Shown here in pieces: positions 1-64,000 of a stretch of DNA of 64,000 nt; within the stretch, counting starts at the first letter, position 1, and the number at the start of each line of letters is the position of its first letter. Both the position numbers and the translations under genes were made by a program. Source of the DNA: an uncultured Actinomycetes bacterium (GTDB lineage Bacteria; Actinomycetota; UBA4738; JACQTL01). The notes beneath the pieces were generated by a model. That model was not told where the DNA came from. It saw only the letters and a program-made list of their open reading frames with translations, and searched no databases. The stretch spans positions 427,309 through 491,308 of the forward strand of contig CAVPQW010000005.1 in NCBI GenBank assembly GCA_963707645.1, in the 5' to 3' direction.

Positions 1-1
1 A

Positions 2-283
2 GGGAACTCCGGGATGTGGCTCCAGTGGGCCGTGTGGGACATCATCGAGCGCAACGACATCGTGCTGAAGGCGATGGAACGCAAGATCGAGGCGCTGACC
101 GCCCGCCACGGCCAGCAGATCCGCAACGTCCGGGACGACGTCCAGGCTCTCCGGGACGAGCTCGAGGCGCTGCACAAGGAGATCGCGGCCTCCCGTGAGC
201 CGGCCGAGCCCTCGGCGGACCCGCCGAAGGAAGCCGAGCCGTCCGTGGCCTCGCCCGAGGCTCTGCCTGCAGACTCCCAGTAG
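2..283 (+). CDS. 3' end of a gene starting upstream of the window; coiled-coil C-terminal fragment, function unknown
   Basis: Frame is open to the window edge. Translation ...WDIIERNDIVLKAMERKIEALTARHGQQIRNVRDDVQALRDELEALHKEIAAS... is heptad-like, followed by a Pro/Glu/Ala-rich tail. TAG at 281-283. Confidence 0.5.
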   Translation, partial: GNSGMWLQWAVWDIIERNDIVLKAMERKIEALTARHGQQIRNVRDDVQALRDELEALHKEIAASREPAEPSADPPKEAEPSVASPEALPADSQ

Positions 284-299
284 GCCTGTGAGCGGCCGC

Positions 300-1523
300 A
301 TGCGGATCGACTGGTTCAGCCCGCTTCCCCCGCACAAGTCCGGGATCGGCGAGTACTCCGTCCAGCTGCTCCCGTTCGTCGCCGAGGAGGCAGAGGTCAC
401 GGTTGTGTCGCCCGCGGCGGGGATGTTCAAGAAGCTTCAGACGCCCCCCGGGATCGGCTGGATCACTCCGGAGAAGTGGAAGGCCCGGCCGCAGGGTGAT
501 GCCGTCCCGATCTACCACCTGGGGAACAACGCCTACCACCGGTATTGCTACGAGGCGGCCATGAAGCGGCCCGGCGTGTCGGTGTTCCACGACATCGTGA
601 TGCACCACATGCTGGCCGACGTCCTCGTCGAGAACCCCGGCCCGCGCAAGCACTGGGACATCTACGAGCGCATCCTCCGCGGCGAGCACGGCGAGACCGG
701 CACCAGGCTGGCCGGGCTCCGGCAGCGGGGCATCGCCAGCGACTTCGAGAAGTTCCTGTTCCCGCTGTTCTCCCATATCGCGAAACGGTCGCGGGTGATC
801 GTCACGCACAGCGACGAGATGCGGGACCGGATCGCGTGGGAGGTGCCGAACGTGCCGATCCACGTGATCCCGCATTTCGCGCCGCCCCGGCCGGACGAGC
901 TGAAGACCATGACCAAGGAGACGGCCCGCCGCGCGCTCAACCTGCCCCAGGGGGTGCCGATCGTGGGGTTCCTCGGGTACGTCACGACGCCGAAGCAGCC
1001 CGAGGCCGTGATCGAGGGGTTCGCCATGCTGGCCCGGGAGCGCCCGGACGCGAAGCTCGTGCTGGTCGGTCGCGACCACACCGGCGGGCGGCTCGCGAGG
1101 TGGACCGACCGGCCGGAGCTCAAGGGGAAGATCCGGCTGACGGGGTTCGTGGACCTGATCGAGTTCTACCGCTACCTGCTGGCGTGCGATGTGGTCGTGA
1201 ACCTCCGGTACCCGACCGTGGTCGAGTCGAGCGGGACGAACGCCCGCGCCCTGGCCGAAGGACGCCCCCTCGTGGTCAGCAACGTGGGGGCCTTCGCCGA
1301 GCTGCCCGACGACGCGTGCTGCAAGGTCGAGATCGACGAGGACCAGGGCGCGGCCGTCGGAAAGCACCTGGTGCGGCTGTTCAAGGATCAGCCGTTCATG
1401 GACTCGATCGTGCAGAAGGGCCGCGAGTACGCGGAGAAATGGCTCGACTCGCGGGAGATCGGCCACGCGTTCGTGGATGCCGCGCGGGCCGCGCAGGCGC
1501 CGCCTGCGCAACGCACCGCCTGA
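300..1523 (+). CDS. Glycosyltransferase family 4 (GT-B, group 1)
   Basis: ATG at 300 within ORF 195..1523. N-terminus 'MRIDWFSPLPPHKSGIGEYS' and C-terminal 'VVNLRYPTVVESSGTNARALAEGRPLVVSNVGAFAEL' fit the GT4 E-x7-E region. Confidence 0.85.
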   Translation: MRIDWFSPLPPHKSGIGEYSVQLLPFVAEEAEVTVVSPAAGMFKKLQTPPGIGWITPEKWKARPQGDAVPIYHLGNNAYHRYCYEAAMKRPGVSVFHDIVMHHMLADVLVENPGPRKHWDIYERILRGEHGETGTRLAGLRQRGIASDFEKFLFPLFSHIAKRSRVIVTHSDEMRDRIAWEVPNVPIHVIPHFAPPRPDELKTMTKETARRALNLPQGVPIVGFLGYVTTPKQPEAVIEGFAMLARERPDAKLVLVGRDHTGGRLARWTDRPELKGKIRLTGFVDLIEFYRYLLACDVVVNLRYPTVVESSGTNARALAEGRPLVVSNVGAFAELPDDACCKVEIDEDQGAAVGKHLVRLFKDQPFMDSIVQKGREYAEKWLDSREIGHAFVDAARAAQAPPAQRTA

Positions 1524-1533
1524 CTCGCCGCCC

Positions 1534-2739
1534 TCAGCGGGCGGGGATCCGGTCCGCCGGGACCGGCGCCGGCAGCTCCACCTCGACCTCGAGCCCGCCG
1601 CCCGCGCGAGCGGAGGCGTGCACGCCGCCGCCGTGGGCCTCCGCCACCGCACGCACGATCGCGAGGCCGAGCCCGACCCCACGATCCGAGCGCACCCGGT
1701 CCTGGTCGCCGCGCCGGAACGGCTCGAACAGCGCGTCGACGTCCTCGATCCGGTTGCCGTCGCCGCTGTTGCGGACCGAGAGCGCCAGGCCGGGACCTTC
1801 GGCGCCGGTGCGCACCTCGACCCAGCCCCCCTCGCGGTTGTAGCGGATCGCGTTCTCGACCAGGTTCTCGATCAGACGCTCCAGCAGGACCTCGTCGCCC
1901 CGGACGGCTGCCGGATCGAGCGCCCGGCCCAGCCGGATGGAACGCGCCTCGGCTTCCTCGGTCTTGCGTGACAGCGCCCGGTTCGCCAGGACCGCGAGGT
2001 CCACCTCGTCGTTGCCGATCGTCGAGCCTTCGGTGCGCGCGAGGGTCAGCAGGCTGTCGATGAGGCGGTCGCTGCGGTCGGTGGCCTGGCGGACCACCTC
2101 GGCCATCCCCTCGAGCTCCTCACGGGAGGGGTCGGGGTTGGACATCGTGACGTCGAGCTCGGCACGGATGATCGACAGCGGGGTCCGGAGCTCGTGCGAA
2201 GCGTTGGCGACGAACCGCCGCTGGCTGTCGAACGCCGAGTCCAGCCGGGCGAGCATCGCGTCGAACGTGTCGGCCAGCTCCTTCAGCTCGTCCTCGGGGC
2301 CCTGGAGGTCGATCCGCTCGTGGAGCGTCTCGCCGGACAGGCGGCGGGCGGCTCCGGTGATCTGCTTGAGCGGGCGGAGCGCGCGGCCGGCGACGAGCCA
2401 GCCGAGGCCGAAGCACAGGACCGCCAGCGCGGCGAACGCGGCGATCGACTGCACGACAAGTGCGTGCAGGGCGTCGCTGCGCAGCCCCTCGGCCGCCTCG
2501 CGGAGCAGCGTCTCCAGCCTTCGGTACGCCGACAGCGGCGGCGCGGGGAACGTGAACAGCGAGTGCCCGAGGCGGATCTCGATCCGTTCCTGCAGGACCC
2601 GGGGGTCGACCGTCAGGCTCCGCCGGACCAGGAGGTAGTTCACGAGCAGGAGCACCGCGCCGACCGCGAGGAACAGCCCGCCGTACAGCAGGGTGAGTCG
2701 GAGGCGGACCGTCGGCTGGAAGTGCTTCCGCAGCCTCAC
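1534..2739 (-). CDS. Sensor histidine kinase (two TM, HAMP, HisKA, HATPase_c)
   Basis: H-box 'ASHELRTPLS', N-box 'LVENAIRYN', G-boxes 'RSDRGVGLGLAIV'. GTG start 2739 overlaps the regulator stop (GTGA at 2736-2739). The rest of ORF 1534..3450 upstream is Arg-rich junk. Confidence 0.9.
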   Translation of the reverse strand: MRLRKHFQPTVRLRLTLLYGGLFLAVGAVLLLVNYLLVRRSLTVDPRVLQERIEIRLGHSLFTFPAPPLSAYRRLETLLREAAEGLRSDALHALVVQSIAAFAALAVLCFGLGWLVAGRALRPLKQITGAARRLSGETLHERIDLQGPEDELKELADTFDAMLARLDSAFDSQRRFVANASHELRTPLSIIRAELDVTMSNPDPSREELEGMAEVVRQATDRSDRLIDSLLTLARTEGSTIGNDEVDLAVLANRALSRKTEEAEARSIRLGRALDPAAVRGDEVLLERLIENLVENAIRYNREGGWVEVRTGAEGPGLALSVRNSGDGNRIEDVDALFEPFRRGDQDRVRSDRGVGLGLAIVRAVAEAHGGGVHASARAGGGLEVEVELPAPVPADRIPAR

Positions 2740-3389
2740 AGCCGGTACCCCGCGCCGATCACGGTCTCGATGACCGGCGGTTCCCCGAGCTTGCGGCGGA
2801 CGTTCATCACGGTCACGCGGATGACGTTCGTGAACGGGTCGGTGTTCTCGTCCCACGCCCGCTCGAGCAGCTGCTCGGCGCTGACCACGGCGCCCTCTGC
2901 CTCCATGAGCGTCTGCAGCACGGCGAACTCCTTGCGGGCGAGCGGAACCGCCTCGCCGGCGCGCGTCACGAGATGGGCGGCCGGGTCGAGCCGGAGGTCG
3001 CCCCGCTCGAGCACCGGCGGGCGTGCGCTCGGCGGGCGCCGGGCGAGCGCGCGCACGCGTGCCACGAGCTCGGGGAACGCGAACGGCTTGCCGAGATAGT
3101 CGTCGGCGCCCAGCGCGAGCCCGTCGACCAGGTCGTCGACGCCGCCCGACGCGGTGAGCATGATGACGCGCGGGGCGTCCTCGCGGCCGACGATCTCGCG
3201 GCACACGTCGTCGCCGTGCACGACCGGCAGGTCGCGGTCGAGGACCACGACGTCGTATGCGTTCACGGCGACCTTGTCGAGCGCCGACCGGCCGTCCCCG
3301 GCCACGTCGACGGCCATGCCCTCCTGCCGGAGCCCGCGCGCGACGGCGTTCGCCAGCAGGTCCTCGTCCTCCACCACGAGCACACGCAC
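2736..3389 (-). CDS. OmpR/PhoB-family response regulator
   Basis: REC domain 'MRVLVVEDEDLL...YDVVVLDRDLP...' plus winged-helix C-terminus 'NVIRVTVMNVRRKLGEPPVIETVIGAGYRL'. Confidence 0.92.
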   Translation of the reverse strand: MRVLVVEDEDLLANAVARGLRQEGMAVDVAGDGRSALDKVAVNAYDVVVLDRDLPVVHGDDVCREIVGREDAPRVIMLTASGGVDDLVDGLALGADDYLGKPFAFPELVARVRALARRPPSARPPVLERGDLRLDPAAHLVTRAGEAVPLARKEFAVLQTLMEAEGAVVSAEQLLERAWDENTDPFTNVIRVTVMNVRRKLGEPPVIETVIGAGYRL

Positions 3390-3545
3390 TCGAATCCTCC
3401 CCGGGGGCGTCAGGCGCAGGGGCAGCGTACCCGCGGACCGAGGATGGCAAGTGCTCCGCTCCTTACGGAGAACTTATGGGCGGACCGCTTGGATTCCGCC
3501 GGGCGGACGGCCCGCGGTTCGCCACGATCCTGGGAGGAGCAGCCA

Positions 3546-3983
3546 TTGGCTCGCCGAACGGTCCGGCTCGCTGCCGGATTGCTGATGGTGGTCCTCATGT
3601 TCTCCGCGTGCGGCGGAGGCGGGGAGGAGAACGAAGGCGCGGGAACCGAGAACTGCGACGGCCCGCCCCTCAGCTCGGAGGAGATCAAGCTTCCGGCCGA
3701 CTTCCCGATCCCCGGCGAAGCCAAGCTGACGACGTCGAGTGAGGCCGGGCCGTCGCAGGTCGTCGAGGGGTACTGGGAGGGCGACCTCCAGTCCGCCTAC
3801 GACGGGTGGAAGGACGCGCTGGACGGCGCCGGCTACGCGATCCTGTTCGACGAGATCGAGGATGCGGACTCGGAGATCTCCTACGAGTCGCCCGACCAGT
3901 CGTCCACCGGCCAGATCGCGCTCCGGTCGGAGTGCCAGCAGAGCGACCGAACGTTCGTGCACATCACGAACAGGCCCGCCTGA
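3546..3983 (+). CDS. Putative lipoprotein, function unknown
   Basis: RBS GGGAGGAG (3532-3539) lies 6 nt before TTG 3546. Signal 'LARRTVRLAAGLLMVVLMFSAC' has a lipobox Cys. Acidic mature part. Alternative ATG at 3444 in the same frame. Divergent from the two-component operon. Confidence 0.7.
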   Translation: MARRTVRLAAGLLMVVLMFSACGGGGEENEGAGTENCDGPPLSSEEIKLPADFPIPGEAKLTTSSEAGPSQVVEGYWEGDLQSAYDGWKDALDGAGYAILFDEIEDADSEISYESPDQSSTGQIALRSECQQSDRTFVHITNRPA

Positions 3984-4049
3984 CCGAGAGGCGCGGCGCG
4001 CCGGGTCCGGAAGCGGACGCCCGGGCCCGGCGCACGCGCCTCTCGGTCA
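3981..4049. repeat. Perfect 15-bp inverted repeat (tgaccgagaggcgcg / cgcgcctctcggtca) separated by 39 nt
   Basis: Arms at 3981-3995 and 4035-4049 are exact reverse complements. The left arm includes the lipoprotein stop codon. Confidence 0.85.
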
Positions 4050-4060
4050 GCGGTCGCCAC

Positions 4061-4103
4061 GGAGAAGGCCCGGGTCCCCCCGGGCCTTCTCCGTTTGTCG
4101 TTG
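4061..4103 (+). terminator. Rho-independent-type terminator between convergent genes
   Basis: 12-14 bp GC stem ggagaaggcccg(g) / (c)cgggccttctcc (4061-4092) followed by gtttgtcgtt. Confidence 0.7.
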
Positions 4104-4125
4104 GATCGGACGTCGGTCGGGCGGA

Positions 4126-5682
4126 TTACGTCACCGGTTCCGCTCCGAGCGGGACGTCACCGGTGGTCGATCGCCGGGCCAGGCCGACGACGCCGAGGAC
4201 CCACAGCCCGAGGAACGAGGCGATGACCAGGAACGGCGTCCACGACAGCCCGGTCAGGAACAGCACGCCGATCGCGAGGGCCACGCCGGTCCAGATGAAC
4301 ACCGTCTCGCGGGCCGCCACGTAGGCCTCGATCCGCTGCGCCCGCTCGCCGCCGGTCGCCCGCTTGACGGCGGCGGCCGCTCGCACGAGCCATGCTGGTC
4401 GGCCGGCGAGGTAGGCGACGATCGCCACCACCGCCCCGACGATCAGGACGGCGATCAGGAGCATGCGCAGCCCGTGCACCACCGCGGCCACGGTGTCCCG
4501 CACCGCTTCCCGGCCGCTGGGGTTCTTCACCTTGTCAACGATCGCCTCCTGGAGCTTGCGTACGACCGCCGCGGCAAGCACCACCGCCACCGCTGCCCCG
4601 ATGGCGATCTGCACGACGGTCCTCCGGCGCCGCCTCGACAGCACGATGGCGATCGCCGCAAGGACGAGCGGCAGGATCAGTGCGACGACGAAGAGCTTGT
4701 CGAACACTTTCACCGCGTCCTGCGCCGCCGCGAGGGAGTCCGACTGGAACACCACGGGCTGGGCGAAGTCCGCCGGCAGGGAACGACCGAACTCGGCCGA
4801 CAGGGCCTGGACCGCTCCGGCGGGGTCGGTCAGCGGGTCGACGCCCGTCGGCACTGTGTGGCCCTGCAGCACGAACGAGACGTGCTCCTGAAGGAACTCG
4901 AGGCCGCGGTACAGCAGCGGCACGAGGTTCAGCCGCACCTCGCCGTTCGGCCCGGTAACGAGGCGCGTCGTATCCCCACGGAGGAGCTTGATCGCGGCGT
5001 CGTGCGCGACCCGGTTCACCTCGACCCACGCGTTGTGGAACGTGTCGCTCCCGATGAACGTCGTGAGCTGGTCCTGGACGATCGTCCGCACCCGGTCCGC
5101 CACCACGCCGATCAGCGGATCGAGCTGGGAGGGCAGCGCCTGCTCCACCGTTCCCTGGAGGTCGACGACCTCGGTGACCTTCGTCACGACGAACTGCGAG
5201 GCGGCTTCGGCCACCCCGGGCTCCTGCGGGAGCGGCCCGACGATCTTCAGCCAGGCGTTCGTGTCGAACACCGTCCGGTGCGCCCAGGCCGACGTGACGG
5301 CGAGGATCACGCTGATCGAGGTCAGGAGCACCAGCATGCCGACGAGCACCGAACGGGCCCGGCCCCGCTTGCGCCCGGTCGCGGCAGGCTCGTCCCCCCC
5401 GGTCGAGGCGGCCGCAGGGACCGGTTTGCCGTCGAGCGGCTCGAAGCTCTCGGTCACCGCGGATTGCTGGTCGCCGCTGGCCTCGTCCGCTGCGGGCTCG
5501 GCGACGGTGTCAACCGCGGGCTCGGCGGCGTCCGCCTCCGCCGTGGGCTCGTCGCCCTCCGACTCATTGACGGCGTCGCTCTCCGCAGGCTGCGCGTCCG
5601 CGGCCGGGAAGCGTTCACCCTCGTCGCCGGGTTCCGGGCCCTCCGCCCGTTCCGACGGTTCGTCCTCGCCTACGTCCCCCAT
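4126..5682 (-). CDS. Polytopic membrane protein with acidic disordered N-terminus, function unknown
   Basis: ATG 5682 ('MGDVGEDEPSE...'). One TM after the RKRGR patch, a large soluble segment, then at least 5 hydrophobic helices at the C-terminus. Protein-like composition throughout. Confidence 0.75.
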   Translation of the reverse strand: MGDVGEDEPSERAEGPEPGDEGERFPAADAQPAESDAVNESEGDEPTAEADAAEPAVDTVAEPAADEASGDQQSAVTESFEPLDGKPVPAAASTGGDEPAATGRKRGRARSVLVGMLVLLTSISVILAVTSAWAHRTVFDTNAWLKIVGPLPQEPGVAEAASQFVVTKVTEVVDLQGTVEQALPSQLDPLIGVVADRVRTIVQDQLTTFIGSDTFHNAWVEVNRVAHDAAIKLLRGDTTRLVTGPNGEVRLNLVPLLYRGLEFLQEHVSFVLQGHTVPTGVDPLTDPAGAVQALSAEFGRSLPADFAQPVVFQSDSLAAAQDAVKVFDKLFVVALILPLVLAAIAIVLSRRRRRTVVQIAIGAAVAVVLAAAVVRKLQEAIVDKVKNPSGREAVRDTVAAVVHGLRMLLIAVLIVGAVVAIVAYLAGRPAWLVRAAAAVKRATGGERAQRIEAYVAARETVFIWTGVALAIGVLFLTGLSWTPFLVIASFLGLWVLGVVGLARRSTTGDVPLGAEPVT

Positions 5683-5915
5683 CGAACACACCTCCCATGA
5701 TCCTCCGTGAGGCTCCCACACGGAGGATCGCGTGCATCACCCCCACGGGGGGATGATGCACGCGCACCGCGGGCCGCATTGTCCGGCGGGTCACGGCTCG
5801 ACGCGAGGGAGCAGCCAGTGCCTAGGGGGGAACCAAGGAACGCCGCGGGCCGGGCCGGCCGCGTTGCGACGACCCCCCCGAGCAGCCGGCGTAACGATGG
5901 GCTCGCCCCGGGCCC

Positions 5916-8408
5916 ATGACGACCGACCAACAGGACGCCGGGCGGGGCGTCGAAGCCGCGACGACGTCCGTGGCGACCGACCCGCACGCCAAGCCACCGC
6001 GGCGCGGTCGGGGCGGGAACGGCCGCCCGTCGCTCCCCCGGTCCCGCCAGGATCTCGACGTCCGGTTCTTCTCCTCCGCGAGCGACGCCCCGGTCTCGCG
6101 CCGGCCGGCCGACGTCGCGCTGCTCGTGCTGTCGATCCTCGTCCTCGTCCTGTTCGCGTTCATGGAGTCCACCGGCGACTGGCAGAACAGGCCCCTCGTC
6201 AACGCCATCCGCGCCTTCGCAGGGCTGTTCGGGGGGTTCTGGGAGATCTCGTACGACCTGCTGATCATCTGGTCCGTCGTGCTGCTCGCCGCCTCGGTGC
6301 TGGGCCGGCATCGGCTGCCGCTCCTCCGCGACCAGGTGCTCGCGGCGCCACTCGCGGTCGGGATCGGCGTTGTGGCCTGCCGGCTGACCATCGGGGAGTG
6401 GCCGGGGCTCTGGCATGCGATCAGCGGCGACGGCCCCCCGGCGACGTTCCCGTCGTTCCGGGTGGCGATCGCCACGGCGATCATCGTGACGTCCTCGCCG
6501 CATCTCGGCCGGCCGCTGCGCTATTTCGGACGGTGGGTCGTCGCGTTTGGCGCCCTGGCCGCGATCGCCCTCGAGACCGCGGACCCGGTCGGCGTCGCCG
6601 CTGGGTTCGCCGCCGCGCTCGCGGCGGGGGCGGCCATCCATCTCATCTTCGGGTCACCGGGCGGGCTGCCGACGCCCGGCCACATGACGCGCGCCCTCCG
6701 GTCGCTCGGCGTGGAGGCCCACGACCTCCGCCCGACCGACCTCGCGCCGCGCGGCGTCGCGATCGTATTCGGGAAGGGACCGGAGGACGAGCCGCTGCTG
6801 GTCAAGGTGTACGGGCGGGACGCCTACGACGGCCAGTTCCTCTCGTCCGCGTGGTCCTCGATCTGGTACCGGGACGAGGTCCCCCGGTTCACGGTGACCC
6901 GCCTCCAGCAGGTCGAACACGAGGCGTTCCTGACACTGATCGCGGAACGGAGGGGTGCCCCGGTGCTCCCGATCGTGGCCGCCGGCGAGGCGGGCGGGGG
7001 CGACGCGATCCTCGTCCTTCGGGCGACCGGCAGGCCGATGGCGGAGCTCGACGAGGTGTCCGACGACCTGCTCCACGCGACGTGGAACGCGCTCTCGGCG
7101 TCGCATGCCCTCGGGATCTCGCACGGCCAGGTCGACGCGGGAAGGTGCTACGTCCAGGACGACGGAACGGTGCTGCTCGGGGAGCTGTACGACGCCACGG
7201 TGGGGGCCGGGCAGCTCGATCTTCTGGCCGACCGGGCGCAGCTGCTCGTCTCGACGGCGCAGGTCACCTCCGACGAGCGGGCGGTGCGCGCCATGGTCGA
7301 CGCCCTCGGCCCCGAGGCCGTGACGGAGACGCTGCCGTTCCTCCAGCCGGCCGCGATGACGCCCGCGACCAAGCGGTGGCTGCGGCAGTCCGGGCGGAAC
7401 CTCGACGGGCTCCGCACGCTGGCGGCCGAGTCGGTCGGCGCGGAGGTCCCGAAGCTCGTCCAGCTCCGCCGGATCACCTGGGGGTCCGTCCTCAAGCTCG
7501 CGGCGATCCTCCTCGCGACGTACATCATCATCAGCGGGATCACCGGGCTCGGGCTCGACACGGTCGCCGAGCAGTTCCGGAACGCGAACTACGCCTGGCT
7601 GTGGGCGGCGTTCTTCCTCGCCCCCGTCGTCGCGGTCGCGGACGCGTTCGTCACGCTCGGCGCCTCGATCCGGCCGCTCCGGCTGGGGCCCGTCATCGCG
7701 CTGCAGCTCGCCATCCGGTTCATCAGCCTGGTCATGCCGACCACGGCCGGACGCGTAGCGCTCACCGTCCGGTTCTTCTCCAAGTCGGGGCTCCCCGGTG
7801 CCTCCGCGATCACGGTGGGCGCGCTCGACGGCGTCTCCGGGTTCGTGGTGCAGCTGATCCTGCTCCTGGTGCTGTCGCTGTCGGGAGCCGGCAGTCTCGA
7901 GGGGATCTTCGGGGGCCAGGGTGGCGATGGTGGTCTGAGCTGGCTCATCGTCGTCGGCCTTGCCGTCCTCATCGTCGGGGCGGTCGTCGCGATGGTGGTG
8001 TCACAGCGCCTGCGGCTGTGGGTGCGCGCCCGGTTCGAGGAAGCCCGCGAGCCGCTGCAGGTCCTTCGTTCTCCCTCGAAGATCGGACTTCTCCTCGGAG
8101 GGAACCTCCTGGGGCAGGTCGTCTCGGCCGTGGTGCTGGACTGGACGCTGATCGCGTTCCACCAGCAGGCCTCGCTCGGCGAGCTCCTCTACCTCAACAC
8201 CATCGTGTCGATGTTCGCCGGGTTCATGCCGGTCCCGGGCGGCATCGGCGTGTACGAGGCCGCCCTCACGGCCGGCCTCGTGGCGATCGGGATCCCCGAG
8301 GCGAGCGCGCTCGCGATCGCCCTCGCCTACCGCCTGGTGACCTACTACCTGCCGCCCATCTACGGTGGCGTCGCGATGCGCTGGCTCCGACAGCGGGACT
8401 ACCTGTGA
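5916..8408 (+). CDS. Large membrane fusion protein: N-terminal TM block, central kinase-like soluble region, C-terminal flippase-like (LPG_synthase_TM/UPF0104, MprF-type) domain
   Basis: 830-aa intact ORF. The C-terminal ~300 aa follow the UPF0104 pattern ('RRITWGSVLKLAA...', 'GFMPVPGGIGVYEAALTAGL', 'AYRLVTYYLPPIYG'). The central part has 'LLVKVYGRD' and 'HALGISHGQVDAGRCYV'. Confidence 0.8.
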   Translation: MTTDQQDAGRGVEAATTSVATDPHAKPPRRGRGGNGRPSLPRSRQDLDVRFFSSASDAPVSRRPADVALLVLSILVLVLFAFMESTGDWQNRPLVNAIRAFAGLFGGFWEISYDLLIIWSVVLLAASVLGRHRLPLLRDQVLAAPLAVGIGVVACRLTIGEWPGLWHAISGDGPPATFPSFRVAIATAIIVTSSPHLGRPLRYFGRWVVAFGALAAIALETADPVGVAAGFAAALAAGAAIHLIFGSPGGLPTPGHMTRALRSLGVEAHDLRPTDLAPRGVAIVFGKGPEDEPLLVKVYGRDAYDGQFLSSAWSSIWYRDEVPRFTVTRLQQVEHEAFLTLIAERRGAPVLPIVAAGEAGGGDAILVLRATGRPMAELDEVSDDLLHATWNALSASHALGISHGQVDAGRCYVQDDGTVLLGELYDATVGAGQLDLLADRAQLLVSTAQVTSDERAVRAMVDALGPEAVTETLPFLQPAAMTPATKRWLRQSGRNLDGLRTLAAESVGAEVPKLVQLRRITWGSVLKLAAILLATYIIISGITGLGLDTVAEQFRNANYAWLWAAFFLAPVVAVADAFVTLGASIRPLRLGPVIALQLAIRFISLVMPTTAGRVALTVRFFSKSGLPGASAITVGALDGVSGFVVQLILLLVLSLSGAGSLEGIFGGQGGDGGLSWLIVVGLAVLIVGAVVAMVVSQRLRLWVRARFEEAREPLQVLRSPSKIGLLLGGNLLGQVVSAVVLDWTLIAFHQQASLGELLYLNTIVSMFAGFMPVPGGIGVYEAALTAGLVAIGIPEASALAIALAYRLVTYYLPPIYGGVAMRWLRQRDYL

Positions 8409-8421
8409 TGGAGAGGGGATC

Positions 8422-8841
8422 ATGAGCGACGAACCCGGCCGGGGAACCGAGTACACGCCGACCACAGGCCGCCCGGCGGGCTGGGCGGGGTTCCCCATCT
8501 TCGCGGCCCTGCTTCTCATGCTGGCCGGCGGGGCGAACATCATCTCGGGCCTCGTCGCCCTCGTGAAGGACGAGATCCCGGTGCCCGACCCCGTCCTGCT
8601 CGATGTGACGGCGTGGGGGTGGGTGGCGATCGTGCTCGGCGCGCTCGGGATCATCGTGGGCCTCGGCGTGCTCGCCGGGCAGACCTGGGCGGTGGTCGCT
8701 GGGGTCGCGTTCGCCGTGGTCAACGGCTTCGCGCACATGGCCTTGCTGCCGTCGTACCCGGCGCGGTCCCTCGTCGTGATCGGGCTCGACGTGCTGATCG
8801 TGTACGCGCTGACGGTCCACGGACGGGACCTCCGGACCTAG
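8422..8841 (+). CDS. DUF7144-like small membrane protein
   Basis: ATG 8422 after ggagagggga. 'GWAGFPIFAALLLMLAGGANIISGLVAL...DVTAWGWVAIVLGALGIIVGLGVLAGQTWA...LDVLIVYALTVHG' matches the family pattern as I recall it. Confidence 0.7.
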   Translation: MSDEPGRGTEYTPTTGRPAGWAGFPIFAALLLMLAGGANIISGLVALVKDEIPVPDPVLLDVTAWGWVAIVLGALGIIVGLGVLAGQTWAVVAGVAFAVVNGFAHMALLPSYPARSLVVIGLDVLIVYALTVHGRDLRT

Positions 8842-8860
8842 GGACCGCTCAGGAGGCCGG

Positions 8861-9343
8861 TCAGGCCCCGCCGGGTACGTGCGAGCCCAGGCCCCAGTCG
8901 TACAGCACCGCAGTGTCCACGATGAGGTCCTGCAGGGAACGGTTCCTGCGGTCGAAAACCGCGAGCACCAAACCCGCCGGGAACACCACGCAGGTCACCG
9001 CACGAACGATCGCCCGGACGATCCCGAGCTTGGCCCCGCTGCCCCGCACGACGCGGAGGCCGAGGAGGATGTCGCCGGGGCTGCGTCCCGTCGTCGCCCA
9101 CGACACCGAAAGCACCCCCACGGCGAGGAGCCCGAACAACAGGACCGTCTGCCACGCCTCCAGTGTGGGAAGCCGGACCCCGAGCCGGGGGCGGACCATG
9201 AACCGGGCCATCGCGATCGTTCCGATGATCGCGATGTGCAGCACGATCACGACGATCCCGTCGATGATCGACGCCGCCATCCGCGTGATGAACCCGGCCC
9301 GGTCCCCCCGCAGGACGCGGCTGATCGGGGCCTGTTCGACCAT
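8861..9343 (-). CDS. RDD family membrane protein
   Basis: 'GFITRMAASIIDGIVVIVL...', 'GRSPGDILLGLRVV', 'RRNRSLQDLIVDTAVLY' is the RDD signature. ATG 9343 lies 2 nt after the upstream gene stop (TGA 9346-9348); GTG 9349 is an alternative. Confidence 0.8.
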   Translation of the reverse strand: MVEQAPISRVLRGDRAGFITRMAASIIDGIVVIVLHIAIIGTIAMARFMVRPRLGVRLPTLEAWQTVLLFGLLAVGVLSVSWATTGRSPGDILLGLRVVRGSGAKLGIVRAIVRAVTCVVFPAGLVLAVFDRRNRSLQDLIVDTAVLYDWGLGSHVPGGA

Positions 9344-9345
9344 GG

Positions 9346-10276
9346 TCACGCCGGTTCGACGTCCGAGCCGGCGACGTCCGGGGCCGGTACCTCCGCCGTG
9401 ACGGTAGCGTCCGGGGCGGCCTCCGGAGTGGCGGATCCGTTCGCGTCGCCGTTGAGGTGCAGGTCGCGGCCCGCCTTCCGCCGGAGCAGCCGGTCGATCG
9501 CCCGGGACAGGGCCCGGTCGGCGTTGACCCCGCCGAGGCGGATCGCATCGACGGCCTCGACGGTCACCGTCCCGCTCGACTCGCGGATGATCTCCGGCAG
9601 GTCCAGCTCCCTCATGACGCGCTGGGCCACGGCGGCGAGGTCCATGCCGTCGACGACCTCCCCGGCGATCGCGACGAGGTCGAGCTCGTCGATGACCCGC
9701 TCGGCGATGGCCTTGAGATCCATCTGGTCCACGACGTCGTTGGCGAGGGCGACGGTGTCGACGCGCGCGAGGATCTTGTCCATGTCCACCCGGGCCACGA
9801 TCTCGTCGATGTCGACGCGGTCGAGCGCGAACCCGATCACGCCGCGCACCACCCGGTCGGCGATGGACTCGACGTCCCGCAAGACCTGCTTCGCCGACGC
9901 GCGGCCCGCTTCGGCCATCTCCTGCGAGCCCCGGCGGGACGGCAGCGCGATCCTCGATGCCCGCACGGCGTTCGATCGCGATGAGCGATCGCTTGAGCCC
10001 GTCGGCCATCGCGCCGATCCCGCGGAAGACGCTGCGCTGCGCCTCGATCGCCCGATCCATGACGGCGAACCCGACGGCAACGGCGACCACCAGCGTGGCC
10101 GGTGTCGGCGGCCCCTCCCCGGGAACCGGGAGTTGCTCCCCGCTCTCGAGGTCCGCGGCGTCCTCGTCGTGACCGGCGTCCGCGGCATCCACCGGCTGGT
10201 CGTCGGAGGCCGTCGGGGTTTCTTCCGAAACGGCCACCTCGACCTCGAGGCCTTCCGTCAGCTCCTGATCTGCCAT
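9346..10276 (-). pseudogene. Membrane-anchored protein with acidic N-terminus and Asp/hydrophobic ~10-aa repeats; interrupted by one apparent +1 frameshift as sequenced
   Basis: ATG 10276 with GGAGGG RBS. Frame A reads 'MADQELTEGLEVEV...ATLVVAVAVGFAVM...IAIERRAGIEDRAA' to ~9941. Frame B is protein-like from ~9930 ('GSQEMAEAGRASAKQVLRDVESIADRVV...') to TGA 9346-9348. Past the junction each frame turns into Arg-rich junk. Confidence 0.65.
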
Positions 10277-10480
10277 GTGACCCTCCAACGCCCCGGTGGA
10301 AAGAGTCTCGGGCCCGCCGCCGGCCGGTGCGTCACCCACGCTGGGTGAACTCGGGCCGGGCCGCGACCGTGTTCCCGGCCACCTTGCCGCGAAGGTACCC
10401 GGCCGGTCCGCGGCGATCAAGCCCCGGAGTTCACCCCAGGGGGATGACGCCCGGAGCCGTGGCCGTGGGAGACTCCCCCC

Positions 10481-10750
10481 ATGCTGATCCTGTTCATCAT
10501 CGTGTTCGGTATGGCCTGCGGGTGGGTTGCCCAGCTCCTGCTCGGGCGCGGCACCAACTGGAGCGAGGCGATCGTCGCCGGGTTCATCGGTTCGTTCGTC
10601 GGTGGGCTGATCGGGAGCCTCATCGCGGGCGACGGGATCAACCTCCGCGCGAGCGGCATCATCGGCAGCATCGTCGGGGCGGTCATCGTCCTGCTGGTGT
10701 GGGGCGCGGTCCGCGGCGGATCGAAGAGCGCCGGCAAGGCCCGCCGCTAA
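10481..10750 (+). CDS. GlsB/YeaQ/YmgE family stress-response membrane protein (transglycosylase-associated)
   Basis: 89 aa, 'GWVAQLLLGRG...IVAGFIGSFVGGLIGSLI...IIGSIVGAVIVLLVW', the typical Gly-zipper TM pattern. Confidence 0.85.
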   Translation: MLILFIIVFGMACGWVAQLLLGRGTNWSEAIVAGFIGSFVGGLIGSLIAGDGINLRASGIIGSIVGAVIVLLVWGAVRGGSKSAGKARR

Positions 10751-10914
10751 GCCCTCCGCAGAGAGCGGCGGCGTCCCCTGAAGGACGCCCGTGTCTGCAC
10801 GGCCCGGAGGCGGTCGGTGCGCCGATGTCCGGTGCTGGACATCGCCCGATCCACCTGCTTTGGTGAGCCCGACCGACGAATCCGTCCAGGTGACGCGGCC
10901 CTGAGGGAGGTTCC

Positions 10915-11484
10915 ATGGAGCACAGCGAGGTGATCGAGACCGAGGCCGGAGAGTTCGAGACGCCCGCGATGCCGTGGTGGACCTTCCTGGTCACCGGGAT
11001 CATCTCGGTCCTGCTCGCGCTCGTCGTGCTGCGGTTCGACCTGTCGTCCGTGACCACGGTCGGCATCCTGGTCGGGGTGGCGTTCCTCATGATCGGATGC
11101 GTCGACCTGTTCGCCGCGTTCGTCGACCGCCGGCACCGGTGGCTGCACGGCATCATCGGCGCGATCCTCGTGATCGGCGGCGTCATGGCCATCTTCAACC
11201 CGGCCGGCACGTTCTTCGCCCTGTCGCAGATCGCCGGGTTCCTGTTCGTCCTGATGGGGACGTTCCGGATCATCGGGGCCTTCATGCTCAAGGACTACGA
11301 CGACCTGTGGTGGCTGTCGCTCGTCACCGGGATCCTGCTGGTGCTCCTCGGCTTCTGGGCGGGCGGCCGGTTCTTCGGCGGCGCGACGCTGCTGCTCGTG
11401 TGGGTCGGGTTCGGCCTGCTGATCCACGGCTTCGGGCAGATCGTGCTGGCGTTCTCGCTCCGAAAGCTGGGGCGCGAAGGTTAG
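10915..11484 (+). CDS. HdeD/DUF308 family membrane protein
   Basis: Six short TM helices with repeated 'GIL.V..G...I..G....F' pattern. RBS gggagg before ATG 10915. Confidence 0.8.
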   Translation: MEHSEVIETEAGEFETPAMPWWTFLVTGIISVLLALVVLRFDLSSVTTVGILVGVAFLMIGCVDLFAAFVDRRHRWLHGIIGAILVIGGVMAIFNPAGTFFALSQIAGFLFVLMGTFRIIGAFMLKDYDDLWWLSLVTGILLVLLGFWAGGRFFGGATLLLVWVGFGLLIHGFGQIVLAFSLRKLGREG

Positions 11485-12197
11485 GACCGGGTTCTCGCCA
11501 GGAGCCGCAGGAACTCCAGGTACAGCCACACGATCGTCGAGAGCAGGCCGAATGCCGAGTACCACTCCATCTGCTTAGGCGCGCCGGCCTTGACGCCCGC
11601 CTCGATGAACCCGAAGTCGAGCATCAGGTTGAGGGCGGCCACGAGGCAGATCGCGATGCTGATGGCGATGCCGACGGGGTTTCCTGGATCGGTGAAGAAC
11701 AGCAGGTCGAGGCCGAAGATCGACAGGATCCACGCCAGGAAGTACAGGAGGGCGATGCCCACCGTCGCCACGACAATCACGCGCACCCGCTTGGCGGTGA
11801 GCCGGAACGCCCGCGACGTGTACAGGACCAGGCAGGCCACCACCGTGGTCAGCGACGCGAGCAGGGCCTGCGCGACGATGCCGTCGTAGTACGCCTCGTA
11901 CACGCGCGAGATCGCGCCGACCCACAGGCCCATCAGCACCCCGTAGAGCAGGCCGGCCGGGAGCGCCAGGCGCGGGTTCGCGGCGGCGGCCACCGTGATG
12001 GCGATGAGCAGCAGGTAGCCGAGGAAGAACCACAGCCCCGAGCCGACGAGCACGTGGGCGGCCCACCGCCATCCCACCCCGGCGAACCCGGCCGTGACCA
12101 CGAGGAGGAACAGCGCGCGAAGGACCGTTCCCGCGATAGTCATCGTGTGGACGGCAGGCTTCGCCTCGGTGCGGGCGAAGGTCGTCTCATTCAGCAT
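11481..12197 (-). CDS. Bax inhibitor-1/YccA family membrane protein
   Basis: ATG 12197 ('MLNETTFARTEAKP...'), 7 TM, C-terminal 'EWYSAFGLLSTIVWLYLEFLRLL' typical of the BI-1 family. Upstream part of ORF 11481..13175 is junk. Confidence 0.85.
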   Translation of the reverse strand: MLNETTFARTEAKPAVHTMTIAGTVLRALFLLVVTAGFAGVGWRWAAHVLVGSGLWFFLGYLLLIAITVAAAANPRLALPAGLLYGVLMGLWVGAISRVYEAYYDGIVAQALLASLTTVVACLVLYTSRAFRLTAKRVRVIVVATVGIALLYFLAWILSIFGLDLLFFTDPGNPVGIAISIAICLVAALNLMLDFGFIEAGVKAGAPKQMEWYSAFGLLSTIVWLYLEFLRLLARTRS

Positions 12198-12365
12198 CTG
12201 GCGCGCCACGTGCGAATCCCCCTTGGACGTCGTGTGCGCGCATCCTGTCACGGCGGCAGGCCGGGGACGAGGAACGGTGTTCCGCCGGTCGCAGTGCCGG
12301 CCCGTCCAGGTGACGGGATAGGCTGCGTCGATTTCCGTTGCGGACGGAGGTTTCGAGTGGGGGGA

Positions 12366-13025
12366 ATGGTCATCGAGGCGGCGCTGCTCGGCGTCGTGCT
12401 GACCGGGTCGAGCCCGATCGCGGTGATGGGCGTGCTGGTGATGATGCCCTCGACGCCCCACGGGATGCGAAGCGCCGTGGCGTTCGTCGCCGGGTGGTGC
12501 GCTGTCCTGCTCCTGATCGGCCTCGTGGTGATCTACGGGACGCGCGCGGTCGACTTCGGCGAGGGCTCGTCCGCGTCGGCGGTCGCCGCGGCTCTGCAGC
12601 TCGGCCTCGGCGTGGCGAGCCTGGGCTACGCCTTCGTCCGGTACCGGCGGCTCCGGACCGGAGGAACCCCCCCGCCTCCCAAGTGGCTCGCGCGCGCAGG
12701 GCAGGTTCCACCCCTCGCTGCGTTCGGCCTCGGCGCCCTGCTCCCGTACTACGTCGTCGCGCTGGCGTGCCTCGGCGACCTCATCCAGGCCGGCCTGACC
12801 CAGACCGCGGAGCTGATCGCGTACCTGGTGTTCGTGGCGGTCACGACCGGGCTGCTGGCGTCCCCGCTGCTCGTCATCGCGTTCGCCCGCGATCGTTCCG
12901 ACGAGCGCCTCGCCGCGATGCACGCGTGGCTCGACCGAAACAGCCAGCTGATGATCACCGTGCTCGTTGCCGGGATCGGCGTGCTGCTCGTGGTCCGGGG
13001 CGCGCTGGGACTTCTCAACAACTGA
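12366..13025 (+). CDS. GAP/Sap-like (PF11139-type) membrane protein
   Basis: ATG 12366 ('MVIEAALLGVVLTGSSPIAVMGVLVMM...'), 6 TM. Family assignment is from pattern memory only. Confidence 0.6.
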   Translation: MVIEAALLGVVLTGSSPIAVMGVLVMMPSTPHGMRSAVAFVAGWCAVLLLIGLVVIYGTRAVDFGEGSSASAVAAALQLGLGVASLGYAFVRYRRLRTGGTPPPPKWLARAGQVPPLAAFGLGALLPYYVVALACLGDLIQAGLTQTAELIAYLVFVAVTTGLLASPLLVIAFARDRSDERLAAMHAWLDRNSQLMITVLVAGIGVLLVVRGALGLLNN

Positions 13026-13045
13026 CTGGCCTATCCAGGTGCGGG

Positions 13046-13234
13046 CTACCTGACGGCGCCGCGACCCGAGACCCCGGCCAAGAGCGCCGAGACCATGATT
13101 CCCAGCGGGAGCGCTCCCCAGTAGGACAGCCCCATCGCCGGCGCGGCGTTGCCCATGAACAGCATGAGCAGCCACGTCGCCGGGAACGTCGCGATGAGGA
13201 ACACGACGAACATGACGAGCAGCGCCTTGATCAT
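13046..13234 (-). CDS. Small (62 aa) two-TM membrane protein
   Basis: Strong RBS AAGGAGGG 6 nt upstream of ATG 13234. 'MIKALLVMFVVFLIATFPATWLLMLFMG...'. Confidence 0.6.
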   Translation of the reverse strand: MIKALLVMFVVFLIATFPATWLLMLFMGNAAPAMGLSYWGALPLGIMVSALLAGVSGRGAVR

Positions 13235-13380
13235 GAATGCCCTCCTTGTTGGACGTCGTGATTGAAACATGCCGGGACGCGCTCTCCCCGGTGATTCGCG
13301 TCCCGATTTCAGGAGCCTGCGCAGGCGCCGTCCGGGCGTCGTCACCCCGATGTGACGACCACTCGGCGACGGCGGAGACG

Positions 13381-14403
13381 TCAGTCGAAGATGGCCGAGT
13401 AGGCGTTGAGCGCCGGCTGGCCGCCCAGGTGGGCGTAGAGGACTGTGGAGTCCTTCGGGATCTCGCCCGAGGTGACGAGGTCGATCAGCCCCGCCATCGA
13501 CTTCCCCTCGTAGACGGGGTCGATGATCATCCCCTCGAGCGAGCCGCTCAGCCGGATCGCTTCGATCGTCGACTCGACCGGGATGCCGTAGAAGTCCCCC
13601 GCCCAGCCCCCGAGCACGGTGATCTCGTCGTCGGTCAGCTCGCGGCCGAGTTCGATGAGCTCGGCGGTGTGGCGGGCGATCCTGGCGACTTGGTCGAGCG
13701 TCTGCTCGAGCGTCGCTGATGCGTCGATGCCGATGACCCGGCGGGGACGATCGCCGGTTTGTTCCTGCAGGGCGGCGAAGCCGGCGATCATGCCGGCGTG
13801 GGTCGAGCCGGTCACCGTGCAGACGATGATCGTGTCGAAGAAGACGTCGAGCTCGCGCTCCTGCTCCGCGACCTCAAACGCCCAGTTGGCGAAGCCGAGC
13901 CCGCCGAGCGGGTGCTCGGAGGCGCCGGCGGGGATGCCGTAGGGGGTTCCCCCGGCCTCCTCGACCTCGAGCAGGGCCTGTTCCCAGGAGCTCCGGATCC
14001 CGATGTCGAAGCCGGCCGGGTCGAGGCGCACGTCGGCGCCCATGATGCGGGACAGCAGGATGTTGCCCACCCGGTCGTTCACCGGGTCGTCCCAGTCGAC
14101 CCACTTCTCCTGCACCAGGCAGCATTTGAGGCCGAGCTTGGCGGCGACGGCCGCGACCTGTCGGGTGTGGTTGGACTGAACGCCCCCGATCGAAACCAGG
14201 GTGTCGGCTCCCTTGGCCAGGGCGTCGGGAACGATGTATTCGAGCTTGCGGATCTTGTTGCCTCCGAACGCGAGCCCCGAGTTGCAGTCCTCCCGCTTGG
14301 CCCAAACGCCGGCTCCGCCGAGGTGCTTCGTGAGCCGGTCGAGCGGATGCACCGGGCTGGGCCCGAACATCAAGGGGTACCGGGCGAAGTCCTGCAGTTG
14401 CAC
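13381..14403 (-). CDS. acdS: 1-aminocyclopropane-1-carboxylate (ACC) deaminase
   Basis: Near-colinear with Pseudomonas AcdS as I remember it: '[12 protein letters not shown]', '[21 protein letters not shown]', '[16 protein letters not shown]', 'DPVYEGKSM', '[12 protein letters not shown]'. GTG 14403 lies 6 nt after the upstream stop. Alternative ATG at 14430. Confidence 0.9.
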
Positions 14404-14408
14404 CGGTC

Positions 14409-14663
14409 TCAGCGCCGCTTCAAGACCCAACGCACGACGACCAGCGCCACCACGGCCCCGGCGGCGATCGCCAGCGTTCGACGGGACAGGAAGCGTTCCT
14501 TCAACGCCTGCGCCTCGAACTTGACCTGACCAATGGCCTCGACGAGTCGAGCGCGCTCCAGTTCGAGGTCGCGGAGGACCTCCTCCGGAGGACGCGGCGC
14601 TCGGCCGCCGGCGCGGGCCCCGCCGCCGGCCGCGGAACCGGGAAGTTCAGCTCCGGCTGTCAT
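14409..14663 (-). CDS. Small coiled-coil protein with C-terminal TM anchor (DUF3618-like)
   Basis: '[32 protein letters not shown]' followed by '[18 protein letters not shown]'. Overlaps the upstream gene by 17 nt. Confidence 0.6.
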
Positions 14664-15078
14664 GGAAGCCCTCAGGGACGGGGTTCGGCAGCGGAGGTTC
14701 GGGGGCGGCGGGGACGGAAGGCACCTCGTCGGAGCCTCGGATGCCCCGGAAGACCGCGGCAGTCAACTGCGCCTGCTCCCTTGCGATCGAGCCCCCCCTG
14801 GTCTGCTTGTAGCGGATCCCGAGCACTGCTGCCACGGCGAGGTACACGACCATGACGATCAGGATCGCGAGCCAGGCGGGGAGCGGTATCGCGAGGGCGA
14901 TGACGAACAACGTCGTCAGCAGCAGGAATCCCATGAACGCGAACATCGCAGCGCCGAGGCCGAGCACGCTGCTGGTCTTGAGGTCCGATCTCGTCAGCTC
15001 GGCCTGCAGGCGGGCGACGGACGAGGCGCTTTGGGCGACCTCCCGCAAAGCTCCACGCAACCCGTTCCCGGCCGCCAT
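14647..15078 (-). CDS. Actinobacterial Holin-X/DUF1469 family membrane protein (annotated 'phage holin family' in databases)
   Basis: Amphipathic N-terminus then two TM helices 'VLGLGAAMFAFMGFLLLTTLFVIALAI...WLAILIVMVVYLAVAAVLGI'. Confidence 0.7.
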   Translation of the reverse strand: MAAGNGLRGALREVAQSASSVARLQAELTRSDLKTSSVLGLGAAMFAFMGFLLLTTLFVIALAIPLPAWLAILIVMVVYLAVAAVLGIRYKQTRGGSIAREQAQLTAAVFRGIRGSDEVPSVPAAPEPPLPNPVPEGFHDSRS

Positions 15079-15522
15079 GCGGGGAACCTACCACTCCCCA
15101 CATCACCGAGTGGAATCCCGCTGCTTGCATTGCATGATCAACATCTCGGGAATGGAAGGGGTCGTCCACCATTTCGTGGCGATCAACCTCACGCACGCGA
15201 ATCCAGCCTGACGCCCTCTGATCGCCTCGTTTCTTCGACCTCGACGCGGTCACTGGGGAGGAGTACGGTGAGGCCCTCCACGGGAACGCTCCGGCAGCAA
15301 GACCCTGACCGGCGGGCAATGCCACGCAACCGCTCCTCTCGGCCTCGGTCATGACGAGCATCCCGTGCTGATAAGGATGGGAATTGTGGCCAAGAAGGTT
15401 GAGACAGATGTGCCGAATCCTCCAATCCCTGCATGCCGATCTGTCGCGGGTTCTGGCTTTCAGCTCGGCGTGATCTGCTAGCGGCGGAAGGCATTCGAAG
15501 TCGAAAGTCCCAAGGGGGGACG

Positions 15523-17298
15523 ATGAACGATAGGACAGCGGCCGACGCGCAGGACCAGTTCAGCACGGACACGACGGGGGTTCCGGATGCGATCCCGCCA
15601 CCCGTCATGCGACTGCTCGACGGTGATCGGCTCGATCTCCGGATCCACGCCGTCCGAAAGATGGTCGACGGAGCCGAGTTGCGGATGCTGGGGTACAACG
15701 GTTCCATCCCCGGACCGACGCTCCACGTCGATCAGGGGTCGGAAATCACCGTCCAGGTGCGGAACGACGGAGACATCGACGCGACGGTCCACTGGCACGG
15801 CCTGCGATTGGAGAACAAGTACGACGGGGTTCCGCACGACACCCAGGAACCGATCCCGATCGGAGGGACGTTCACCTACAAAGTGCAGTTCCCCGACGCC
15901 GGCTTCTACTGGTACCACCCACACATCCGCGAGGACTTCGGCCAGGAGATGGGGCTGTACGGCACGATCGTGGTGGAACCAGCCGATCCATCGTTCTGGC
16001 CTCAGGTCGACAGGCAACTGACCATCACCCTGGACGATCTGCTCGTCGAGGACGGCCACATCGCCGCGTTCAGCCGCTCCGGGACCAACTTCACCGCAAT
16101 GGGCCGGTTCGGCAACGTCATGCTGATCAACGGCGAGCCCGCCTACTCCGCAGCGGCGACTGCTGGGGAGGTCGTCCGCCTCTATCTCGTGAACACCGCC
16201 AACACACGGATCTTCAAATTCGCCCTCCCCGGTGCGCGGATGAAGCTCGTCGGCGCGGACTCCGGCCGGTACGAGCACGAGGTGTTCGTCGAAGAGGTGA
16301 TGCTCGCACCATCGGAGCGTGCCGTGGTCGACGTGTTGTTCGACGCGCCGGGGGAGTTTCGGGTCGAACATCGAACCCCCGACCACGTGTACGACCTCGG
16401 GCGGTTCGCGGTCACCGGGACCAAGGCCGGCGACGACGCCGTTGCATCGTTCGCGCTGCTTCGCGACGACCCCGAGCTCGCCGCCGTGCGCCGATCGATC
16501 GACGGCGACCTCGAACGAGAGCCCGACGAGATCCTCGCGTTCTTCTCCCGGATGCCGTTGCTGTATGGCGAAGGCGTGACCTCCGCATCGACCTACGCGT
16601 GCCCCATGCACCCCGAGGTCACCGACTCCGAGCCGAGCACGTGCCCGAAGTGTGGGATGAAGCTGATGCCGGTCGAACCGCCGACGTCCGTGTTGTACGC
16701 GTGCCCCATGCACCCCGAGGTCACCGACTCCGAGCCGAGCACGTGCCCGAAGTGTGGGATGAAGCTGATGCCCGTCGAACCGGCGGCGCCGGCTGCGCCC
16801 GAGGGGGGCGAGCACGCTCCGCACGAACACGGCGACGGCCTCGAATGGGAGGACCTCATGCCCGAGATCAACCGGGCGTCCGACCAAAGCAACGTGATCT
16901 GGCAGATCATCGACCGCAAGACGGGGGCCAAGAACGGAGCAATCACGTGGTCGTTCACCGTTGGCGACCAGGTCAAGATCCGACTGGTCAACGAGATGGC
17001 CTCTGACCACCCCATGCACCACCCGTTCCACGTCCACGGGGCGGGTCGGTTCCTCATCCTCGCGCGGGATGGCGACCCGGAGCCCAACCTGGCGTGGAAG
17101 GACACCGTCCTAGTCCGCTCCGGGGAGACCGTCGACATCCTGCTCGACGTCTCCAACCCCGGGCTGTGGATGGCCCACTGCCACATTGCCGAGCACATCC
17201 AGAGCGGGATGATGTTCAGCTTCAACGTGGCTCGGCGCGAGCCCACGCCGGACGACCCGGGCGCTGAGACCGCTCTCGTTCCGGGGGCGAGCTCGTGA
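15523..17298 (+). CDS. Three-domain multicopper oxidase with internal tandem Cys4 metal-binding modules
   Basis: RBS aagggggga before ATG 15523. Copper ligand motifs 'TVHWHGL', 'FYWYHPH', 'HPFHVHG', 'HCHIAEHIQSGMM'. Insert holds 2 x 'YACPMHPEVTDSEPSTCPKCGMKLMPVEP'. Confidence 0.9.
   Translation: MNDRTAADAQDQFSTDTTGVPDAIPPPVMRLLDGDRLDLRIHAVRKMVDGAELRMLGYNGSIPGPTLHVDQGSEITVQVRNDGDIDATVHWHGLRLENKYDGVPHDTQEPIPIGGTFTYKVQFPDAGFYWYHPHIREDFGQEMGLYGTIVVEPADPSFWPQVDRQLTITLDDLLVEDGHIAAFSRSGTNFTAMGRFGNVMLINGEPAYSAAATAGEVVRLYLVNTANTRIFKFALPGARMKLVGADSGRYEHEVFVEEVMLAPSERAVVDVLFDAPGEFRVEHRTPDHVYDLGRFAVTGTKAGDDAVASFALLRDDPELAAVRRSIDGDLEREPDEILAFFSRMPLLYGEGVTSASTYACPMHPEVTDSEPSTCPKCGMKLMPVEPPTSVLYACPMHPEVTDSEPSTCPKCGMKLMPVEPAAPAAPEGGEHAPHEHGDGLEWEDLMPEINRASDQSNVIWQIIDRKTGAKNGAITWSFTVGDQVKIRLVNEMASDHPMHHPFHVHGAGRFLILARDGDPEPNLAWKDTVLVRSGETVDILLDVSNPGLWMAHCHIAEHIQSGMMFSFNVARREPTPDDPGAETALVPGASS
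16594..16782 (+). repeat. Tandem duplication inside the oxidase gene: two 87-nt copies (16594-16680, 16696-16782), period 102 nt, 86/87 identical
   Basis: Direct reading of both copies. The only difference is g16671 vs c16773 (synonymous Pro codon). 15-nt spacer ccgacgtccgtgttg. Confidence 0.95.
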
Positions 17299-18425
17299 CG
17301 CCCGGTGACGGAACCTCCTACGACGTGGTTATCGTTGGGGGGAGCCAGGCGGGTCTCGCCATCGGCTACCACCTCCGGAAGCTGGGCCTCCGGTTCCTGA
17401 TCCTGGATGCGGGACCCGACGTCGGCCACGTCTGGAGTTCCCGATGGGACTCACTCCGGCTGTTCACGCCCTCGCAGTACAGCGGGCTCCCCGGGATGGA
17501 CTTCCCGGCCGAGCGGGACACGTATCCGTCACGCGATGACGTCGCCCGGTATCTGGAGGCGTATACCTCGAAGTTCGAGCTTCCGGTGCGCTCCAACTCC
17601 AGGGTCACGTCGCTCCATCGGAACGGCGCAGGGTATGTCGTCGCCATCGGAGCAGAGGTGCTCCATGCCGCTCAGGTCGTGATCGCAACCGGTCCATTCC
17701 AGGTTCCGTTCGTCCCATCCGTGGCGACAGGGTTCGATGCCGGCGTCGCGCAGGTCCACAGCTCGGACTACCGAAACCCGGATCAACTCCCGGACGGCCG
17801 GGTGCTCGTGGTGGGCGGAGGCAACTCCGGGTTCCAGATCGCGGAGGAACTCGCCGCGACGAGGCACGTAGACCTCGCTGTGGGCACCAGCATGCCGTCG
17901 CTGCCGCAACGCCTGATGGGCCGCGATCTCTTTTGGTGGCTCTCCCACCTCGGGCTCATGCGGGTCAACGTGGGATCTCGTGTCGGCCGGAAGATGTCCC
18001 AACGCGACGTGCTGATCGGCTCCAGCAAGCAGCGGCTCCGCCGTGCCGGGGTCACGTTCAGGAACCGGCTGGAACGCGCCGAAGGGCAGCGTGCCGTGTT
18101 CGCCGGTGGCGGCTCTGTGGACATCGACGCCGTCGTGTGGGCGACCGGGTACCGCCCTGACTTCTCCTGGCTCGATGTACCAGGGGTCCTCGACGAGAGC
18201 GGCCGGATCATCCATGAACGAGGCGTGACGCCGGCGCCGGGCCTCACCTTCCTCGGCCTTCCGTGGCAGTACACGCGCGGGTCGGCGCTGCTTGGCTTCG
18301 TGAAGGACGATGCCGCCTTCATCGCCGGGAGGATCGCTGCGCTGGCGAAGGACACGCCCGTGCGATCGGAGTCCGGCCTCCCGGCCGCGTCCGGGTCGAA
18401 CCCCATCTCCCCGGAATCAAGCTGA
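17295..18425 (+). CDS. NAD(P)/FAD-dependent oxidoreductase, flavin-monooxygenase-like (CzcO/COG2072 type)
   Basis: GTG 17295 overlaps the oxidase stop (GTGA). 'VVIVGGSQAGLA' FAD site, 'VLVVGGGNSGFQIA' NAD(P) site, 'VVWATGYRPDF'. Confidence 0.85.
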   Translation: MTPGDGTSYDVVIVGGSQAGLAIGYHLRKLGLRFLILDAGPDVGHVWSSRWDSLRLFTPSQYSGLPGMDFPAERDTYPSRDDVARYLEAYTSKFELPVRSNSRVTSLHRNGAGYVVAIGAEVLHAAQVVIATGPFQVPFVPSVATGFDAGVAQVHSSDYRNPDQLPDGRVLVVGGGNSGFQIAEELAATRHVDLAVGTSMPSLPQRLMGRDLFWWLSHLGLMRVNVGSRVGRKMSQRDVLIGSSKQRLRRAGVTFRNRLERAEGQRAVFAGGGSVDIDAVVWATGYRPDFSWLDVPGVLDESGRIIHERGVTPAPGLTFLGLPWQYTRGSALLGFVKDDAAFIAGRIAALAKDTPVRSESGLPAASGSNPISPESS

Positions 18426-18433
18426 AGCGCCTG

Positions 18434-18883
18434 ATGGGATCCGAGCCTCGCGACCACGTCGGGAGTGCCGCGCCCCAATCACTCCGGGCCCCCGTCGTTT
18501 GGGGTGTCGCGGTTGGCGTGCTCCAAGCAGCGTCGCCACTCGCATTCTGGTGGCTCACGCCGGCAAGCGTGTATGCCCTGGGGCTCGCCGCGATCGCGGC
18601 GATCTACATCGGCTTCGCGGTGGCCGACGGACGGCGGACCGTCCTTGCCGTGGAGATCGCCGTCGCCTCTGTCTTCGTGATTCTGGCCGCAGCGGCAGTG
18701 ACCGGTCAGGCCTGGCTTCTCGTCCTCGGGTTCGCGGGCCATGGATTGAAGGACCTGTGGCAGCACCGCAGCCAATTCGTTGCCAGGACGCGCTGGTGGC
18801 CCCCGTTCTGCCTCGTCGTGGATTTGGTCGTCGCCCTCGCCATCGCTCTGGAGGTTGCGCTCGGCGTCGACCTCTATCGATAG
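18434..18883 (+). CDS. Four-TM membrane protein, function unknown
   Basis: ATG 18434 lies 9 nt after the previous stop. Hydrophobic helices 'VWGVAVGVLQAASPLAFWW', 'ALGLAAIAAIYIGFAV', etc. Confidence 0.6.
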   Translation: MGSEPRDHVGSAAPQSLRAPVVWGVAVGVLQAASPLAFWWLTPASVYALGLAAIAAIYIGFAVADGRRTVLAVEIAVASVFVILAAAAVTGQAWLLVLGFAGHGLKDLWQHRSQFVARTRWWPPFCLVVDLVVALAIALEVALGVDLYR

Positions 18884-18987
18884 TTCCGCCGCGATCTCCA
18901 GCCGTGCTCCGGCAGCGAGCGCCTCGGAACATCGAACTGTGCCCTCTCGAGGGCGACATGGCCCGAGATTCGTCGACGGTCCCTGAG

Positions 18988-19061
18988 TGGAGGTGAGGGG
19001 ATTTGAACCCCTGGCCTCTGCCGTGCGAAGGCAGCGCTCTACCGGGCTGAGCTACACCCCC
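18988..19061 (-). tRNA. tRNA-Ala (anticodon CGC)
   Basis: Reverse complement GGGGGTGTAGCTCAGCCCGGTAGAGCGCTGCCTTCGCACGGCAGAGGCCAGGGGTTCAAATCCCCTCACCTCCA folds as a cloverleaf. G3:U70 Ala identity pair, anticodon loop TTCGCAC. CCA not encoded. Confidence 0.95.
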
Positions 19062-19275
19062 AAGGGCCGGCTAGCGTAGCAAAGGGCTCCCCGGGAGTCG
19101 GCGACACGGCCGATCACGTTGCCCGGCCGTTCGGTGGGTGGTATGAACGGCGCCGCATACCGACGAGGGGTGGAGCTGCGGGAGCGACCTCTGTCACGGA
19201 ATCGGAGGTTCGGGCCTCCTCGCCAGACGGCGAGCGCCGACCGCTCATCGCACCGCTCAGAGAGGGGACGGATCC

Positions 19276-19755
19276 ATGAGACGCGTTGTCGTTGCCGTGC
19301 TATTGGCAGTTCCGTTGCTGCTCGCGGGTCCGCAGGCGCTCGCCGCGACGCCGGCGATCCAGAAGACTCCCGTGGACGTGACGGTGCCGGACTTCGTGGA
19401 CTGCGCGTTCCCCGTGGAGATCCACATCACCGGGATCGACAACCGGATCACTTGGACCATGCCGGATGGCACCGTTCGGCAGTTCGCCGCCTTCCCCACG
19501 GGCCGTGCCACCCTGACGAACCTCGACTCCGAGAAAGCCATCACGGTCAACATCGCCGGGCCGGCGCACTTCACGTTCGGTCCGCACGGCGAGTTCCGAC
19601 TCATGGGGACCGGCGCGTGGATCTCGTTCCTCGAGGACCCGCCGGGGATCACCCGCAGCGTGGGCCGCTTCGTCGTCGCGATCGACGCCGCCGGGAACGA
19701 GACGTTCACCAAGAGCGGACCCACCTTCGACCTCTGCGCTGCACTCGCCGGCTAA
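19276..19755 (+). CDS. Secreted protein, function unknown
   Basis: Sec signal 'MRRVVVAVLLAVPLLLAGPQALAA'. Beta-rich mature part with two Cys. Confidence 0.7.
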   Translation: MRRVVVAVLLAVPLLLAGPQALAATPAIQKTPVDVTVPDFVDCAFPVEIHITGIDNRITWTMPDGTVRQFAAFPTGRATLTNLDSEKAITVNIAGPAHFTFGPHGEFRLMGTGAWISFLEDPPGITRSVGRFVVAIDAAGNETFTKSGPTFDLCAALAG

Positions 19756-19840
19756 GGATCGGCCTCCGGGCATCCCGGTACGAGCCCGACGAGCAGGCGG
19801 CCGGTCGCGGGGTTCGGGGTGCTCGGCCTATCCTCAGGCG

Positions 19841-20656
19841 ATGGAGCTTCCGATCACGAAGCCGGAGATCATCCGGGCCATCCGGATGGAACGGGTCCGA
19901 ACCCTCGCGCTGCTGCGGACGCTCGAGCCCGAGCGGTGGGAGATCGAGGTCCTCCCCCGGTGGCGCGTCCGCGAGGTCGCCGCGCACCTCATCACGACCG
20001 ACAAGGGCGGTGTGACGGGCGCGGTCCTGCCCAAGGTCTTCTCCTCGACGGAGAAGCTCGAACGCTGGAATGACAAGGTCGTGGGCAGCTACGCCGACCG
20101 GCCGATCCCTGAGCTGCTGCTCGCGCTCGACAGATGGAGCCGGCGCCTCGTCGGCATCGTGAAGGCGGCACCGGCGCGCGCGTTCGGCATGCGAGTTCCC
20201 ACGATGTGGGGCAAGGGCCCGCTGGCGATGTTCGCTTGGAGCCGGCCGTTCGACGAGTGGGTGCACCGCCAGGACATCCGCCTCGGGCTCGGAATGGCAC
20301 TCGAGACGGTCGACCTCGCGGTCCCGGCGGGGTTCGTGCTGATGGCTGCCGAGACCTCGACGCTCCCCGATCTGGACGGGCTCGCCGGATCGCTCACCGT
20401 GGACCTGACCGGCGTGCCGCTCTACCCGTGGACGGCCGATCTGCACTCCGGCGAGACGGTATTTCGCACTGCTGCGGACTCCGGCGCGCTCGCGGCGCCC
20501 GGGCCGTCCGCGACGATCCGCGTGGCCGCGCCCGAGTTCGTCATGAAGGCCGCGGGGCGGGGCACGTTCAAGGAGCTCGAGGCGGCCGGCGAGCTGACGA
20601 TCGAGGGCGACCGCGGGATCGCGGAGGAATTCCTCGGGAAGCTACGCGTCGTCTGA
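19841..20656 (+). CDS. Maleylpyruvate isomerase family mycothiol-dependent enzyme (DinB-like N-domain, SCP2-like C-domain)
   Basis: 'W.VREVAAHLITTD' DinB/MDMPI N-terminal pattern. C-terminal '...GELTIEGDRGIAEEFLGKL' resembles SCP2-type tails. Confidence 0.8.
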   Translation: MELPITKPEIIRAIRMERVRTLALLRTLEPERWEIEVLPRWRVREVAAHLITTDKGGVTGAVLPKVFSSTEKLERWNDKVVGSYADRPIPELLLALDRWSRRLVGIVKAAPARAFGMRVPTMWGKGPLAMFAWSRPFDEWVHRQDIRLGLGMALETVDLAVPAGFVLMAAETSTLPDLDGLAGSLTVDLTGVPLYPWTADLHSGETVFRTAADSGALAAPGPSATIRVAAPEFVMKAAGRGTFKELEAAGELTIEGDRGIAEEFLGKLRVV

Positions 20657-21319
20657 GGCTGGGGCTGAGGCTGCGGCGGACGGGGCCTCGCCCAGCACCG
20701 CCTTGGCGTGGCGGTCGAGCGCGTCCTTCAGGTCCCGCTGCACGAGCGACAGCGAGAGGTCGCCGCGGGTCTTCTCCATGATCGAACGCGCCACGTCGGT
20801 CGAGCGGCGGAGGTTCCGCGTGATGGCGTCCGGATAGTCGACCGTGGCGAGCAGGCTGTAGATCTCCTCCATCGCCGCCAGCATCCGTTCGCCGGTGGCG
20901 ACATCGCCCTTGCGGAGGTGGTCCAGGATCTGCCGGCGGGCCTCGCCGACCGCCTCCGACATGCCGTTGAGGTACGGCGCCAGCTCGACGCCGAGCTCCT
21001 CCGGGGTAGGCGCCGCCTGCGAGCCGTCGATGATCGCCTCGGTGAACCGGGCCTCGGCGTACTCCTTCTGCGCGTCCTGGAGAAACCCGCCCTGCCCGAC
21101 GTCCGGGTGGTCGGCGGCGGCGGCCACGCCGTCGGCGATCGCCGCCCGGGCCTCCTCCATTAGCTCGGAGGCCTTGTCACGCTCGCCGCGGTGCAGGGCC
21201 CGGATGCCGTTCGCGCTGCTCCGGATGGCCTTCCGCGACGCGGACAGCGCACGCTCCCGTGCGGCCACCTTCGCGTCGAACTCATCCCGGATGCGGCTGC
21301 CCAACGGCTCGAGGTCCAT
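20642..21319 (-). CDS. Translin-family protein (COG2178-type)
   Basis: All-helical 225 aa: 'FDAKVAARERALSASRKAIRSSANGIRALHRGE...', 'YLNGMSEAVGEARRQILDHLRKGD', 'PDAITRNLRRSTDVARSIMEKTRGDL'. Assignment by pattern memory. Confidence 0.65.
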   Translation of the reverse strand: MDLEPLGSRIRDEFDAKVAARERALSASRKAIRSSANGIRALHRGERDKASELMEEARAAIADGVAAAADHPDVGQGGFLQDAQKEYAEARFTEAIIDGSQAAPTPEELGVELAPYLNGMSEAVGEARRQILDHLRKGDVATGERMLAAMEEIYSLLATVDYPDAITRNLRRSTDVARSIMEKTRGDLSLSLVQRDLKDALDRHAKAVLGEAPSAAASAPASDDA

Positions 21320-21368
21320 CGAAAGCGATGCTATCGGGAACGGGGAACGGCGGCGCTCGGACGGGTGG

Positions 21369-21911
21369 TTAGACGCCGGCGACTTCGAGCTCCGCCGCGT
21401 CGTGCACGCGGACGTGCACGATGTCGGTCTCGGCGAGCCAGCCCAGCGGACGCTCCTTGCTCGGCGCGGCCGGCCCCAGCGGGACGTCGAGCCCCGTGGT
21501 CTCGCCGCGCGCCGGCAGCGGTCGCGACGCCTCGTGACGCTTCACGTCGACGAGCATCAGGACGTAGGCGCACAGCAGGGCGGCGACGACGGCGCTCAGG
21601 ATCCACATGCCGTGCAGCGGCGGGAACATCCCGATCAGGAGCGTCAGGGCGAGGGTCTCGAGCAGGACCATCAGCACACGGCGGCGGCGGGCTCGCGCGC
21701 GGGCCCGGGCACGTTCGCGGCGGCCCACGAAGGCCTCCCCCTTGCGGGGGGCGACGATCCAGCGACCGCCGGCCCGCTCCGTCTGCTCCAGTAATCCCAT
21801 GGTCCTGTTGAACTCCTCGACGCTCGTGCGCGCGCGATCACGCCCGAGACGAGGGGGAAGCGCGTACGCAGCCAAGATGATGACCACGGTGCCGACCAAT
21901 AGCCAATCCAT
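21369..21911 (-). CDS. Small membrane protein, candidate GlpR/SepX-type divisome protein
   Basis: ATG 21911. N-terminal TM 'MDWLLVGTVVIILAAYAL', a basic linker with an 'RARARARARRRR' tract, then a TM hairpin. Located downstream of moeA-moaC in the FCL-galU-moeA locus. Confidence 0.5.
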   Translation of the reverse strand: MDWLLVGTVVIILAAYALPPRLGRDRARTSVEEFNRTMGLLEQTERAGGRWIVAPRKGEAFVGRRERARARARARRRRVLMVLLETLALTLLIGMFPPLHGMWILSAVVAALLCAYVLMLVDVKRHEASRPLPARGETTGLDVPLGPAAPSKERPLGWLAETDIVHVRVHDAAELEVAGV

Positions 21912-22084
21912 CCCAGGCTCCCTGTCGACCGTTCCCCGGTGTTCGGCCACAAGATGTGGGCTGGGACGGGACGGTAACACAACATATGGGGCCGGAAAAT
22001 CTCATTCGTGAAATTCTTTGAACGCCCCGTGAACGGCCCCCGACTGTCGCGCGCGCCACAGTCGCAGCGGCCGGCGCAGTTGCG

Positions 22085-22579
22085 TCAAGCCGACGCCGGG
22101 GCCCCGCCGGTCACCCGGTAGTCGCCGCTCTTCCCGCCCGACTTCGCGAGCAGGCGGACGCCGGTGATCTCGGCCGCGCGGTCGAACTCCTTGCACGTGT
22201 CGTACAGGGACAGCGCGGCCACGGTGGCGGCCGTGAGGGCCTCCATCTCGACGCCCGTCCGGTCCCGTGCCTTCACGGTCGCCTGCACGCGAACCGTCCC
22301 AACCGCGGCGTCCGGTTCCACCAGCACCTCGGCCCCGGTCACCGCGATCGGGTGACAGAAGGGCAGGAGGTCGGGAGTCCGCTTGACCCCCATGATCCCG
22401 GCGATCCGGGCCGCCTCGAGCGGGTGGCCCTTGCGCGTGCCCTCGGACAGGCGCTCGACCGCTTCCGGCGTCGTCCGGAGGAATGCCTCGGCAACGGCCC
22501 GGCGGTCGGTGACCTCCTTCGCCCCGACCTCGACGATGCGGGCGGCCTCGTCGGGAGCGCGTTCCTCGTGCGAGGTCAT
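22085..22579 (-). CDS. moaC: Cyclic pyranopterin monophosphate synthase MoaC
   Basis: 'KGHPLEAARIAGIMGVKRTPDLLPFCHPI', 'TGVEMEALTAATVAALSLYDTCK'. ATG 22579 overlaps the moeA stop (ATGA). Confidence 0.92.
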   Translation of the reverse strand: MTSHEERAPDEAARIVEVGAKEVTDRRAVAEAFLRTTPEAVERLSEGTRKGHPLEAARIAGIMGVKRTPDLLPFCHPIAVTGAEVLVEPDAAVGTVRVQATVKARDRTGVEMEALTAATVAALSLYDTCKEFDRAAEITGVRLLAKSGGKSGDYRVTGGAPASA

Positions 22580-23850
22580 GGCTCGAGCGAGCGGAACACC
22601 ATCACGCGCACGGTGGACCCGGCCTTGGCGGTCTCCTGGCCGACCGGGATCATCGCGAGCCCGTTGGCCTTGGCGACCGTCGAGATGAGGTTCGAGGAGC
22701 CGGGCCCCGTCGACTCGGCCGTCCAGCCGTCCGGCCCCCGTCGCACCAGCACGCGGGCGAACTGCATCCGGTCCTTCGGCCCCGAGACGTCGGAGAGCAG
22801 CTGGGCGTTCACCTCCGGACGGAACAGATCGCTCCGGCCGAGCAGCTTCATCAGCGCCGGCCGCACGAACACCTCGAACGACACGAAGACGCTGACCGGG
22901 TTCCCCGGCAGACCGAAGTACGGCTTGCCCTCGATCATGCCGAACGCCTGCGGCATGCCCGGCTGCATCGCGACCCGGAAGAAGTCGACCTCGCCGCGGC
23001 GGAAGAACGCCCGCTTCACCACGTCGCGCTCCCCCACCGAGACGCCGCCGGAGGAGATGTACGCGTCGGCCTGCACGAGGTGCGAAAGGATCGTCTCCTT
23101 GAGCGCCTCGGGGTCGTCGGGGACGATGCCGGCGAGGTACGGCACGGCGCCCGCCTCGCGGAGGCCGCCGAAGATCGTGAAGGCGTTCGCGTCGCGAACC
23201 TGGCCGAACGCCGGCTGCTGCCACGGTTCGATGAGCTCGTCGCCCGTCGACAGGACGATCACGCGGGGCCGGGGGTGCGTCAGCACCTGTGGGTGACCGC
23301 TCAGCGCGAGCAGGCCGAGCTCGGCCCCGCTCAGCCGGCGGCCGGCCGGCACCAGCGTCTGGCCGGCCCGGACGTCCTCGCCGACCGGGCGAACGTTCCT
23401 GCCCTCGGGGAACTCCTGCCGGACCCGGACCCGGTCGCCCGCGGCCTCGGTGTACTCGATCGGGACGACGCAGTCGGCGCCGGCCGGGATCGGCGCGCCG
23501 GTGTCGATGCGGACGGCCTCGCCCCCGCCGACCGTGGCGTCGGGGCGCCGGCCGATCCGGGCCAGCCCGACCACCCGCAGCGTGACGGGTTCGTCGGCCG
23601 TCGCGCCGGCTGCGTCGTGGGAACGGATCGCGTAGCCGTCCATCGCCGACGAGGAGAACTCCGGCAGATGGCCCTGCGCGATTGCGTCGGCAGCCACCAC
23701 GCAGCCCATGGCCTCCTGCAGCGGCAGCTCGATCGGCGCCAGCGGCTGGATGGTGGAGAGGATGCGATCGCGGGCCTCCTCGACCGGCAGGAGGCCGGTC
23801 GCCGGGCCGTGGTCATGTTCGTGGTGGGACTGGGACGCGGATTGGGACAT
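22576..23850 (-). CDS. moeA: Molybdopterin molybdotransferase MoeA family (gephyrin-like; possible Glp)
   Basis: 'SSAMDGYAIR', 'IDTGAPIPAGADCVVPIE', 'STGDEL', 'ISSGGVSVGERDVVK', 'MQPGMPQAFG...GLPGNPVS'. Confidence 0.9.
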   Translation of the reverse strand: MSQSASQSHHEHDHGPATGLLPVEEARDRILSTIQPLAPIELPLQEAMGCVVAADAIAQGHLPEFSSSAMDGYAIRSHDAAGATADEPVTLRVVGLARIGRRPDATVGGGEAVRIDTGAPIPAGADCVVPIEYTEAAGDRVRVRQEFPEGRNVRPVGEDVRAGQTLVPAGRRLSGAELGLLALSGHPQVLTHPRPRVIVLSTGDELIEPWQQPAFGQVRDANAFTIFGGLREAGAVPYLAGIVPDDPEALKETILSHLVQADAYISSGGVSVGERDVVKRAFFRRGEVDFFRVAMQPGMPQAFGMIEGKPYFGLPGNPVSVFVSFEVFVRPALMKLLGRSDLFRPEVNAQLLSDVSGPKDRMQFARVLVRRGPDGWTAESTGPGSSNLISTVAKANGLAMIPVGQETAKAGSTVRVMVFRSLEP

Positions 23851-23959
23851 GGACCCGGCAGTCTATCGGCTCGACTTCGCGAGCCCGGAGGTTCGCGACC
23901 GCGGCGTAACGCCGACACCGGCGCCGGCGACGGAGGAGCACGAGCGAGAGGAGCGAACG

Positions 23960-24247
23960 ATGGACGATCGAGCCGCGAGGGTCGCCGAGCTGTTGCACGA
24001 GGCCGGCGAGACGCACCACGTCGTGTACCGGATCACGGACGGCGACGACCCCGACTGGGCGAGCTGGTACGCCGACTGGCTGATCGACCTGTCGGAGCTC
24101 CACGACGTGCTCGGCGCCAAGCCCGTGCGGAGCGAGCTCGTGTGGATGCTCGTCCAGTGCGACAAGGACTTCACGGCGAACGACCCCGGCGGGCGGTGGG
24201 AGGACGACTACGCCCGCAGGCTCATCGAGCACTTCCCGTTCGAGTAG
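23960..24247 (+). CDS. Hypothetical protein (95 aa, Trp/Asp-rich)
   Basis: RBS gaggag before ATG 23960. 'MDDRAARVAELLHEAGETHHVVYRITDGDDPDWASWYADWLIDL...'. Confidence 0.6.
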   Translation: MDDRAARVAELLHEAGETHHVVYRITDGDDPDWASWYADWLIDLSELHDVLGAKPVRSELVWMLVQCDKDFTANDPGGRWEDDYARRLIEHFPFE

Positions 24248-24258
24248 CCAGCGCCCGG

Positions 24259-25137
24259 CTACAGCAGCTTGCGGCGCTGCACGAAATCCGCGAGGAACTC
24301 GCGGAACTCCTTGCCGACGTCGTCGCGGTCCACGGCCAGCTCCACGGTCGCCTTGAGGTAGTCGAGCTTGTTTCCGATGTCGTAGCGCCCGCCCTCGAAG
24401 ACGAACGCGTACACGGCCTGTTCCTGCGCCAGGCGGTTCAGCGCATCGGTGAGCTGGACCTCGCCGCCTACGCCGGGCTGGATCGCGCGGAGCGCGTCGA
24501 AGATCTCGGGCGTCAGGACGTAGCGGCCGATCGCCGCCAGGTTCGAGGGCGCGTCCGCCGGGTTCGGCTTCTCGACGATCGAGACGATCCGCGCCAGGTT
24601 GTCCTCGACGAACTCGGGCTGGATCGACCCGTACAGCGAGATCTCGTCGCGGGGCACCTCCTGCACGGCGATGACGCTCCGGCCGTACCGCTCGTGGACC
24701 CTGAGCATCTGCTGCAGGACCGGGTTCGACTCGGCCATGAGGTCGTCGCCGAGCAGCACGGCGAACGGCTCGCCCCCGACGTGCGCCTCGGCCACCGCGA
24801 CGGCGTTCCCCAATCCGAGCGGGTCCCGCTGGCGGATGTAGTGGATCGCCGCGCCCTCGCCGACCGATCGAAGCTCCTCGAGCAGGTCGAGCTTGCCCTT
24901 CTCGTGCAGGTAGTACTCGAGCTCGAACGACCGGTCGAAGTGGTCCTCGATGCTCCGCTTGCCGCGGCCGGTCACGACGAGCACGTCGTGCAGGCCCGCC
25001 CGGACGGCCTCCTCGACCACGTACTGGATCGCGGGCTTGTCGAGGACGGGCAGCATCTCCTTGGGCTGGGCCTTGGTCACCGGCAGGAACCGGGTCCCGA
25101 GCCCCGCCGCAGGGATCACCGCCTTGCTGACCTTCAT
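24259..25137 (-). CDS. galU: UTP-glucose-1-phosphate uridylyltransferase
   Basis: 'KAVIPAAGLGTRFLPVTKAQPKEMLPVLDKPAIQYVVEEA', 'GDD', 'VEKP', 'GRYVLTPEIF'. Confidence 0.92.
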   Translation of the reverse strand: MKVSKAVIPAAGLGTRFLPVTKAQPKEMLPVLDKPAIQYVVEEAVRAGLHDVLVVTGRGKRSIEDHFDRSFELEYYLHEKGKLDLLEELRSVGEGAAIHYIRQRDPLGLGNAVAVAEAHVGGEPFAVLLGDDLMAESNPVLQQMLRVHERYGRSVIAVQEVPRDEISLYGSIQPEFVEDNLARIVSIVEKPNPADAPSNLAAIGRYVLTPEIFDALRAIQPGVGGEVQLTDALNRLAQEQAVYAFVFEGGRYDIGNKLDYLKATVELAVDRDDVGKEFREFLADFVQRRKLL

Positions 25138-25250
25138 GGCACCTTCATCGGCTCGCGGAACCTCCTGCCCGTAGCGGAAGCGCCCGCGCAGCCTACCGCG
25201 CGACCGTGAACGCCTCCGTGACGGCCTGTCCGACGCATACGATGCCCGTG

Positions 25251-25856
25251 ATGGCGGAAACGAACCCTCAGCACGATGCCAAGGCCGCGCTCCGGGCACG
25301 GATGCGCTCCGTGCGGGACGCGCTGACCCCCGAGGAACGGGACGTCGCCGGCCGGGCGATCACGGCGACGGTGCTTGCCCGGCCGGAGGTGGCGGGGGCG
25401 GGCGTCGTGTCGCTGTTCTCCTCGTTCGGCTCGGAGGTGTCGACCGCACAGCATCGCCGACGGCGTCCTGTCCGCGGGCAAGCGGCTGTTGTTGCCGTTC
25501 CTGCGACGACGGGCTGATGGAGACGGCCGAGGTGACCGCCGGTGAGGCACTCGTGGCAACCGCCGTACGGGCCGCTCGAGCCCGCGCAGCCGGTCCCCGT
25601 CGACCCGGTGATGGTGGACGTCGTGATCGCGCCCGGGCTCGGGTTCGACCCGCGCGGGAACCGTCTCGGGTACGGGAAGGGCCACTACGACGGATACCTT
25701 CGGCGGATCCGGCCCGAGGTCCCTCGGATCGGGATCGCATACGCGGCCCAGATCGTCGACGAGGTCCCGGCAGGCGAACGCGACGAGCGGATGGACATGG
25801 TCGTGACGGAGGCGGGAGTCGTCGTCTGCGCCCCGCCGAGGGCCCTCCCGGGCTGA
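25251..25856 (+). pseudogene. 5-formyltetrahydrofolate cyclo-ligase, interrupted by three apparent +1 frameshifts as sequenced
   Basis: The frame order is 0, 1, 2, then back to 0. It gives 'MAETNPQHDAKAALRARMRSVRDALTPEE...SSFGSEVSTA', 'IADGVLSAGKRLLLPFL', 'DDGLMETAEVTAGEALVATA', 'YGPLEPAQPV...GLGFDPRGNRLGYGKGHYDGYL...'. Joined, this follows the YgfA-family layout. Confidence 0.8.
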
Positions 25857-26069
25857 TCGGCGCGAAGAAAACTTCGGGCGGCCTCCGTCGGCGTCCGTGC
25901 GGTGCCGGACGGAGCGCGGACCTGTGGTTCGTCGATGCTCGGATGGCTGCTTGCCTTGTCCGTTTCCGTCCGGTTTTCTGATTGGAACGGTTGATGTGCC
26001 CCCATCCCTGTGGGAGGGTGCGCGCCACTTCCACAAGCACGGAACTCGAGCAAGGGGGGGTAGCCGCCC

Positions 26070-27242
26070 ATGTGGGATCGCGGCCACCGGACGGCCCGCA
26101 CGCTGGGAAGCCTTCGGGCGTGGGGAATCGGAATGCTGATCGCGGCGCTGCTCGCCTCGGTCACGGGGTTCGTGCTCGACGCGGCCCCCGAAGGCAGGGA
26201 CAAGCCGTCGGAGCGCCCGGCGACGGCCACCGCGCACCCGAAGGCGCCCGGACACGGGCCGGTGCCCGCCCCTCCCAAGGCCGGGCACCACGCGTACGGA
26301 CACCGCCCCGCGCCGCACCGGGTGCCGCGCCACGCCCCGCCGCTCCCGCAGCACGCCCGGCCGGCCTGGTCCGCCGGCGCACCCGAGGCCACCTGGAGCC
26401 GGTACATGACGACGGTCGACCAGCGCAGGGTGCGCCGCCTGGGTTGCGACCTCGGACAGCGGGTCCGGGGAGGACACGAGCCCGACGACTCGCTCGTGGT
26501 CCTGGCGTTCGGCATGCCCATGCATCACAAGGGCAGGTTCGGCGCCTCGCTGTTCGGGCACTTCGCCAACAGCAGGAAGATCGGCGGGGCCGCCGTCGCG
26601 TTCGGTCGGGGGTTCGGCGAGTGCCTGGGGAAGTCGCCCGGGCACCTGACGCTGTCGATCGGGACCAGCAACTACGGACGCGACGTCACGTATCGACACG
26701 GCCGGATCTGGGGTTCCATGGTCAACCGCGCCAACGGCATCCTCCGGTCGTGGGGGCTGGCCGACACGGTCTCCGTGCACGGCGGCAACGACATCGAACC
26801 CGGCTGGCGCGGACCGAAGGCCACCCGGCGGTGGATCCGGGGCTACAAGTGGGTGACCTCCACGCCGTACTTCAACTTCGGCGGCGCGGGCGGCTGCCCG
26901 CCGGCCGGGTACTGCGAGGGCGACTGGACGATCGAGGACATCTGGTACGCGGCATGGGGGTCAGGCGTGGCGATCCCGCTGCCGGAGATCTACTCGCCGA
27001 CCGGCACCAACGCCGAGCAGTGGTACCGGCTCAGCCTGTGGTCGTACAAGACCCACGGGGAACGCATGGACATCGCCGGCGCTATGTCGCAGCGGCAGTC
27101 CTGTTGGGACGCGCACGACCGGTGCTTCGGGATTCGCAACCCTCCGAACAGATCGTGGTCCCAGCTGTGGCATGCCCTGAACAAGGACCCCCGGACCGCG
27201 CAGCCGCTCCGGTTCTCGACGAACATCAGCTGGCAGAACTGA
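26070..27242 (+). CDS. Membrane-anchored/secreted protein with Pro/His-rich linker and Cys/Trp-rich domain, function unknown
   Basis: Intact 390 aa. N-terminal TM 'WGIGMLIAALLASVTGFVL'. The C-terminal ~270 aa has protein-like composition. Confidence 0.7.
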   Translation: MWDRGHRTARTLGSLRAWGIGMLIAALLASVTGFVLDAAPEGRDKPSERPATATAHPKAPGHGPVPAPPKAGHHAYGHRPAPHRVPRHAPPLPQHARPAWSAGAPEATWSRYMTTVDQRRVRRLGCDLGQRVRGGHEPDDSLVVLAFGMPMHHKGRFGASLFGHFANSRKIGGAAVAFGRGFGECLGKSPGHLTLSIGTSNYGRDVTYRHGRIWGSMVNRANGILRSWGLADTVSVHGGNDIEPGWRGPKATRRWIRGYKWVTSTPYFNFGGAGGCPPAGYCEGDWTIEDIWYAAWGSGVAIPLPEIYSPTGTNAEQWYRLSLWSYKTHGERMDIAGAMSQRQSCWDAHDRCFGIRNPPNRSWSQLWHALNKDPRTAQPLRFSTNISWQN

Positions 27243-27290
27243 CGCGCCCGAACCCGGGAGTGCGTGATGCGCTCGCGTAGAATTCGAGCG

Positions 27291-27724
27291 ATGCCCACCT
27301 ACGAGTACGCCTGTCTGCAGTGCGGCGAGCACGTGGAGGTCTTCCAGTCCTTCAGTGACGAGCCGTTGTCCGTGTGCCCGAACTGCGGGGGCAGCTCCGG
27401 AAGGTGTTCCACCCGGCCGGGATCCTGTTCCGGGGGTCGGGGTTCTACAAGACGGACAGCCGATCCAAGTCGAAGTCGTCCGGCGACGGCGGCGGGTCGA
27501 GCTCGGACTCGAAGTCGAAGTCGGGCTCCTCGTCCTCGAAGTCGGATTCGTCGTCATCAAGCTCCGGGTCGGCGGACTCGGGCTCCGGGTCGTCGGGCTC
27601 GGGGTCTGGGTCGTCGGGCTCGGGCTCGGGGTCCGGGTCGGGCTCGGGGTCCGGGTCGGGCTCGGGGTCTGGGTCGTCATCGAAGCAGCCGGCCCCGGCG
27701 GGCGGTTCCAAGGGGTCGAGCTGA
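27291..27724 (+). pseudogene. FmdB-family zinc-ribbon protein with long Ser/Gly/Lys/Asp tail; one apparent -1 frameshift in a G5 run as sequenced
   Basis: 'MPTYEYACLQCGEHVEVFQSFSDEPLSVCPNCGG' (frame 0) continues as 'QLRKVFHPAGILFRGSGFYKTDSRSK...' in frame 2. Junction at ggggg 27387-27391. Confidence 0.75.
27623..27676 (+). repeat. 3 x 18-nt tandem repeat (ggctcggggtccgggtcg) encoding (GS)n, within a longer Ser/Gly-coding low-complexity tract (~27470-27690)
   Basis: Units at 27623-27640, 27641-27658 and 27659-27676 (the last with c>t). Read directly. Confidence 0.85.
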
Positions 27725-28517
27725 GCACCGCGGCCGTCGGCGTGTTCGGGGGCTCGGGGTTCTACTCGTTCGTCGACGCCGTCGACGAGCTCAACGTCGA
27801 CACGCCGTACGGGCCGACATCAGCTCCGATCACGATCGGCGACGTCGGCGGGCAGCGGGTGGCGTTCCTGCCGCGGCATGGGCGTAAGCACGAGTTCCCG
27901 CCGCACATGATCCCGTACCGCGCGAACGTCTGGGCCATGAAGGAGCTCGGAGTGGAGCGGCTGTTCGCGCCGAACGCCGTCGGGTCCCTTCAGCTCCACA
28001 TCCCACCGGGGTCGTTCGTGATCTGCGACCAGCTCGTCGACCGGACCCGCGGCCGGGCGGACACGTTCTACGACGGGCCGGAGACGACGCACATCTCGTT
28101 CGCCGACCCGTACTGCCCGACGATGCGTTCGTCGGTCATCTCAGCGGGCCGGGACCAGGGCCTCGATCTCCACGAGACCGGGACCATCGTCGTGATCCAG
28201 GGGCCCCGGTTCTCGACCAGGGCCGAGTCCGCGTGGTTCCAGCGGCAGGGGTGGGAGGTCATCGGCATGACCCAGTTCCCCGAGGCGCCGCTCGCCCGGG
28301 AGCTCGAGCTGTGCTTCGCGAACATCTCGCTCGTCACCGACTACGACGTGGGCGTCGGCGACACGCCGCCGGTCACGCAACGACGAGGTCATCCGGGTGT
28401 TCAACGAAAACAACTCCCGGCTTCGCGACCTGCTGTTCGCCGCCGATCCCGGCGCTACAGGCCAAACGCGACTGCGCGTGCGCGACAGCGCTGTCGGGCG
28501 CCCGCTTCGAGCCGTAG
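27721..28517 (+). pseudogene. mtnP: S-methyl-5'-thioadenosine phosphorylase (MTAP), two apparent +1 frameshifts near the 3' end as sequenced
   Basis: 'VGVFGGSGFY', 'FLPRHGRKHEFPPHMIPYRANVWAMKELGV', 'VIQGPRFSTRAES', 'GMTQFPEAPLARELELCFANISLVTDYD'. It then continues 'DEVIRVFNENNSRLRDLLFAA' (next frame) and 'IPALQAKRDCACATALSGARFEP*' (next frame). The start is uncertain: CTG 27721 or GTG 27742. Confidence 0.85.
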
Positions 28518-28569
28518 CCGTCGCGGTCGGGCGGCCGTGCCCTTCGCGGCCGCGGGTACGATCGGGTCC

Positions 28570-28749
28570 ATGGCCGAACTGCAGCTCATCACCGTGGAAC
28601 TTCGATTCAAGACCCGCGACGACGACCCCGGACAGATCGCCGACCGCATCCAGGAATCCGCCGCCCTGATCGTGGGGCGGGACGCGCTCGAGGAGTTCCG
28701 GTGGCGCTCCATGCCCCTCGAGTCGAAGGACCGCCGCCGCGAACGGTGA
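28570..28749 (+). CDS. Small hypothetical protein (59 aa)
   Basis: ATG 28570. 'MAELQLITVELRFKTRDDDPGQIADRIQESAALIVGRDALEEFRWRSMPLESKDRRRER' has balanced composition, unlike the flanking junk frames. Confidence 0.5.
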   Translation: MAELQLITVELRFKTRDDDPGQIADRIQESAALIVGRDALEEFRWRSMPLESKDRRRER

Positions 28750-28912
28750 GGCGCATCGGCTCGCGCCGGACCTGTGACGAACTTCACTGACAGCGCCCCC
28801 CGGCAGGTCGCTAGGGTCCGCGCGCACCTCCTCCGTACACGACTGGCGTTTCCCGGCCGGTGCGACTGCACCGCTCGCCCGGGCCGGAACGCCCTGCTGA
28901 GAGGGGTGTCGA

Positions 28913-29564
28913 ATGGGGAGGAAGTGGTCACCCGCGTCGAAGGCGTCCGCCGCGCTCGCGGTGGTGTTCGGCTTCGCGGCGTTCCTGCTGGTCCACGGGT
29001 ACACGGAGCGCGTCCGCGCGCTGGCGCCGGCGCTCGGCGAGCCGGCGCCGGTGCTGGTCGCTGCGACCGACCTGCCGCGGGGCACCCGACTCACGCCGGA
29101 CTTGCTACGCCGGGTCACGGTGCCGTCGCGATTCGCCCCGCCGAAGGCGATGCGCGACCCGGACGCAGCGGCTGGCCGGGTGCTGCTGGCCGGCTTGGCG
29201 GAGGGCGAGGCGCTGACGACGACGCGCCTCGCGCCGGCGCACGCGGGTCCCATCGCCGCGCTCGTGCCCGAGGGCTTCCGTGCGGTCTCGGTTCCGGTCG
29301 AGCTCCCCGCCGGGTCGGTGCACCCGGGCGACCACGTCGACCTGCTGGCGACCTTCACCACTGGGCGGCACCACGTCGAGACGATCGCGTCGGGACTCGA
29401 GGTGCTGCTCGTCCTCGACTCGTCCGATCCGAGCGGCGGGATCGCCGACACGGGAGGTTCCGGCGTCCGGACTCTGATCATCCTGACGCACGCCGTCCCA
29501 GGCCGAGAGCCTGGCCTACGCGAAGGCGTTCGCCGCGATCTCCGTGCTCATCGACGGGCCATGA
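28913..29564 (+). pseudogene. cpaB: Flp-pilus-assembly CpaB/RcpC-like protein (TM + SAF + CpaB domain), one apparent +1 frameshift as sequenced
   Basis: 'ASAALAVVFGFAAFLLV' TM, 'VLVAATDLPRGTRLTPDLL' SAF-like, 'RAVSVPVELPAGSVHPGDHVDLLATF'. C-terminus 'QAESLAYAKAFAAISVLIDGP*' appears after a shift at ~29496-29500. Confidence 0.7.
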
Positions 29565-29642
29565 CCGGAGGTCATCTTCAGCCGGCATGCGCCGACGCGA
29601 TACAGAGGCGCGGAATCCCGGAGGCGGACGTCGAAGGCCCCG

Positions 29643-30107
29643 GTGCGTCGTAGCGTGCAAATGATCGTGGCCGGAGTGGCGGCCGGTCTCCTGACGCTTC
29701 TGGCAGGACTGGGGGGAACATGGCCGTTTCATTCGAGACCGGCGCCGGTTGAGCGATTCGACCATCCGTCGGCGTGGCAGTACTTCTTCAGCGACACGAC
29801 GACCCTCGGCTTCGTGCGGCTGGCCATCGTCGTGGCGAGCGTATTCATCATCGTGAGTGTCGTCGCGCTGCTCGTTGCAGGCCGATGGATGTCGGGGTTC
29901 GGCGGTCTGTCCGTGGATGAGAAGGAATCCAGCAGAGAGCGCGTCTCCTGGCTCGAGCACCGCTTGGAAGCTACCGAGGTGGAGCTCGAGAAGGCGATTG
30001 CGAAGCACAAGGAGGCGGAGGACTGGGCGAGCAGCCTGGCCGTGGAGCTCGATCGCGGAGGAATAGAATCGGAGCATCCACCAGAGGCGTCGGCTGCAGA
30101 GGACTGA
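29643..30107 (+). CDS. Two-TM membrane protein with C-terminal coiled coil, function unknown
   Basis: 'MIVAGVAAGLLTLLAGL' and 'FVRLAIVVASVFIIVSVVALLVA' helices, then 'RVSWLEHRLEATEVELEKAIAKHKEAEDWASSL'. Visibly lower GC than the surroundings. Confidence 0.55.
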   Translation: MRRSVQMIVAGVAAGLLTLLAGLGGTWPFHSRPAPVERFDHPSAWQYFFSDTTTLGFVRLAIVVASVFIIVSVVALLVAGRWMSGFGGLSVDEKESSRERVSWLEHRLEATEVELEKAIAKHKEAEDWASSLAVELDRGGIESEHPPEASAAED

Positions 30108-30112
30108 GGACG

Positions 30113-30268
30113 ATGGACCGGAAGACACTCGATGAGATCCGGGAGGCGCTCGCCAAACGCATTGCCGAGCGCGAGGCGGATCAAAAGCGCCTCGAAGAGC
30201 TGAAGGCTGCCAACGCCGAGGCAATCCGCGGCGCCGAGACCGTCAAGCGAATCCTCGAGCGAGCGTGA
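30113..30268 (+). CDS. Small (51 aa) coiled-coil protein, not in the supplied ORF track
   Basis: My own translation: ATG 30113 (gagga 5 nt upstream) 'MDRKTLDEIREALAKRIAEREADQKRLEELKAANAEAIRGAETVKRILERA', TGA 30266-30268. It starts 6 nt after the previous stop. Confidence 0.4.
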   Translation: MDRKTLDEIREALAKRIAEREADQKRLEELKAANAEAIRGAETVKRILERA

Positions 30269-30316
30269 GCTCGCGGAGCGCGGCTCGCCACCCATCGGGT
30301 GGTGCGCGGCCGGGGG

Positions 30317-30941
30317 TTATTGCGGGGTGCCGACGGCGAGGAACGGCAGTGCATGGACGGCCGCGCCGTCGTCGACGGATGCCTCGAGCGTGTAGGAACC
30401 GGGCTCCGGGATCTGCAGCGGAACGTTCATCGCCACCTGGAACAGTTGGCTCATCCCGTGGGGTGTTCCAGGAGGGCGGCCGACCTCGAACTCGCCTTCG
30501 GCACGGAACAGTTCCCGGTCGTGCGTCCGAGGTGAGGCCGCGGATCAGGAGGCGGTGGCGCCTGTTCGTCTCGGTCCACTGCACGCGAACCCCAACTGCG
30601 ATGGCCACCGGGAGCGTCGCCGGGTACTGGGCGAGCTGGAGACGGTCCCAGCCGCCGCCCATGACGTAGAGCTTCGCGCCGACGACCTGTGCGGCGTCGC
30701 ACAGGAGCAGGTACTCGATCGTCAGGCCTTCGATGACCTCGTCCCCGAGGCTCTGCCCATCGGGACCGGCCCCCATCGCGGGATCCGGGCCCGTTCCCGG
30801 ATCCGAGGCCGGGTCGGGACCCACCGGGGAGCCAGTCCGGGAATCCGTTTCGGAATCCGGGACCGCTTCGCCCTCCGACCCCGGTTCGGAATCCTCAGCG
30901 CCCGGCTCGGCGCCGGCGTCGTCGTCGGACGGGTCGCTCAC
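30317..30941 (-). pseudogene. Hypothetical protein with acidic low-complexity N-terminus and beta-rich C-domain, translationally coupled to pmbA; one apparent +1 frameshift
   Basis: GTG 30941 overlaps the pmbA stop (GTGA). '...LTIEYLLLCDAAQVVGAKLYVMGGGWDRLQLAQYPATLPVAIAVGVRVQWTETNRRHRLLIRGLTSDA' then, after a shift at ~30519-30525, 'DRELFRAEGEFEVGRPPGTPHGMSQLFQVAMNVPLQIPEPGSYTLEASVDDGAAVHALPFLAVGTPQ*' (TAA 30317-30319). Confidence 0.55.
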
Positions 30942-32279
30942 AGCCCTCCGATCGTCATCTCGCCAACCAGCACCGTCGGCGAACCGGTCGAGCCGAAGAA
31001 CCGGAGGTCGTTCCCCGTTGCCACGACGCCCTCGAGCATCTTGCGGAGGGTGCTCGCCACGGTCATCTCGCGGAGCGGCTCGGCCAGCTCGCCGCCTGAG
31101 ATCCGCAGGCCCGTCGCGCCGACCGAGAACTCGCCGGAGATCGGATTCGCGCCCGAGTGCACGCCGGAGACCTCCTGGATGTAGACGCCGCCCTCCGCCC
31201 GGCGGAGCAGCTCCCCCGGCGGGGACGTGCCCGGCGCGAGGAACAGGTTCGTCGTGGACACTCCGGGCGGGCTCCGGAACCCGGCCCGGCCGGCGTTCCC
31301 CGTCGACAGCGTGTTCCCCCGGTGCGCGGTGTGGGCGTTGTGAAGGAACCCCCCGAGGCGCCCGCGGTCGATGAGCGGCGTCCGCTGGCTCGGCACACCC
31401 TCGTCGTCGAACGGTGCGGCGCCGGGCCCGTCGAGCAGCCGGCCGTCGTCGACGAGGTTCACGGCGTCGGACCCGACCACCTCGCCGACCAGCGGCGCGA
31501 ACAGCGACCGGCCCTTCTGGACCGACTCCGCGGAGAGCGCGCCCGCCAGCACGCCGAGGAACGCCACCGCGGCGCCGGGATCCAGCACCACCGGATGCCA
31601 GCCCGAGGCCGGCTTCGGTCGCGCCGAGCAGCCGGGACGCGCGGGTGGCCGCCTCCTCGGCACAGGCCATCCAGTCGAGGTCACCGGGCTCGCGGGCCAA
31701 TCGGAACGCGAACCCCGTCTGCGTCTCGTCGCCCTCCTCGGCGAGCGTCGACGCCGAGCACCAGCAGTCCGTCCGCCGGTATTCGCCATGGAACCCGCGC
31801 GTCGAGGCGATGGCGATCCGGGAGATCGCGTCCGCGTACGAAACGTGTTCGGTCTTCCGGACCCGCGGGTCGATCCGCGTGGCCGCGACGTCGAGGTCGA
31901 GCGCCATCGACACCTTGCGCTCGGTCGGGGTGTCGACGAGCGCCTGCCGGTACAGCCCGTGGAGCGCCTCGGCCTGCTCGGGCGCCGGCAGGACGTTGTG
32001 CTCGTCCTCGGTGGCGAGCGCGGCGTTGTCGCGGGCCCGGCCCAGCGCCTCGACGACCTCGGCGGGCGTCGGATCTGCCGCCCACGCGTATCCCATGCGG
32101 CCGTCGGCGATCACCCGGATACCCACGCCGCGGCTCTCGGCGAACGTCACGGACTCGACGTCGCCGGCCCGGGCCCGGACCTCGGTGCGCCGAGACTCCT
32201 GGGCGTAGGCCTCGACGGCCTCGCCCTTCTGAGACGCGCGCAGCGCGGCCGCGGTGAGCTCGTGGAGGTCGGCGCTCAT
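30938..32279 (-). pseudogene. pmbA: Metalloprotease PmbA/TldE, one apparent +1 frameshift as sequenced
   Basis: N-part 'ESRGVGIRVIADGRMGYAWA...' (frame of 32279). C-part 'KPASGWHPVVLDPGAAVAFLG...GNAGRAGFRSPPGVSTTNLFLAPG...GANPISGEFSVGATGLRISGGE' (ORF 30938..31789). Junction ~31612-31620. Confidence 0.85.
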
Positions 32280-32301
32280 CGGGACCCTCGCCGTCGCGTC
32301 A

Positions 32302-33729
32302 TCAGCCCGTTCCTCCCACGGTCATCCGCGAGATCCGGAGCGTCGGGCTGCCGTTCCCCACGGGGACGCCCTGCCCCTCCTTGCCGCAGATCCCGTAGAA
32401 CACGTCGAAGTCGTCCGCGAGCGCGTCGATCCCCTGGAGGATCGCCCGTGCCGTTCCCGACGAGGTTGGCGCCGCGGACGGGCTTGGTGATCTCGCCGTT
32501 CTCGATCAGGTAGCCCTCGGTCACGCCGAACACGAAGTCGCCCGTCGCGGGGTTCACCTGGCCGCCGCCGAGCTTCTTCGCGTAGAACCCCTTCGGCGGT
32601 GTCGGCGACGACCTGGTCCGCCGTCGCCTCGCCGGCGAGGATGTACGTGTTGGTCATCCGGGGGATCGGCAGGTGCGCGTACGACTGCCGCCGCCCGTTC
32701 CCCGACGAGGGAACGCCGTCGCGTTCGGCCCGGATCCGGTCGTACATGTAGCCCTCCAGCACGCCCTCGGTGAACAGGACGGTGCGCTGGCTCGGCCACC
32801 CCTCGTCGTCGAACGAGAACGAACCCCATGCGTTGGGGACGGTCGCGTCGTCGACGCCGTTCAGCAGCGGCGTCGCCAGGAGCTCGCCGATCCGGCCGCG
32901 GTAGATCGAGGATTCCTTCTGGATGAGGTCGGCCTCGAGGCCGTGGCCGCAGGCCTCGTGGAACAGCACCCCGCCGCCGCCCGGGCCGATCACGACCGGC
33001 ATCTCGCCCGCGGGGGCCGGGACGCCGTCGAGCATGGCGACCGCCGACCGGGCGGCCTTCTCGGCCGTCTCCCGCGGCGGGAACTGGTCCACGTACTCGG
33101 TGCCGGCCACCAGCGCCGGCCCGTGGAACCCGGTCTGGATGACGCCGTCGCGCGACGCGACCACCTGCACCACCAGCCGGATGCGGGGCCGGTCCTCGCG
33201 CACCAGGCGGCCGTCGGTGGCCGCGATCATCACCCGCTGGAGGGAGTCGCCGTACCCGGCCACCACGCCGGTGACCGCGGGGTCGACGGCGCGCGCGGCC
33301 TCATCGGCCTCGCGCAGCCAGCGGACCTTCTCGTCGGGCGGCAGCAGCGACGCCGGGTGCTCGGCGACGTGGCGCACCTCCGGCTCGCGCCGCGTGAGGT
33401 CGACGACCTGCGGGCGGCTCGTCCTGCCGGACCGACGCCGCTGCGGCGGCAGCGACCTCGAGCAGCGAGTCGCGGTCGAGGCGGTTGGAGTAGGCGTAGC
33501 CGGTCGAGCCGCCCTGGACGACCCGCACGCCGGCGCCGCGGTCGAGCCCGGTGTCGAGCTCCTCGATCCGCCCGTCGTCGAGCCGGATGCCCACCGACGC
33601 TCGTTCCTCGACGAACAGCTCGGCGAACGACCCGCCGCGAGCGACCGCCGCCCGCAGCACCTCGCGCGCCAGATCCGGGTCGACGAGATCGTCGTCGGTG
33701 CGCTGAGGGGTCTCGTCGTCCGGGGTCAC
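32302..33729 (-). pseudogene. tldD: Metalloprotease TldD, three apparent +1 frameshifts as sequenced
   Basis: Segments 'GAGVRVVQGGSTGYAYSN' (33729 frame), 'GGGVLFHEACGHGLEADL' HExxxH (33377 frame), 'FYAKKLGGGQVNPATGDFVFGVTEGYLIENGEITKPVRGANLVGNG' (32557 frame), 'ILQGIDALADDFDVFYGICGKEGQGVPVGNGSPTLRISRMTVGGTG*'. Junctions ~33408-33413, 32587-32592 (C4 run) and 32444-32448. Confidence 0.9.
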
Positions 33730-33741
33730 GGAACGGCGATT

Positions 33742-35032
33742 CTATCGGCGGTCGCCGGCCGGGGGAGCCGGTGTCCGGTCCCGCCCGATCCGCCACGGGC
33801 CGAGGAACGGCACGAACGACGCCAGGATCGCGACCTGGATCAGCGGGTTCGGCTCCCATTCGTGCATCCCGACCAGCTGCGCCGCGAAGAGCGTCGCGGC
33901 GAACGCCAGGTACGCGTTGGGGCCGGCGCCGCGCCAGACCTGCAGCTCGCGCAGCCCCCACGTTGCGAGCGGGACCACGGCGATCAGTCCCAGCACCAGC
34001 AGCCGTTCCGTGTTGTAGGCGAACAGCAGCTGCACGTACACCAGCACGAGGAACGGCAGCATCCGCAGCGCGAACGACCGGGCCCGGGGGCTGCGGACGA
34101 GGCCGGTCACGGCCAGGACCGGCGCCACCAGCCCGAACGCCGACACCGTGCGCACGAGCGTCTCCGGCCAGTGGTGGAGCCGCTTGGCCACGGTGTGGTG
34201 GAGCACCGAGCCGTACGTGTAGTCGCGGATCGTGTTGTCGCGGATGACCCTCGGAAGTCCGGCCACGTAGGCGGGGTCCGCGTTCCGCTGCGGGATCCCC
34301 AGATGGATCGCGATCAGCACCGCCACCGCCGGGAGCGCCGCCCCGATCGATCGGACGGCGAGGGCGGGGTCCCATGCCCGCCGCGCCCGCAGCGTGTACG
34401 CGAGCGGGGCCACGAAGATCACGCTCTCCTTGGCCAGCACGCCGAACACCAGGCACACGGCGAACGCGACGTCCCGCCCGGACAGCGCGAGGAGCACCGC
34501 GACGGTCGCCAGCAGGAACGCCAGCGGATCGGTCAGCCAGAAGTCGAACAGCGTCCACTTGGTCGCGTAGCCCAGCGCGAAGTACACGAGCAGCCCGGCG
34601 ATCGCCATGGCCTGCTCGAACCCCAGCCGCCGCAGCAGCGCCCACACCGCCACGCCGGTTCCCCACACGCCGAGCAGCGAGACCACCTGGAACCCGGCCT
34701 GGGTCGAGAACGGCATCGCCCATACGAGCGCCGGCCCGAGGACGCCGCCAGTTGTACGGCGCGATGTGGAAGCCGAACGGCCCGTCCTGCGCCATCGCGA
34801 TGTACATGTGGTGGTCCCAGGCGAGGCCGAAGTAGGCCGTTCCCGGCGTGAGGTGGTCCGTCCGGAACCACAGCAGCGCCGTGCACACGGCCGCGAGCCC
34901 GGCCGCCGCCAGGACGTGCCGCCGGTCGAGGGGGCCGGGGTCGGCGACGAGCGGGCTGCGGCCGCGCGCATCCCCGGAAGCGGGGCGCGACCCTGCGTCA
35001 CGCTCGGCGGTCTCGGTCACGTCGTCCAGCAT
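33742..35032 (-). pseudogene. Polytopic membrane protein (possible GT-C-type glycosyltransferase/polymerase), one apparent +1 frameshift
   Basis: N-part 'MLDDVTETAERD...LAWDHHMYIAMAQDGPFGFHIAPYNWR' (35032 frame) joins 'VLGPALVWAMPFSTQAGFQVVSLLG...' (35001 frame) at ~34741-34750. About 10 TM helices. Confidence 0.65.
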
Positions 35033-35095
35033 GCGGAACCCGATCGCGGCGGGTCAACCGACCGGCCGCCGCTTCCCGGCGCGTAGCATTCGGCC

Positions 35096-36568
35096 GTGTC
35101 TCGGACCGGCGCGCGTGGATCGCGGATGGCCGTCGGGCTCGTCCTCGTCGCGCTGGCCCTGGCGGCGTTCTACCTCGCGCCGGTCGTCATCCGGGGCTAC
35201 CACTTCGCGATCGGCGCCGACGCGCCCGTCTACACGTGGTGGACGCGACTCGCGGGGCACGACGGGCTGTCCGCGATCGCGGCCCGTCCGGGCGTCCCGA
35301 CGCTCGCCCTCATGATCGGAGGAACGCTCAACCTGTCGACCACCGAGGCGGTCGAGGCGATCGGCGTCGCGCTGCCCGTCGCCACCGGCCTCGCCGCGTG
35401 CGGCCTGGCCGTGTTGGCCGCCGCGGGCGCGTCGGGAACCCGGCTCGGAGCGTCGTGGCCGCTCGCCGGGCTCTTCGCCGGGTGGTACGCGGCGAACCTC
35501 GCCAACGGCTACCTGGCGAGCCTGGCGGTGGCGGCGCTGTTCCTCGCTGCGCTCGCGGCGGTGGCGGCCCGCCGGCCGATCCCAGCGGCGATCCTCCTCG
35601 CCGCTGCCGCCCTGTGCCACGCGGCCTTCGCGGTGCTCGGAGGCGTCGTCCTGCTCGCAGGCGTCGCGTGGCACGCCTGGGCCACCCGCCGCGCCGGCGA
35701 CCGCGACCCGTTCGCGCGAACCGCGCTCGGCGCCCTCGCCGGGGGCGCCGCCGTTGCGGGGGTGGGGTTCCTCACGCTGATCGCGTGGGGCCCGGACCCG
35801 ATCAGGAACGCCGACACCTCGAAGGACGCGTTCCTCCGCCGGGCCGGCCTCACCGAACGCCTCCACGCTCTGTACCGGGACCGGCTCGGGTCGAACTGGA
35901 CGCGATCGCTTCCGTTCCTGTACGTGCCGCTCGCTGCCGTGGGCGCCGTGACCGAGCGCGACGCGAAGGGCGGCGCCGCGGCCTTCACGCGCCGCGTGCT
36001 CGTGGCCTGGGCGGGAATCGCCGCGATCGGCCTGGTCGCGGCCGCGGTCACCGGACTGCTCCCCTCCGAGCGGTTCCTGTCGTTCGCGTTCGCTCTGCCG
36101 GTGCTCGCGGCCGTTGCGGTTGCCTGGCTCTGGACGGCGGGCGGCGGTCGCACCTGGAGGCGGGTCCTCGCGGGGCTGGCGGTCGTCGCGATCGCCGTCG
36201 GGTCGGTGCTCGCGTGGCGGCACGCGGCGCAATTCTTCCGCGACGATGACATGGTCGCGGCCGAGCCGGTCTCCGCGATCGCAGGCGGACTGCCGCCGGG
36301 AACGCCGATAGTCGTGGTCGTCGACGAGGCCGGGCACGCCGGCCTCGATGTGCCGAGATGGGGGAACGAGCTCCGCAGCGCAGTGCCACCCGACCGCATT
36401 CGGGACGTCCACCTGTTCGTCGGCTCGCCGGGCGACTACCTGGCTCGGCGCCCGGCGCACACCGGCGACGAGCTCCGCGACCGGCTGTCGGAACGGTACC
36501 TGGCCGATCTCGAGGAGCGATCGCCGGCTCCGATCGGCGGCCCGTCGCCCTCGTCGTGCGCCCCATGA
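35096..36568 (+). CDS. Polytopic membrane protein with C-terminal soluble domain, function unknown
   Basis: Intact 490 aa, at least 9 hydrophobic helices. '...HFAIGADAPVYTWWTRLAGHDGLS...'. The stop overlaps the next start (ATGA 36565-36568). Confidence 0.65.
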   Translation: MSRTGARGSRMAVGLVLVALALAAFYLAPVVIRGYHFAIGADAPVYTWWTRLAGHDGLSAIAARPGVPTLALMIGGTLNLSTTEAVEAIGVALPVATGLAACGLAVLAAAGASGTRLGASWPLAGLFAGWYAANLANGYLASLAVAALFLAALAAVAARRPIPAAILLAAAALCHAAFAVLGGVVLLAGVAWHAWATRRAGDRDPFARTALGALAGGAAVAGVGFLTLIAWGPDPIRNADTSKDAFLRRAGLTERLHALYRDRLGSNWTRSLPFLYVPLAAVGAVTERDAKGGAAAFTRRVLVAWAGIAAIGLVAAAVTGLLPSERFLSFAFALPVLAAVAVAWLWTAGGGRTWRRVLAGLAVVAIAVGSVLAWRHAAQFFRDDDMVAAEPVSAIAGGLPPGTPIVVVVDEAGHAGLDVPRWGNELRSAVPPDRIRDVHLFVGSPGDYLARRPAHTGDELRDRLSERYLADLEERSPAPIGGPSPSSCAP

Positions 36569-36990
36569 ATGAGGCCGGATTCGACGAGGCGGTGGAGCAG
36601 GGCGAGCCCGTGACCCGGGATGTCGTGGTGCTCTCCGACCCGGACGACGTCCTGGCGCCCATCCCGCGCGGCTTGCAGCAGCCCGACGAGCTGCTCCGGC
36701 CCGTCTCGCCCTGGTGCATCGTGCTCGCGTCCCTGGGCGCCGTCCTGCTGCTCGGCCTGGTCGGCCTCGGGTGGTCGCAGGCGCTCGTCACGCGAAGTCA
36801 TGCCGCGTTCGCCCTGGCGCCCGCGATGGGCGCGGCGGTCCTGCTGCTCGCGGGCCTGGTGGTCGACCGGGTCGGGATCCGCCTGACGGGGTTCGTTCCG
36901 CTCCTTGGCTCAGCCGCGGTCGGCGTCGGCGGGTACGCGCTCGGGTTCCGGCGCGGGAGGGTCGAGCAGGAGCCGGTCCTCGATCGGTAG
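36565..36990 (+). CDS. Membrane protein (141 aa), translationally coupled to the preceding gene
   Basis: ATG 36565. 'MNEAGFDEAVEQGEPVTRDVVVLSD...' then three TM helices. The 3' end overlaps the convergent gene by ~80 nt, so the end is uncertain. Confidence 0.5.
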   Translation: MNEAGFDEAVEQGEPVTRDVVVLSDPDDVLAPIPRGLQQPDELLRPVSPWCIVLASLGAVLLLGLVGLGWSQALVTRSHAAFALAPAMGAAVLLLAGLVVDRVGIRLTGFVPLLGSAAVGVGGYALGFRRGRVEQEPVLDR

Positions 36991-38479
36991 CCGGCCCCGC
37001 GCCATCCGCACGGCCTGCACCATCGCCCACACCAGCGCCACGAGCATCACCGGCCCGACCACGTCGTGCCCGACCGCCAGCACGAACCGGTACTGCGCCG
37101 AGTGCAGCGCCGGCTCCGCGATGGAATGGGTCACGGCCAGCAGGCACGACAGCGCGACGACCACGACTCGGCCGCCCTTCGGCAGGAACCACGCCACCGG
37201 CAGGGCCCAGGCCACGTACCACGGGAGCAGGACCGGAGCGGCCAGGATGAACACGACGAGCGCCCATGCCCAGCCGGCGCCCTCCGCCGGCGCCGTCCAT
37301 CCCGGCCCGGCCCGGAACCGCCGCACGACGGCCACGCAGAGCAGCGCCAGCCCGGCTACCGCGGCGGCCGTCATGGCCGACCGGATCACGGCCTCGACGG
37401 CGGTCCGGCCGCCCTCGCCCCACAGGCTCTCGCCGATCCCGCCCAGGGTGGCCAGCAGCAGTCGCGTCGCCGTCACCCAGCCCCGGTGCGTGGCCAGCTC
37501 GGAGAGCCCGAGCGTCGGGTTCTCCGTCGTCCAGTACGGCAGCGCGAAGACCGCGGCGAGCCCGACGACCACGGCGAGCTCCAGCACGAACAGCCGAACC
37601 CGGGCTCCCAGCCGGGCGCGCGGCCAGACTCGCGACCACGGCGAGCACGAGCGCCGGGCCCGCGCTCGCCTTGATCAGGGTTCCCAGCGTGAGCAGCGCG
37701 ATGGCGAGCAGCTCGTGCCGCGGCCACCCGGCCGGCGCCGGCACGTCCGGCGCCCGCCACCGCTCGAACACCCCGCCCCGCACCAGCACCGCCAGCGCCC
37801 CCGCGACGCAGGCGGCCACGAGCAGATCGTTGTGCCCCCCGCCGACGGCGTAGGCGACGATCGCCGGGTTCCAGCCGAAGAGCACGAGCGCGAACGCGGC
37901 CCGCCCCGGCGCGACCCGCTTGGCCGTCCACGCGAGCACCAGCAGCGTTCCCACCGCCGCCAGCCCGGCGATGATCTTGAACGCCCACACCATCGCGATC
38001 GGGCTCGAGAACGCCCGGGCCAGCGCACCCGAGAGCATCGTGAACGCCGGCCCGTACACGGCCGGGGTGTCGCGCCAGACCGACCCGATCACGGGAAACA
38101 GCTCATCCGACCGGAAGTGCTCGGGCGTCGCGAGGTACGGGTTCTGATGGTAGACGGCGTCGATCCGCCCGTACATCGAATAGGAGTAGACGTCCCGCGA
38201 CAGCAGCAGCGGCGTCAGCACGACCACGGAGACCTGGAACGCGACCGCGAGCCACAGCACCTTCCGCACCGAGAGCCGCCCGAGCCACGCCTCGCGCAAT
38301 CCGAACAGGAACGCCGCGCCCCACGCCGCCATCAGGACGATGGACAGCCCGGCGCCGGCGGTGCGCGACCACCCACCCAGGCCGAGCCCGTCCGCGAGGC
38401 CGGCGAGTGGCGCCGGGGGGCCCCCGCCGTGAACCAGGACCGGCGTGATCGGCGACGGCCGCATGCCGGCGACGATCAC
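36910..38479 (-). pseudogene. GT-C-type polyprenol-phosphate-mannose-dependent mannosyltransferase-like membrane protein (MptB/DUF2029-like), one apparent +1 frameshift; N-terminus uncertain
   Basis: 'LLLSRDVYSYSMYGRIDAVYHQNPYLATP' first-loop motif, 'FGWNPAIVAYAVGGGHNDLL'. Junction ~37597-37604 joins '...VVASLAARPAGSP' to 'VRLFVLELAVVVGLAAVFALPYW...'. A TM-like stretch upstream of GTG 38479 hints at a further 5' problem. Confidence 0.65.
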
Positions 38480-38710
38480 GGTGGCCGCGACGGCGACGAC
38501 GATGGCGGAGACGGCGAGATCTGCGGAGAGCGGGCGGGTGCGGGTCGCCGGGCGCCGTTCGGAGCACGAAGTCGGGACCGTTCCCGCGCCGTGGTCACGT
38601 CCGGCGACTGTAGCAGCGGGTTCCGCCCGGAGAGTTCCTCCGTGACGGGAGCGGATCGGGTGTCGAGCTCGGGCGAGCCGGGCGATGTGGGCGCGCCGAT
38701 GCCGGAACGA

Positions 38711-39782
38711 TCAGTCCGGCGGACAGATCACCTGGAGGTACGCGAAAGGGTCCACGGCGCCGTTGGTGTCGGCGAGCTGCCGATCGTAGGCGGCGACGTG
38801 GTTGGGGTGCCACTCGAAGTGGTCGTGCGGCGAGGTGCCGATGGCGTCCCCGGTGTTCCCGACGAACCCGACCACGGTCCCGGCCTTCACGTCCTGCTCG
38901 GTGATCCCGTACGCCACGAGGTGTGCCATGTAAACGTAGCCTTGGGCGCCGTGGACCTTCACGGCGTTTCCGCCGAGCGTGTTCGGCACGCGTTCCACGT
39001 AGCCGTCGAACGGCGCGACGATCGGCGTCCCCTCCACGGCGAAGATGTCCACGCCCGCGTGCGGGTGGTAGCCGCCCGCGTAGCGCGGGGCGCCGTAGCT
39101 GTCCGAGTACGACCACTTGCCCTGGACCGGGCAGATCGTGAACGGGAATCCGATGGGCAGAACGGTCGAGTTGTACTTCGCGCCCTCGACCGTCTCCCGC
39201 GAGATCAGCGAGGCGAGATCGAGCGAGTTCTCGGGCGGCGTGCCGGATCCGATGCTGCCCTCGATGTCGGGAGTGCCGGGGTTCGCGCCGTCGTCGCCGC
39301 GGATGCGGTTGCCGCTCTTCCCGTCCTTCTTCGTTCCCGAGGAACCCGTGCCGGAGCCCGTTCCTTTGCCGTCTGAGCTTTGAGATCCGTCGCCGACGTG
39401 TCGACGAGGAATCCTTCGAGCCGTCCTTCGTCGATCCGGAACTCGAGCCGTCATGCGTCGAGCCCGAGCCGGAACCCCGCTTGTTCGTCTTGAAGATCTC
39501 CGACAGCGCGACCGATCCGGAGCCGCCCTGGACGTCGGCGTTCTCCGGGCCCTCGAGGCCGTCGCCGACCGGGTGGTGGGCCCGGGTGGTGGTGATGTGC
39601 CCCGACCCGGCGACCGGGCTCGCGTTCACCAGGGGCACGGTGACGGCAGCGGGTTCATGCGCTTGCACGACCGGGTCTCGGTGGACGCCCGGGTACTGGC
39701 CGCAGGCGGAGCCGACGACGGCCGCGACGACCGCGACGCCGACAATGCCGGCCGGGCGGAGGCGCGAACGCCTGCGCCGCAC
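38711..39782 (-). pseudogene. M23 (LytM-type) metallopeptidase lipoprotein, one apparent +1 frameshift in the low-complexity linker
   Basis: GTG 39782 'MRRRRSRLRPAGIVGVAVVAAVVGSACG' lipoprotein signal, then a Ser/Gly/Lys/Asp linker. Catalytic domain 'GGYHPHAGVDIFAVEGTPIVAPFDGYV...GNTGDAIGTSPHDHFEWHP' (HxxxD...HxH). Junction ~39395-39405. Confidence 0.8.
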
Positions 39783-39786
39783 TGAT

Positions 39787-40030
39787 GTCGGCCGGGTGAT
39801 CCGTTCGGTGGTGGAGACGTGACGGGCGGAGCGCGAGCGCCCCGGTCCCCCTCGTCCCAGGAGCATGGCGAGGTGGAGATTCCCGCGCGGGCCGCGGCCG
39901 AAACCTCCGTCCACCCCGAACGCGTCCGCGCCCTGCCGAACCGGTCGGTTTGCGAGGGTTCCTGACGGGGAAAGGTCGGCCCGCAACCGCCTGCCGGTGC
40001 CCGCCGTCCTTTCGGCTTCTCCGGCCCGAC
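39787..40030 (-). promoter_or_regulatory. Candidate structured 5' leader / c-di-AMP (ydaO-type) riboswitch upstream of the M23 peptidase gene
   Basis: On the minus strand, 5' GUCGGGCCGG (40030-40021) can pair with CCGGCCGAC (39795-39787), 4 nt before the GTG start. Internal blocks are GAAGCCGAAAGGACGGCGGGCACC, CCCCGUCAGGAACCCUCGCAAACCG, GGGAAUCUCC...GGGACGAGGGGGACC and CGCCCGUCACGUCUCC. They resemble ydaO consensus blocks (AAUCC..ACGGxGGxACC; CCCGUCAGCUAACCUCG) as I recall them. Not verified by a covariance model. Confidence 0.35.
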
Positions 40031-40142
40031 ACGAGACAGATGGAGAAGGGCCGGATCGCGCTCACGAGGACGGGCACCGACATCCTGGAACGCGGCGAGT
40101 TCCGCAGCGCATGCCTCGGCGCATCGAGCGCGGCATAAGTCC

Positions 40143-40535
40143 TTACACGTCGAGCGGCTTCGACCACGGCGCCCGCCATTCCGCGGGCTCCTCGTACGGC
40201 GACGTTACCCACAGCTCGTGCAGCCGCACGACCTTCCCCCCGGGGCCGAACTCGAAGAACGAGGCGGCGAAGAACACTTCGTCGTCCTGGTCGACGCGGA
40301 CCTCCGAGATGGCCAGACTCCCTTGCGCCGCAACGCGGAGCACCGTGATGTGCCACCCCTCGGGATACGCGCGGTTCATCTCGATGAAAGCGTCGCCCCC
40401 CTCGAACCGCTCCCGGGAGTGCGGCCACTCGGCGACGCATTCCTCGTCGAGCAGCGTCCGCGCCGCGTCCCAGTCCCGAGCCTCGATCGACTCCCAGAAC
40501 GAACGAACAGCCGTGGACAACGCTCCCGGTTCCAT
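40143..40535 (-). CDS. NTF2/SnoaL-like fold protein
   Basis: ATG 40535. 'AVRSFWESIEARDWDAARTLLDEECVAEWP...' is the typical SnoaL-like opening; ~130 aa. Confidence 0.7.
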   Translation of the reverse strand: MEPGALSTAVRSFWESIEARDWDAARTLLDEECVAEWPHSRERFEGGDAFIEMNRAYPEGWHITVLRVAAQGSLAISEVRVDQDDEVFFAASFFEFGPGGKVVRLHELWVTSPYEEPAEWRAPWSKPLDV

Positions 40536-40729
40536 CGCCCAAGGATCGTGCCACGTCGGGGTGACATGCCCACCGCATGGGACAGCGCTCACGCCCCCCA
40601 TCATCTGAGACGTCCCCATGGGGGGTCCGAAGGCTCATGCCGCGACGGCCTCGGCCTGTTCGAGGATCAATCGAATCCGCCCACGGGCCCCACCCGTAGT
40701 ACCGGCGACCCGACTGATTGGAGGTCGCC

Positions 40730-41224
40730 ATGAAGCGGTCCCTACCGCTGCTCCTCGCTCTCCTGGTGGGAATGACCATCGCTCTGACATTGCCCGCGTC
40801 GGGAACGGGGCGCGATGTCTACCGCTCCGACCTGATCGGTTCGCCCGGTGCGAACCGGCCCGTTCGGACTGTGAACTCGGGCGGCGTTGCCTGGGTGGTC
40901 TCGGCCGGAAGTGAAACGAGACTGACGGGGGACGGCCGGCTCCGAGCCGACATCAGGGGCCTGCTCATCACCGGCACCGGCGGTGCGCTCGACGGGACTG
41001 TTGGCCCCGTCACCCAGGTCGTGGCGGCGCTGACCTGCACCAACCCCACCTCGGGTGACGCAGGCGCACCGAGCATCGTTGCCACCGTTCCCGCACCATT
41101 GTCGGCGGCCGGGAACGCGAGGATCGACGATCGCATCTCGATTCCCATGCCGTGCATCGCGCCGATCGTGCTCATCCGGGCGAACGCGGCCGCAGGGCCT
41201 TGGATCGCAGGAAGCGGCTTCTGA
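40730..41224 (+). CDS. Secreted protein, function unknown
   Basis: RBS ggagg before ATG 40730. Signal 'MKRSLPLLLALLVGMTIALTLPASG'. Beta-rich with two Cys. Confidence 0.65.
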   Translation: MKRSLPLLLALLVGMTIALTLPASGTGRDVYRSDLIGSPGANRPVRTVNSGGVAWVVSAGSETRLTGDGRLRADIRGLLITGTGGALDGTVGPVTQVVAALTCTNPTSGDAGAPSIVATVPAPLSAAGNARIDDRISIPMPCIAPIVLIRANAAAGPWIAGSGF

Positions 41225-41240
41225 GATCGAAATAGGGCGT

Positions 41241-42377
41241 TCAGGTTCGGGGGGCCGGCGACTCCGCGAAGAGATGGAGACGCTCGGCCATCGTTGCGGC
41301 CTCGACGCGGCGTTCGACCGCCATCTTGGACAGGATGTTGGACACGTGGGCGCCGGCGGTCTTCGCGCTGATGAACAGCTCGGCGGCGATCTGCTTGTTG
41401 GTGTAGCCCTGGGCGACCAGGCGCAACACCTCGCGCTCGCGTGGGGTGAGCCCCAGGTCCTCGGCGTCCGCCGTGTCTGTCGGTCGCGTTCCCTGGCGTG
41501 ACCCGATCCCGGTCTCCTCCAGGAAGGCCTGGACGGCCTCGACGATCGCATCCTGGTCGCCCGCCCACATCAGGTGGTCGATCCCGGCGAGCTCGACGAA
41601 CCGGGCGCCGGGGATCCCCTCCGCGAGCTTCCTGCCCTGGCGGATCGGGCACCACGAGGTCGCCCGTCCGGTGCAGGACCAGCGTGGGGACTCGGATCAG
41701 CCGAAGGGTCGCCTCCCAGTCGATCTGGTAGCCGAGCTTCATCAGCGATCTGGCGGACCCCGGGCTCACGCCGGAGCGCGTGAGACGGAGGTACGCGGCC
41801 TTCGTGAGTTCGTCGTCGCTGAGGCTCGGCGCCCAGAAGGCGATCCCCACGCCCTCGGTCCCCCATTCCCGCTCCACGCGGTCCAGGGCGAGCTCCTCGT
41901 TCCCCGCGAGGCGCGCGAGGAGCCCGGTGTCGGGCGCAAGCTTCCCGAAGGTCCCGTAGAGCACCAGCGCGGCCGCCCGGTCCGGGTACGTGGCGGCGAA
42001 CAGGCCGCACATGGCACCGCCGCCAAGCGTCCCGAACAGGACCGCTCGCTCGGACCCCACCGCGTCCAGCACGGCGAGGACGTCCTCCATGCGCTGCTCG
42101 AGCCGGGGCAGCGTTTCGGGGTTCACCCGGTCCGAGAGCCCGGTTCCCCGCTTGTCGAACAGGACCAGCCGGGAGAAGGAGGCCAGCTTCTCGAGGAAAC
42201 GGGCGAGCGGCGGGACGTCCCAGGCCAGGTCCAGGTGGGTCACCCAGCCCGGCGAGAGGATGAGGTCGATGGGCCCGTCGCCCAGCGTCTGGTACGCGAT
42301 GTTGAAGCTGCCGACCTTCGCGTACCGGGTCTTCAGGTTCGGGGGGAACCACCGGCGAAGGTCACGCTCGCTCGCAT
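41241..42377 (-). pseudogene. Alpha/beta-hydrolase-fold domain fused to LuxR-type HTH regulator; two apparent frameshifts (-1 in a homopolymer run, +1) as sequenced
   Basis: ATG 42377 'MRASVTFAGGS' shifts into 'PPNLKTRYAKVGSFNIAYQTLGDGPIDLILSPGWVTHLDLAWD...FDKRGTGLSD...' at plus-strand G6 run 42341-42346. A second junction at ~41645-41651 leads into 'IRQGRKLAEGIPGARFVELAGIDHLMWAGD...LTPREREVLRLVAQGYTNKQIAAELFISAKTAGAHVSNILSKM'. Confidence 0.8.
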
Positions 42378-42633
42378 CTCACGGCCACGCGCGGGAGTAG
42401 ACCACGCACGGCGGCAAAATATGAAGGCCACACTTGGTCCGTGTTCCATAGGGAAGACGATCCCGTTCGCACCTCCGCGTCGGTCATCTGCCCAGGTCCA
42501 AACGCGGCGAATGCCCGATTGCCCGCGAACAGCGCACGGCATCAGGCTGAACAGGCAGGGCAGGCGCGCGCCGGACGTCACCGGCTTCCCGCGGCGTGAC
42601 CGGAGCCCGTGGGCCGGTTCGAAAGGAGATGCC

Positions 42634-44007
42634 ATGACCAAGTCGACGCTCGAGGGGCTCCGCGAGCAGGCTCGCGGGGAGGTGATCGCGCCCAGCGACG
42701 AGGGCTACGACGCGGCGCGAAAGGTCTTCAACGCCATGATCGACCGGAAGCCGCAGGTGATCGTCCGCGCGGCGCACGCCGGGGACGTCATCGCCGCCGT
42801 CGACTTCGCACGCGAGGTGGGCCTCGACCTGGCGGTACGTGGCGGCGGCCACAGCGTCCCGGGTTTCGGCACGGTCGACGACGGCGTCGTGATCGACCTG
42901 TCGCCGATGCGCGCCGTTCGGGTCGATCCCACGGAGCGGCTGGCGCGCGTCGAGGGCGGGGCGACGTGGGGCGACATGAACGACGCGACGCACGAGTTCG
43001 GACTCGCGACCACGGGCGGCGTCGTCTCCACGACGGGGGTCGGGGGACTCACGCTGGGTGGCGGCATCGGCTACCTGGCCCGCGGCTACGGCCTTTCCTG
43101 CGACAACCTGGTCTCGGCGGACGTCGTCACGGCCGACGGCCGTTCGCTCGTGGCCAGCGAGCAGGAGAACGAGGACCTGTTCTGGGCGATCCGAGGCGGG
43201 TCCGGCAACTTCGGGGTCGTCACCTCCTTCGAGTTCCGCCTCCATCCGGTGAAGGACGTCTACGGAGGGCCGATGTTCTTCGACCTCGCCGACGCCCGCG
43301 CGGTCCTCGAGTTCTACCGCGAGTTCATCGCCGAAGCCCCCCGTGAGTTCGGCGGGTTCCCTGCGTGGCAGATCGCGCCGCCGCTCCCGTTCGTTCCGGA
43401 GGACCGGCACGGCGACACGATGCTCGCGTTCGTGGCGTGCTGGGCCGGCGACGTCGACCGGGGTGAGGAGATCCTGAAGCCGTTGCACGACGTCGCCCCC
43501 GTGGTCGCGGAGCACGTCGGGGCGATGCCGTACCCGGCGCTCAACAGCGCGTTCGACGGGCTCTACCCCCCGGGCGCGCTGCAGCACTACTGGAAGGCGA
43601 ACTTCGTGAAGGAGCTCACCGACGAAGCCATCGCCGCCCACCTCGAGCACGGTCCGCGCGTGCCGGTGGTGAACTCCACGGTGCACATCTATCCGATCAA
43701 CGGCGCCTGTCACGACGTGGCTTCCGACGCGACGGCGTTCGCCTACCGCGACGCGAACTTCGCGACGGTGATCGCCGGCATGTGGCCGGACCCGGCCGAC
43801 AACGAGGCGAACACCACGTGGGTTCGCGACTACTACGAGGCGACGGCGCCGCTGTCCGAGCCCGGCGGCTACATCAACTTCATGTCCGGCGACGATCAGG
43901 ATCGGATCAAGGCGAACTACCGGGGCAACTACGACCGGCTGGTGCAGGTCAAGCGGGTGTACGACCCGGACAACCTGTTCCACGTGAACCAGAACATCGG
44001 GGCGTAG
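42634..44007 (+). CDS. FAD-binding oxidoreductase, BBE/VAO family
   Basis: RBS gaaaggag before ATG 42634. 'AVRGGGHS', 'GGVVSTTGVGGLTLGGGIGYLARGYGL', C-terminal 'NYDRLVQVKRVYDPDNLFHVNQNI' BBE tail. Confidence 0.9.
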   Translation: MTKSTLEGLREQARGEVIAPSDEGYDAARKVFNAMIDRKPQVIVRAAHAGDVIAAVDFAREVGLDLAVRGGGHSVPGFGTVDDGVVIDLSPMRAVRVDPTERLARVEGGATWGDMNDATHEFGLATTGGVVSTTGVGGLTLGGGIGYLARGYGLSCDNLVSADVVTADGRSLVASEQENEDLFWAIRGGSGNFGVVTSFEFRLHPVKDVYGGPMFFDLADARAVLEFYREFIAEAPREFGGFPAWQIAPPLPFVPEDRHGDTMLAFVACWAGDVDRGEEILKPLHDVAPVVAEHVGAMPYPALNSAFDGLYPPGALQHYWKANFVKELTDEAIAAHLEHGPRVPVVNSTVHIYPINGACHDVASDATAFAYRDANFATVIAGMWPDPADNEANTTWVRDYYEATAPLSEPGGYINFMSGDDQDRIKANYRGNYDRLVQVKRVYDPDNLFHVNQNIGA

Positions 44008-44079
44008 GAAACCAGGGCGCCACCGGCGCGGGGTACAGGGTCCGACGTCAGTGGGAGCAGACGCGTCCGGTCGTCGTCG

Positions 44080-45078
44080 TCAGACCGTCGCGGGTTCCTC
44101 CACTCGCGCTTGCGAGGACGCGGACTCGTCCCCGGACGACTCCGAGTCGGCGACTTCCGGCACGGCGTCCGGGTCGCACACGCGGCACGGCGACAGGTCC
44201 GAGCGCCTGGCCGCTTCGATCGGCATGCGGTCGAGGCCTTCCTTGCCCTGCACCAGCCGGCAGTCCGGGCGGTGATAGGTCGACGGTCCGGCCACCACCG
44301 TGTTCGGCGGCGGAGCCGCCGGGCTGCCGAGCTGCGACAGCGCGTCGGTCTTCTCGGGATCGCCGGCGGTCCGGCCGACGGCGACCGCCATGACCTCGAG
44401 GACGTTCATCAGCTTGCGGCGCTCCGTCCGGATCTGCGCGATCAGCAGCAGCGCGACCGAGAGCAGGATCAGCGCCATGCCGCCGAACCCGCCGGAGAGG
44501 AGATACGGCAGCTGCTCGTCGGTTGAGGCCACCTTGGCCATGCCGTTCCAGCCAAGCACGATCATGGCGAACCCGGCGAACGCGAAGACGAGCGCCAGGA
44601 TGCGCGCGCCCCTCACCGGGAGGCCGAAGTGCTCCTCCTCCTGCTCGCCGCGCTCGGCGGCGGCATCCTCGACCTGCTGCCTGGCGCGCGCGGCGAGGGT
44701 TCCGCCCATGAGGTCGAGCACGCGCGAGACGCGCTGGCGTTCGGCCCGGATCTGCGCGATGAGCAGCAGCCCGACGCCGAACGTCAACAGGGCGATGCCG
44801 GCCGCGCCCCCGGAGAGCAGATAGGGCAGCTGCGAGTCGGCGGAGGCCTGGCGGGCGGCGCCGTTCCAGCCGACGGCGATCGCCGCGCCCCCTGCGATGC
44901 AGAACAGCAGGGCCAGAATGCGGGCTGATCGAACCTGCCGGTCGGCGGTCACGAAGACATCCCTCCCCTCGGATTCAACGGATCGAGGATTGCGGTCACG
45001 GTGGGGAAACCCGGCTTCCTTGTACCCCTCGGAGGGCTCGCTCACACGCGTTTCCGCAGGCAGGGACCGCAGGCGCAA
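44080..45078 (-). CDS. Membrane protein with internally duplicated two-TM module and C-terminal Cys/His Ada-like zinc-ribbon motif
   Basis: Two copies of 'ARILAL.F..AG.A.I..GWNG.A..AS.D.QLPYLLSGG..G.AL.....LLLIAQIR.ER'. C-terminus 'YHRPDCRLVQGKEGLDRMPIEAARRSDLSPCRVCDP'. The start is uncertain. Confidence 0.65.
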   Translation of the reverse strand: MRLRSLPAETRVSEPSEGYKEAGFPHRDRNPRSVESEGRDVFVTADRQVRSARILALLFCIAGGAAIAVGWNGAARQASADSQLPYLLSGGAAGIALLTFGVGLLLIAQIRAERQRVSRVLDLMGGTLAARARQQVEDAAAERGEQEEEHFGLPVRGARILALVFAFAGFAMIVLGWNGMAKVASTDEQLPYLLSGGFGGMALILLSVALLLIAQIRTERRKLMNVLEVMAVAVGRTAGDPEKTDALSQLGSPAAPPPNTVVAGPSTYHRPDCRLVQGKEGLDRMPIEAARRSDLSPCRVCDPDAVPEVADSESSGDESASSQARVEEPATV

Positions 45079-45116
45079 CGCGAACCGAAACGGGCGGCCC
45101 GTCGAACCATCAGTCG

Positions 45117-46639
45117 GTGATGGTTCGCGGCACGGCGCGACGGCGTGCGGGGGCCGTCGCCGCGGTTGCCCTCGTGGCCGCGACCTGTGGGGTGGTCGGC
45201 GTGATCCCGCGCGCGCTCCCGAGCTCCGGCTTGACCGGAATCCACAAGATCCGGCACGTGATCGTGATCATGCAGGAGAACCGGTCGTTCGACTCCTACT
45301 TCGGGACGTTCCCCGGGGCGGACGGCATCCCCATGGCGAACGGCGTTCCGACCGTGTGCGTCCCCGACCCGGCCGTGGGGCACTGCGTCCGCCCGTTCCA
45401 CGATCCAGACGTCGTGAACGAGGGCGGTCCGCACAGCGATACCAGCGCCCGTGCCGACGTGGACGCCGGGGCGATGGACGGCTTCGTGAGGAACGCGTTC
45501 GCCGGACGGCGGGCGTTCTGCATCACGGCGCCGGTCGACGACCCGCGGTGCACCGGGATCATCACCCACGACCGGGTTCCCGACGTGATGGGCTATCACG
45601 ACGCCCGCGAGATCCCGAACTACTGGACGTACGCGCGGGACTTCGTCCTGCAGGACCACATGTTCGAACCGGTCGAGTCGTGGAGCCTGCCGTCGCACAT
45701 GTGGATGGTGTCCGGGTGGTCGGCTCGTTGTTCGAACCCGATCGATCCCATGTCGTGCCGGACCGCCCTGGACTTCGGCTCGCACCGCAACCCGCTCCTC
45801 CGCGGCGGCTACCCGTGGACCGATCTCACGTGGCTCCTGCACCGGGACCACGTGACGTGGCGGTACTACGTGAGCCAGGGACAGCAGCCGGACTGCGACG
45901 ACGACGGGATGTTCTGCCGGCGAGGGCACCAGTCCGCGGGAACGCCCGGCATCTGGAACCCGCTGCCCAAGTTCGACGACGTGAACGAGGACGGACAGCG
46001 GGGGAACATCCGGCCGGTGGGCTCCTTCCTCCGGGCGGCTCGGGCGGGGCACCTGCGCGAACGTCTCGTGGATCGTGCCGAACCAGCGCGACAGCGAGCA
46101 CCCGCCCGCGTCGATCCGGACCGGCGAGGCGTACGTCACGCGGCTGATCGACGCCGTGATGGCGAGCCCCGATTGGTCGTCCACCGCGATCTTCCTGGCG
46201 TGGGACGACTGGGGCGGGTTCTACGACCACGTCGCGCCGCCGCGCGTGGACGGCGCCGGCTACGGCCTGCGGGTTCCGGGATTGCTGATCTCGCCGTACG
46301 CGCGGCAGGGGGTGCGTCGACCACCAGACGCTGTCGTTCGACGGGTACCTGAAGTTCATCGAGGACGACTTCCTGGGCGGGGCCCGGCTCGACCCGCGGA
46401 CCGACGGCCGGCCCGACTCGCGGCCGGGCGTCCGCGAGAACGCGCCGGTGCTCGGCGATCTGTCGAGCGAGTTCGACTTCTCGCAGCCGCCGCGGCCGCC
46501 GGAGATGCTGCGGCCGTACCCGCCACTGCCGCCGTCAGGCGCCGGAGGTCGAGCCGGCGCCCGGGCCCGAGGTGGCCACCGGGGTCGAGCCGCCGTCGTC
46601 CTGCGGGGCCGACGTGCCCGGGATCGAATCCGGGGATGA
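45117..46639 (+). pseudogene. Phosphoesterase/phospholipase C family (PF04185-type) enzyme, two apparent +1 frameshifts; 3' end uncertain
   Basis: 'IRHVIVIMQENRSFDSYFGTFPGADG', 'GYHDAREIPNYWTYARDFVLQDHMF...SLPSHMWMVSGW'. It then continues '[40 protein letters not shown]...[17 protein letters not shown]' (next frame) and '[22 protein letters not shown]...' (next frame). Junctions ~46050-46056 and ~46310-46317. Confidence 0.8.
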
Positions 46640-47974
46640 CGCGGCGCCGCCCGAGCCCGTGGTCGGGGGCGGCGCGGTCGTTCCGGCCGGCGCCGGCGCG
46701 GTGGTCGGCGGCGCGGTCGTGGGTGCGGTCGTCGCGCCTGTGGTCGGGGCCGTCGTCGGGGCGGTGGTGGCGGTCGGCGATGGCGAATCCTGACCGGACG
46801 AGCCCGACGGCCCGGATGCGCCGCCGCCCGATTGTCCGCCGTGGCCCGGGCCCGAGCTGTCGCCGGTCGGCGACACGTGGCCGTTCACCGTTGGCGTGTC
46901 GGCCGGGCCGGGGCCGCCCGAGGGGACCGAACGACCCGCGGTGAGCGCCAGCACCAGGATCCCGATGATCAGACCAGCCGCCAGACCGATGAGCCATCTC
47001 GAACGACCGCCGGAGGGCGGTTCGTCCCCCGACGCGACAGTCGTTGGTTGGGCGGTGAGCGCAGCGGCCGCTGTCGCCGACTCGACGGCGGTGGGTTCCA
47101 TCGGGCCGGTGGCTCCATCTCCGAGAAGGACGGGAGCGGCCTCGACCGGCCGCCCCGACAGGAACCGCTCGAGGTCCTCCCGCATCTCGGCCGCGCTGGC
47201 GTAGCGGTTGGCGGGGTTCTTGGCCATGGCCTTGAGCACGACGGCCTCGAGGTCCGGCGGGATCCCCGGCACCACCTGGGAGGGGAGCACGGGGTTCTCC
47301 CGGACGTGCTTGTAGGCCACGGCCACCGGCGAGTCGGCCTGGAACGGGGGAACCCCGGTCAGCTCCTCGTACAGCACGATTCCCAGGGAGTAGATGTCCG
47401 AGCGGGCGTCGACCGGGCGGCCCTCGGCCTGCTCCGGGGACAGGTAGGAGGCCGTGCCCAGCACGGTGGCGGTCTGGGTCAGGGGTTCGGTGCTCGCGGC
47501 CCGGGCGATGCCGAAGTCCATGACCTTCACCTCGCCCTGGGGGGTGATCATGATGTTCCCGGGCTTGACGTCGCGGTGGACGATCCCCGCGGCGTGGGCG
47601 AAGGACAGGGCCGAGGCCACCTGCGCGGCGATCTCCGCGGCCCGCTCCGGCATGAGGTGGCCCTCGGTCTTCAGCACGTCGGCGAGCGTTCTTCCCGCCA
47701 CGTACTCCATGACGATGTAGTGCACGGGGCCGTCGGAGCCGGTGTCGAACACGGAGACCACGTTGGGGTGGTTGAGGCGGGCCGCGGCCTGGGCCTCCCT
47801 GCGGAACCGCTCCACGAACCCGGCGTCCTGGGCGTACTGGGGGCCGAGCACCTTCACGGCCACGGTCCGGTTGAGCACGGTGTCGGTGCCCCGGTAGACC
47901 TGGGCCATGCCGCCGGCGCCGGCCAGCGGCCCGACCTGGTACCGCTCCGCGATCAACTTGGGCGGATTCGTCAC
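46535..47974 (-). CDS. Ser/Thr protein kinase (Hanks type) with one TM and Pro/Thr/Gly/Ser-rich extracellular tail
   Basis: '[11 protein letters not shown]...VAVKVL', '[10 protein letters not shown]', 'DFGIA', 'SPEQAEG'. TM '[18 protein letters not shown]'. No PASTA repeats. Confidence 0.92.
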
Positions 47975-48102
47975 GCCACGTATGTACCCGCAGTGGGCGT
48001 CCAGTCACGCCCGAAAACTTCCCGGCGGCGTTTCAGCCCGGCGCTCGTGCGGCCGATGATGAAACCGTGCGCGAACAGGTGAACGGCGACCAGACCGACG
48101 TG

Positions 48103-48894
48103 ATGGACAACCTTGCGCCGGCCGACTGGGCAACGGCGGACGAGATCCGGCGCCGTCGCTTCACCAAGGTGTCCGACGGCTACTCGCCCGACGAGGTCCA
48201 CGAGTACCTGGGCCACCTCGCCGGGACGTTCGCCAACCTCCGCTCCCAGATCGCCGAGCTCCGGAAGTCCTCCGTGCCCACGGTCCCTCAGGGCGGCCCG
48301 GACGGCATGAGCGACCTCGCGTCGCGCATGGCCGCGGTGCTCCGCGAGTCCGAGGAACACGCCACGAATGTTCGTCAGGAGGCCGGGCAGGAGTCCACGC
48401 GCCTCGTGGCCGACGCCCGGCAGGAGGCCGATCGCGTGCTGAACGGGGCCCGCGAAGAGGCCGACCGCACCGTCGTCGCCGCGCGCAAGGAGGCCGAGCA
48501 GGCCATCGCGAGCCACGTCGAGGCGGCACGCGCGTCGGCGGAACAGGCCGACAAGGCGCTCGCGGGGGCCGCCGAACAGGCATCCGTCCTCCTCGCCACC
48601 GCGCACGAGGAGGCCGCGAAGCTCCGCGCGGGGGCCGAACAGGAGGCTGCCGAAGCCCGAGCCGAGGCCGACCGGCGCTCGGATGAGGCGCTGCGGTTCC
48701 GCGACACGGTGCTGCTCGAGCTGCGCGGTGCGGTCGAACGGGTTGCCGCCGCCGCGCCGGCCTGGCCGGAAGACGAACCGCCGGCGGCGACCGAAGGCCA
48801 GCCGAGCGACCAGCCTGCGGCCGCGCCCCAAGCCGCGACGGAGGACGCCCCCGCGCCGGCCGATCAGGACGTCGAGGCCGGGCTCGTCAGCTGA
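48103..48894 (+). CDS. DivIVA domain-containing protein
   Basis: N-terminal 'ADEIRRRRFTKVSDGYSPDEVHEYLGHL' DivIVA motif followed by a long Ala/Glu/Arg coiled coil. Confidence 0.8.
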   Translation: MDNLAPADWATADEIRRRRFTKVSDGYSPDEVHEYLGHLAGTFANLRSQIAELRKSSVPTVPQGGPDGMSDLASRMAAVLRESEEHATNVRQEAGQESTRLVADARQEADRVLNGAREEADRTVVAARKEAEQAIASHVEAARASAEQADKALAGAAEQASVLLATAHEEAAKLRAGAEQEAAEARAEADRRSDEALRFRDTVLLELRGAVERVAAAAPAWPEDEPPAATEGQPSDQPAAAPQAATEDAPAPADQDVEAGLVS

Positions 48895-48903
48895 CGCCGG
48901 CCG

Positions 48904-49800
48904 TCAGGCTCCGCAGATGGGCCAGTCCTTCGCCCAGGTTCCCTGTTCCGAAGCCATCCGCATGCTGATCACGATGTTCGCCTTGGCGTCGGTCGGTGAG
49001 ATCCCGGCGAACCCGTAGTCGATCGCGCGCTGGCGCCAGTAGCGGAGGCTCTGCTGGAACAGGCCGCTGCAGCCGGATCCGCCGCAGCCCGTCGGGTTGT
49101 ACGCGGCCGTCTGGAAGCGCGACTCGCAGAACGTCACCGCGAAGGCCGTCGTCGCGCCCCCGGGAACGTCCCACAGGGCCGCCTCGCAGGCGATGAGGCG
49201 CTTCACGGCGCCCGCACCGATCCGCCAGTCGATCGGGCACGGGTCGGGAACCGGGTGGAGGTCGACGGGGTTCGGTTCGACGAGGGGCGCTCGGTCAACG
49301 GTGGCCTCGGCGGGCTCGACACCGGATGCGGGCGCGAGACCAGTGACCCGCACCGTCGCCGCGATCGCCAGCACGGCGAAGAGCGAGAGCATGACGCTTC
49401 CCCGCTGGGGGGCCCGCCACCCATCGCGGGTTCGTTCGGTGCGCCGGTTGACCCACCACGGGGGTTGGATGGGCGGCCGAGGCAGCGCCATCGAGTTCCG
49501 CATCGACGGCCGGGCCGTGCGCGAAACCGGAACCGCCATGCGCCGCCCGGATGCCTCGACGGGTCGCGTGGTGAACGCCGGCATCGTCGTGGACGCCGCC
49601 CGCGGCTTCGACCGGGGGGCGGAGGCCCGTGGCTTCCGATGGGGCCGGGCGCGGCTCTTCGAGGCCCGGTCGTACCCGGCAGGGCGATGCTGCGGGGCCC
49701 GCCGCGGAGGGGTCGCCGGCACCCGCCGCGGCCGCGCCGACAGGTCCATCGTGCGCGCCCACGGGGCGTACGCCATCGACTGCGTCCCTGCCCTGGGCAT
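48904..49800 (-). CDS. Membrane-anchored/secreted transglycosylase-like (SLT/Rpf-like) protein; start uncertain (49800 with basic N-terminal tail, or as late as 49392)
   Basis: C-domain 'AVTFCESRFQTAAYNPTGCGGSGCSGLFQQSLRYWRQRAIDYGF'. TM/signal 'MLSLFAVLAIAATV'. The in-frame upstream part is Arg/Pro-rich but keeps codon-phase GC3. Confidence 0.65.
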   Translation of the reverse strand: MPRAGTQSMAYAPWARTMDLSARPRRVPATPPRRAPQHRPAGYDRASKSRARPHRKPRASAPRSKPRAASTTMPAFTTRPVEASGRRMAVPVSRTARPSMRNSMALPRPPIQPPWWVNRRTERTRDGWRAPQRGSVMLSLFAVLAIAATVRVTGLAPASGVEPAEATVDRAPLVEPNPVDLHPVPDPCPIDWRIGAGAVKRLIACEAALWDVPGGATTAFAVTFCESRFQTAAYNPTGCGGSGCSGLFQQSLRYWRQRAIDYGFAGISPTDAKANIVISMRMASEQGTWAKDWPICGA

Positions 49801-49891
49801 GCTATGAGCCTTCCCGCCCCTCACGAGGGGGCAAACCGACTGAACAGCTCGAGCATGCCCGCAGAACCCATGCACAGCGCAAACGCGCAGG

Positions 49892-50590
49892 TCAGCGGTT
49901 CGAAAAAAGTGGGACGTTCGCGCCACTCATCGCGGCGATCGGACCGTCGAGCAGGTCGGCGACCAGGCGGGCGACGTCCTCGGGCTGCAGCCCCGCACGG
50001 AGGTCGGGGTTCGCCGCGCGGAGCATCTCGGTGTCCACCGCGCCCGGGCTGAGCGAGATCGCCGAGATGCCGTGCTCGCGCCCTTCCACAGCCAGGCCCT
50101 CCATGAGCCCGACCACGCCGTGCTTCGACGCGTTGTAGGCGAGCAGCCCCGGGAACTTCTCGGTCGCGTACACGCCCGACAGCGATGAGACCAGGACGAT
50201 GCGCCCTCCGCCGCGCCCGCGCATCTGCTTGAACGCCGCCCGGGAGCACAGGAACGCGCCCGTGAGGTTCACGCCGAGCGTCGAGCCCCAGGCCTCGTCG
50301 GTCGTGTCCTCGACGCCGGCGTTCACCAGCACGCCGGCCGCCGCGACGAGGATGGAACACCCACCCAGATCGTCGGCGGCCTCGAATATGCGGTCCACGT
50401 CGGAGCGCTCGGCCACGTCTGCCGGAACGGCACGGATGGCGTCGGTGCCCGCGGCGAGCTCGGCGAGCGCGTCCACCGTGCGCGCAGCCGCCACCACCTT
50501 CGCACCCTCGGCGGCGAGGCGCGAGGCGACCGCTCGGCCGATGCCTCGGCTCGCGCCGGTCACGACGGCCACTTCGCCGGCGAACCTCAT
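49892..50590 (-). CDS. Classical short-chain dehydrogenase/reductase (candidate sepiapterin-reductase-like step)
   Basis: 'VAVVTGASRGIGRA', 'NAG', 'SSLSG...AYNASK' catalytic YxxxK. ATG 50590 overlaps the GT4 stop (ATGA). Confidence 0.88.
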   Translation of the reverse strand: MRFAGEVAVVTGASRGIGRAVASRLAAEGAKVVAAARTVDALAELAAGTDAIRAVPADVAERSDVDRIFEAADDLGGCSILVAAAGVLVNAGVEDTTDEAWGSTLGVNLTGAFLCSRAAFKQMRGRGGGRIVLVSSLSGVYATEKFPGLLAYNASKHGVVGLMEGLAVEGREHGISAISLSPGAVDTEMLRAANPDLRAGLQPEDVARLVADLLDGPIAAMSGANVPLFSNR

Positions 50591-51705
50591 GCGGGGCCCC
50601 GGCCGGCGGCCGGCACGGAGGCGGCGGCGAGCTCCAGCGACAGTCGTTCGTAGGCGTCGACCATCGCGTCCAGCGACAGATGTTGCTCTGCGTGGCGGCG
50701 GATGGCGCGCCGGTCGAACGATCCGGCCTGCGCCAGCGCGAGCGCCGCGGCCCCCACGTCGCCCTCCGGGACGAGGGCGCCCGTGGGCGCTCGGCCGGCA
50801 CCGCCGTCTGGAGCCGCCGCTTCGTGGACGACCTCGGGGAGCGCGCCGCGCCGATAGCCGATGACCGGCGTTCCTGCGGCCTGCGCTTCGGCCGCGACCA
50901 GGCCGAACGGCTCGTCCCACCGAACGGGACAGAGGACCGCCAGGGCGCCCGCCATCAGGAGCCACAGCTGTTCCCGGGGAACCGCTTCCCGCATCTCGAC
51001 GCCCGCCGACGCGGCGGCACGCCGGACCTCGTCCGCGTGCGCCTCGTCGTACGGCGGCCCCACGATCGTCAGGGGCACACCCGCCAGCGCGGCGATCTCG
51101 ATGGCGTCCGGGGCGCCTTTCTCCGGCGAGAGCCGACCGGCGAACAGGGCGCCGGCCGCTTCCGAGCCGTCGCCGAACGGAATCCGGTCGACCGGGACCC
51201 CGTTGCGGATCACCCGCGCCTCGACGCCTGCGCCCGCCCAGGCGGCGCGCATGACCTCGGACACCGTCACGACGGCCATGCGCGGCTCCGCGGGCCGAAC
51301 GGCCGCCGACACGTCGTCCGTCGGCGGCAGGTGCAGCACCTGCACGACCGGCAACCCGAGCGCCGCTACGGCAGCCACGGCCGGGGCGTCGAAGGCGTGG
51401 GCGTGAACGACGTCGGGAGCGGCCCCGGCGACCATCGCGACGGCCCGCTCGAACGCCTCCCGGGCCGGGGCCGGGTCGGGGGCCGGCCCACCGACCCGGA
51501 AGAGCGACGCGCGGAGCGCCTCCGAGTCGACGCCGGTGTCGACCACCTCGACCCCTTCGATCCGCGAGCCGGACGCCGCGAACACCTGCACCTCGTGTCC
51601 GCGTCCGGCGAGGCCGCGCGAGAGGTCGGCCAAGAGCGCCTGCGACCCGCCCAGTTGCGGTTCCGCGATCGGCGACACCAGTGGCGCCAGGACCGCGATC
51701 CTCAA
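50587..51705 (-). CDS. Glycosyltransferase family 4
   Basis: TTG 51705 overlaps the upstream stop (TTGA). 'LRIAVLAPLVSPI...GGSQALLADLSRGLAGRGHEV', 'FAGRLSPEKG', 'EPFGLVAAEAQAAGTPVIG'. Confidence 0.85.
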   Translation of the reverse strand: MRIAVLAPLVSPIAEPQLGGSQALLADLSRGLAGRGHEVQVFAASGSRIEGVEVVDTGVDSEALRASLFRVGGPAPDPAPAREAFERAVAMVAGAAPDVVHAHAFDAPAVAAVAALGLPVVQVLHLPPTDDVSAAVRPAEPRMAVVTVSEVMRAAWAGAGVEARVIRNGVPVDRIPFGDGSEAAGALFAGRLSPEKGAPDAIEIAALAGVPLTIVGPPYDEAHADEVRRAAASAGVEMREAVPREQLWLLMAGALAVLCPVRWDEPFGLVAAEAQAAGTPVIGYRRGALPEVVHEAAAPDGGAGRAPTGALVPEGDVGAAALALAQAGSFDRRAIRRHAEQHLSLDAMVDAYERLSLELAAASVPAAGRGPA

Positions 51706-52469
51706 CGTCGCCGCCAGCACAGGTCGCGGGGCGGGTTCGTCCCGAGGACGTCGTAGGGCACGCGGGCGGAACCCGTCCGTAGGATCCACCCCACCGCACC
51801 GGGCGCGAACACCCGTGCCAGCTCGGCGGCGTCCTCCGCCGAGGCGAACTCCACCGCCATCTCCCCGGGGAACTCCACGTGGGCGAACCCGCGCGACACG
51901 AGCCATGCGGGGTCGTCGGGCCAGATCACGACGACCAGCCCGCCCGGCACGCACGCCCGGAGCATCTCGGCGAGGCCGTCGTCGGAACCGTGGCCTCGTT
52001 CCCTGGTGAACGCCGAGCACGCCACCACGAGGTCGGCCCACGCATCGGGCACGGGAAGGCGTTCGAAGAAACCGTCGCGGACCTCGACTCCGTCGAGGTC
52101 CGCGACCCGGTCCGCCAGCCGGGCCCGCATGGGCCCGGCTGGCTCCACGGCGATCAGGGTGTCGCATCGCGGCGCCAGCTCGACCGTCAGCCGCCCGGCG
52201 CCGGCCCCGACCTCGACGGCGAGGCCGACCCGCTCGGGCAGCCACGCCGCGATCCCGGGGTGAAGCCGCTCCCCCGCGACCAGGCGTTCGTACAGCTCGG
52301 GCTCGACGCGGTACAGCAGCTCCCACGCGACGGCGGGCCCGGCCACGTCCCACGGAGCGTCGCGGCCGCCGACCGGCCCGAGGAACCGCTCGAGCTCCTC
52401 GTCGGAGAACACCTCGAGCTGCTCGGGCCCGTACCGGCGAACGAGCTCCGCCGGCGGCGCCGTGCTCAC
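51702..52469 (-). CDS. Class I SAM-dependent methyltransferase
   Basis: GTG 52469 overlaps the PTPS stop (GTGA). Motif I 'AVEVGAGAGRLT', 'DLVVACSAF', 'PGGLVVVIWP'. Confidence 0.8.
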   Translation of the reverse strand: MSTAPPAELVRRYGPEQLEVFSDEELERFLGPVGGRDAPWDVAGPAVAWELLYRVEPELYERLVAGERLHPGIAAWLPERVGLAVEVGAGAGRLTVELAPRCDTLIAVEPAGPMRARLADRVADLDGVEVRDGFFERLPVPDAWADLVVACSAFTRERGHGSDDGLAEMLRACVPGGLVVVIWPDDPAWLVSRGFAHVEFPGEMAVEFASAEDAAELARVFAPGAVGWILRTGSARVPYDVLGTNPPRDLCWRRR

Positions 52470-52882
52470 CCGGCCTCCCGGGTCCGTCCCGCGCGGTTCT
52501 TCTCGGTCTCGCGGACCACGACTCGCCACAGCAGGCCGTCCGGCAGCCGCGCGTCGAGGCGTTCCCAGATCGCGTCGACGAGGACCTCCGTCGTCGGGAT
52601 CCGGCCGGCGAGCCAGTCGACGTCGGTGTTCAGGTTCCGGTGATCGACGTCGTCGAGCACCGCCTCGTGGAGCACCCGGGACAACTCGCCGAGGTCCATG
52701 ACGTAGCCCGTCTCCGGGTCGATCTCGCCGCGCACGCTCACCTCGAGCACGTAGTTGTGCCCATGCCCCGACGGGTTGCTGCAGCGGCCGAACACCTCCG
52801 CATTGCGTTCGTCGGACCATTCCGGGCGGAACAGCCGGTGCCCGGCGGTGAAGGTCTCGCGGCGGGTCACCACGACCGGCAT
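52466..52882 (-). CDS. 6-pyruvoyl-tetrahydropterin synthase (PTPS-I type; QueD superfamily)
   Basis: 'FTAGHRL', 'GRCSNPSGHGHNYVLEVSVRGEIDPETGYVMDL', 'DHRNLN', 'TTEVLVDAIWERL', 'RVVVRETEKN' are colinear with animal PTPS blocks (CNNPNGHGHNY...). Confidence 0.88.
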   Translation of the reverse strand: MPVVVTRRETFTAGHRLFRPEWSDERNAEVFGRCSNPSGHGHNYVLEVSVRGEIDPETGYVMDLGELSRVLHEAVLDDVDHRNLNTDVDWLAGRIPTTEVLVDAIWERLDARLPDGLLWRVVVRETEKNRAGRTREAG

Positions 52883-52891
52883 GGCCGGAGG

Positions 52892-53539
52892 CTAACGCTC
52901 CTGCGAATGCCGCGTCGCGAGCGACAGGAACTCCTGCCGGGTCCGGGCGTCGTCGCGGATCGCGCCGCGCAGCGCCGATGTGATCGTGCGCGAGCCCGGC
53001 TTCTTCACGCCGCGTAGCGACATGCACGAGTGGTCGGCCTCGAGCACCACGCCGACCCCGATCGGCTCGAGGTGCTCGACCAGCCAGTCGGCGATCTGTC
53101 CGGTCAGCCGCTCCTGGACCTGCAGATCCCGGGCGAACAGCTCGACCACGCGGGCGAGCTTCGACAGCCCGACGATGCGGTCGCCGGGGATGTACCCGAC
53201 GTGGGCAACGCCGGAGAACGGCAGCAGGTGGTGCTCACAGAGCGAGGAGAACTCGATGTCCCGGGCGATGACGAGCTCGTCGTAGCCCTCCTCGTTGGGG
53301 AACGTCGTCGGCGTGAACGCGACCGGCGACAGGAGCTCGGTCATGGCCGCCGCGACACGCCTCGGCGTGTCGCGGAGGCCGGCGCGATCGGGATCCTGGC
53401 CGAGAGCGACCAGCAGGTCGCGCACGGCCTGCTCGGCCGCCTGGTTCCGGTGCTCCCGGGTGATCGCGCGGAGGCGCACGCCCGCTGCCGGGACTTCGGT
53501 TGCCGATCGGGGCAGTTCGGTCGGTTCGGTCATGGTCAT
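52892..53539 (-). CDS. folE: GTP cyclohydrolase I
   Basis: 'GLRDTPRRVAAAM', 'FSSLCEHHLLPFSGVAHVGYIP', 'VVLEADHSCMSLRGVKK'. ATG 53539 (or 53533). Confidence 0.92.
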   Translation of the reverse strand: MTMTEPTELPRSATEVPAAGVRLRAITREHRNQAAEQAVRDLLVALGQDPDRAGLRDTPRRVAAAMTELLSPVAFTPTTFPNEEGYDELVIARDIEFSSLCEHHLLPFSGVAHVGYIPGDRIVGLSKLARVVELFARDLQVQERLTGQIADWLVEHLEPIGVGVVLEADHSCMSLRGVKKPGSRTITSALRGAIRDDARTRQEFLSLATRHSQER

Positions 53540-53686
53540 GGTCTGTTCACTCCCGTCCTGACAACCGGGCCCGGGTGCCGGGCATTCCCCTTCGCACGGG
53601 GCCCTCCGTGCGTTGCACAAGGGCCTACGAGCCGGCCGTCGCCGGAGATGTACCCGCAATCGCGACCCTCACCTACAGTGGGGCTC

Positions 53687-54682
53687 ATGCGACTTCTCTT
53701 CATCGGCGGCACGCGGTTCGTCGGCCGGCACCTCGCGGAGCGCGCGGTGGCGGCCGGGCACGAGGTCACGGTGTTCCACCGGGGCCAGACCGGGAAGGGG
53801 GACATCGCGGGCGCCGAGGAGATCCTCGGCGACCGCGACGGCGGGCTCGACAGGCTCGGCGGGCGGGAGTGGGACACCGTCGTCGACACCAGCGGGTACT
53901 TCCCCCGCGTGGTGGCGGCGTCGGCGAGCAAGCTCGCCGACGCCGCCCGGCACTACGTCTTCGTCTCCTCGCTCTCGGCGTACTCTGACGACCGGACGCC
54001 GGGCCAGGACGAGTCCGGCCCGCTCGGCACGATCGACGACCCGACGATCGAGGAGATCACCGAGGAGAGCTACGGCCCGCTCAAGGTCCTGTGCGAGCAG
54101 GAGGCCGAGCGGGCGTTCCCCGGGCGGGCCCTGATCCTGCGCTGGGGGCTCATGGTCGGCCCCCTCGACTACACCGACCGGTTCACGTACTGGCCGCGCC
54201 GGATCGCCGACGGCGGCGAGATCCTGGCTCCGGGCCCGCCAGACCAGCCGGTGCAGTTCGCCGACGGACGCGACGTGGCGGCGTTCATGATGCTCGCGAT
54301 CGAACGGCAGCTGACCGGCGTGTTCAACGTGCACGGGCCGGCCGAGCCGATGACGTTCGCGGAGCTGCTCGACATCTGCCGCAACTCCGGCGGGTCGAAC
54401 GCGTCCATCACGTGGGCCGACCCCGAGTTCATCGTTGGGCAGGGTGTCGAGCCCTGGAGCGAGCTGCCGCTGTGGATCCCCGGCGAGGAGATGGCCGGGT
54501 TCATGCAGCGGACGATGCGGAAGGCCCTCGACGCCGGGCTGACGCTCCGGCCGGTGGCCGACACGGTCCGGGACACACTGGCGTGGGACGCCGACCGCGG
54601 CCGTCCGGACCTCCAGGCCGGACTGCCCCGCGAGCGGGAGGCGGAAGTGCTCGCCGCGTGGCGCTCGCGGCAGGGTTCCTGA
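53687..54682 (+). CDS. NAD-dependent epimerase/dehydratase family (extended SDR) protein
   Basis: 'MRLLFIGGTRFVGRHL' Rossmann motif, 'YGPLK' catalytic YxxxK. Divergent from folE (147-bp gap). Confidence 0.85.
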   Translation: MRLLFIGGTRFVGRHLAERAVAAGHEVTVFHRGQTGKGDIAGAEEILGDRDGGLDRLGGREWDTVVDTSGYFPRVVAASASKLADAARHYVFVSSLSAYSDDRTPGQDESGPLGTIDDPTIEEITEESYGPLKVLCEQEAERAFPGRALILRWGLMVGPLDYTDRFTYWPRRIADGGEILAPGPPDQPVQFADGRDVAAFMMLAIERQLTGVFNVHGPAEPMTFAELLDICRNSGGSNASITWADPEFIVGQGVEPWSELPLWIPGEEMAGFMQRTMRKALDAGLTLRPVADTVRDTLAWDADRGRPDLQAGLPREREAEVLAAWRSRQGS

Positions 54683-54698
54683 TCGAGCGCGCCGACGC

Positions 54699-55463
54699 AT
54701 GCGCGACACGGTCGAAGGCGTCCGACACCTCGAGGGGATCGACTGGTCGCCGAATCCGCAGCGCCATCCGGACCTGCGCGCGTGGCCGTTCACCATCCCC
54801 GCGGTCAAGCAGATCGTCGACGAGGGCGGGCTCGAGGTCCCCGGCGGGGTGACGTTCCTGATCGGCGAGAACGGCAGCGGCAAGAGCACGCTCGTCGAGG
54901 CCATGGCCGACCGGTACCCGCGCACCGGCTTCCTGTCGAACGTGATGAACACGTCCGGGCCGGGCCCGTCCGACGAGGACTCGCCGCTCCGGTTCCACAT
55001 CCGGGCCCGCACGGCGCGCGGCGCCTCCCCGGCCGGGTTCTTCCTCCGCGCCGAGGTCATGCACGACTTCCTTGCTGCGATGGACGAGACCGAGACCAGG
55101 CAGCGCGGCTGGGGCGACGAGGAGTTCTCGACGAAGTCGCACGGCGAGTCGTTCCTGGCCGTCCTCCGCGTGCGCTTCGCCGACGTCGGCGTCTACTTCA
55201 TGGACGAACCCGAGGCGGCGCTCTCGTTCCGCTCCTGCCTCGGACTGCTCTCGCTGCTCGACACCATGCGCCGCGAGGGCAGCCAGGTCGTGATCGCGAC
55301 GCACTCGCCGCTCCTGACGTCGCTCCGCGGCGCCGCGCTGCTCGAGCTCGACGAGCACGGAATCCGCCGCGTCGACCGGTGGGAGGAGCTCGACCTGGTG
55401 CAGTCCTGGCGGTCGTTCCTCGAGGCGCCGCCGCGGTTCCTCCGCCACCTGCTCGACGACTGA
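54699..55463 (+). CDS. Stand-alone ABC/AAA_21-type P-loop ATPase
   Basis: Walker A 'GENGSGKST', signature-like 'KSHGESF', Walker B 'VYFMDEPEAALS', H-loop 'IATHSP'. Confidence 0.8.
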   Translation: MRDTVEGVRHLEGIDWSPNPQRHPDLRAWPFTIPAVKQIVDEGGLEVPGGVTFLIGENGSGKSTLVEAMADRYPRTGFLSNVMNTSGPGPSDEDSPLRFHIRARTARGASPAGFFLRAEVMHDFLAAMDETETRQRGWGDEEFSTKSHGESFLAVLRVRFADVGVYFMDEPEAALSFRSCLGLLSLLDTMRREGSQVVIATHSPLLTSLRGAALLELDEHGIRRVDRWEELDLVQSWRSFLEAPPRFLRHLLDD

Positions 55464-55479
55464 TCGTCGCGGCGGCGCG

Positions 55480-57069
55480 TCAGGCCAGGTAGACCCAGAC
55501 GGCACCGGTGACCGGGTCGATGTCGAGAGCCACCGGGGTCCCCGGGACCTCGTAGGTCGCGACAACGACGTTCTGTGCTGGGTCGATGCGCGCCACGGTC
55601 CCGTCGTCGCGGTTCGCCACCCACACGGCATCCGTGCCCACCGCGAGCGCGACCGGCCGTTTTCCGACCGAGATCGGAACACCCGCATCGCCGGTGCCCT
55701 GGTCGACCGAGAACGCGAAACCTCCGCTCGAGTTCAGGCACCACAACCCCGCCGGGCCCACGTCGATGACGTCGGGGGCGATGGCGACCTCCACGGACCG
55801 GACCAGCTTCGCCTCGACCGGGTCGATCTGGTGGAGGACCCCGCCGAGGATGTCGATCACCCAGACCTGCCCGTCGAACGCCGAGATGTCGTCCGCCTTC
55901 GCGGTCCCCAGCTCGACGAGCGTCGGCGTGTCGTTCCCCCGGGCCTCGCTGACCCGCGCGAGCCCACCCGGATACAAGCCCCATACGAATCCGTCGCCGA
56001 CGGCGATGTGCCCCAACACGGTCCCGAACTCGCCGGGGAGCACGACCTGGCGGATTCCCCGCTTGGTGACGGGATCGAGCTGCTCGAGCACCACGCGGGC
56101 GTTGGGGCTGCGGCTGGTTGCGCCCGAGACCCACACCTGGTGGTCGCCCGTCGCGACGTCCCCGCCGCCCACTCGCGAGGGGTCGACCTCCCCTGTTCGG
56201 GCATCGACGGCGTAGCGGGTCCCGCCGAGCCCGCCCTCCAGGACCCGCTCTGCCGTCTGGGTGACCTTGCCCGTCTCCGGGTTCAGCCGCACGAGCGCCT
56301 CGGTAAGTTGGAGCGGCGGCGTCGGTGAACCCGCCGACGGCGACGTGGACGTCGTGGCCGTCCGGATTCCGCTGGCGGCTCCGGTCGGCCGAGGGCTCCC
56401 GCCGCCCTCGGACAACACCAGAACCACGACGACCACCGCGGCGACGACCGCCGCAGCGATGCCGGCCACGACGGGAAGCCGCCGGCGGGTCGGGGTCGCC
56501 GGCTGGACGCCCGCCAGGCTGGCGGCGGCCTGTTCACCCGTGAGCGGCTGGGCGACCGGGTCGCCTTCGAGCTCCCGGAGCGCGAAGAGCTGCCACGTCC
56601 CCGGCACGCCCTTCAGCTCGTGGGCCGAGAGGTCCTCGAACGCCATCCCGGAGCCCGCGACCAGGTCGCGCACCGTGCTCGTGACGAGCACCTCGGCCGG
56701 GCCGGCGAGCGACATGACCCGGGAGCCGATGTGGACGGCGATTCCGGCCAGACGCCCGTCGACGACCTCGCACTCGCCGAAATGGACGCCGCACCGCACG
56801 TCGACCCCGTGGACCTGCACGGCCCGGACGATCGCGTCGGCGGCGCGCACCGCCTGCTCCGGCGCGGGGAACGTGGCGAAGAACCCGTCGCCGGCCGTGT
56901 CCTCTTCGTGGCCGTCGTACCGCTTCAGGAGCACGCGGACGGTCTTGCGGAACCTCGTGAGGAGCTCGCGCCACCGCCGGTCGCCGAGGTCCGAGGCGAT
57001 CTGCGTCGAGCCCACGACGTCGAGGAACAGCACCGCCGACAGCCGGCGGGCACGCGGCGCCTGTGACAT
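55480..57069 (-). CDS. Class III adenylate/guanylate cyclase (N-terminal, cytoplasmic) - TM - extracellular beta-propeller-like repeat domain
   Basis: 'AVLFLDVVGST', 'GDGFFATF', 'VRCGVHFGE'. TM 'LPVVAGIAAAVVAAVVVVVLVL'. C-terminal repeats such as 'GQVWVID', 'DAVWVANRDDGTVARIDP', 'GAVWVY'. Confidence 0.85.
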   Translation of the reverse strand: MSQAPRARRLSAVLFLDVVGSTQIASDLGDRRWRELLTRFRKTVRVLLKRYDGHEEDTAGDGFFATFPAPEQAVRAADAIVRAVQVHGVDVRCGVHFGECEVVDGRLAGIAVHIGSRVMSLAGPAEVLVTSTVRDLVAGSGMAFEDLSAHELKGVPGTWQLFALRELEGDPVAQPLTGEQAAASLAGVQPATPTRRRLPVVAGIAAAVVAAVVVVVLVLSEGGGSPRPTGAASGIRTATTSTSPSAGSPTPPLQLTEALVRLNPETGKVTQTAERVLEGGLGGTRYAVDARTGEVDPSRVGGGDVATGDHQVWVSGATSRSPNARVVLEQLDPVTKRGIRQVVLPGEFGTVLGHIAVGDGFVWGLYPGGLARVSEARGNDTPTLVELGTAKADDISAFDGQVWVIDILGGVLHQIDPVEAKLVRSVEVAIAPDVIDVGPAGLWCLNSSGGFAFSVDQGTGDAGVPISVGKRPVALAVGTDAVWVANRDDGTVARIDPAQNVVVATYEVPGTPVALDIDPVTGAVWVYLA

Positions 57070-57117
57070 GAGCGAAGTATGGGAACGGGCGGGCGCCGGG
57101 CAAGCCTCGCTGCGGAG

Positions 57118-57345
57118 TTACGAGGCCTGGTTCGCCCAGTGCTTGAAGATCTCGATCTTCTCCGCCGGCCAGGAGTCGTCGCAGGGCATGTCCCCGGCCT
57201 CCAGCCGCTCGAGGATCGCGTCGGCGTTGCTCCGGACATCGGCCTCGTTCCACAGGTCGAACGCCCACTCCATCTCCGTCCGGTCGGACTCCCGGAACAG
57301 CGGCTTGATGTCCTCGCTGAAGCTCAGCTGTGGCTCGTCGGACAT
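57118..57345 (-). CDS. Small acidic hypothetical protein (75 aa)
   Basis: ATG 57345. 'MSDEPQLSFSEDIKPLFRESDRTEMEWAFDLWNEADVRSNADAILERLEAGDMPCDDSWPAEKIEIFKHWANQAS'. Balanced composition, lower GC. Confidence 0.55.
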   Translation of the reverse strand: MSDEPQLSFSEDIKPLFRESDRTEMEWAFDLWNEADVRSNADAILERLEAGDMPCDDSWPAEKIEIFKHWANQAS

Positions 57346-57564
57346 TGCTCGATCGCTCCCTCGTGTCGGCGGCATCCACTCGTCTCGCCCGGCCGGCCGC
57401 CTTTACGCGCGCCGGGCCTCGCGGCAGCCTATCCGAACCTCCCCGACCGACGCCAAACCCGTCCCCGTTTCCGTCCCCGTCGTGCCGGGTACACCTGTTG
57501 CGCCCGGGAGGGGGCCCGAGAACGCCTCGGGGAAAGAGCCCGGATGCCCGAAAGGAGAATCCGC

Positions 57565-58377
57565 ATGCGACGTCGTGTCGCCATGGCCGCGTTCGGCCTG
57601 GCCCTTGCGCTCGGCTCGATCAGCTGTGGTCAGGACGCAACCTCCGCGACGCACGGCACCATCGCCGCCGTGAACGCCAACCAGTCGAACAACTGGTCCG
57701 GATACAACCAGGGAACGCTCGAACGGGGTTCGACCCTGTTCAACTCGGTCGGCGGGACCTGGACCGTTCCGACGGCCGTACAGCACAGGAAGGGCGAGGC
57801 CGAGTCCTCGTCCGTGTGGATCGGCATCGGCGGCGGGTGCATCGACGGCGCCTGCACCGTCACCGACAACACGCTCATCCAGGCCGGCACCGAGCAGGAC
57901 GTAAACAGTGGCGGGAAGGCCTCATACAGCGCGTGGTGGGAGATCATCCCGTCGCCGAGCATCGAGATCAGCGGCTTCGCCGTGCACCCCGGCGACCGGA
58001 TCAAGGGGCTCATCTCCGAGGCGGTCGCCGGTTCGAACGTGTGGACGATCGGCCTGAAGAACGTGACGACCGGCGCCACGTTCAGCCAGACGGTTCCCTA
58101 CCCGTCGACCCACGCGACGGCCGAATGGATCGTCGAGACGCCGCTGCTGATCGGTACAAACGGCACGGGCCTCGCGGCGATGCCGAACCTCGGATCCGTG
58201 AAGATCACCGGCGCCACGGTGAACGGCGCATCCGCCGGCCTCCGGCCCGCCGAGCAGGTCCAGCTGATCGACGCGAACAACCGCGTCATCGCCCGTCCGT
58301 CGGCCCCGAACGCGGCCAAGAACGCGTTCAACGACTGCACCTACGCGGCAACCTGCGCCGCTCCCGGCGGCAGGTAA
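57565..58377 (+). CDS. Peptidase G1 (eqolisin/glutamic peptidase) family protein, probable lipoprotein
   Basis: RBS aaaggaga before ATG 57565. Signal 'MRRRVAMAAFGLALALGSISCG'. 'SNNWSGY', 'SVWIGIGG', 'TLIQAGTEQD' (catalytic Gln context), 'YSAWWEIIP', 'TAEWIVETP' (catalytic Glu context). Confidence 0.75.
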   Translation: MRRRVAMAAFGLALALGSISCGQDATSATHGTIAAVNANQSNNWSGYNQGTLERGSTLFNSVGGTWTVPTAVQHRKGEAESSSVWIGIGGGCIDGACTVTDNTLIQAGTEQDVNSGGKASYSAWWEIIPSPSIEISGFAVHPGDRIKGLISEAVAGSNVWTIGLKNVTTGATFSQTVPYPSTHATAEWIVETPLLIGTNGTGLAAMPNLGSVKITGATVNGASAGLRPAEQVQLIDANNRVIARPSAPNAAKNAFNDCTYAATCAAPGGR

Positions 58378-58560
58378 TCGGCGGGCGCTCCACGCTCCTC
58401 ACGATGGCGCTCCCGGCCGGCCGGGCGCGCCCTCGCCCTCTGCCTCGGCACCCGATCGACGACCCCCACGGCCGGGGGACACCGATTTCGGCCGGAAGCC
58501 CCATCAAGATTCGTGCGGTCCGGTGCCGATCCGTTCGAGCGGGGGGAAGGAAGGAGCCGC

Positions 58561-58887
58561 GTGCCCGTGCTGCGCACCGAACCGCTCGAGGGCGGGGTTG
58601 GCCTCCGGCTGTCCGGAGAGCTCGCCGACGCCAACGCGCTGATCGCCCAGGACTCGTTCGCCCATCTCGCCGTCATCGGCGGCGACGTCACCATCGACAT
58701 GGCCGGTGTGCCGTTCATGGACTCGTTCGGGCTCGGCAAGCTCATCGTGCTGGCGAACGGGCTGAACGGCCGAGGGCGCCTCCGGCTGGTGAACGTCCAG
58801 CCCACCGTGATGCGAGTGTTCGAGCTCGTCGCGCCCGCGCGCGGGCTGCCCGGCATGACGGTCGAACCCGCGGCCGCGCCCGCGTAG
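58561..58887 (+). CDS. STAS-domain anti-sigma-factor antagonist
   Basis: RBS ggaaggaaggag before GTG 58561. 'VTIDMAGVPFMDSFGLGKLIVLANGL...LRLVNVQPTVMRVFEL'. Confidence 0.8.
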   Translation: MPVLRTEPLEGGVGLRLSGELADANALIAQDSFAHLAVIGGDVTIDMAGVPFMDSFGLGKLIVLANGLNGRGRLRLVNVQPTVMRVFELVAPARGLPGMTVEPAAAPA

Positions 58888-58898
58888 ACTCCGCGGCC

Positions 58899-59795
58899 GT
58901 GCGGCCGCTCCGAGTCGGAATCCAGCTCCCCGAGGTCGAGCGCGAGGTGCGCTGGCCGGAGTACGTCGCCATGGCCCGCGCGGCCGAGGAGGTCGGGTTC
59001 GACTCGATCTGGGTCGGCGACCACCTCCTGTACCGAGACGACGGCCGGCCGGAGCGCGGACCTTGGGAAGCCTGGACGCTGCTGGCCGGGCTCTCCCAGG
59101 TCACCCGGCGCGTCGAGATCGGCCCGCTCGTGGCCTGCGCCGCGTTCTCGCCGCCCGCGATCCTGGCGAAGCGCGCCGCCACCGTCGACGAGCTCTCGGG
59201 CGGACGGCTGCGGTTCGGCATCGGCGCCGGGTGGAACGAAGCCGAGTTCCGCGCCTTCGGCGTTCCCTTCGGCGAACGGGCCGCACGGTTCGAAGAGTCG
59301 TTCGAGGTCATCCGCCGGCTGCTCGCCGGCGAACGGGTCACGTTCGGAGGGCGGTTCGTCGAGGTCGAGGACGCCGTCCTGCTCCCGACGCCCACACGGC
59401 GCGTGCGGCTCATGGTGGGCAGCACCGGACCGCGGGTCCTCGCCGCGACCCTCCCGTGGATCGACTGCTGGAACACGTGGTTCGACTGGTTCGGCAACAC
59501 GCCGGAGGGCTTCGCCGTCGGGAACGCCGAGATCGACGCCGCGTGCGAGCTCGCGGGGCGGCCGCCGGGCGACGTCGAACGGAGCGCGTGCATGCTGGTC
59601 GTGCTCGATCCGACGACTGGCGAACGACATATCGACGAGGGCGTGCAGCCGGTGGGGGGCCGGCCGCAGAACGTGGCCCGGGCGCTCCGCGGCCTGGCCG
59701 AGGCCGGCGCCCATGAGGCGATCCTCGTGGCGGACCCGATCACGGAGGGGTCGATCCGGGCGCTCGGCGCGGCGCTCGACCTGCTCGACGGCTGA
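58899..59795 (+). CDS. LLM-class (luciferase-like) F420-dependent oxidoreductase
   Basis: GTG 58899. 'AEEVGFDSIWVGDHLL', 'TVDELSGGRLRFGIGAGWNEAEF'. Confidence 0.85.
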   Translation: MRPLRVGIQLPEVEREVRWPEYVAMARAAEEVGFDSIWVGDHLLYRDDGRPERGPWEAWTLLAGLSQVTRRVEIGPLVACAAFSPPAILAKRAATVDELSGGRLRFGIGAGWNEAEFRAFGVPFGERAARFEESFEVIRRLLAGERVTFGGRFVEVEDAVLLPTPTRRVRLMVGSTGPRVLAATLPWIDCWNTWFDWFGNTPEGFAVGNAEIDAACELAGRPPGDVERSACMLVVLDPTTGERHIDEGVQPVGGRPQNVARALRGLAEAGAHEAILVADPITEGSIRALGAALDLLDG

Positions 59796-59805
59796 CGCCG
59801 GGAGC

Positions 59806-60642
59806 TCAGGCGCCCGTTGCGATCGGCCTCGACGGGTCGGTGATCCATTCCGACCAGCTGCCGACGTACAGGCGCGCGCCCTCGAAGCCGGCGATGCGAA
59901 GCGCCACGAGATCGTGGGCCGACGTCACGCCGGAGCCGCAGTACGCGACGACTTCGTCGGCGGCGGCGACGCCGAGCGCCTCGTAGCGTTCGCGGAGCTG
60001 CTCCGGCGGGAGGAACCTGCCCGTCGACGGGTCGAGGTTCCCCGCGAACGGCGCCGACACGGCACCGGGAATGCGTCCGGCGATTGGGTCGATCGGTTCG
60101 GTTTCGCCGCGGAACCGCTCGGATGCGCGGGCGTCGAGCACGACCGCCGCCGGATCCACCCGTAGTCGCTCGACCAGGGCGGCGTCCGCGATGGCGTCTT
60201 CGGGCCACGGCACAGGCGTGAACGCGGCCCGCGGCCGCGAGGGAGAGCGCCCGACCTCGAGCTCACCCGTCCACGCGGCCACGCCCCCGTCGAGGAGCCC
60301 GACGGGGTGGCCGGTCACGTCGAGCATCCACCACAAGCGCGCGGCGCTCGATCCGCCGGCGTCGTCGTAGGCGATGACGAACGAGTCGTCGCCGATGCCC
60401 GCCCGGGACATCGCCTCGGCGAACGACTCCGGCGTGGGGAGCGGGTGCCGGCCGGCGGTCGGGGTCTTCGGCGCCGACAGGTCGGTGTCCACGTCGACGA
60501 ACACCGCACCGGGGATGTGCCCGGCCTCGTATGTCGAACGGCCCGACCCGTCGGCGTACCACCGGGCGTCGGCCACCACGACGCCGGGATCCCCGGAGTG
60601 TTCGCTCAGCCAGCCGGCGTCGACGAGCGGGCCGGCCCCCAC
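59806..60642 (-). CDS. Tandem-rhodanese sulfurtransferase (thiosulfate/3-mercaptopyruvate type)
   Basis: GTG 60642 lies 5 nt after the gdhA stop. 'YEAGHIPGAVF', active-site loop 'YCGSGVTS', 'GSWSEW'. Confidence 0.88.
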   Translation of the reverse strand: MGAGPLVDAGWLSEHSGDPGVVVADARWYADGSGRSTYEAGHIPGAVFVDVDTDLSAPKTPTAGRHPLPTPESFAEAMSRAGIGDDSFVIAYDDAGGSSAARLWWMLDVTGHPVGLLDGGVAAWTGELEVGRSPSRPRAAFTPVPWPEDAIADAALVERLRVDPAAVVLDARASERFRGETEPIDPIAGRIPGAVSAPFAGNLDPSTGRFLPPEQLRERYEALGVAAADEVVAYCGSGVTSAHDLVALRIAGFEGARLYVGSWSEWITDPSRPIATGA

Positions 60643-60647
60643 GCCGT

Positions 60648-62006
60648 TCAGACCAGGCCCTGGTCGAGCATCGCGTCGGCCACCTTGCGGAACCCCGCGA
60701 TGTTCGCCCCGTTCACGTAGTTGCCGGGGGTGCCGTACTCCTCGGCGGTCTCCCAGCACTGCTTATGGATGGCCTTCATGATGTCCTTGAGCCGGTGGTC
60801 GACCTCCTCGCGGGGCCACGTGACCCGTAGCGAGTCCTGGGACATCTCGAGTCCGGATACGGCGACGCCGCCGGCGTTCGCGGCCTTGCCGGGGCCGTAC
60901 AGGATGCCCGCCTGCACGAACCGCTCGACGCCTTCGGGCGTGGTCGGCATGTTCGCCCCCTCCGCGACGACGAACACGCCGTTTGCCAGCAGGGTCGCCG
61001 CGTCCTTCGCGCTGATCTCGTTCTGGGTGGCGCTCGGGAACGCGCACTCCGCCGGGATGGCCCACAGAGGGCACTCGTCGGCGTCCTCGTGGGGGATATG
61101 CGTCGCCCGTGGGAAACGCTCGATGTACTCGGACATCCGGCCGCGCCGGTCGTTCTTGAGCTCCATGACCCAGGCGAGCTTCTCGAAGTCGATGCCGTCC
61201 GGGTCGTGGACGATGCCGCCCGAGTCGGACAGGGTCACGGGCTTCGCGCCCATGTGCAGGAGCTTCTCGACCGTGTACTGCGCGACGTTCCCGCTGCCGG
61301 AGACCAGGCAGGTCTTGCCCTCGAGGTCGTCGTTCCGCGAGGAGAGCATCTCGTGGGCGAAGTACACGGCGCCGTACCCGGTGGCCTCGGGCCGGATGAG
61401 CGAGCCGCCCCACTCGACCCCCTTCCCGGTCAGCACGCCGGTGAACTCGTTGCGGATCCGCTTGTACTGGCCGAACAGGAAGCCGATCTCCCGCCCGCCC
61501 ACGCCGATGTCGCCTGCCGGCACGTCGGTGAACTGCCCGATGTGCCGCTGCAGCTCGGTCATGAACGACTGGCAGAACCTCATGACCTCGCGCTCGCTCT
61601 TGCCCTTGGGGTCGAAGTCGCTCCCGCCCTTGCCGCCGCCCATCGGGAGCGTCGTCAGCGCGTTCTTGAAGACCTGTTCGAACGCGAGGAACTTCAGCAG
61701 TCCCAGGTACACCGTCGGATGGAACCGCAGGCCGCCCTTGTAGGGACCGATCGAGGAGTTCATCTCGACGCGGTAGCCCTTGTTGACGTGGATCTCGCCG
61801 GCGTCGTCGACCCACGGGACGCGGAACAGGATCACGCGTTCGGGCTCGACGATCCGTTCGAGGATCTTCTCCGTGCGGTAGACCGGGTGGCGCTCGAGGC
61901 AGATCTCGATGGACTCGGCGACCTCCCGCACGGCCTGGTGGAACTCGATCTCGCCGGGGTTCCGGGACTCGACCTCCGACATGAAGTCCTTGACGTAGCT
62001 GCTCAT
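60648..62006 (-). CDS. gdhA: NADP-specific glutamate dehydrogenase
   Basis: Intact 452 aa: 'YKGGLRFHP', 'LPMGGGKGGSDFDPKG', 'VPAGDIGVGGREIG', 'SGSGNVAQY'. Confidence 0.95.
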   Translation of the reverse strand: MSSYVKDFMSEVESRNPGEIEFHQAVREVAESIEICLERHPVYRTEKILERIVEPERVILFRVPWVDDAGEIHVNKGYRVEMNSSIGPYKGGLRFHPTVYLGLLKFLAFEQVFKNALTTLPMGGGKGGSDFDPKGKSEREVMRFCQSFMTELQRHIGQFTDVPAGDIGVGGREIGFLFGQYKRIRNEFTGVLTGKGVEWGGSLIRPEATGYGAVYFAHEMLSSRNDDLEGKTCLVSGSGNVAQYTVEKLLHMGAKPVTLSDSGGIVHDPDGIDFEKLAWVMELKNDRRGRMSEYIERFPRATHIPHEDADECPLWAIPAECAFPSATQNEISAKDAATLLANGVFVVAEGANMPTTPEGVERFVQAGILYGPGKAANAGGVAVSGLEMSQDSLRVTWPREEVDHRLKDIMKAIHKQCWETAEEYGTPGNYVNGANIAGFRKVADAMLDQGLV

Positions 62007-62061
62007 CGCCTACCCCCTGTGTACGGGCTCAGACTGGCTCCGTCGTGGTGCGCGGCGGGCA

Positions 62062-63402
62062 TCATGCACCCCGACAGAGCGCCAGGCCAGCCAACTGCTC
62101 GGGAACGTCCGTCTGTTCCGGAAGCGCCATCGTGGCCGGACATCCGTATTCGAAATGCATTCCGTCGGGCAGCAGGAAGTCGCCGCCCCACACGAACCCC
62201 TCGTCGGCGAACGCCTTCACCAGCCGTGGATCCTGGGTCGGCGTCGCCCCGAGCAGGTTCCCGGCGACATTGACGTCGATCGCGGCGCCGTACGCGTGCT
62301 GGGAGAGCTGGCTCGTCGAGCCGCGGATCAGGCGGGCCGCGAAGCACCCGCCGTAGTGCGCGGGGTCGACCAGGTCCCGGAGCCCGGCGTCCTGCACGGC
62401 ATGCAGGGTCGCGCGGAGCGGCGGGATGAACGCCCGGTTGCACGTGACCTCCCCGAGGATCGGCACGCGCTCGGTCGCGATGTGCCGGTCGACCCAGGCC
62501 GGGTCGATCTCGATGGCGTCGCCGCTTCGGACCGCGGAGAACTCGCCGAAGAACACCTTGGTCCACTCGGGCGGCATCACGCCGTCGCCCTGCCGGAGGT
62601 ACGCGGTCTCCGCCTGGGAACGAACCCTGACGGCCACGGCGACCGTTCCTCCCGCGACCCGCCGGACGGCCGCTTCCGTCGCTCGCGCGGCCGCGTCGTC
62701 GGCGATCCGAACGAGCAGATAGTCGGCTCCGCCCAGGCCGAACCGACCGCCGACGTCGCTCGACAGGAACACCTCGTGCGCGCCGACGTCGCGGTCGGAC
62801 GCGACCGCGCCGACGGGGATCCCGACCCGGCCGAACCGGAGGCGCTCCGGGGCTCCGCCCCGGAGCGCCTCCGACGTCGCACTGAGCACCGCCTCGCCGT
62901 CGGCGAGCGGCCGGAGCCACGGCCGTTCGCCGAGGACCGCCCGGAGATCTCCCGGCGCCGCGGCGGCGGCGTCCAAGGGAACGGCCCGCGTGTCGCCCGG
63001 GCCGTCGTCCGTCGGGCCGTCGAGCCACATCGTTCCTTCGGAGACCGGGGCGACCGCGGCGACCCCCGGCACGGCCGCAATCGCGGCGACGGTGGAGGGC
63101 GGCAGCTCGCCGCGGATCCACACGACCAGCATCCGCCGGTCGTGGTCGGTGGCGGGAGTCGTTCCGGACCCGGTCGTTCCGACCGGCTCCGGCGTCGCCA
63201 CTCCGCTCGAGGAAGCCCCGACGTCGGTTGGACCGGGCGACGCCGACCCGGGCGGGACGGACGGCCGCGCGGCTGCGGTGGTGTTCCGTGCCGTCTGCCG
63301 ATCGGGTGCCGCCGGCCCGGTGCACGCGGCCGCGACGACCGTGAGGATCGCCGGGATGACCCACTTCGACCGGGCAGGCGTCGAGCCCATCGCAGGCTCC
63401 AT
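62062..63402 (-). CDS. M15 (VanY/LAS-type) D-Ala-D-Ala carboxypeptidase-like lipoprotein
   Basis: Signal 'WVIPAILTVVAAAC'. C-terminal 'SQHAYGAAIDVN' and 'WGGDFLLPDGMHFEY' are LAS metal-ligand motifs. Start at ATG 63402 or 63390. Confidence 0.8.
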   Translation of the reverse strand: MEPAMGSTPARSKWVIPAILTVVAAACTGPAAPDRQTARNTTAAARPSVPPGSASPGPTDVGASSSGVATPEPVGTTGSGTTPATDHDRRMLVVWIRGELPPSTVAAIAAVPGVAAVAPVSEGTMWLDGPTDDGPGDTRAVPLDAAAAAPGDLRAVLGERPWLRPLADGEAVLSATSEALRGGAPERLRFGRVGIPVGAVASDRDVGAHEVFLSSDVGGRFGLGGADYLLVRIADDAAARATEAAVRRVAGGTVAVAVRVRSQAETAYLRQGDGVMPPEWTKVFFGEFSAVRSGDAIEIDPAWVDRHIATERVPILGEVTCNRAFIPPLRATLHAVQDAGLRDLVDPAHYGGCFAARLIRGSTSQLSQHAYGAAIDVNVAGNLLGATPTQDPRLVKAFADEGFVWGGDFLLPDGMHFEYGCPATMALPEQTDVPEQLAGLALCRGA

Positions 63403-63499
63403 TGTTCCCCGCCGCGGTCGGTTGCGGCATGCGTCATTCGGCCACACGTGAGTGAGCCCTTCGGCCGGTCGGGAGCACGGTTCGGCCATGTCTGGCTTC

Positions 63500-63529
63500 T
63501 TGACAGGTGACTCTGGAGTCACCTATCGT
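63500..63529 (+). promoter_or_regulatory. Candidate promoter (TTGACA-18 nt-TATCGT) overlapped by a perfect 9-2-9 palindrome (aggtgactc tg gagtcacct, 63505-63524), likely the ArsR-type operator
   Basis: TTGACA 63500-63505, palindrome 63505-63524, TATCGT 63524-63529, ATG 63539. Read directly. Confidence 0.6.
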
Positions 63530-63538
63530 CCGGGGAAC

Positions 63539-64000
63539 ATGGACGAGGTGTTCCGGGCCATCGGCGACCCCCATCGCCGCCACCTCCTCGACCGGCTCGC
63601 GGAACGCGACGGGCAGACGCTCGTCGAGCTGACCGCGACGCTCGAGCCGATGACGAGGTTCGGCGTGGCGAAGCACCTGGCCGTGCTCGAGGAGGTCGGC
63701 CTGGTCGTGAGCAGGCGGGAGGGGCGACGCAAGTTCCATTTCCTGAACCCTGTGCCGATCCGGCTGATCCACGACCGGTGGATCTCCCGGTTCGCGGAGC
63801 CGTTCGTCCGGACGCTCTCCGACATGAAGCGCGACCTGGAAGGAGTCCCCGAGGTGGCAGCGGACGGCAAGCACGTGTTCGAGGTGTACATCCGGGCGAC
63901 GCCCGAACGAATCTGGAAGGCGATCACCGACCCGGCCGAGACCCACCGGTACTTCTTCAGCACCGCGGTCGAGTCGTCGTTTCGGGAAGGCGAACCGATC
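63539..64000 (+). CDS. ArsR/SmtB-family HTH regulator fused to SRPBCC (AHSA1-like) domain; 3' end beyond the window
   Basis: My own translation (ORF runs off the window, so it is absent from the track): 'MDEVFRAIGDPHRRHLLDRLAERDGQTLVELTATLEPMTRFGVAKHLAVLEEVGLVVSRREGRRKFHFLN...' then 'FEVYIRATPERIWKAITDPAETHRYFF'. Confidence 0.85.
   Translation, partial: MDEVFRAIGDPHRRHLLDRLAERDGQTLVELTATLEPMTRFGVAKHLAVLEEVGLVVSRREGRRKFHFLNPVPIRLIHDRWISRFAEPFVRTLSDMKRDLEGVPEVAADGKHVFEVYIRATPERIWKAITDPAETHRYFFSTAVESSFREGEPI

Follow-up and report, generated by a model that had tools for sequence, protein, structure and literature searches.

The 64,000-nt stretch of DNA analysed here (hereafter the window) belongs to a 3.42-Mb MAG of an uncultured soil-type Actinomycetota, which consists of 16 contigs (the longest of 0.96 Mb) and has a marker-gene completeness of 69% and a contamination of 1.8%. 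Between 25 and 47 kb the window contains a block of genes interrupted by about 20 single-base frameshifts, all of which are present in the deposited sequence (Table 1). Frameshifts in the block were called from tblastn frame jumps and frameshift-aware protein-to-DNA alignments with up to five relatives, and DNA multiple alignments of the sites were searched for a single window-only base or a single window-only gap, resulting in one such base (or gap) per site against two to five relatives. The relatives include the same-genus genome G001, used for orthologue comparison, of which 860 kb was scanned with a codon HMM, the further genomes G002, G006 and G007, scanned in the same way, and G005, also used in the site alignments. 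The codon HMM is homology-free, its candidates being same-strand frame changes with a stop-free junction.

Table 1 Frameshift sites in the window, with alignment calls (INS1, INS2, DEL1), window-only bases and codon HMM frame changes
Gene and event	Position	Strand	Evidence
5-formyltetrahydrofolate cyclo-ligase, site 1 of 3, +1	25449..25453	+	INS1 at 25449; window-only C at 25452; HMM frame change 25443/25444
5-formyltetrahydrofolate cyclo-ligase, site 2 of 3, +1	25504..25516	+	INS1 at 25504 (G006), 25516 (G007); HMM frame change 25503/25504
5-formyltetrahydrofolate cyclo-ligase, site 3 of 3, +1	25555..25566	+	INS1 at 25565 (G006), 25556 (G007); window-only G at 25555
Small zinc-ribbon gene upstream of MTAP, -1 in G run	27387..27391	+	DEL1 at 27389, three relatives
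MTAP (PNP_UDP_1), +1	28377..28381	+	INS1, five relatives; window-only A at 28379
MTAP, second +1	28440..28446	+	INS1 at 28445, five relatives; window-only C at 28440
CpaB/RcpC gene near 3′ end, +1	29485..29492	+	INS1 at 29489-29492, five relatives; window-only C at 29489
DUF6941 gene adjoining pmbA, +1	30519..30525	-	INS1 at 30521-30522 (G007, G002); window-only T at 30522 against four relatives
pmbA, +1 between central and C-terminal domains	31612..31620	-	INS1 at 31616 (G005, G002); window-only G at 31617 against five relatives
tldD, +1	32443..32448	-	INS1 at 32443, four relatives; window-only base at 32443 against five relatives
tldD, +1	32587..32599	-	INS1 at 32594-32597; window-only base at 32598-32599
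tldD, +1	33408..33420	-	INS1 at 33408-33420; window-only C at 33411-33414
Polytopic membrane protein gene, +1	34741..34750	-	INS1 at 34744, four relatives (flank identity 9-14/15); window-only C at 34745 against five
Membrane protein gene of ~630 aa, -1	36510..36516	+	DEL1 at 36515 (G001, G002); HMM frame change 36516/36517
MptB-like membrane protein gene, +1	37597..37615	-	INS1 at 37603-37615, five relatives; window-only C at 37612
MptB-like gene, second lesion, net -1 (loss of one base or gain of two)	38532..38560	-	INS2 or DEL1 at 38532-38559, four relatives; placement ambiguous
Upstream of M23 peptidase domain, possible +1 (weak)	39395..39407	-	INS1 at 39407, one relative only, flanks 5/15 and 11/15
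Alpha/beta-hydrolase-LuxR (GerE) gene, +1 between both parts	41645..41658	-	INS1 at 41649-41658, four homologues
Hydrolase-LuxR gene, 5′ end, putative -1 in G6 run (preliminary description)	42341..42346	-	Weak, mutually inconsistent calls near 42331-42368
Phosphoesterase (PLC-family, PF04185), +1	46047..46056	+	INS1 at 46047-46056 (G001, G002); window-only G at 46055; orthologue Pfam match
Phosphoesterase (PLC-family), second +1	46310..46317	+	INS1 at 46315 (G001, G002), flanks 13/15 and 12-13/15; window-only C at 46315
Lone event outside the block (preliminary description)	9931..9952	-	Codon HMM only: frame change -0 to -1 at 9951/9952, junction without stop

The gene called FCL in the preliminary description codes for 5-formyltetrahydrofolate cyclo-ligase, its orthologue matching Pfam PF01812, and the three extra bases in it jointly restore the reading frame once about 40 codons have been scrambled. 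In the zinc-ribbon gene the flanks of the deletion are identical at 8-9/10 and 13-14/15 positions, and 5/5 relatives have one more base after 27388. When read through the shifts, MTAP matches intact MTAPs of 257-264 aa (hundreds of full-length proteins) over 97-100% of the length, and TldD is matched along its entire length (100%) by hundreds of intact TldD proteins of 460-466 aa. The extra tldD base at 32443 lies outside a homopolymer and is absent even from a contig with 86.6% identity. The CpaB/RcpC orthologue has Pfam SAF and RcpC matches. In pmbA, PmbA_TldD domains 1 and 2 share one frame and domain 3 is located in another, and in the adjoining DUF6941 gene frame -2 (30525-30749) covers just positions 1-60 of the 125 in the PF22091 profile. 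In the hydrolase-LuxR gene, frame -0 contains the hydrolase domains and frame -2 contains GerE; the homologues of the gene are single ORFs, mostly of about 450-470 aa. In the M23 gene the HMM changes frame at 39333-39448, the M23 domain itself lying within 38726-39334. Alignment to relatives, proposed earlier as a check on the split ORFs, bears out the frameshifts, with orthologues that lack the extra base and full-length proteins that are intact.

Seventeen of the 19 sites listed in the preliminary description were reproduced; of the other two, the one at 39395-39407 is weak, being called against one relative with poor flanks, and the calls at 42341-42346 are inconsistent. Two further lesions had been missed, a -1 at about 36510-36516 and a -1 (or +2) at about 38532-38560. 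The former is located in the gene at 35096-36568, which had been taken to be intact; its ORF codes for 490 aa here compared to 612-652 aa in the homologues (about 630 aa), and in three relatives an additional C follows 36510. In total the block contains 17 +1 and three to four -1 events, so the reported bias towards +1 stands, as does the reported lack of premature stops in the broken genes of the block. The flanks inside the window are clean, as had been described. An apparent event at 52888-52890 was rejected as a frameshift; it is a 1-nt difference, and a harmless one, in the spacer of 9 nt that separates folE from a PTPS gene.

The frameshifts had also been described as confined to the 21-kb block, which proved incorrect: such lesions are found on each of the 16 contigs, and 24.5% of the equal-sized windows of the genome have as many HMM candidates as the block or more. 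The codon HMM found 1,200 candidates in the whole MAG, or 0.41 per kb of coding sequence (0.12-1.25 per kb by contig), and across methods the rate for coding sequence is 0.25-0.41 events per kb. When applied to relatives, the HMM found 0.04-0.11 per kb in the 860 kb of G001 and 0-0.03 per kb in G002, G006 and G007. Within aligned orthologues, 71 of the 73 HMM candidates are supported by the homology-based aligner. Comparison with G001 orthologues, covering 257 kb, revealed 101 unpaired frameshifts, of which 65 were called by both the aligner and the HMM and form the conservative set, and 43-61 of 220 genes (20 to 28%) are broken relative to these same-genus orthologues. The ratio of +1 to -1 is 899:301 by the HMM (75% +1) and 58:7 in the conservative set. 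The distribution is patchy, with an index of dispersion of 6.6 in 20-kb bins and an autocorrelation of density that falls to about zero by 15 to 20 kb; dense patches of up to about one event per kb alternate with clean stretches.

Other signs of gene decay were sought in the orthologue alignments, where no internal nonsense codon was found among 85,566 aligned codons, beside about 100 frameshifts; the 11 in-frame stops in these codons all fall either in a spurious antisense ORF or where a stop-to-stop ORF extends 5′ of the translated sequence. Relaxed conservation of the broken genes was not detected in their identity to G001 orthologues (80.7% for broken and 77.4% for intact genes). The sole copy of leuS (C2:66762-69193) is spread over three reading frames with at least three frame changes, and the sole copy of valS (C2:180302-182861) has one. 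At the 72 +1 sites examined for sequence context, there is no shared k-mer (the best 4-mer occurs at 16), nor was a slippage context or recoding motif found at the extra bases; homopolymers of at least four bases are present at 1% of +1 sites compared to 9% of control positions.

Because the block is just one dense patch in a genome with about 1,200 such events overall, with essential genes among those hit, its frameshifts are almost certainly error. It is therefore with high confidence that we regard them as consensus indel errors of a draft MAG and not as mutations borne by the organism. The lesions are genome-wide and insertion-biased, lack other signs of gene decay and affect essential genes. 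Most likely the MAG was assembled from long reads with a high error rate, and the patchiness would be due to failed polishing or to depth being low locally. Such reads would have been assembled into the 16 contigs with insufficient polishing, or with low local depth in places, leaving a spurious insertion or, less often, a deletion of a single base about every 2.5 kb on average. The errors are clumped, and since the correlation between neighbouring bins is gone beyond 15-20 kb, a distance matching the length of long reads, the block would represent a stretch with too few or too poor reads behind the consensus. The error itself may come from a raw-like consensus at very low depth, from CLR-type chemistry or from mis-polishing. 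The preliminary description had likewise proposed insertion-biased sequencing or assembly error, with which all the tests run agree, but had placed it in a single poorly polished segment; instead, patches with such errors (up to about 15-20 kb) occur throughout the MAG, which is not an otherwise good assembly with one bad segment. The completeness of the MAG, low despite its very long contigs, was counted in favour of consensus error. Counted against it were the intact rpoB and rpoC (expected with a probability of about 0.17, given 0.24 events per kb locally), the few such lesions in G001 itself, making the baseline not zero, and the density of frameshifts, which correlates neither with G+C nor with distance to contig ends.

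An artefact with another technical cause, which is a variant of the preferred explanation and would still be error, is possible but rather unlikely. It might be a consensus over co-existing strains, with microdiverse regions scrambled, or the result of hybrid contigs, with accurate segments from short reads interspersed with others that were filled or bridged by raw long reads or that short-read polishing did not reach. Clean and dense patches do switch sharply at a scale of 20 kb or less, and contig rates within this one bin differ five-fold or more. A sister strain with about 96% identity (about 98% in coding sequence) is present in a soil metagenome, indicating that related strains co-occur in such habitats; against this variant, the broken genes are if anything more conserved and not accessory or variable ones.

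If the lesions were genuine, single-base insertions would recently have inactivated at least a fifth of the genes of the organism or of the dominant clone in the sample, through decay or a mutator burst, which is highly improbable and close to refuted. The bases are indeed in the deposited sequence, the broken genes show no decay apart from the frameshifts, which is what a very recent inactivation would leave, and a localised mutagenic process could in principle account for the clustering. However, there is not a single nonsense mutation against about 100 frameshifts, and the only genes for leucyl- and valyl-tRNA synthetases are broken. Indels that arise spontaneously in bacteria are biased towards deletion and cluster in runs, whereas 75-89% of the events here are insertions which avoid homopolymers. 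The phenomenon is absent from four relatives, and the patches bear no relation to gene function and are uniform in their length scale, which is at most 20 kb. That the shifts are instead decoded, through widespread programmed +1 frameshifting, slippage in transcription or use of quadruplet codons, scarcely deserves any credence, even though a strong +1 bias without stops is what a systematic recoding rule would give. The sites have no common motif and are not slippery runs, the extra base is missing from orthologues in five relatives at every site, a quarter of the events are -1, and clustering follows patches and not genes or codon context. Recoding is refuted by the absence of a common sequence context and by the non-conserved sites.

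In programmed +1 ribosomal frameshifting, as in prfB, orthologues share the sites, which lie in a defined slippery or stop context. The genes described here are similar to prfB in that one extra base must be skipped for the full protein, but their sites are neither conserved in orthologues nor located in such a context. Pseudogene-rich bacterial genomes resulting from reductive evolution are known from Mycobacterium leprae and recent host-restricted lineages. The MAG shares with them many interrupted genes and a synteny kept with relatives; it differs in having no nonsense mutations, no relaxed conservation, aminoacyl-tRNA synthetase genes among those hit, an insertion bias instead of a deletion bias and a patch scale unrelated to function. 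Long-read consensus indels reportedly fragment gene calls in MAGs according to both the proovframe preprint (10.1101/2021.08.23.457338) and the Kastor study (PMC12007338). Such fragmentation is well documented and is worst below about 40x depth (PMC9262707). The events here are unlike these errors in being mostly insertions which avoid homopolymers, and this difference from Nanopore consensus errors, for which homopolymer indels are stressed (PMC9262707), counts against the preferred explanation. They resemble long-read errors in that single-base indels split conserved genes genome-wide, essential ones included, with marker completeness lowered despite long contigs, relatives free of the lesions and a density that varies by region.

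The sites were checked with a GC3 frame plot, a homology-free six-frame codon HMM counting same-strand frame changes, tblastn, a frameshift-aware protein-to-DNA aligner and, for each site, a local alignment of the DNA. The frame plot and the HMM reveal many same-strand frame changes at 25–47 kb of the window, and in tblastn searches, in which the ORFs of the same-genus genome G001 and then of four further relatives (G002, G005, G006 and G007) were used as queries, the collinear alignments switch frame at the positions named in the preliminary description, where 19 single-base frameshifts were listed in the block 25251–46639. With the aligner, which was applied to all window genes with all relatives, and the DNA alignments, 17 of these 19 sites were reproduced, mostly with two to five supporting relatives, each representing a single window-only base or, in one case, a single window-only gap; one of the other two sites has weak support from one relative, and the other, located in a G6 run, was left unconfirmed. 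The described bias towards extra bases ('+1') is also seen, with 17 '+1' and three to four '-1' (missing base) events in the block.

In the alignments with up to five relatives, the pieces of the broken genes fully keep their protein-like character and align collinearly with orthologues that are intact. The gene identities were confirmed with Pfam, 'FCL' being 5-formyltetrahydrofolate (5-FTHF) cyclo-ligase, and the domains turned out to be divided between frames. The tldD gene contains exactly three window-only coding bases when compared to an 86.6%-identical contig and four relatives. The split ORFs are not independent genes in the relatives, since the intact full-length proteins matching read-through TldD and MTAP number in the hundreds, with identities of up to 91% and 89%, respectively. 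Two events had been overlooked, namely a '-1' truncating a membrane protein, because of which this gene is not intact as was thought (two others regarded as intact have no supported events according to the aligner), and a net '-1' in the MptB-like gene. In the 5-FTHF cyclo-ligase gene three closely spaced '+1' events restore the original frame, so that all an ORF-level check would reveal is a stop plus some 40 codons that are scrambled locally; such event clusters can hide inside nearly intact-looking ORFs. The α/β-hydrolase–LuxR(GerE) fusion belongs to a large paralogous family with about eight matches in this MAG and up to 11 in the relatives, typical ORFs being 450–470 aa. The tandem repeat preceding MTAP is probably a low-complexity tail coding sequence or a spacer.

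Coordinates of the features considered in this work (window positions unless a contig is indicated)
Feature	Location	Observation	Evidence
Event outside the block	~9.94 kb	frame change	HMM only
Rejected candidate	23855	minus-strand ORF running antisense into a plus-strand gene; stop-to-stop query artefact	
5-FTHF cyclo-ligase gene	25449–25566	three '+1' within ~115 nt	
Gene without supported events	26070–27242		aligner
Window-only gap	27388	'-1'	aligner, DNA alignments
Tandem repeat between small zinc-ribbon gene and MTAP	27561–27678	imperfect, G+C-rich, periods 6, 18 and 21; ~5 copies of TCGGGCTCGGGGTCCGGG	
PmbA gene		domains 1-2 and domain 3 in different frames	Pfam
DUF6941 gene		profile positions 1-60 separated from the rest by frame	Pfam
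tldD	33414, 32599, 32443	window-only coding bases	DNA comparison
Sister-strain contig match	35002–35976	no coding lesion	
Membrane protein gene	35096–36957	homologues 612–652 aa, ~630 aa; last ~140 codons in another frame, to ~36950	
ORF previously called intact	35096–36568	'-1' at ~36,515	
MptB-like gene	~38,550	net '-1'	
Weakly supported site	39.4 kb		one relative
α/β-hydrolase–LuxR(GerE) gene	41253–42348 (-)	hydrolase and GerE/LuxR in different frames	Pfam
Unconfirmed G6 site	42.34 kb		
Gene without supported events	44080–45078		aligner
folE–PTPS spacer	52880–52897	9 nt, folE (GTP cyclohydrolase I) stop to 6-pyruvoyl-tetrahydropterin synthase (PTPS) ATG	
Rejected candidate	52888–52890	1-nt difference in the folE–PTPS spacer	
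Rejected candidates	56310, 56401	contradicted by unbroken G002 alignment	HMM alone
Rejected candidates	60643, 62011	in 5′ extensions overlapping a neighbour gene; product of stop-to-stop ORF queries	
leuS, only copy	C2:66762–69193	three reading frames, at least 3 frame changes	
valS, only copy	C2:180302–182861	two reading frames	
MTAP of G001	G001 C1:1950238–1950263	compensated +1/-1 pair ~25 nt apart	four other relatives
Other events in G001	near G001 C1:1960038–1960343	one or two further '-1' events	

The flanks of the block inside the window are clean, as was described, with the apparent flank events dismissed on inspection of the alignments; the one event formerly placed outside the block is a frame change found by the HMM only. 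Three relatives have one more base in the folE–PTPS spacer; this well-supported difference is harmless and mimics a frameshift under stop-to-stop ORF queries.

The original observation is largely correct, yet it is one local part of a genome-wide phenomenon. When ORFs from 860 kb of G001 were aligned to the whole MAG assembly, 101 unpaired, well-flanked frameshifts were found; the orthologous coding sequence covered 257 kb, and the affected genes, 61 of 220, are located on C2, C5, C11, C13 and C16. The HMM, for which a candidate was defined as a same-strand frame change without a stop in the junction, gave 1,200 candidates, i.e. 0.41 per kb of coding sequence, compared to 0.04–0.11 per kb in G001 and 0–0.03 per kb in G002, G006 and G007; the baseline was measured on 860 kb of G001 because the first HMM classifier gave five candidates in a 65-kb region of that genome. 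An aligner event matches 71 of the 73 HMM candidates located inside aligned orthologues, and the conservative set found by both methods includes 65 events in 43 of the 220 genes, 58 of which are '+1'. Genome-wide, the HMM detected 899 '+1' versus 301 '-1' changes, and as these counts and the conservative set show the same bias, the '+1' excess noticed in the block characterises the assembly in general.

The frame changes were supposed to be confined to the block, but they occur on all 16 contigs, and 24.5% of block-sized windows match or exceed it, carrying at least 11 candidates, which is the HMM count of the block (maximum 38), with 18% of such windows having 0–1. For the HMM candidates the index of dispersion is 6.6 in bins of 20 kb, and their density, taken in 2-kb bins, has an autocorrelation of 0.39 at 2 kb, which drops to about zero at 20 kb. 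Patch density is not significantly correlated with either G+C content (Spearman rho 0.11) or the distance to contig ends (rho -0.13). As a dense patch the block is typical, and so are its flanks as clean ones.

The proposed explanation, insertion-biased sequencing or assembly error, is supported by the genome-wide counts, the lack of nonsense codons, the broken leuS and valS genes and the intact orthologues, and we consider it very probable that the frameshifts are consensus errors and not a biological feature. Genuine pseudogenisation or genome decay is regarded as very improbable, as there is no mixture of lesion types, no relaxed constraint, and the essential genes leuS and valS are not kept intact. 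Indeed, among 85,566 aligned codons, with about 100 frameshifts, there is no bona fide internal nonsense codon: the in-frame stops, 11 in total, are all located either in 5′ extensions or within an antisense ORF that is spurious. This aligner-based count was used in place of the 59 stops inside the tblastn alignments, which belong to antisense ORFs, 5′ extensions of stop-to-stop ORFs or post-shift out-of-frame read-through. Judged by identity to G001, the broken genes show no relaxed constraint (80.7% versus 77.4% for intact ones), and indispensable single-copy genes are struck as readily as others, leuS and valS being broken; the intact state of rpoB and rpoC is no surprise given the local rate. 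A split transketolase-family match scored under the family cut-off and was not used as an essential-gene test. Both synthetase genes are located on C2, the contig with the lowest orthologue-based frameshift rate (0.14 per kb).

Programmed frameshifting, including that at a slippery motif, and quadruplet decoding are excluded because the sites share no k-mer, homopolymers are depleted and the orthologues are intact: no k-mer of length 3–5 common to all 72 '+1' sites was found, homopolymers of at least 4 lie within 6 nt of 1% of the '+1' sites versus 9% of control positions, and at every examined site the extra base is window-only, the shift being absent from the orthologues. The difference in local G+C is trivial (0.717 for events versus 0.709 for controls), and of the extra bases that were pinpointed, roughly half repeat a base next to them, with 13 of 15 being C or G, matching the base composition. 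Nor does the pattern resemble replication slippage. In bacteria, indels that arise spontaneously are generally biased towards deletion and occur mainly in runs. A real origin would mean that a free-living soil actinobacterium or its dominant sampled clone had, very recently, undergone a burst of single-base mutations biased towards insertion and not due to slippage, occurring in 10–20-kb tracts, as if an error-prone polymerase acted in patchy repair or replication, and breaking a fifth of the genes, including those of aminoacyl-tRNA synthetases, before selection took effect, which we regard as extremely improbable. Strain mixture or hybrid gap-filling would be equally technical, though less likely, causes of the artefact.

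The assembly comprises 3.42 Mb in 16 contigs (the largest being 0.96 Mb) with a G+C content of 70–71%, and its marker genes indicate a completeness of just 69% with 1.8% contamination, compared to 4–5 Mb and 88–94% completeness in same-genus genomes. On contig C5 the window occupies 427,309–491,308 and the block 452,559–473,947. G001 shares synteny with the window, the nucleotide identity being about 77%, and the named relatives found by protein search are uncultured Actinomycetota MAGs. The relatives are not error-free either (0.04–0.11 HMM candidates per kb), since G001 carries such lesions, both in its own MTAP gene and elsewhere. No near-identical public sequence across a lesion was found: the metagenome scan with the TldD core gave a best identity of 80%, and the protein searches with read-through TldD and MTAP, whose best identities were those mentioned for the full-length proteins, yielded no near-identical contig there. 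The sole sister-strain contig found, a 987-nt soil sequence (JGI metagenome 3300030336, contig Ga0247826_10425627), has about 96% nucleotide identity to the window over its length and about 98% within its coding portion, which is free of indels, so that sample contains a strain or species that is sister to this MAG.

The frameshifts are best regarded as consensus errors left behind in a metagenome assembly that was error-prone and most likely built from long reads. The patches may be stretches of inadequate local depth or polishing; the correlation length of 15–20 kb would be compatible with long-read length. The sole weight of the finding is a quality warning on this MAG, in which gene calls, completeness, pseudogene counts and claims of split, fused or lost genes are unreliable without frame correction or re-polishing. 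Counting frame changes without recourse to homology (0.41 per kb in this MAG versus at most 0.11 per kb in the relatives) can serve as a quick screen for such high-GC assemblies.

Consensus indels causing frameshifts have been described in long-read MAGs, with the emphasis on homopolymer indels and with polishing needed below approximately 40x depth (PMC9262707). A homopolymer context is typical of Nanopore and HiFi consensus errors, whereas the '+1' sites here are homopolymer-depleted and the profile is insertion-rich. The depletion indicates a different error model and is not an argument against error, and a non-homopolymer, insertion-rich profile of this kind suggests another chemistry, mis-polishing or very low depth.
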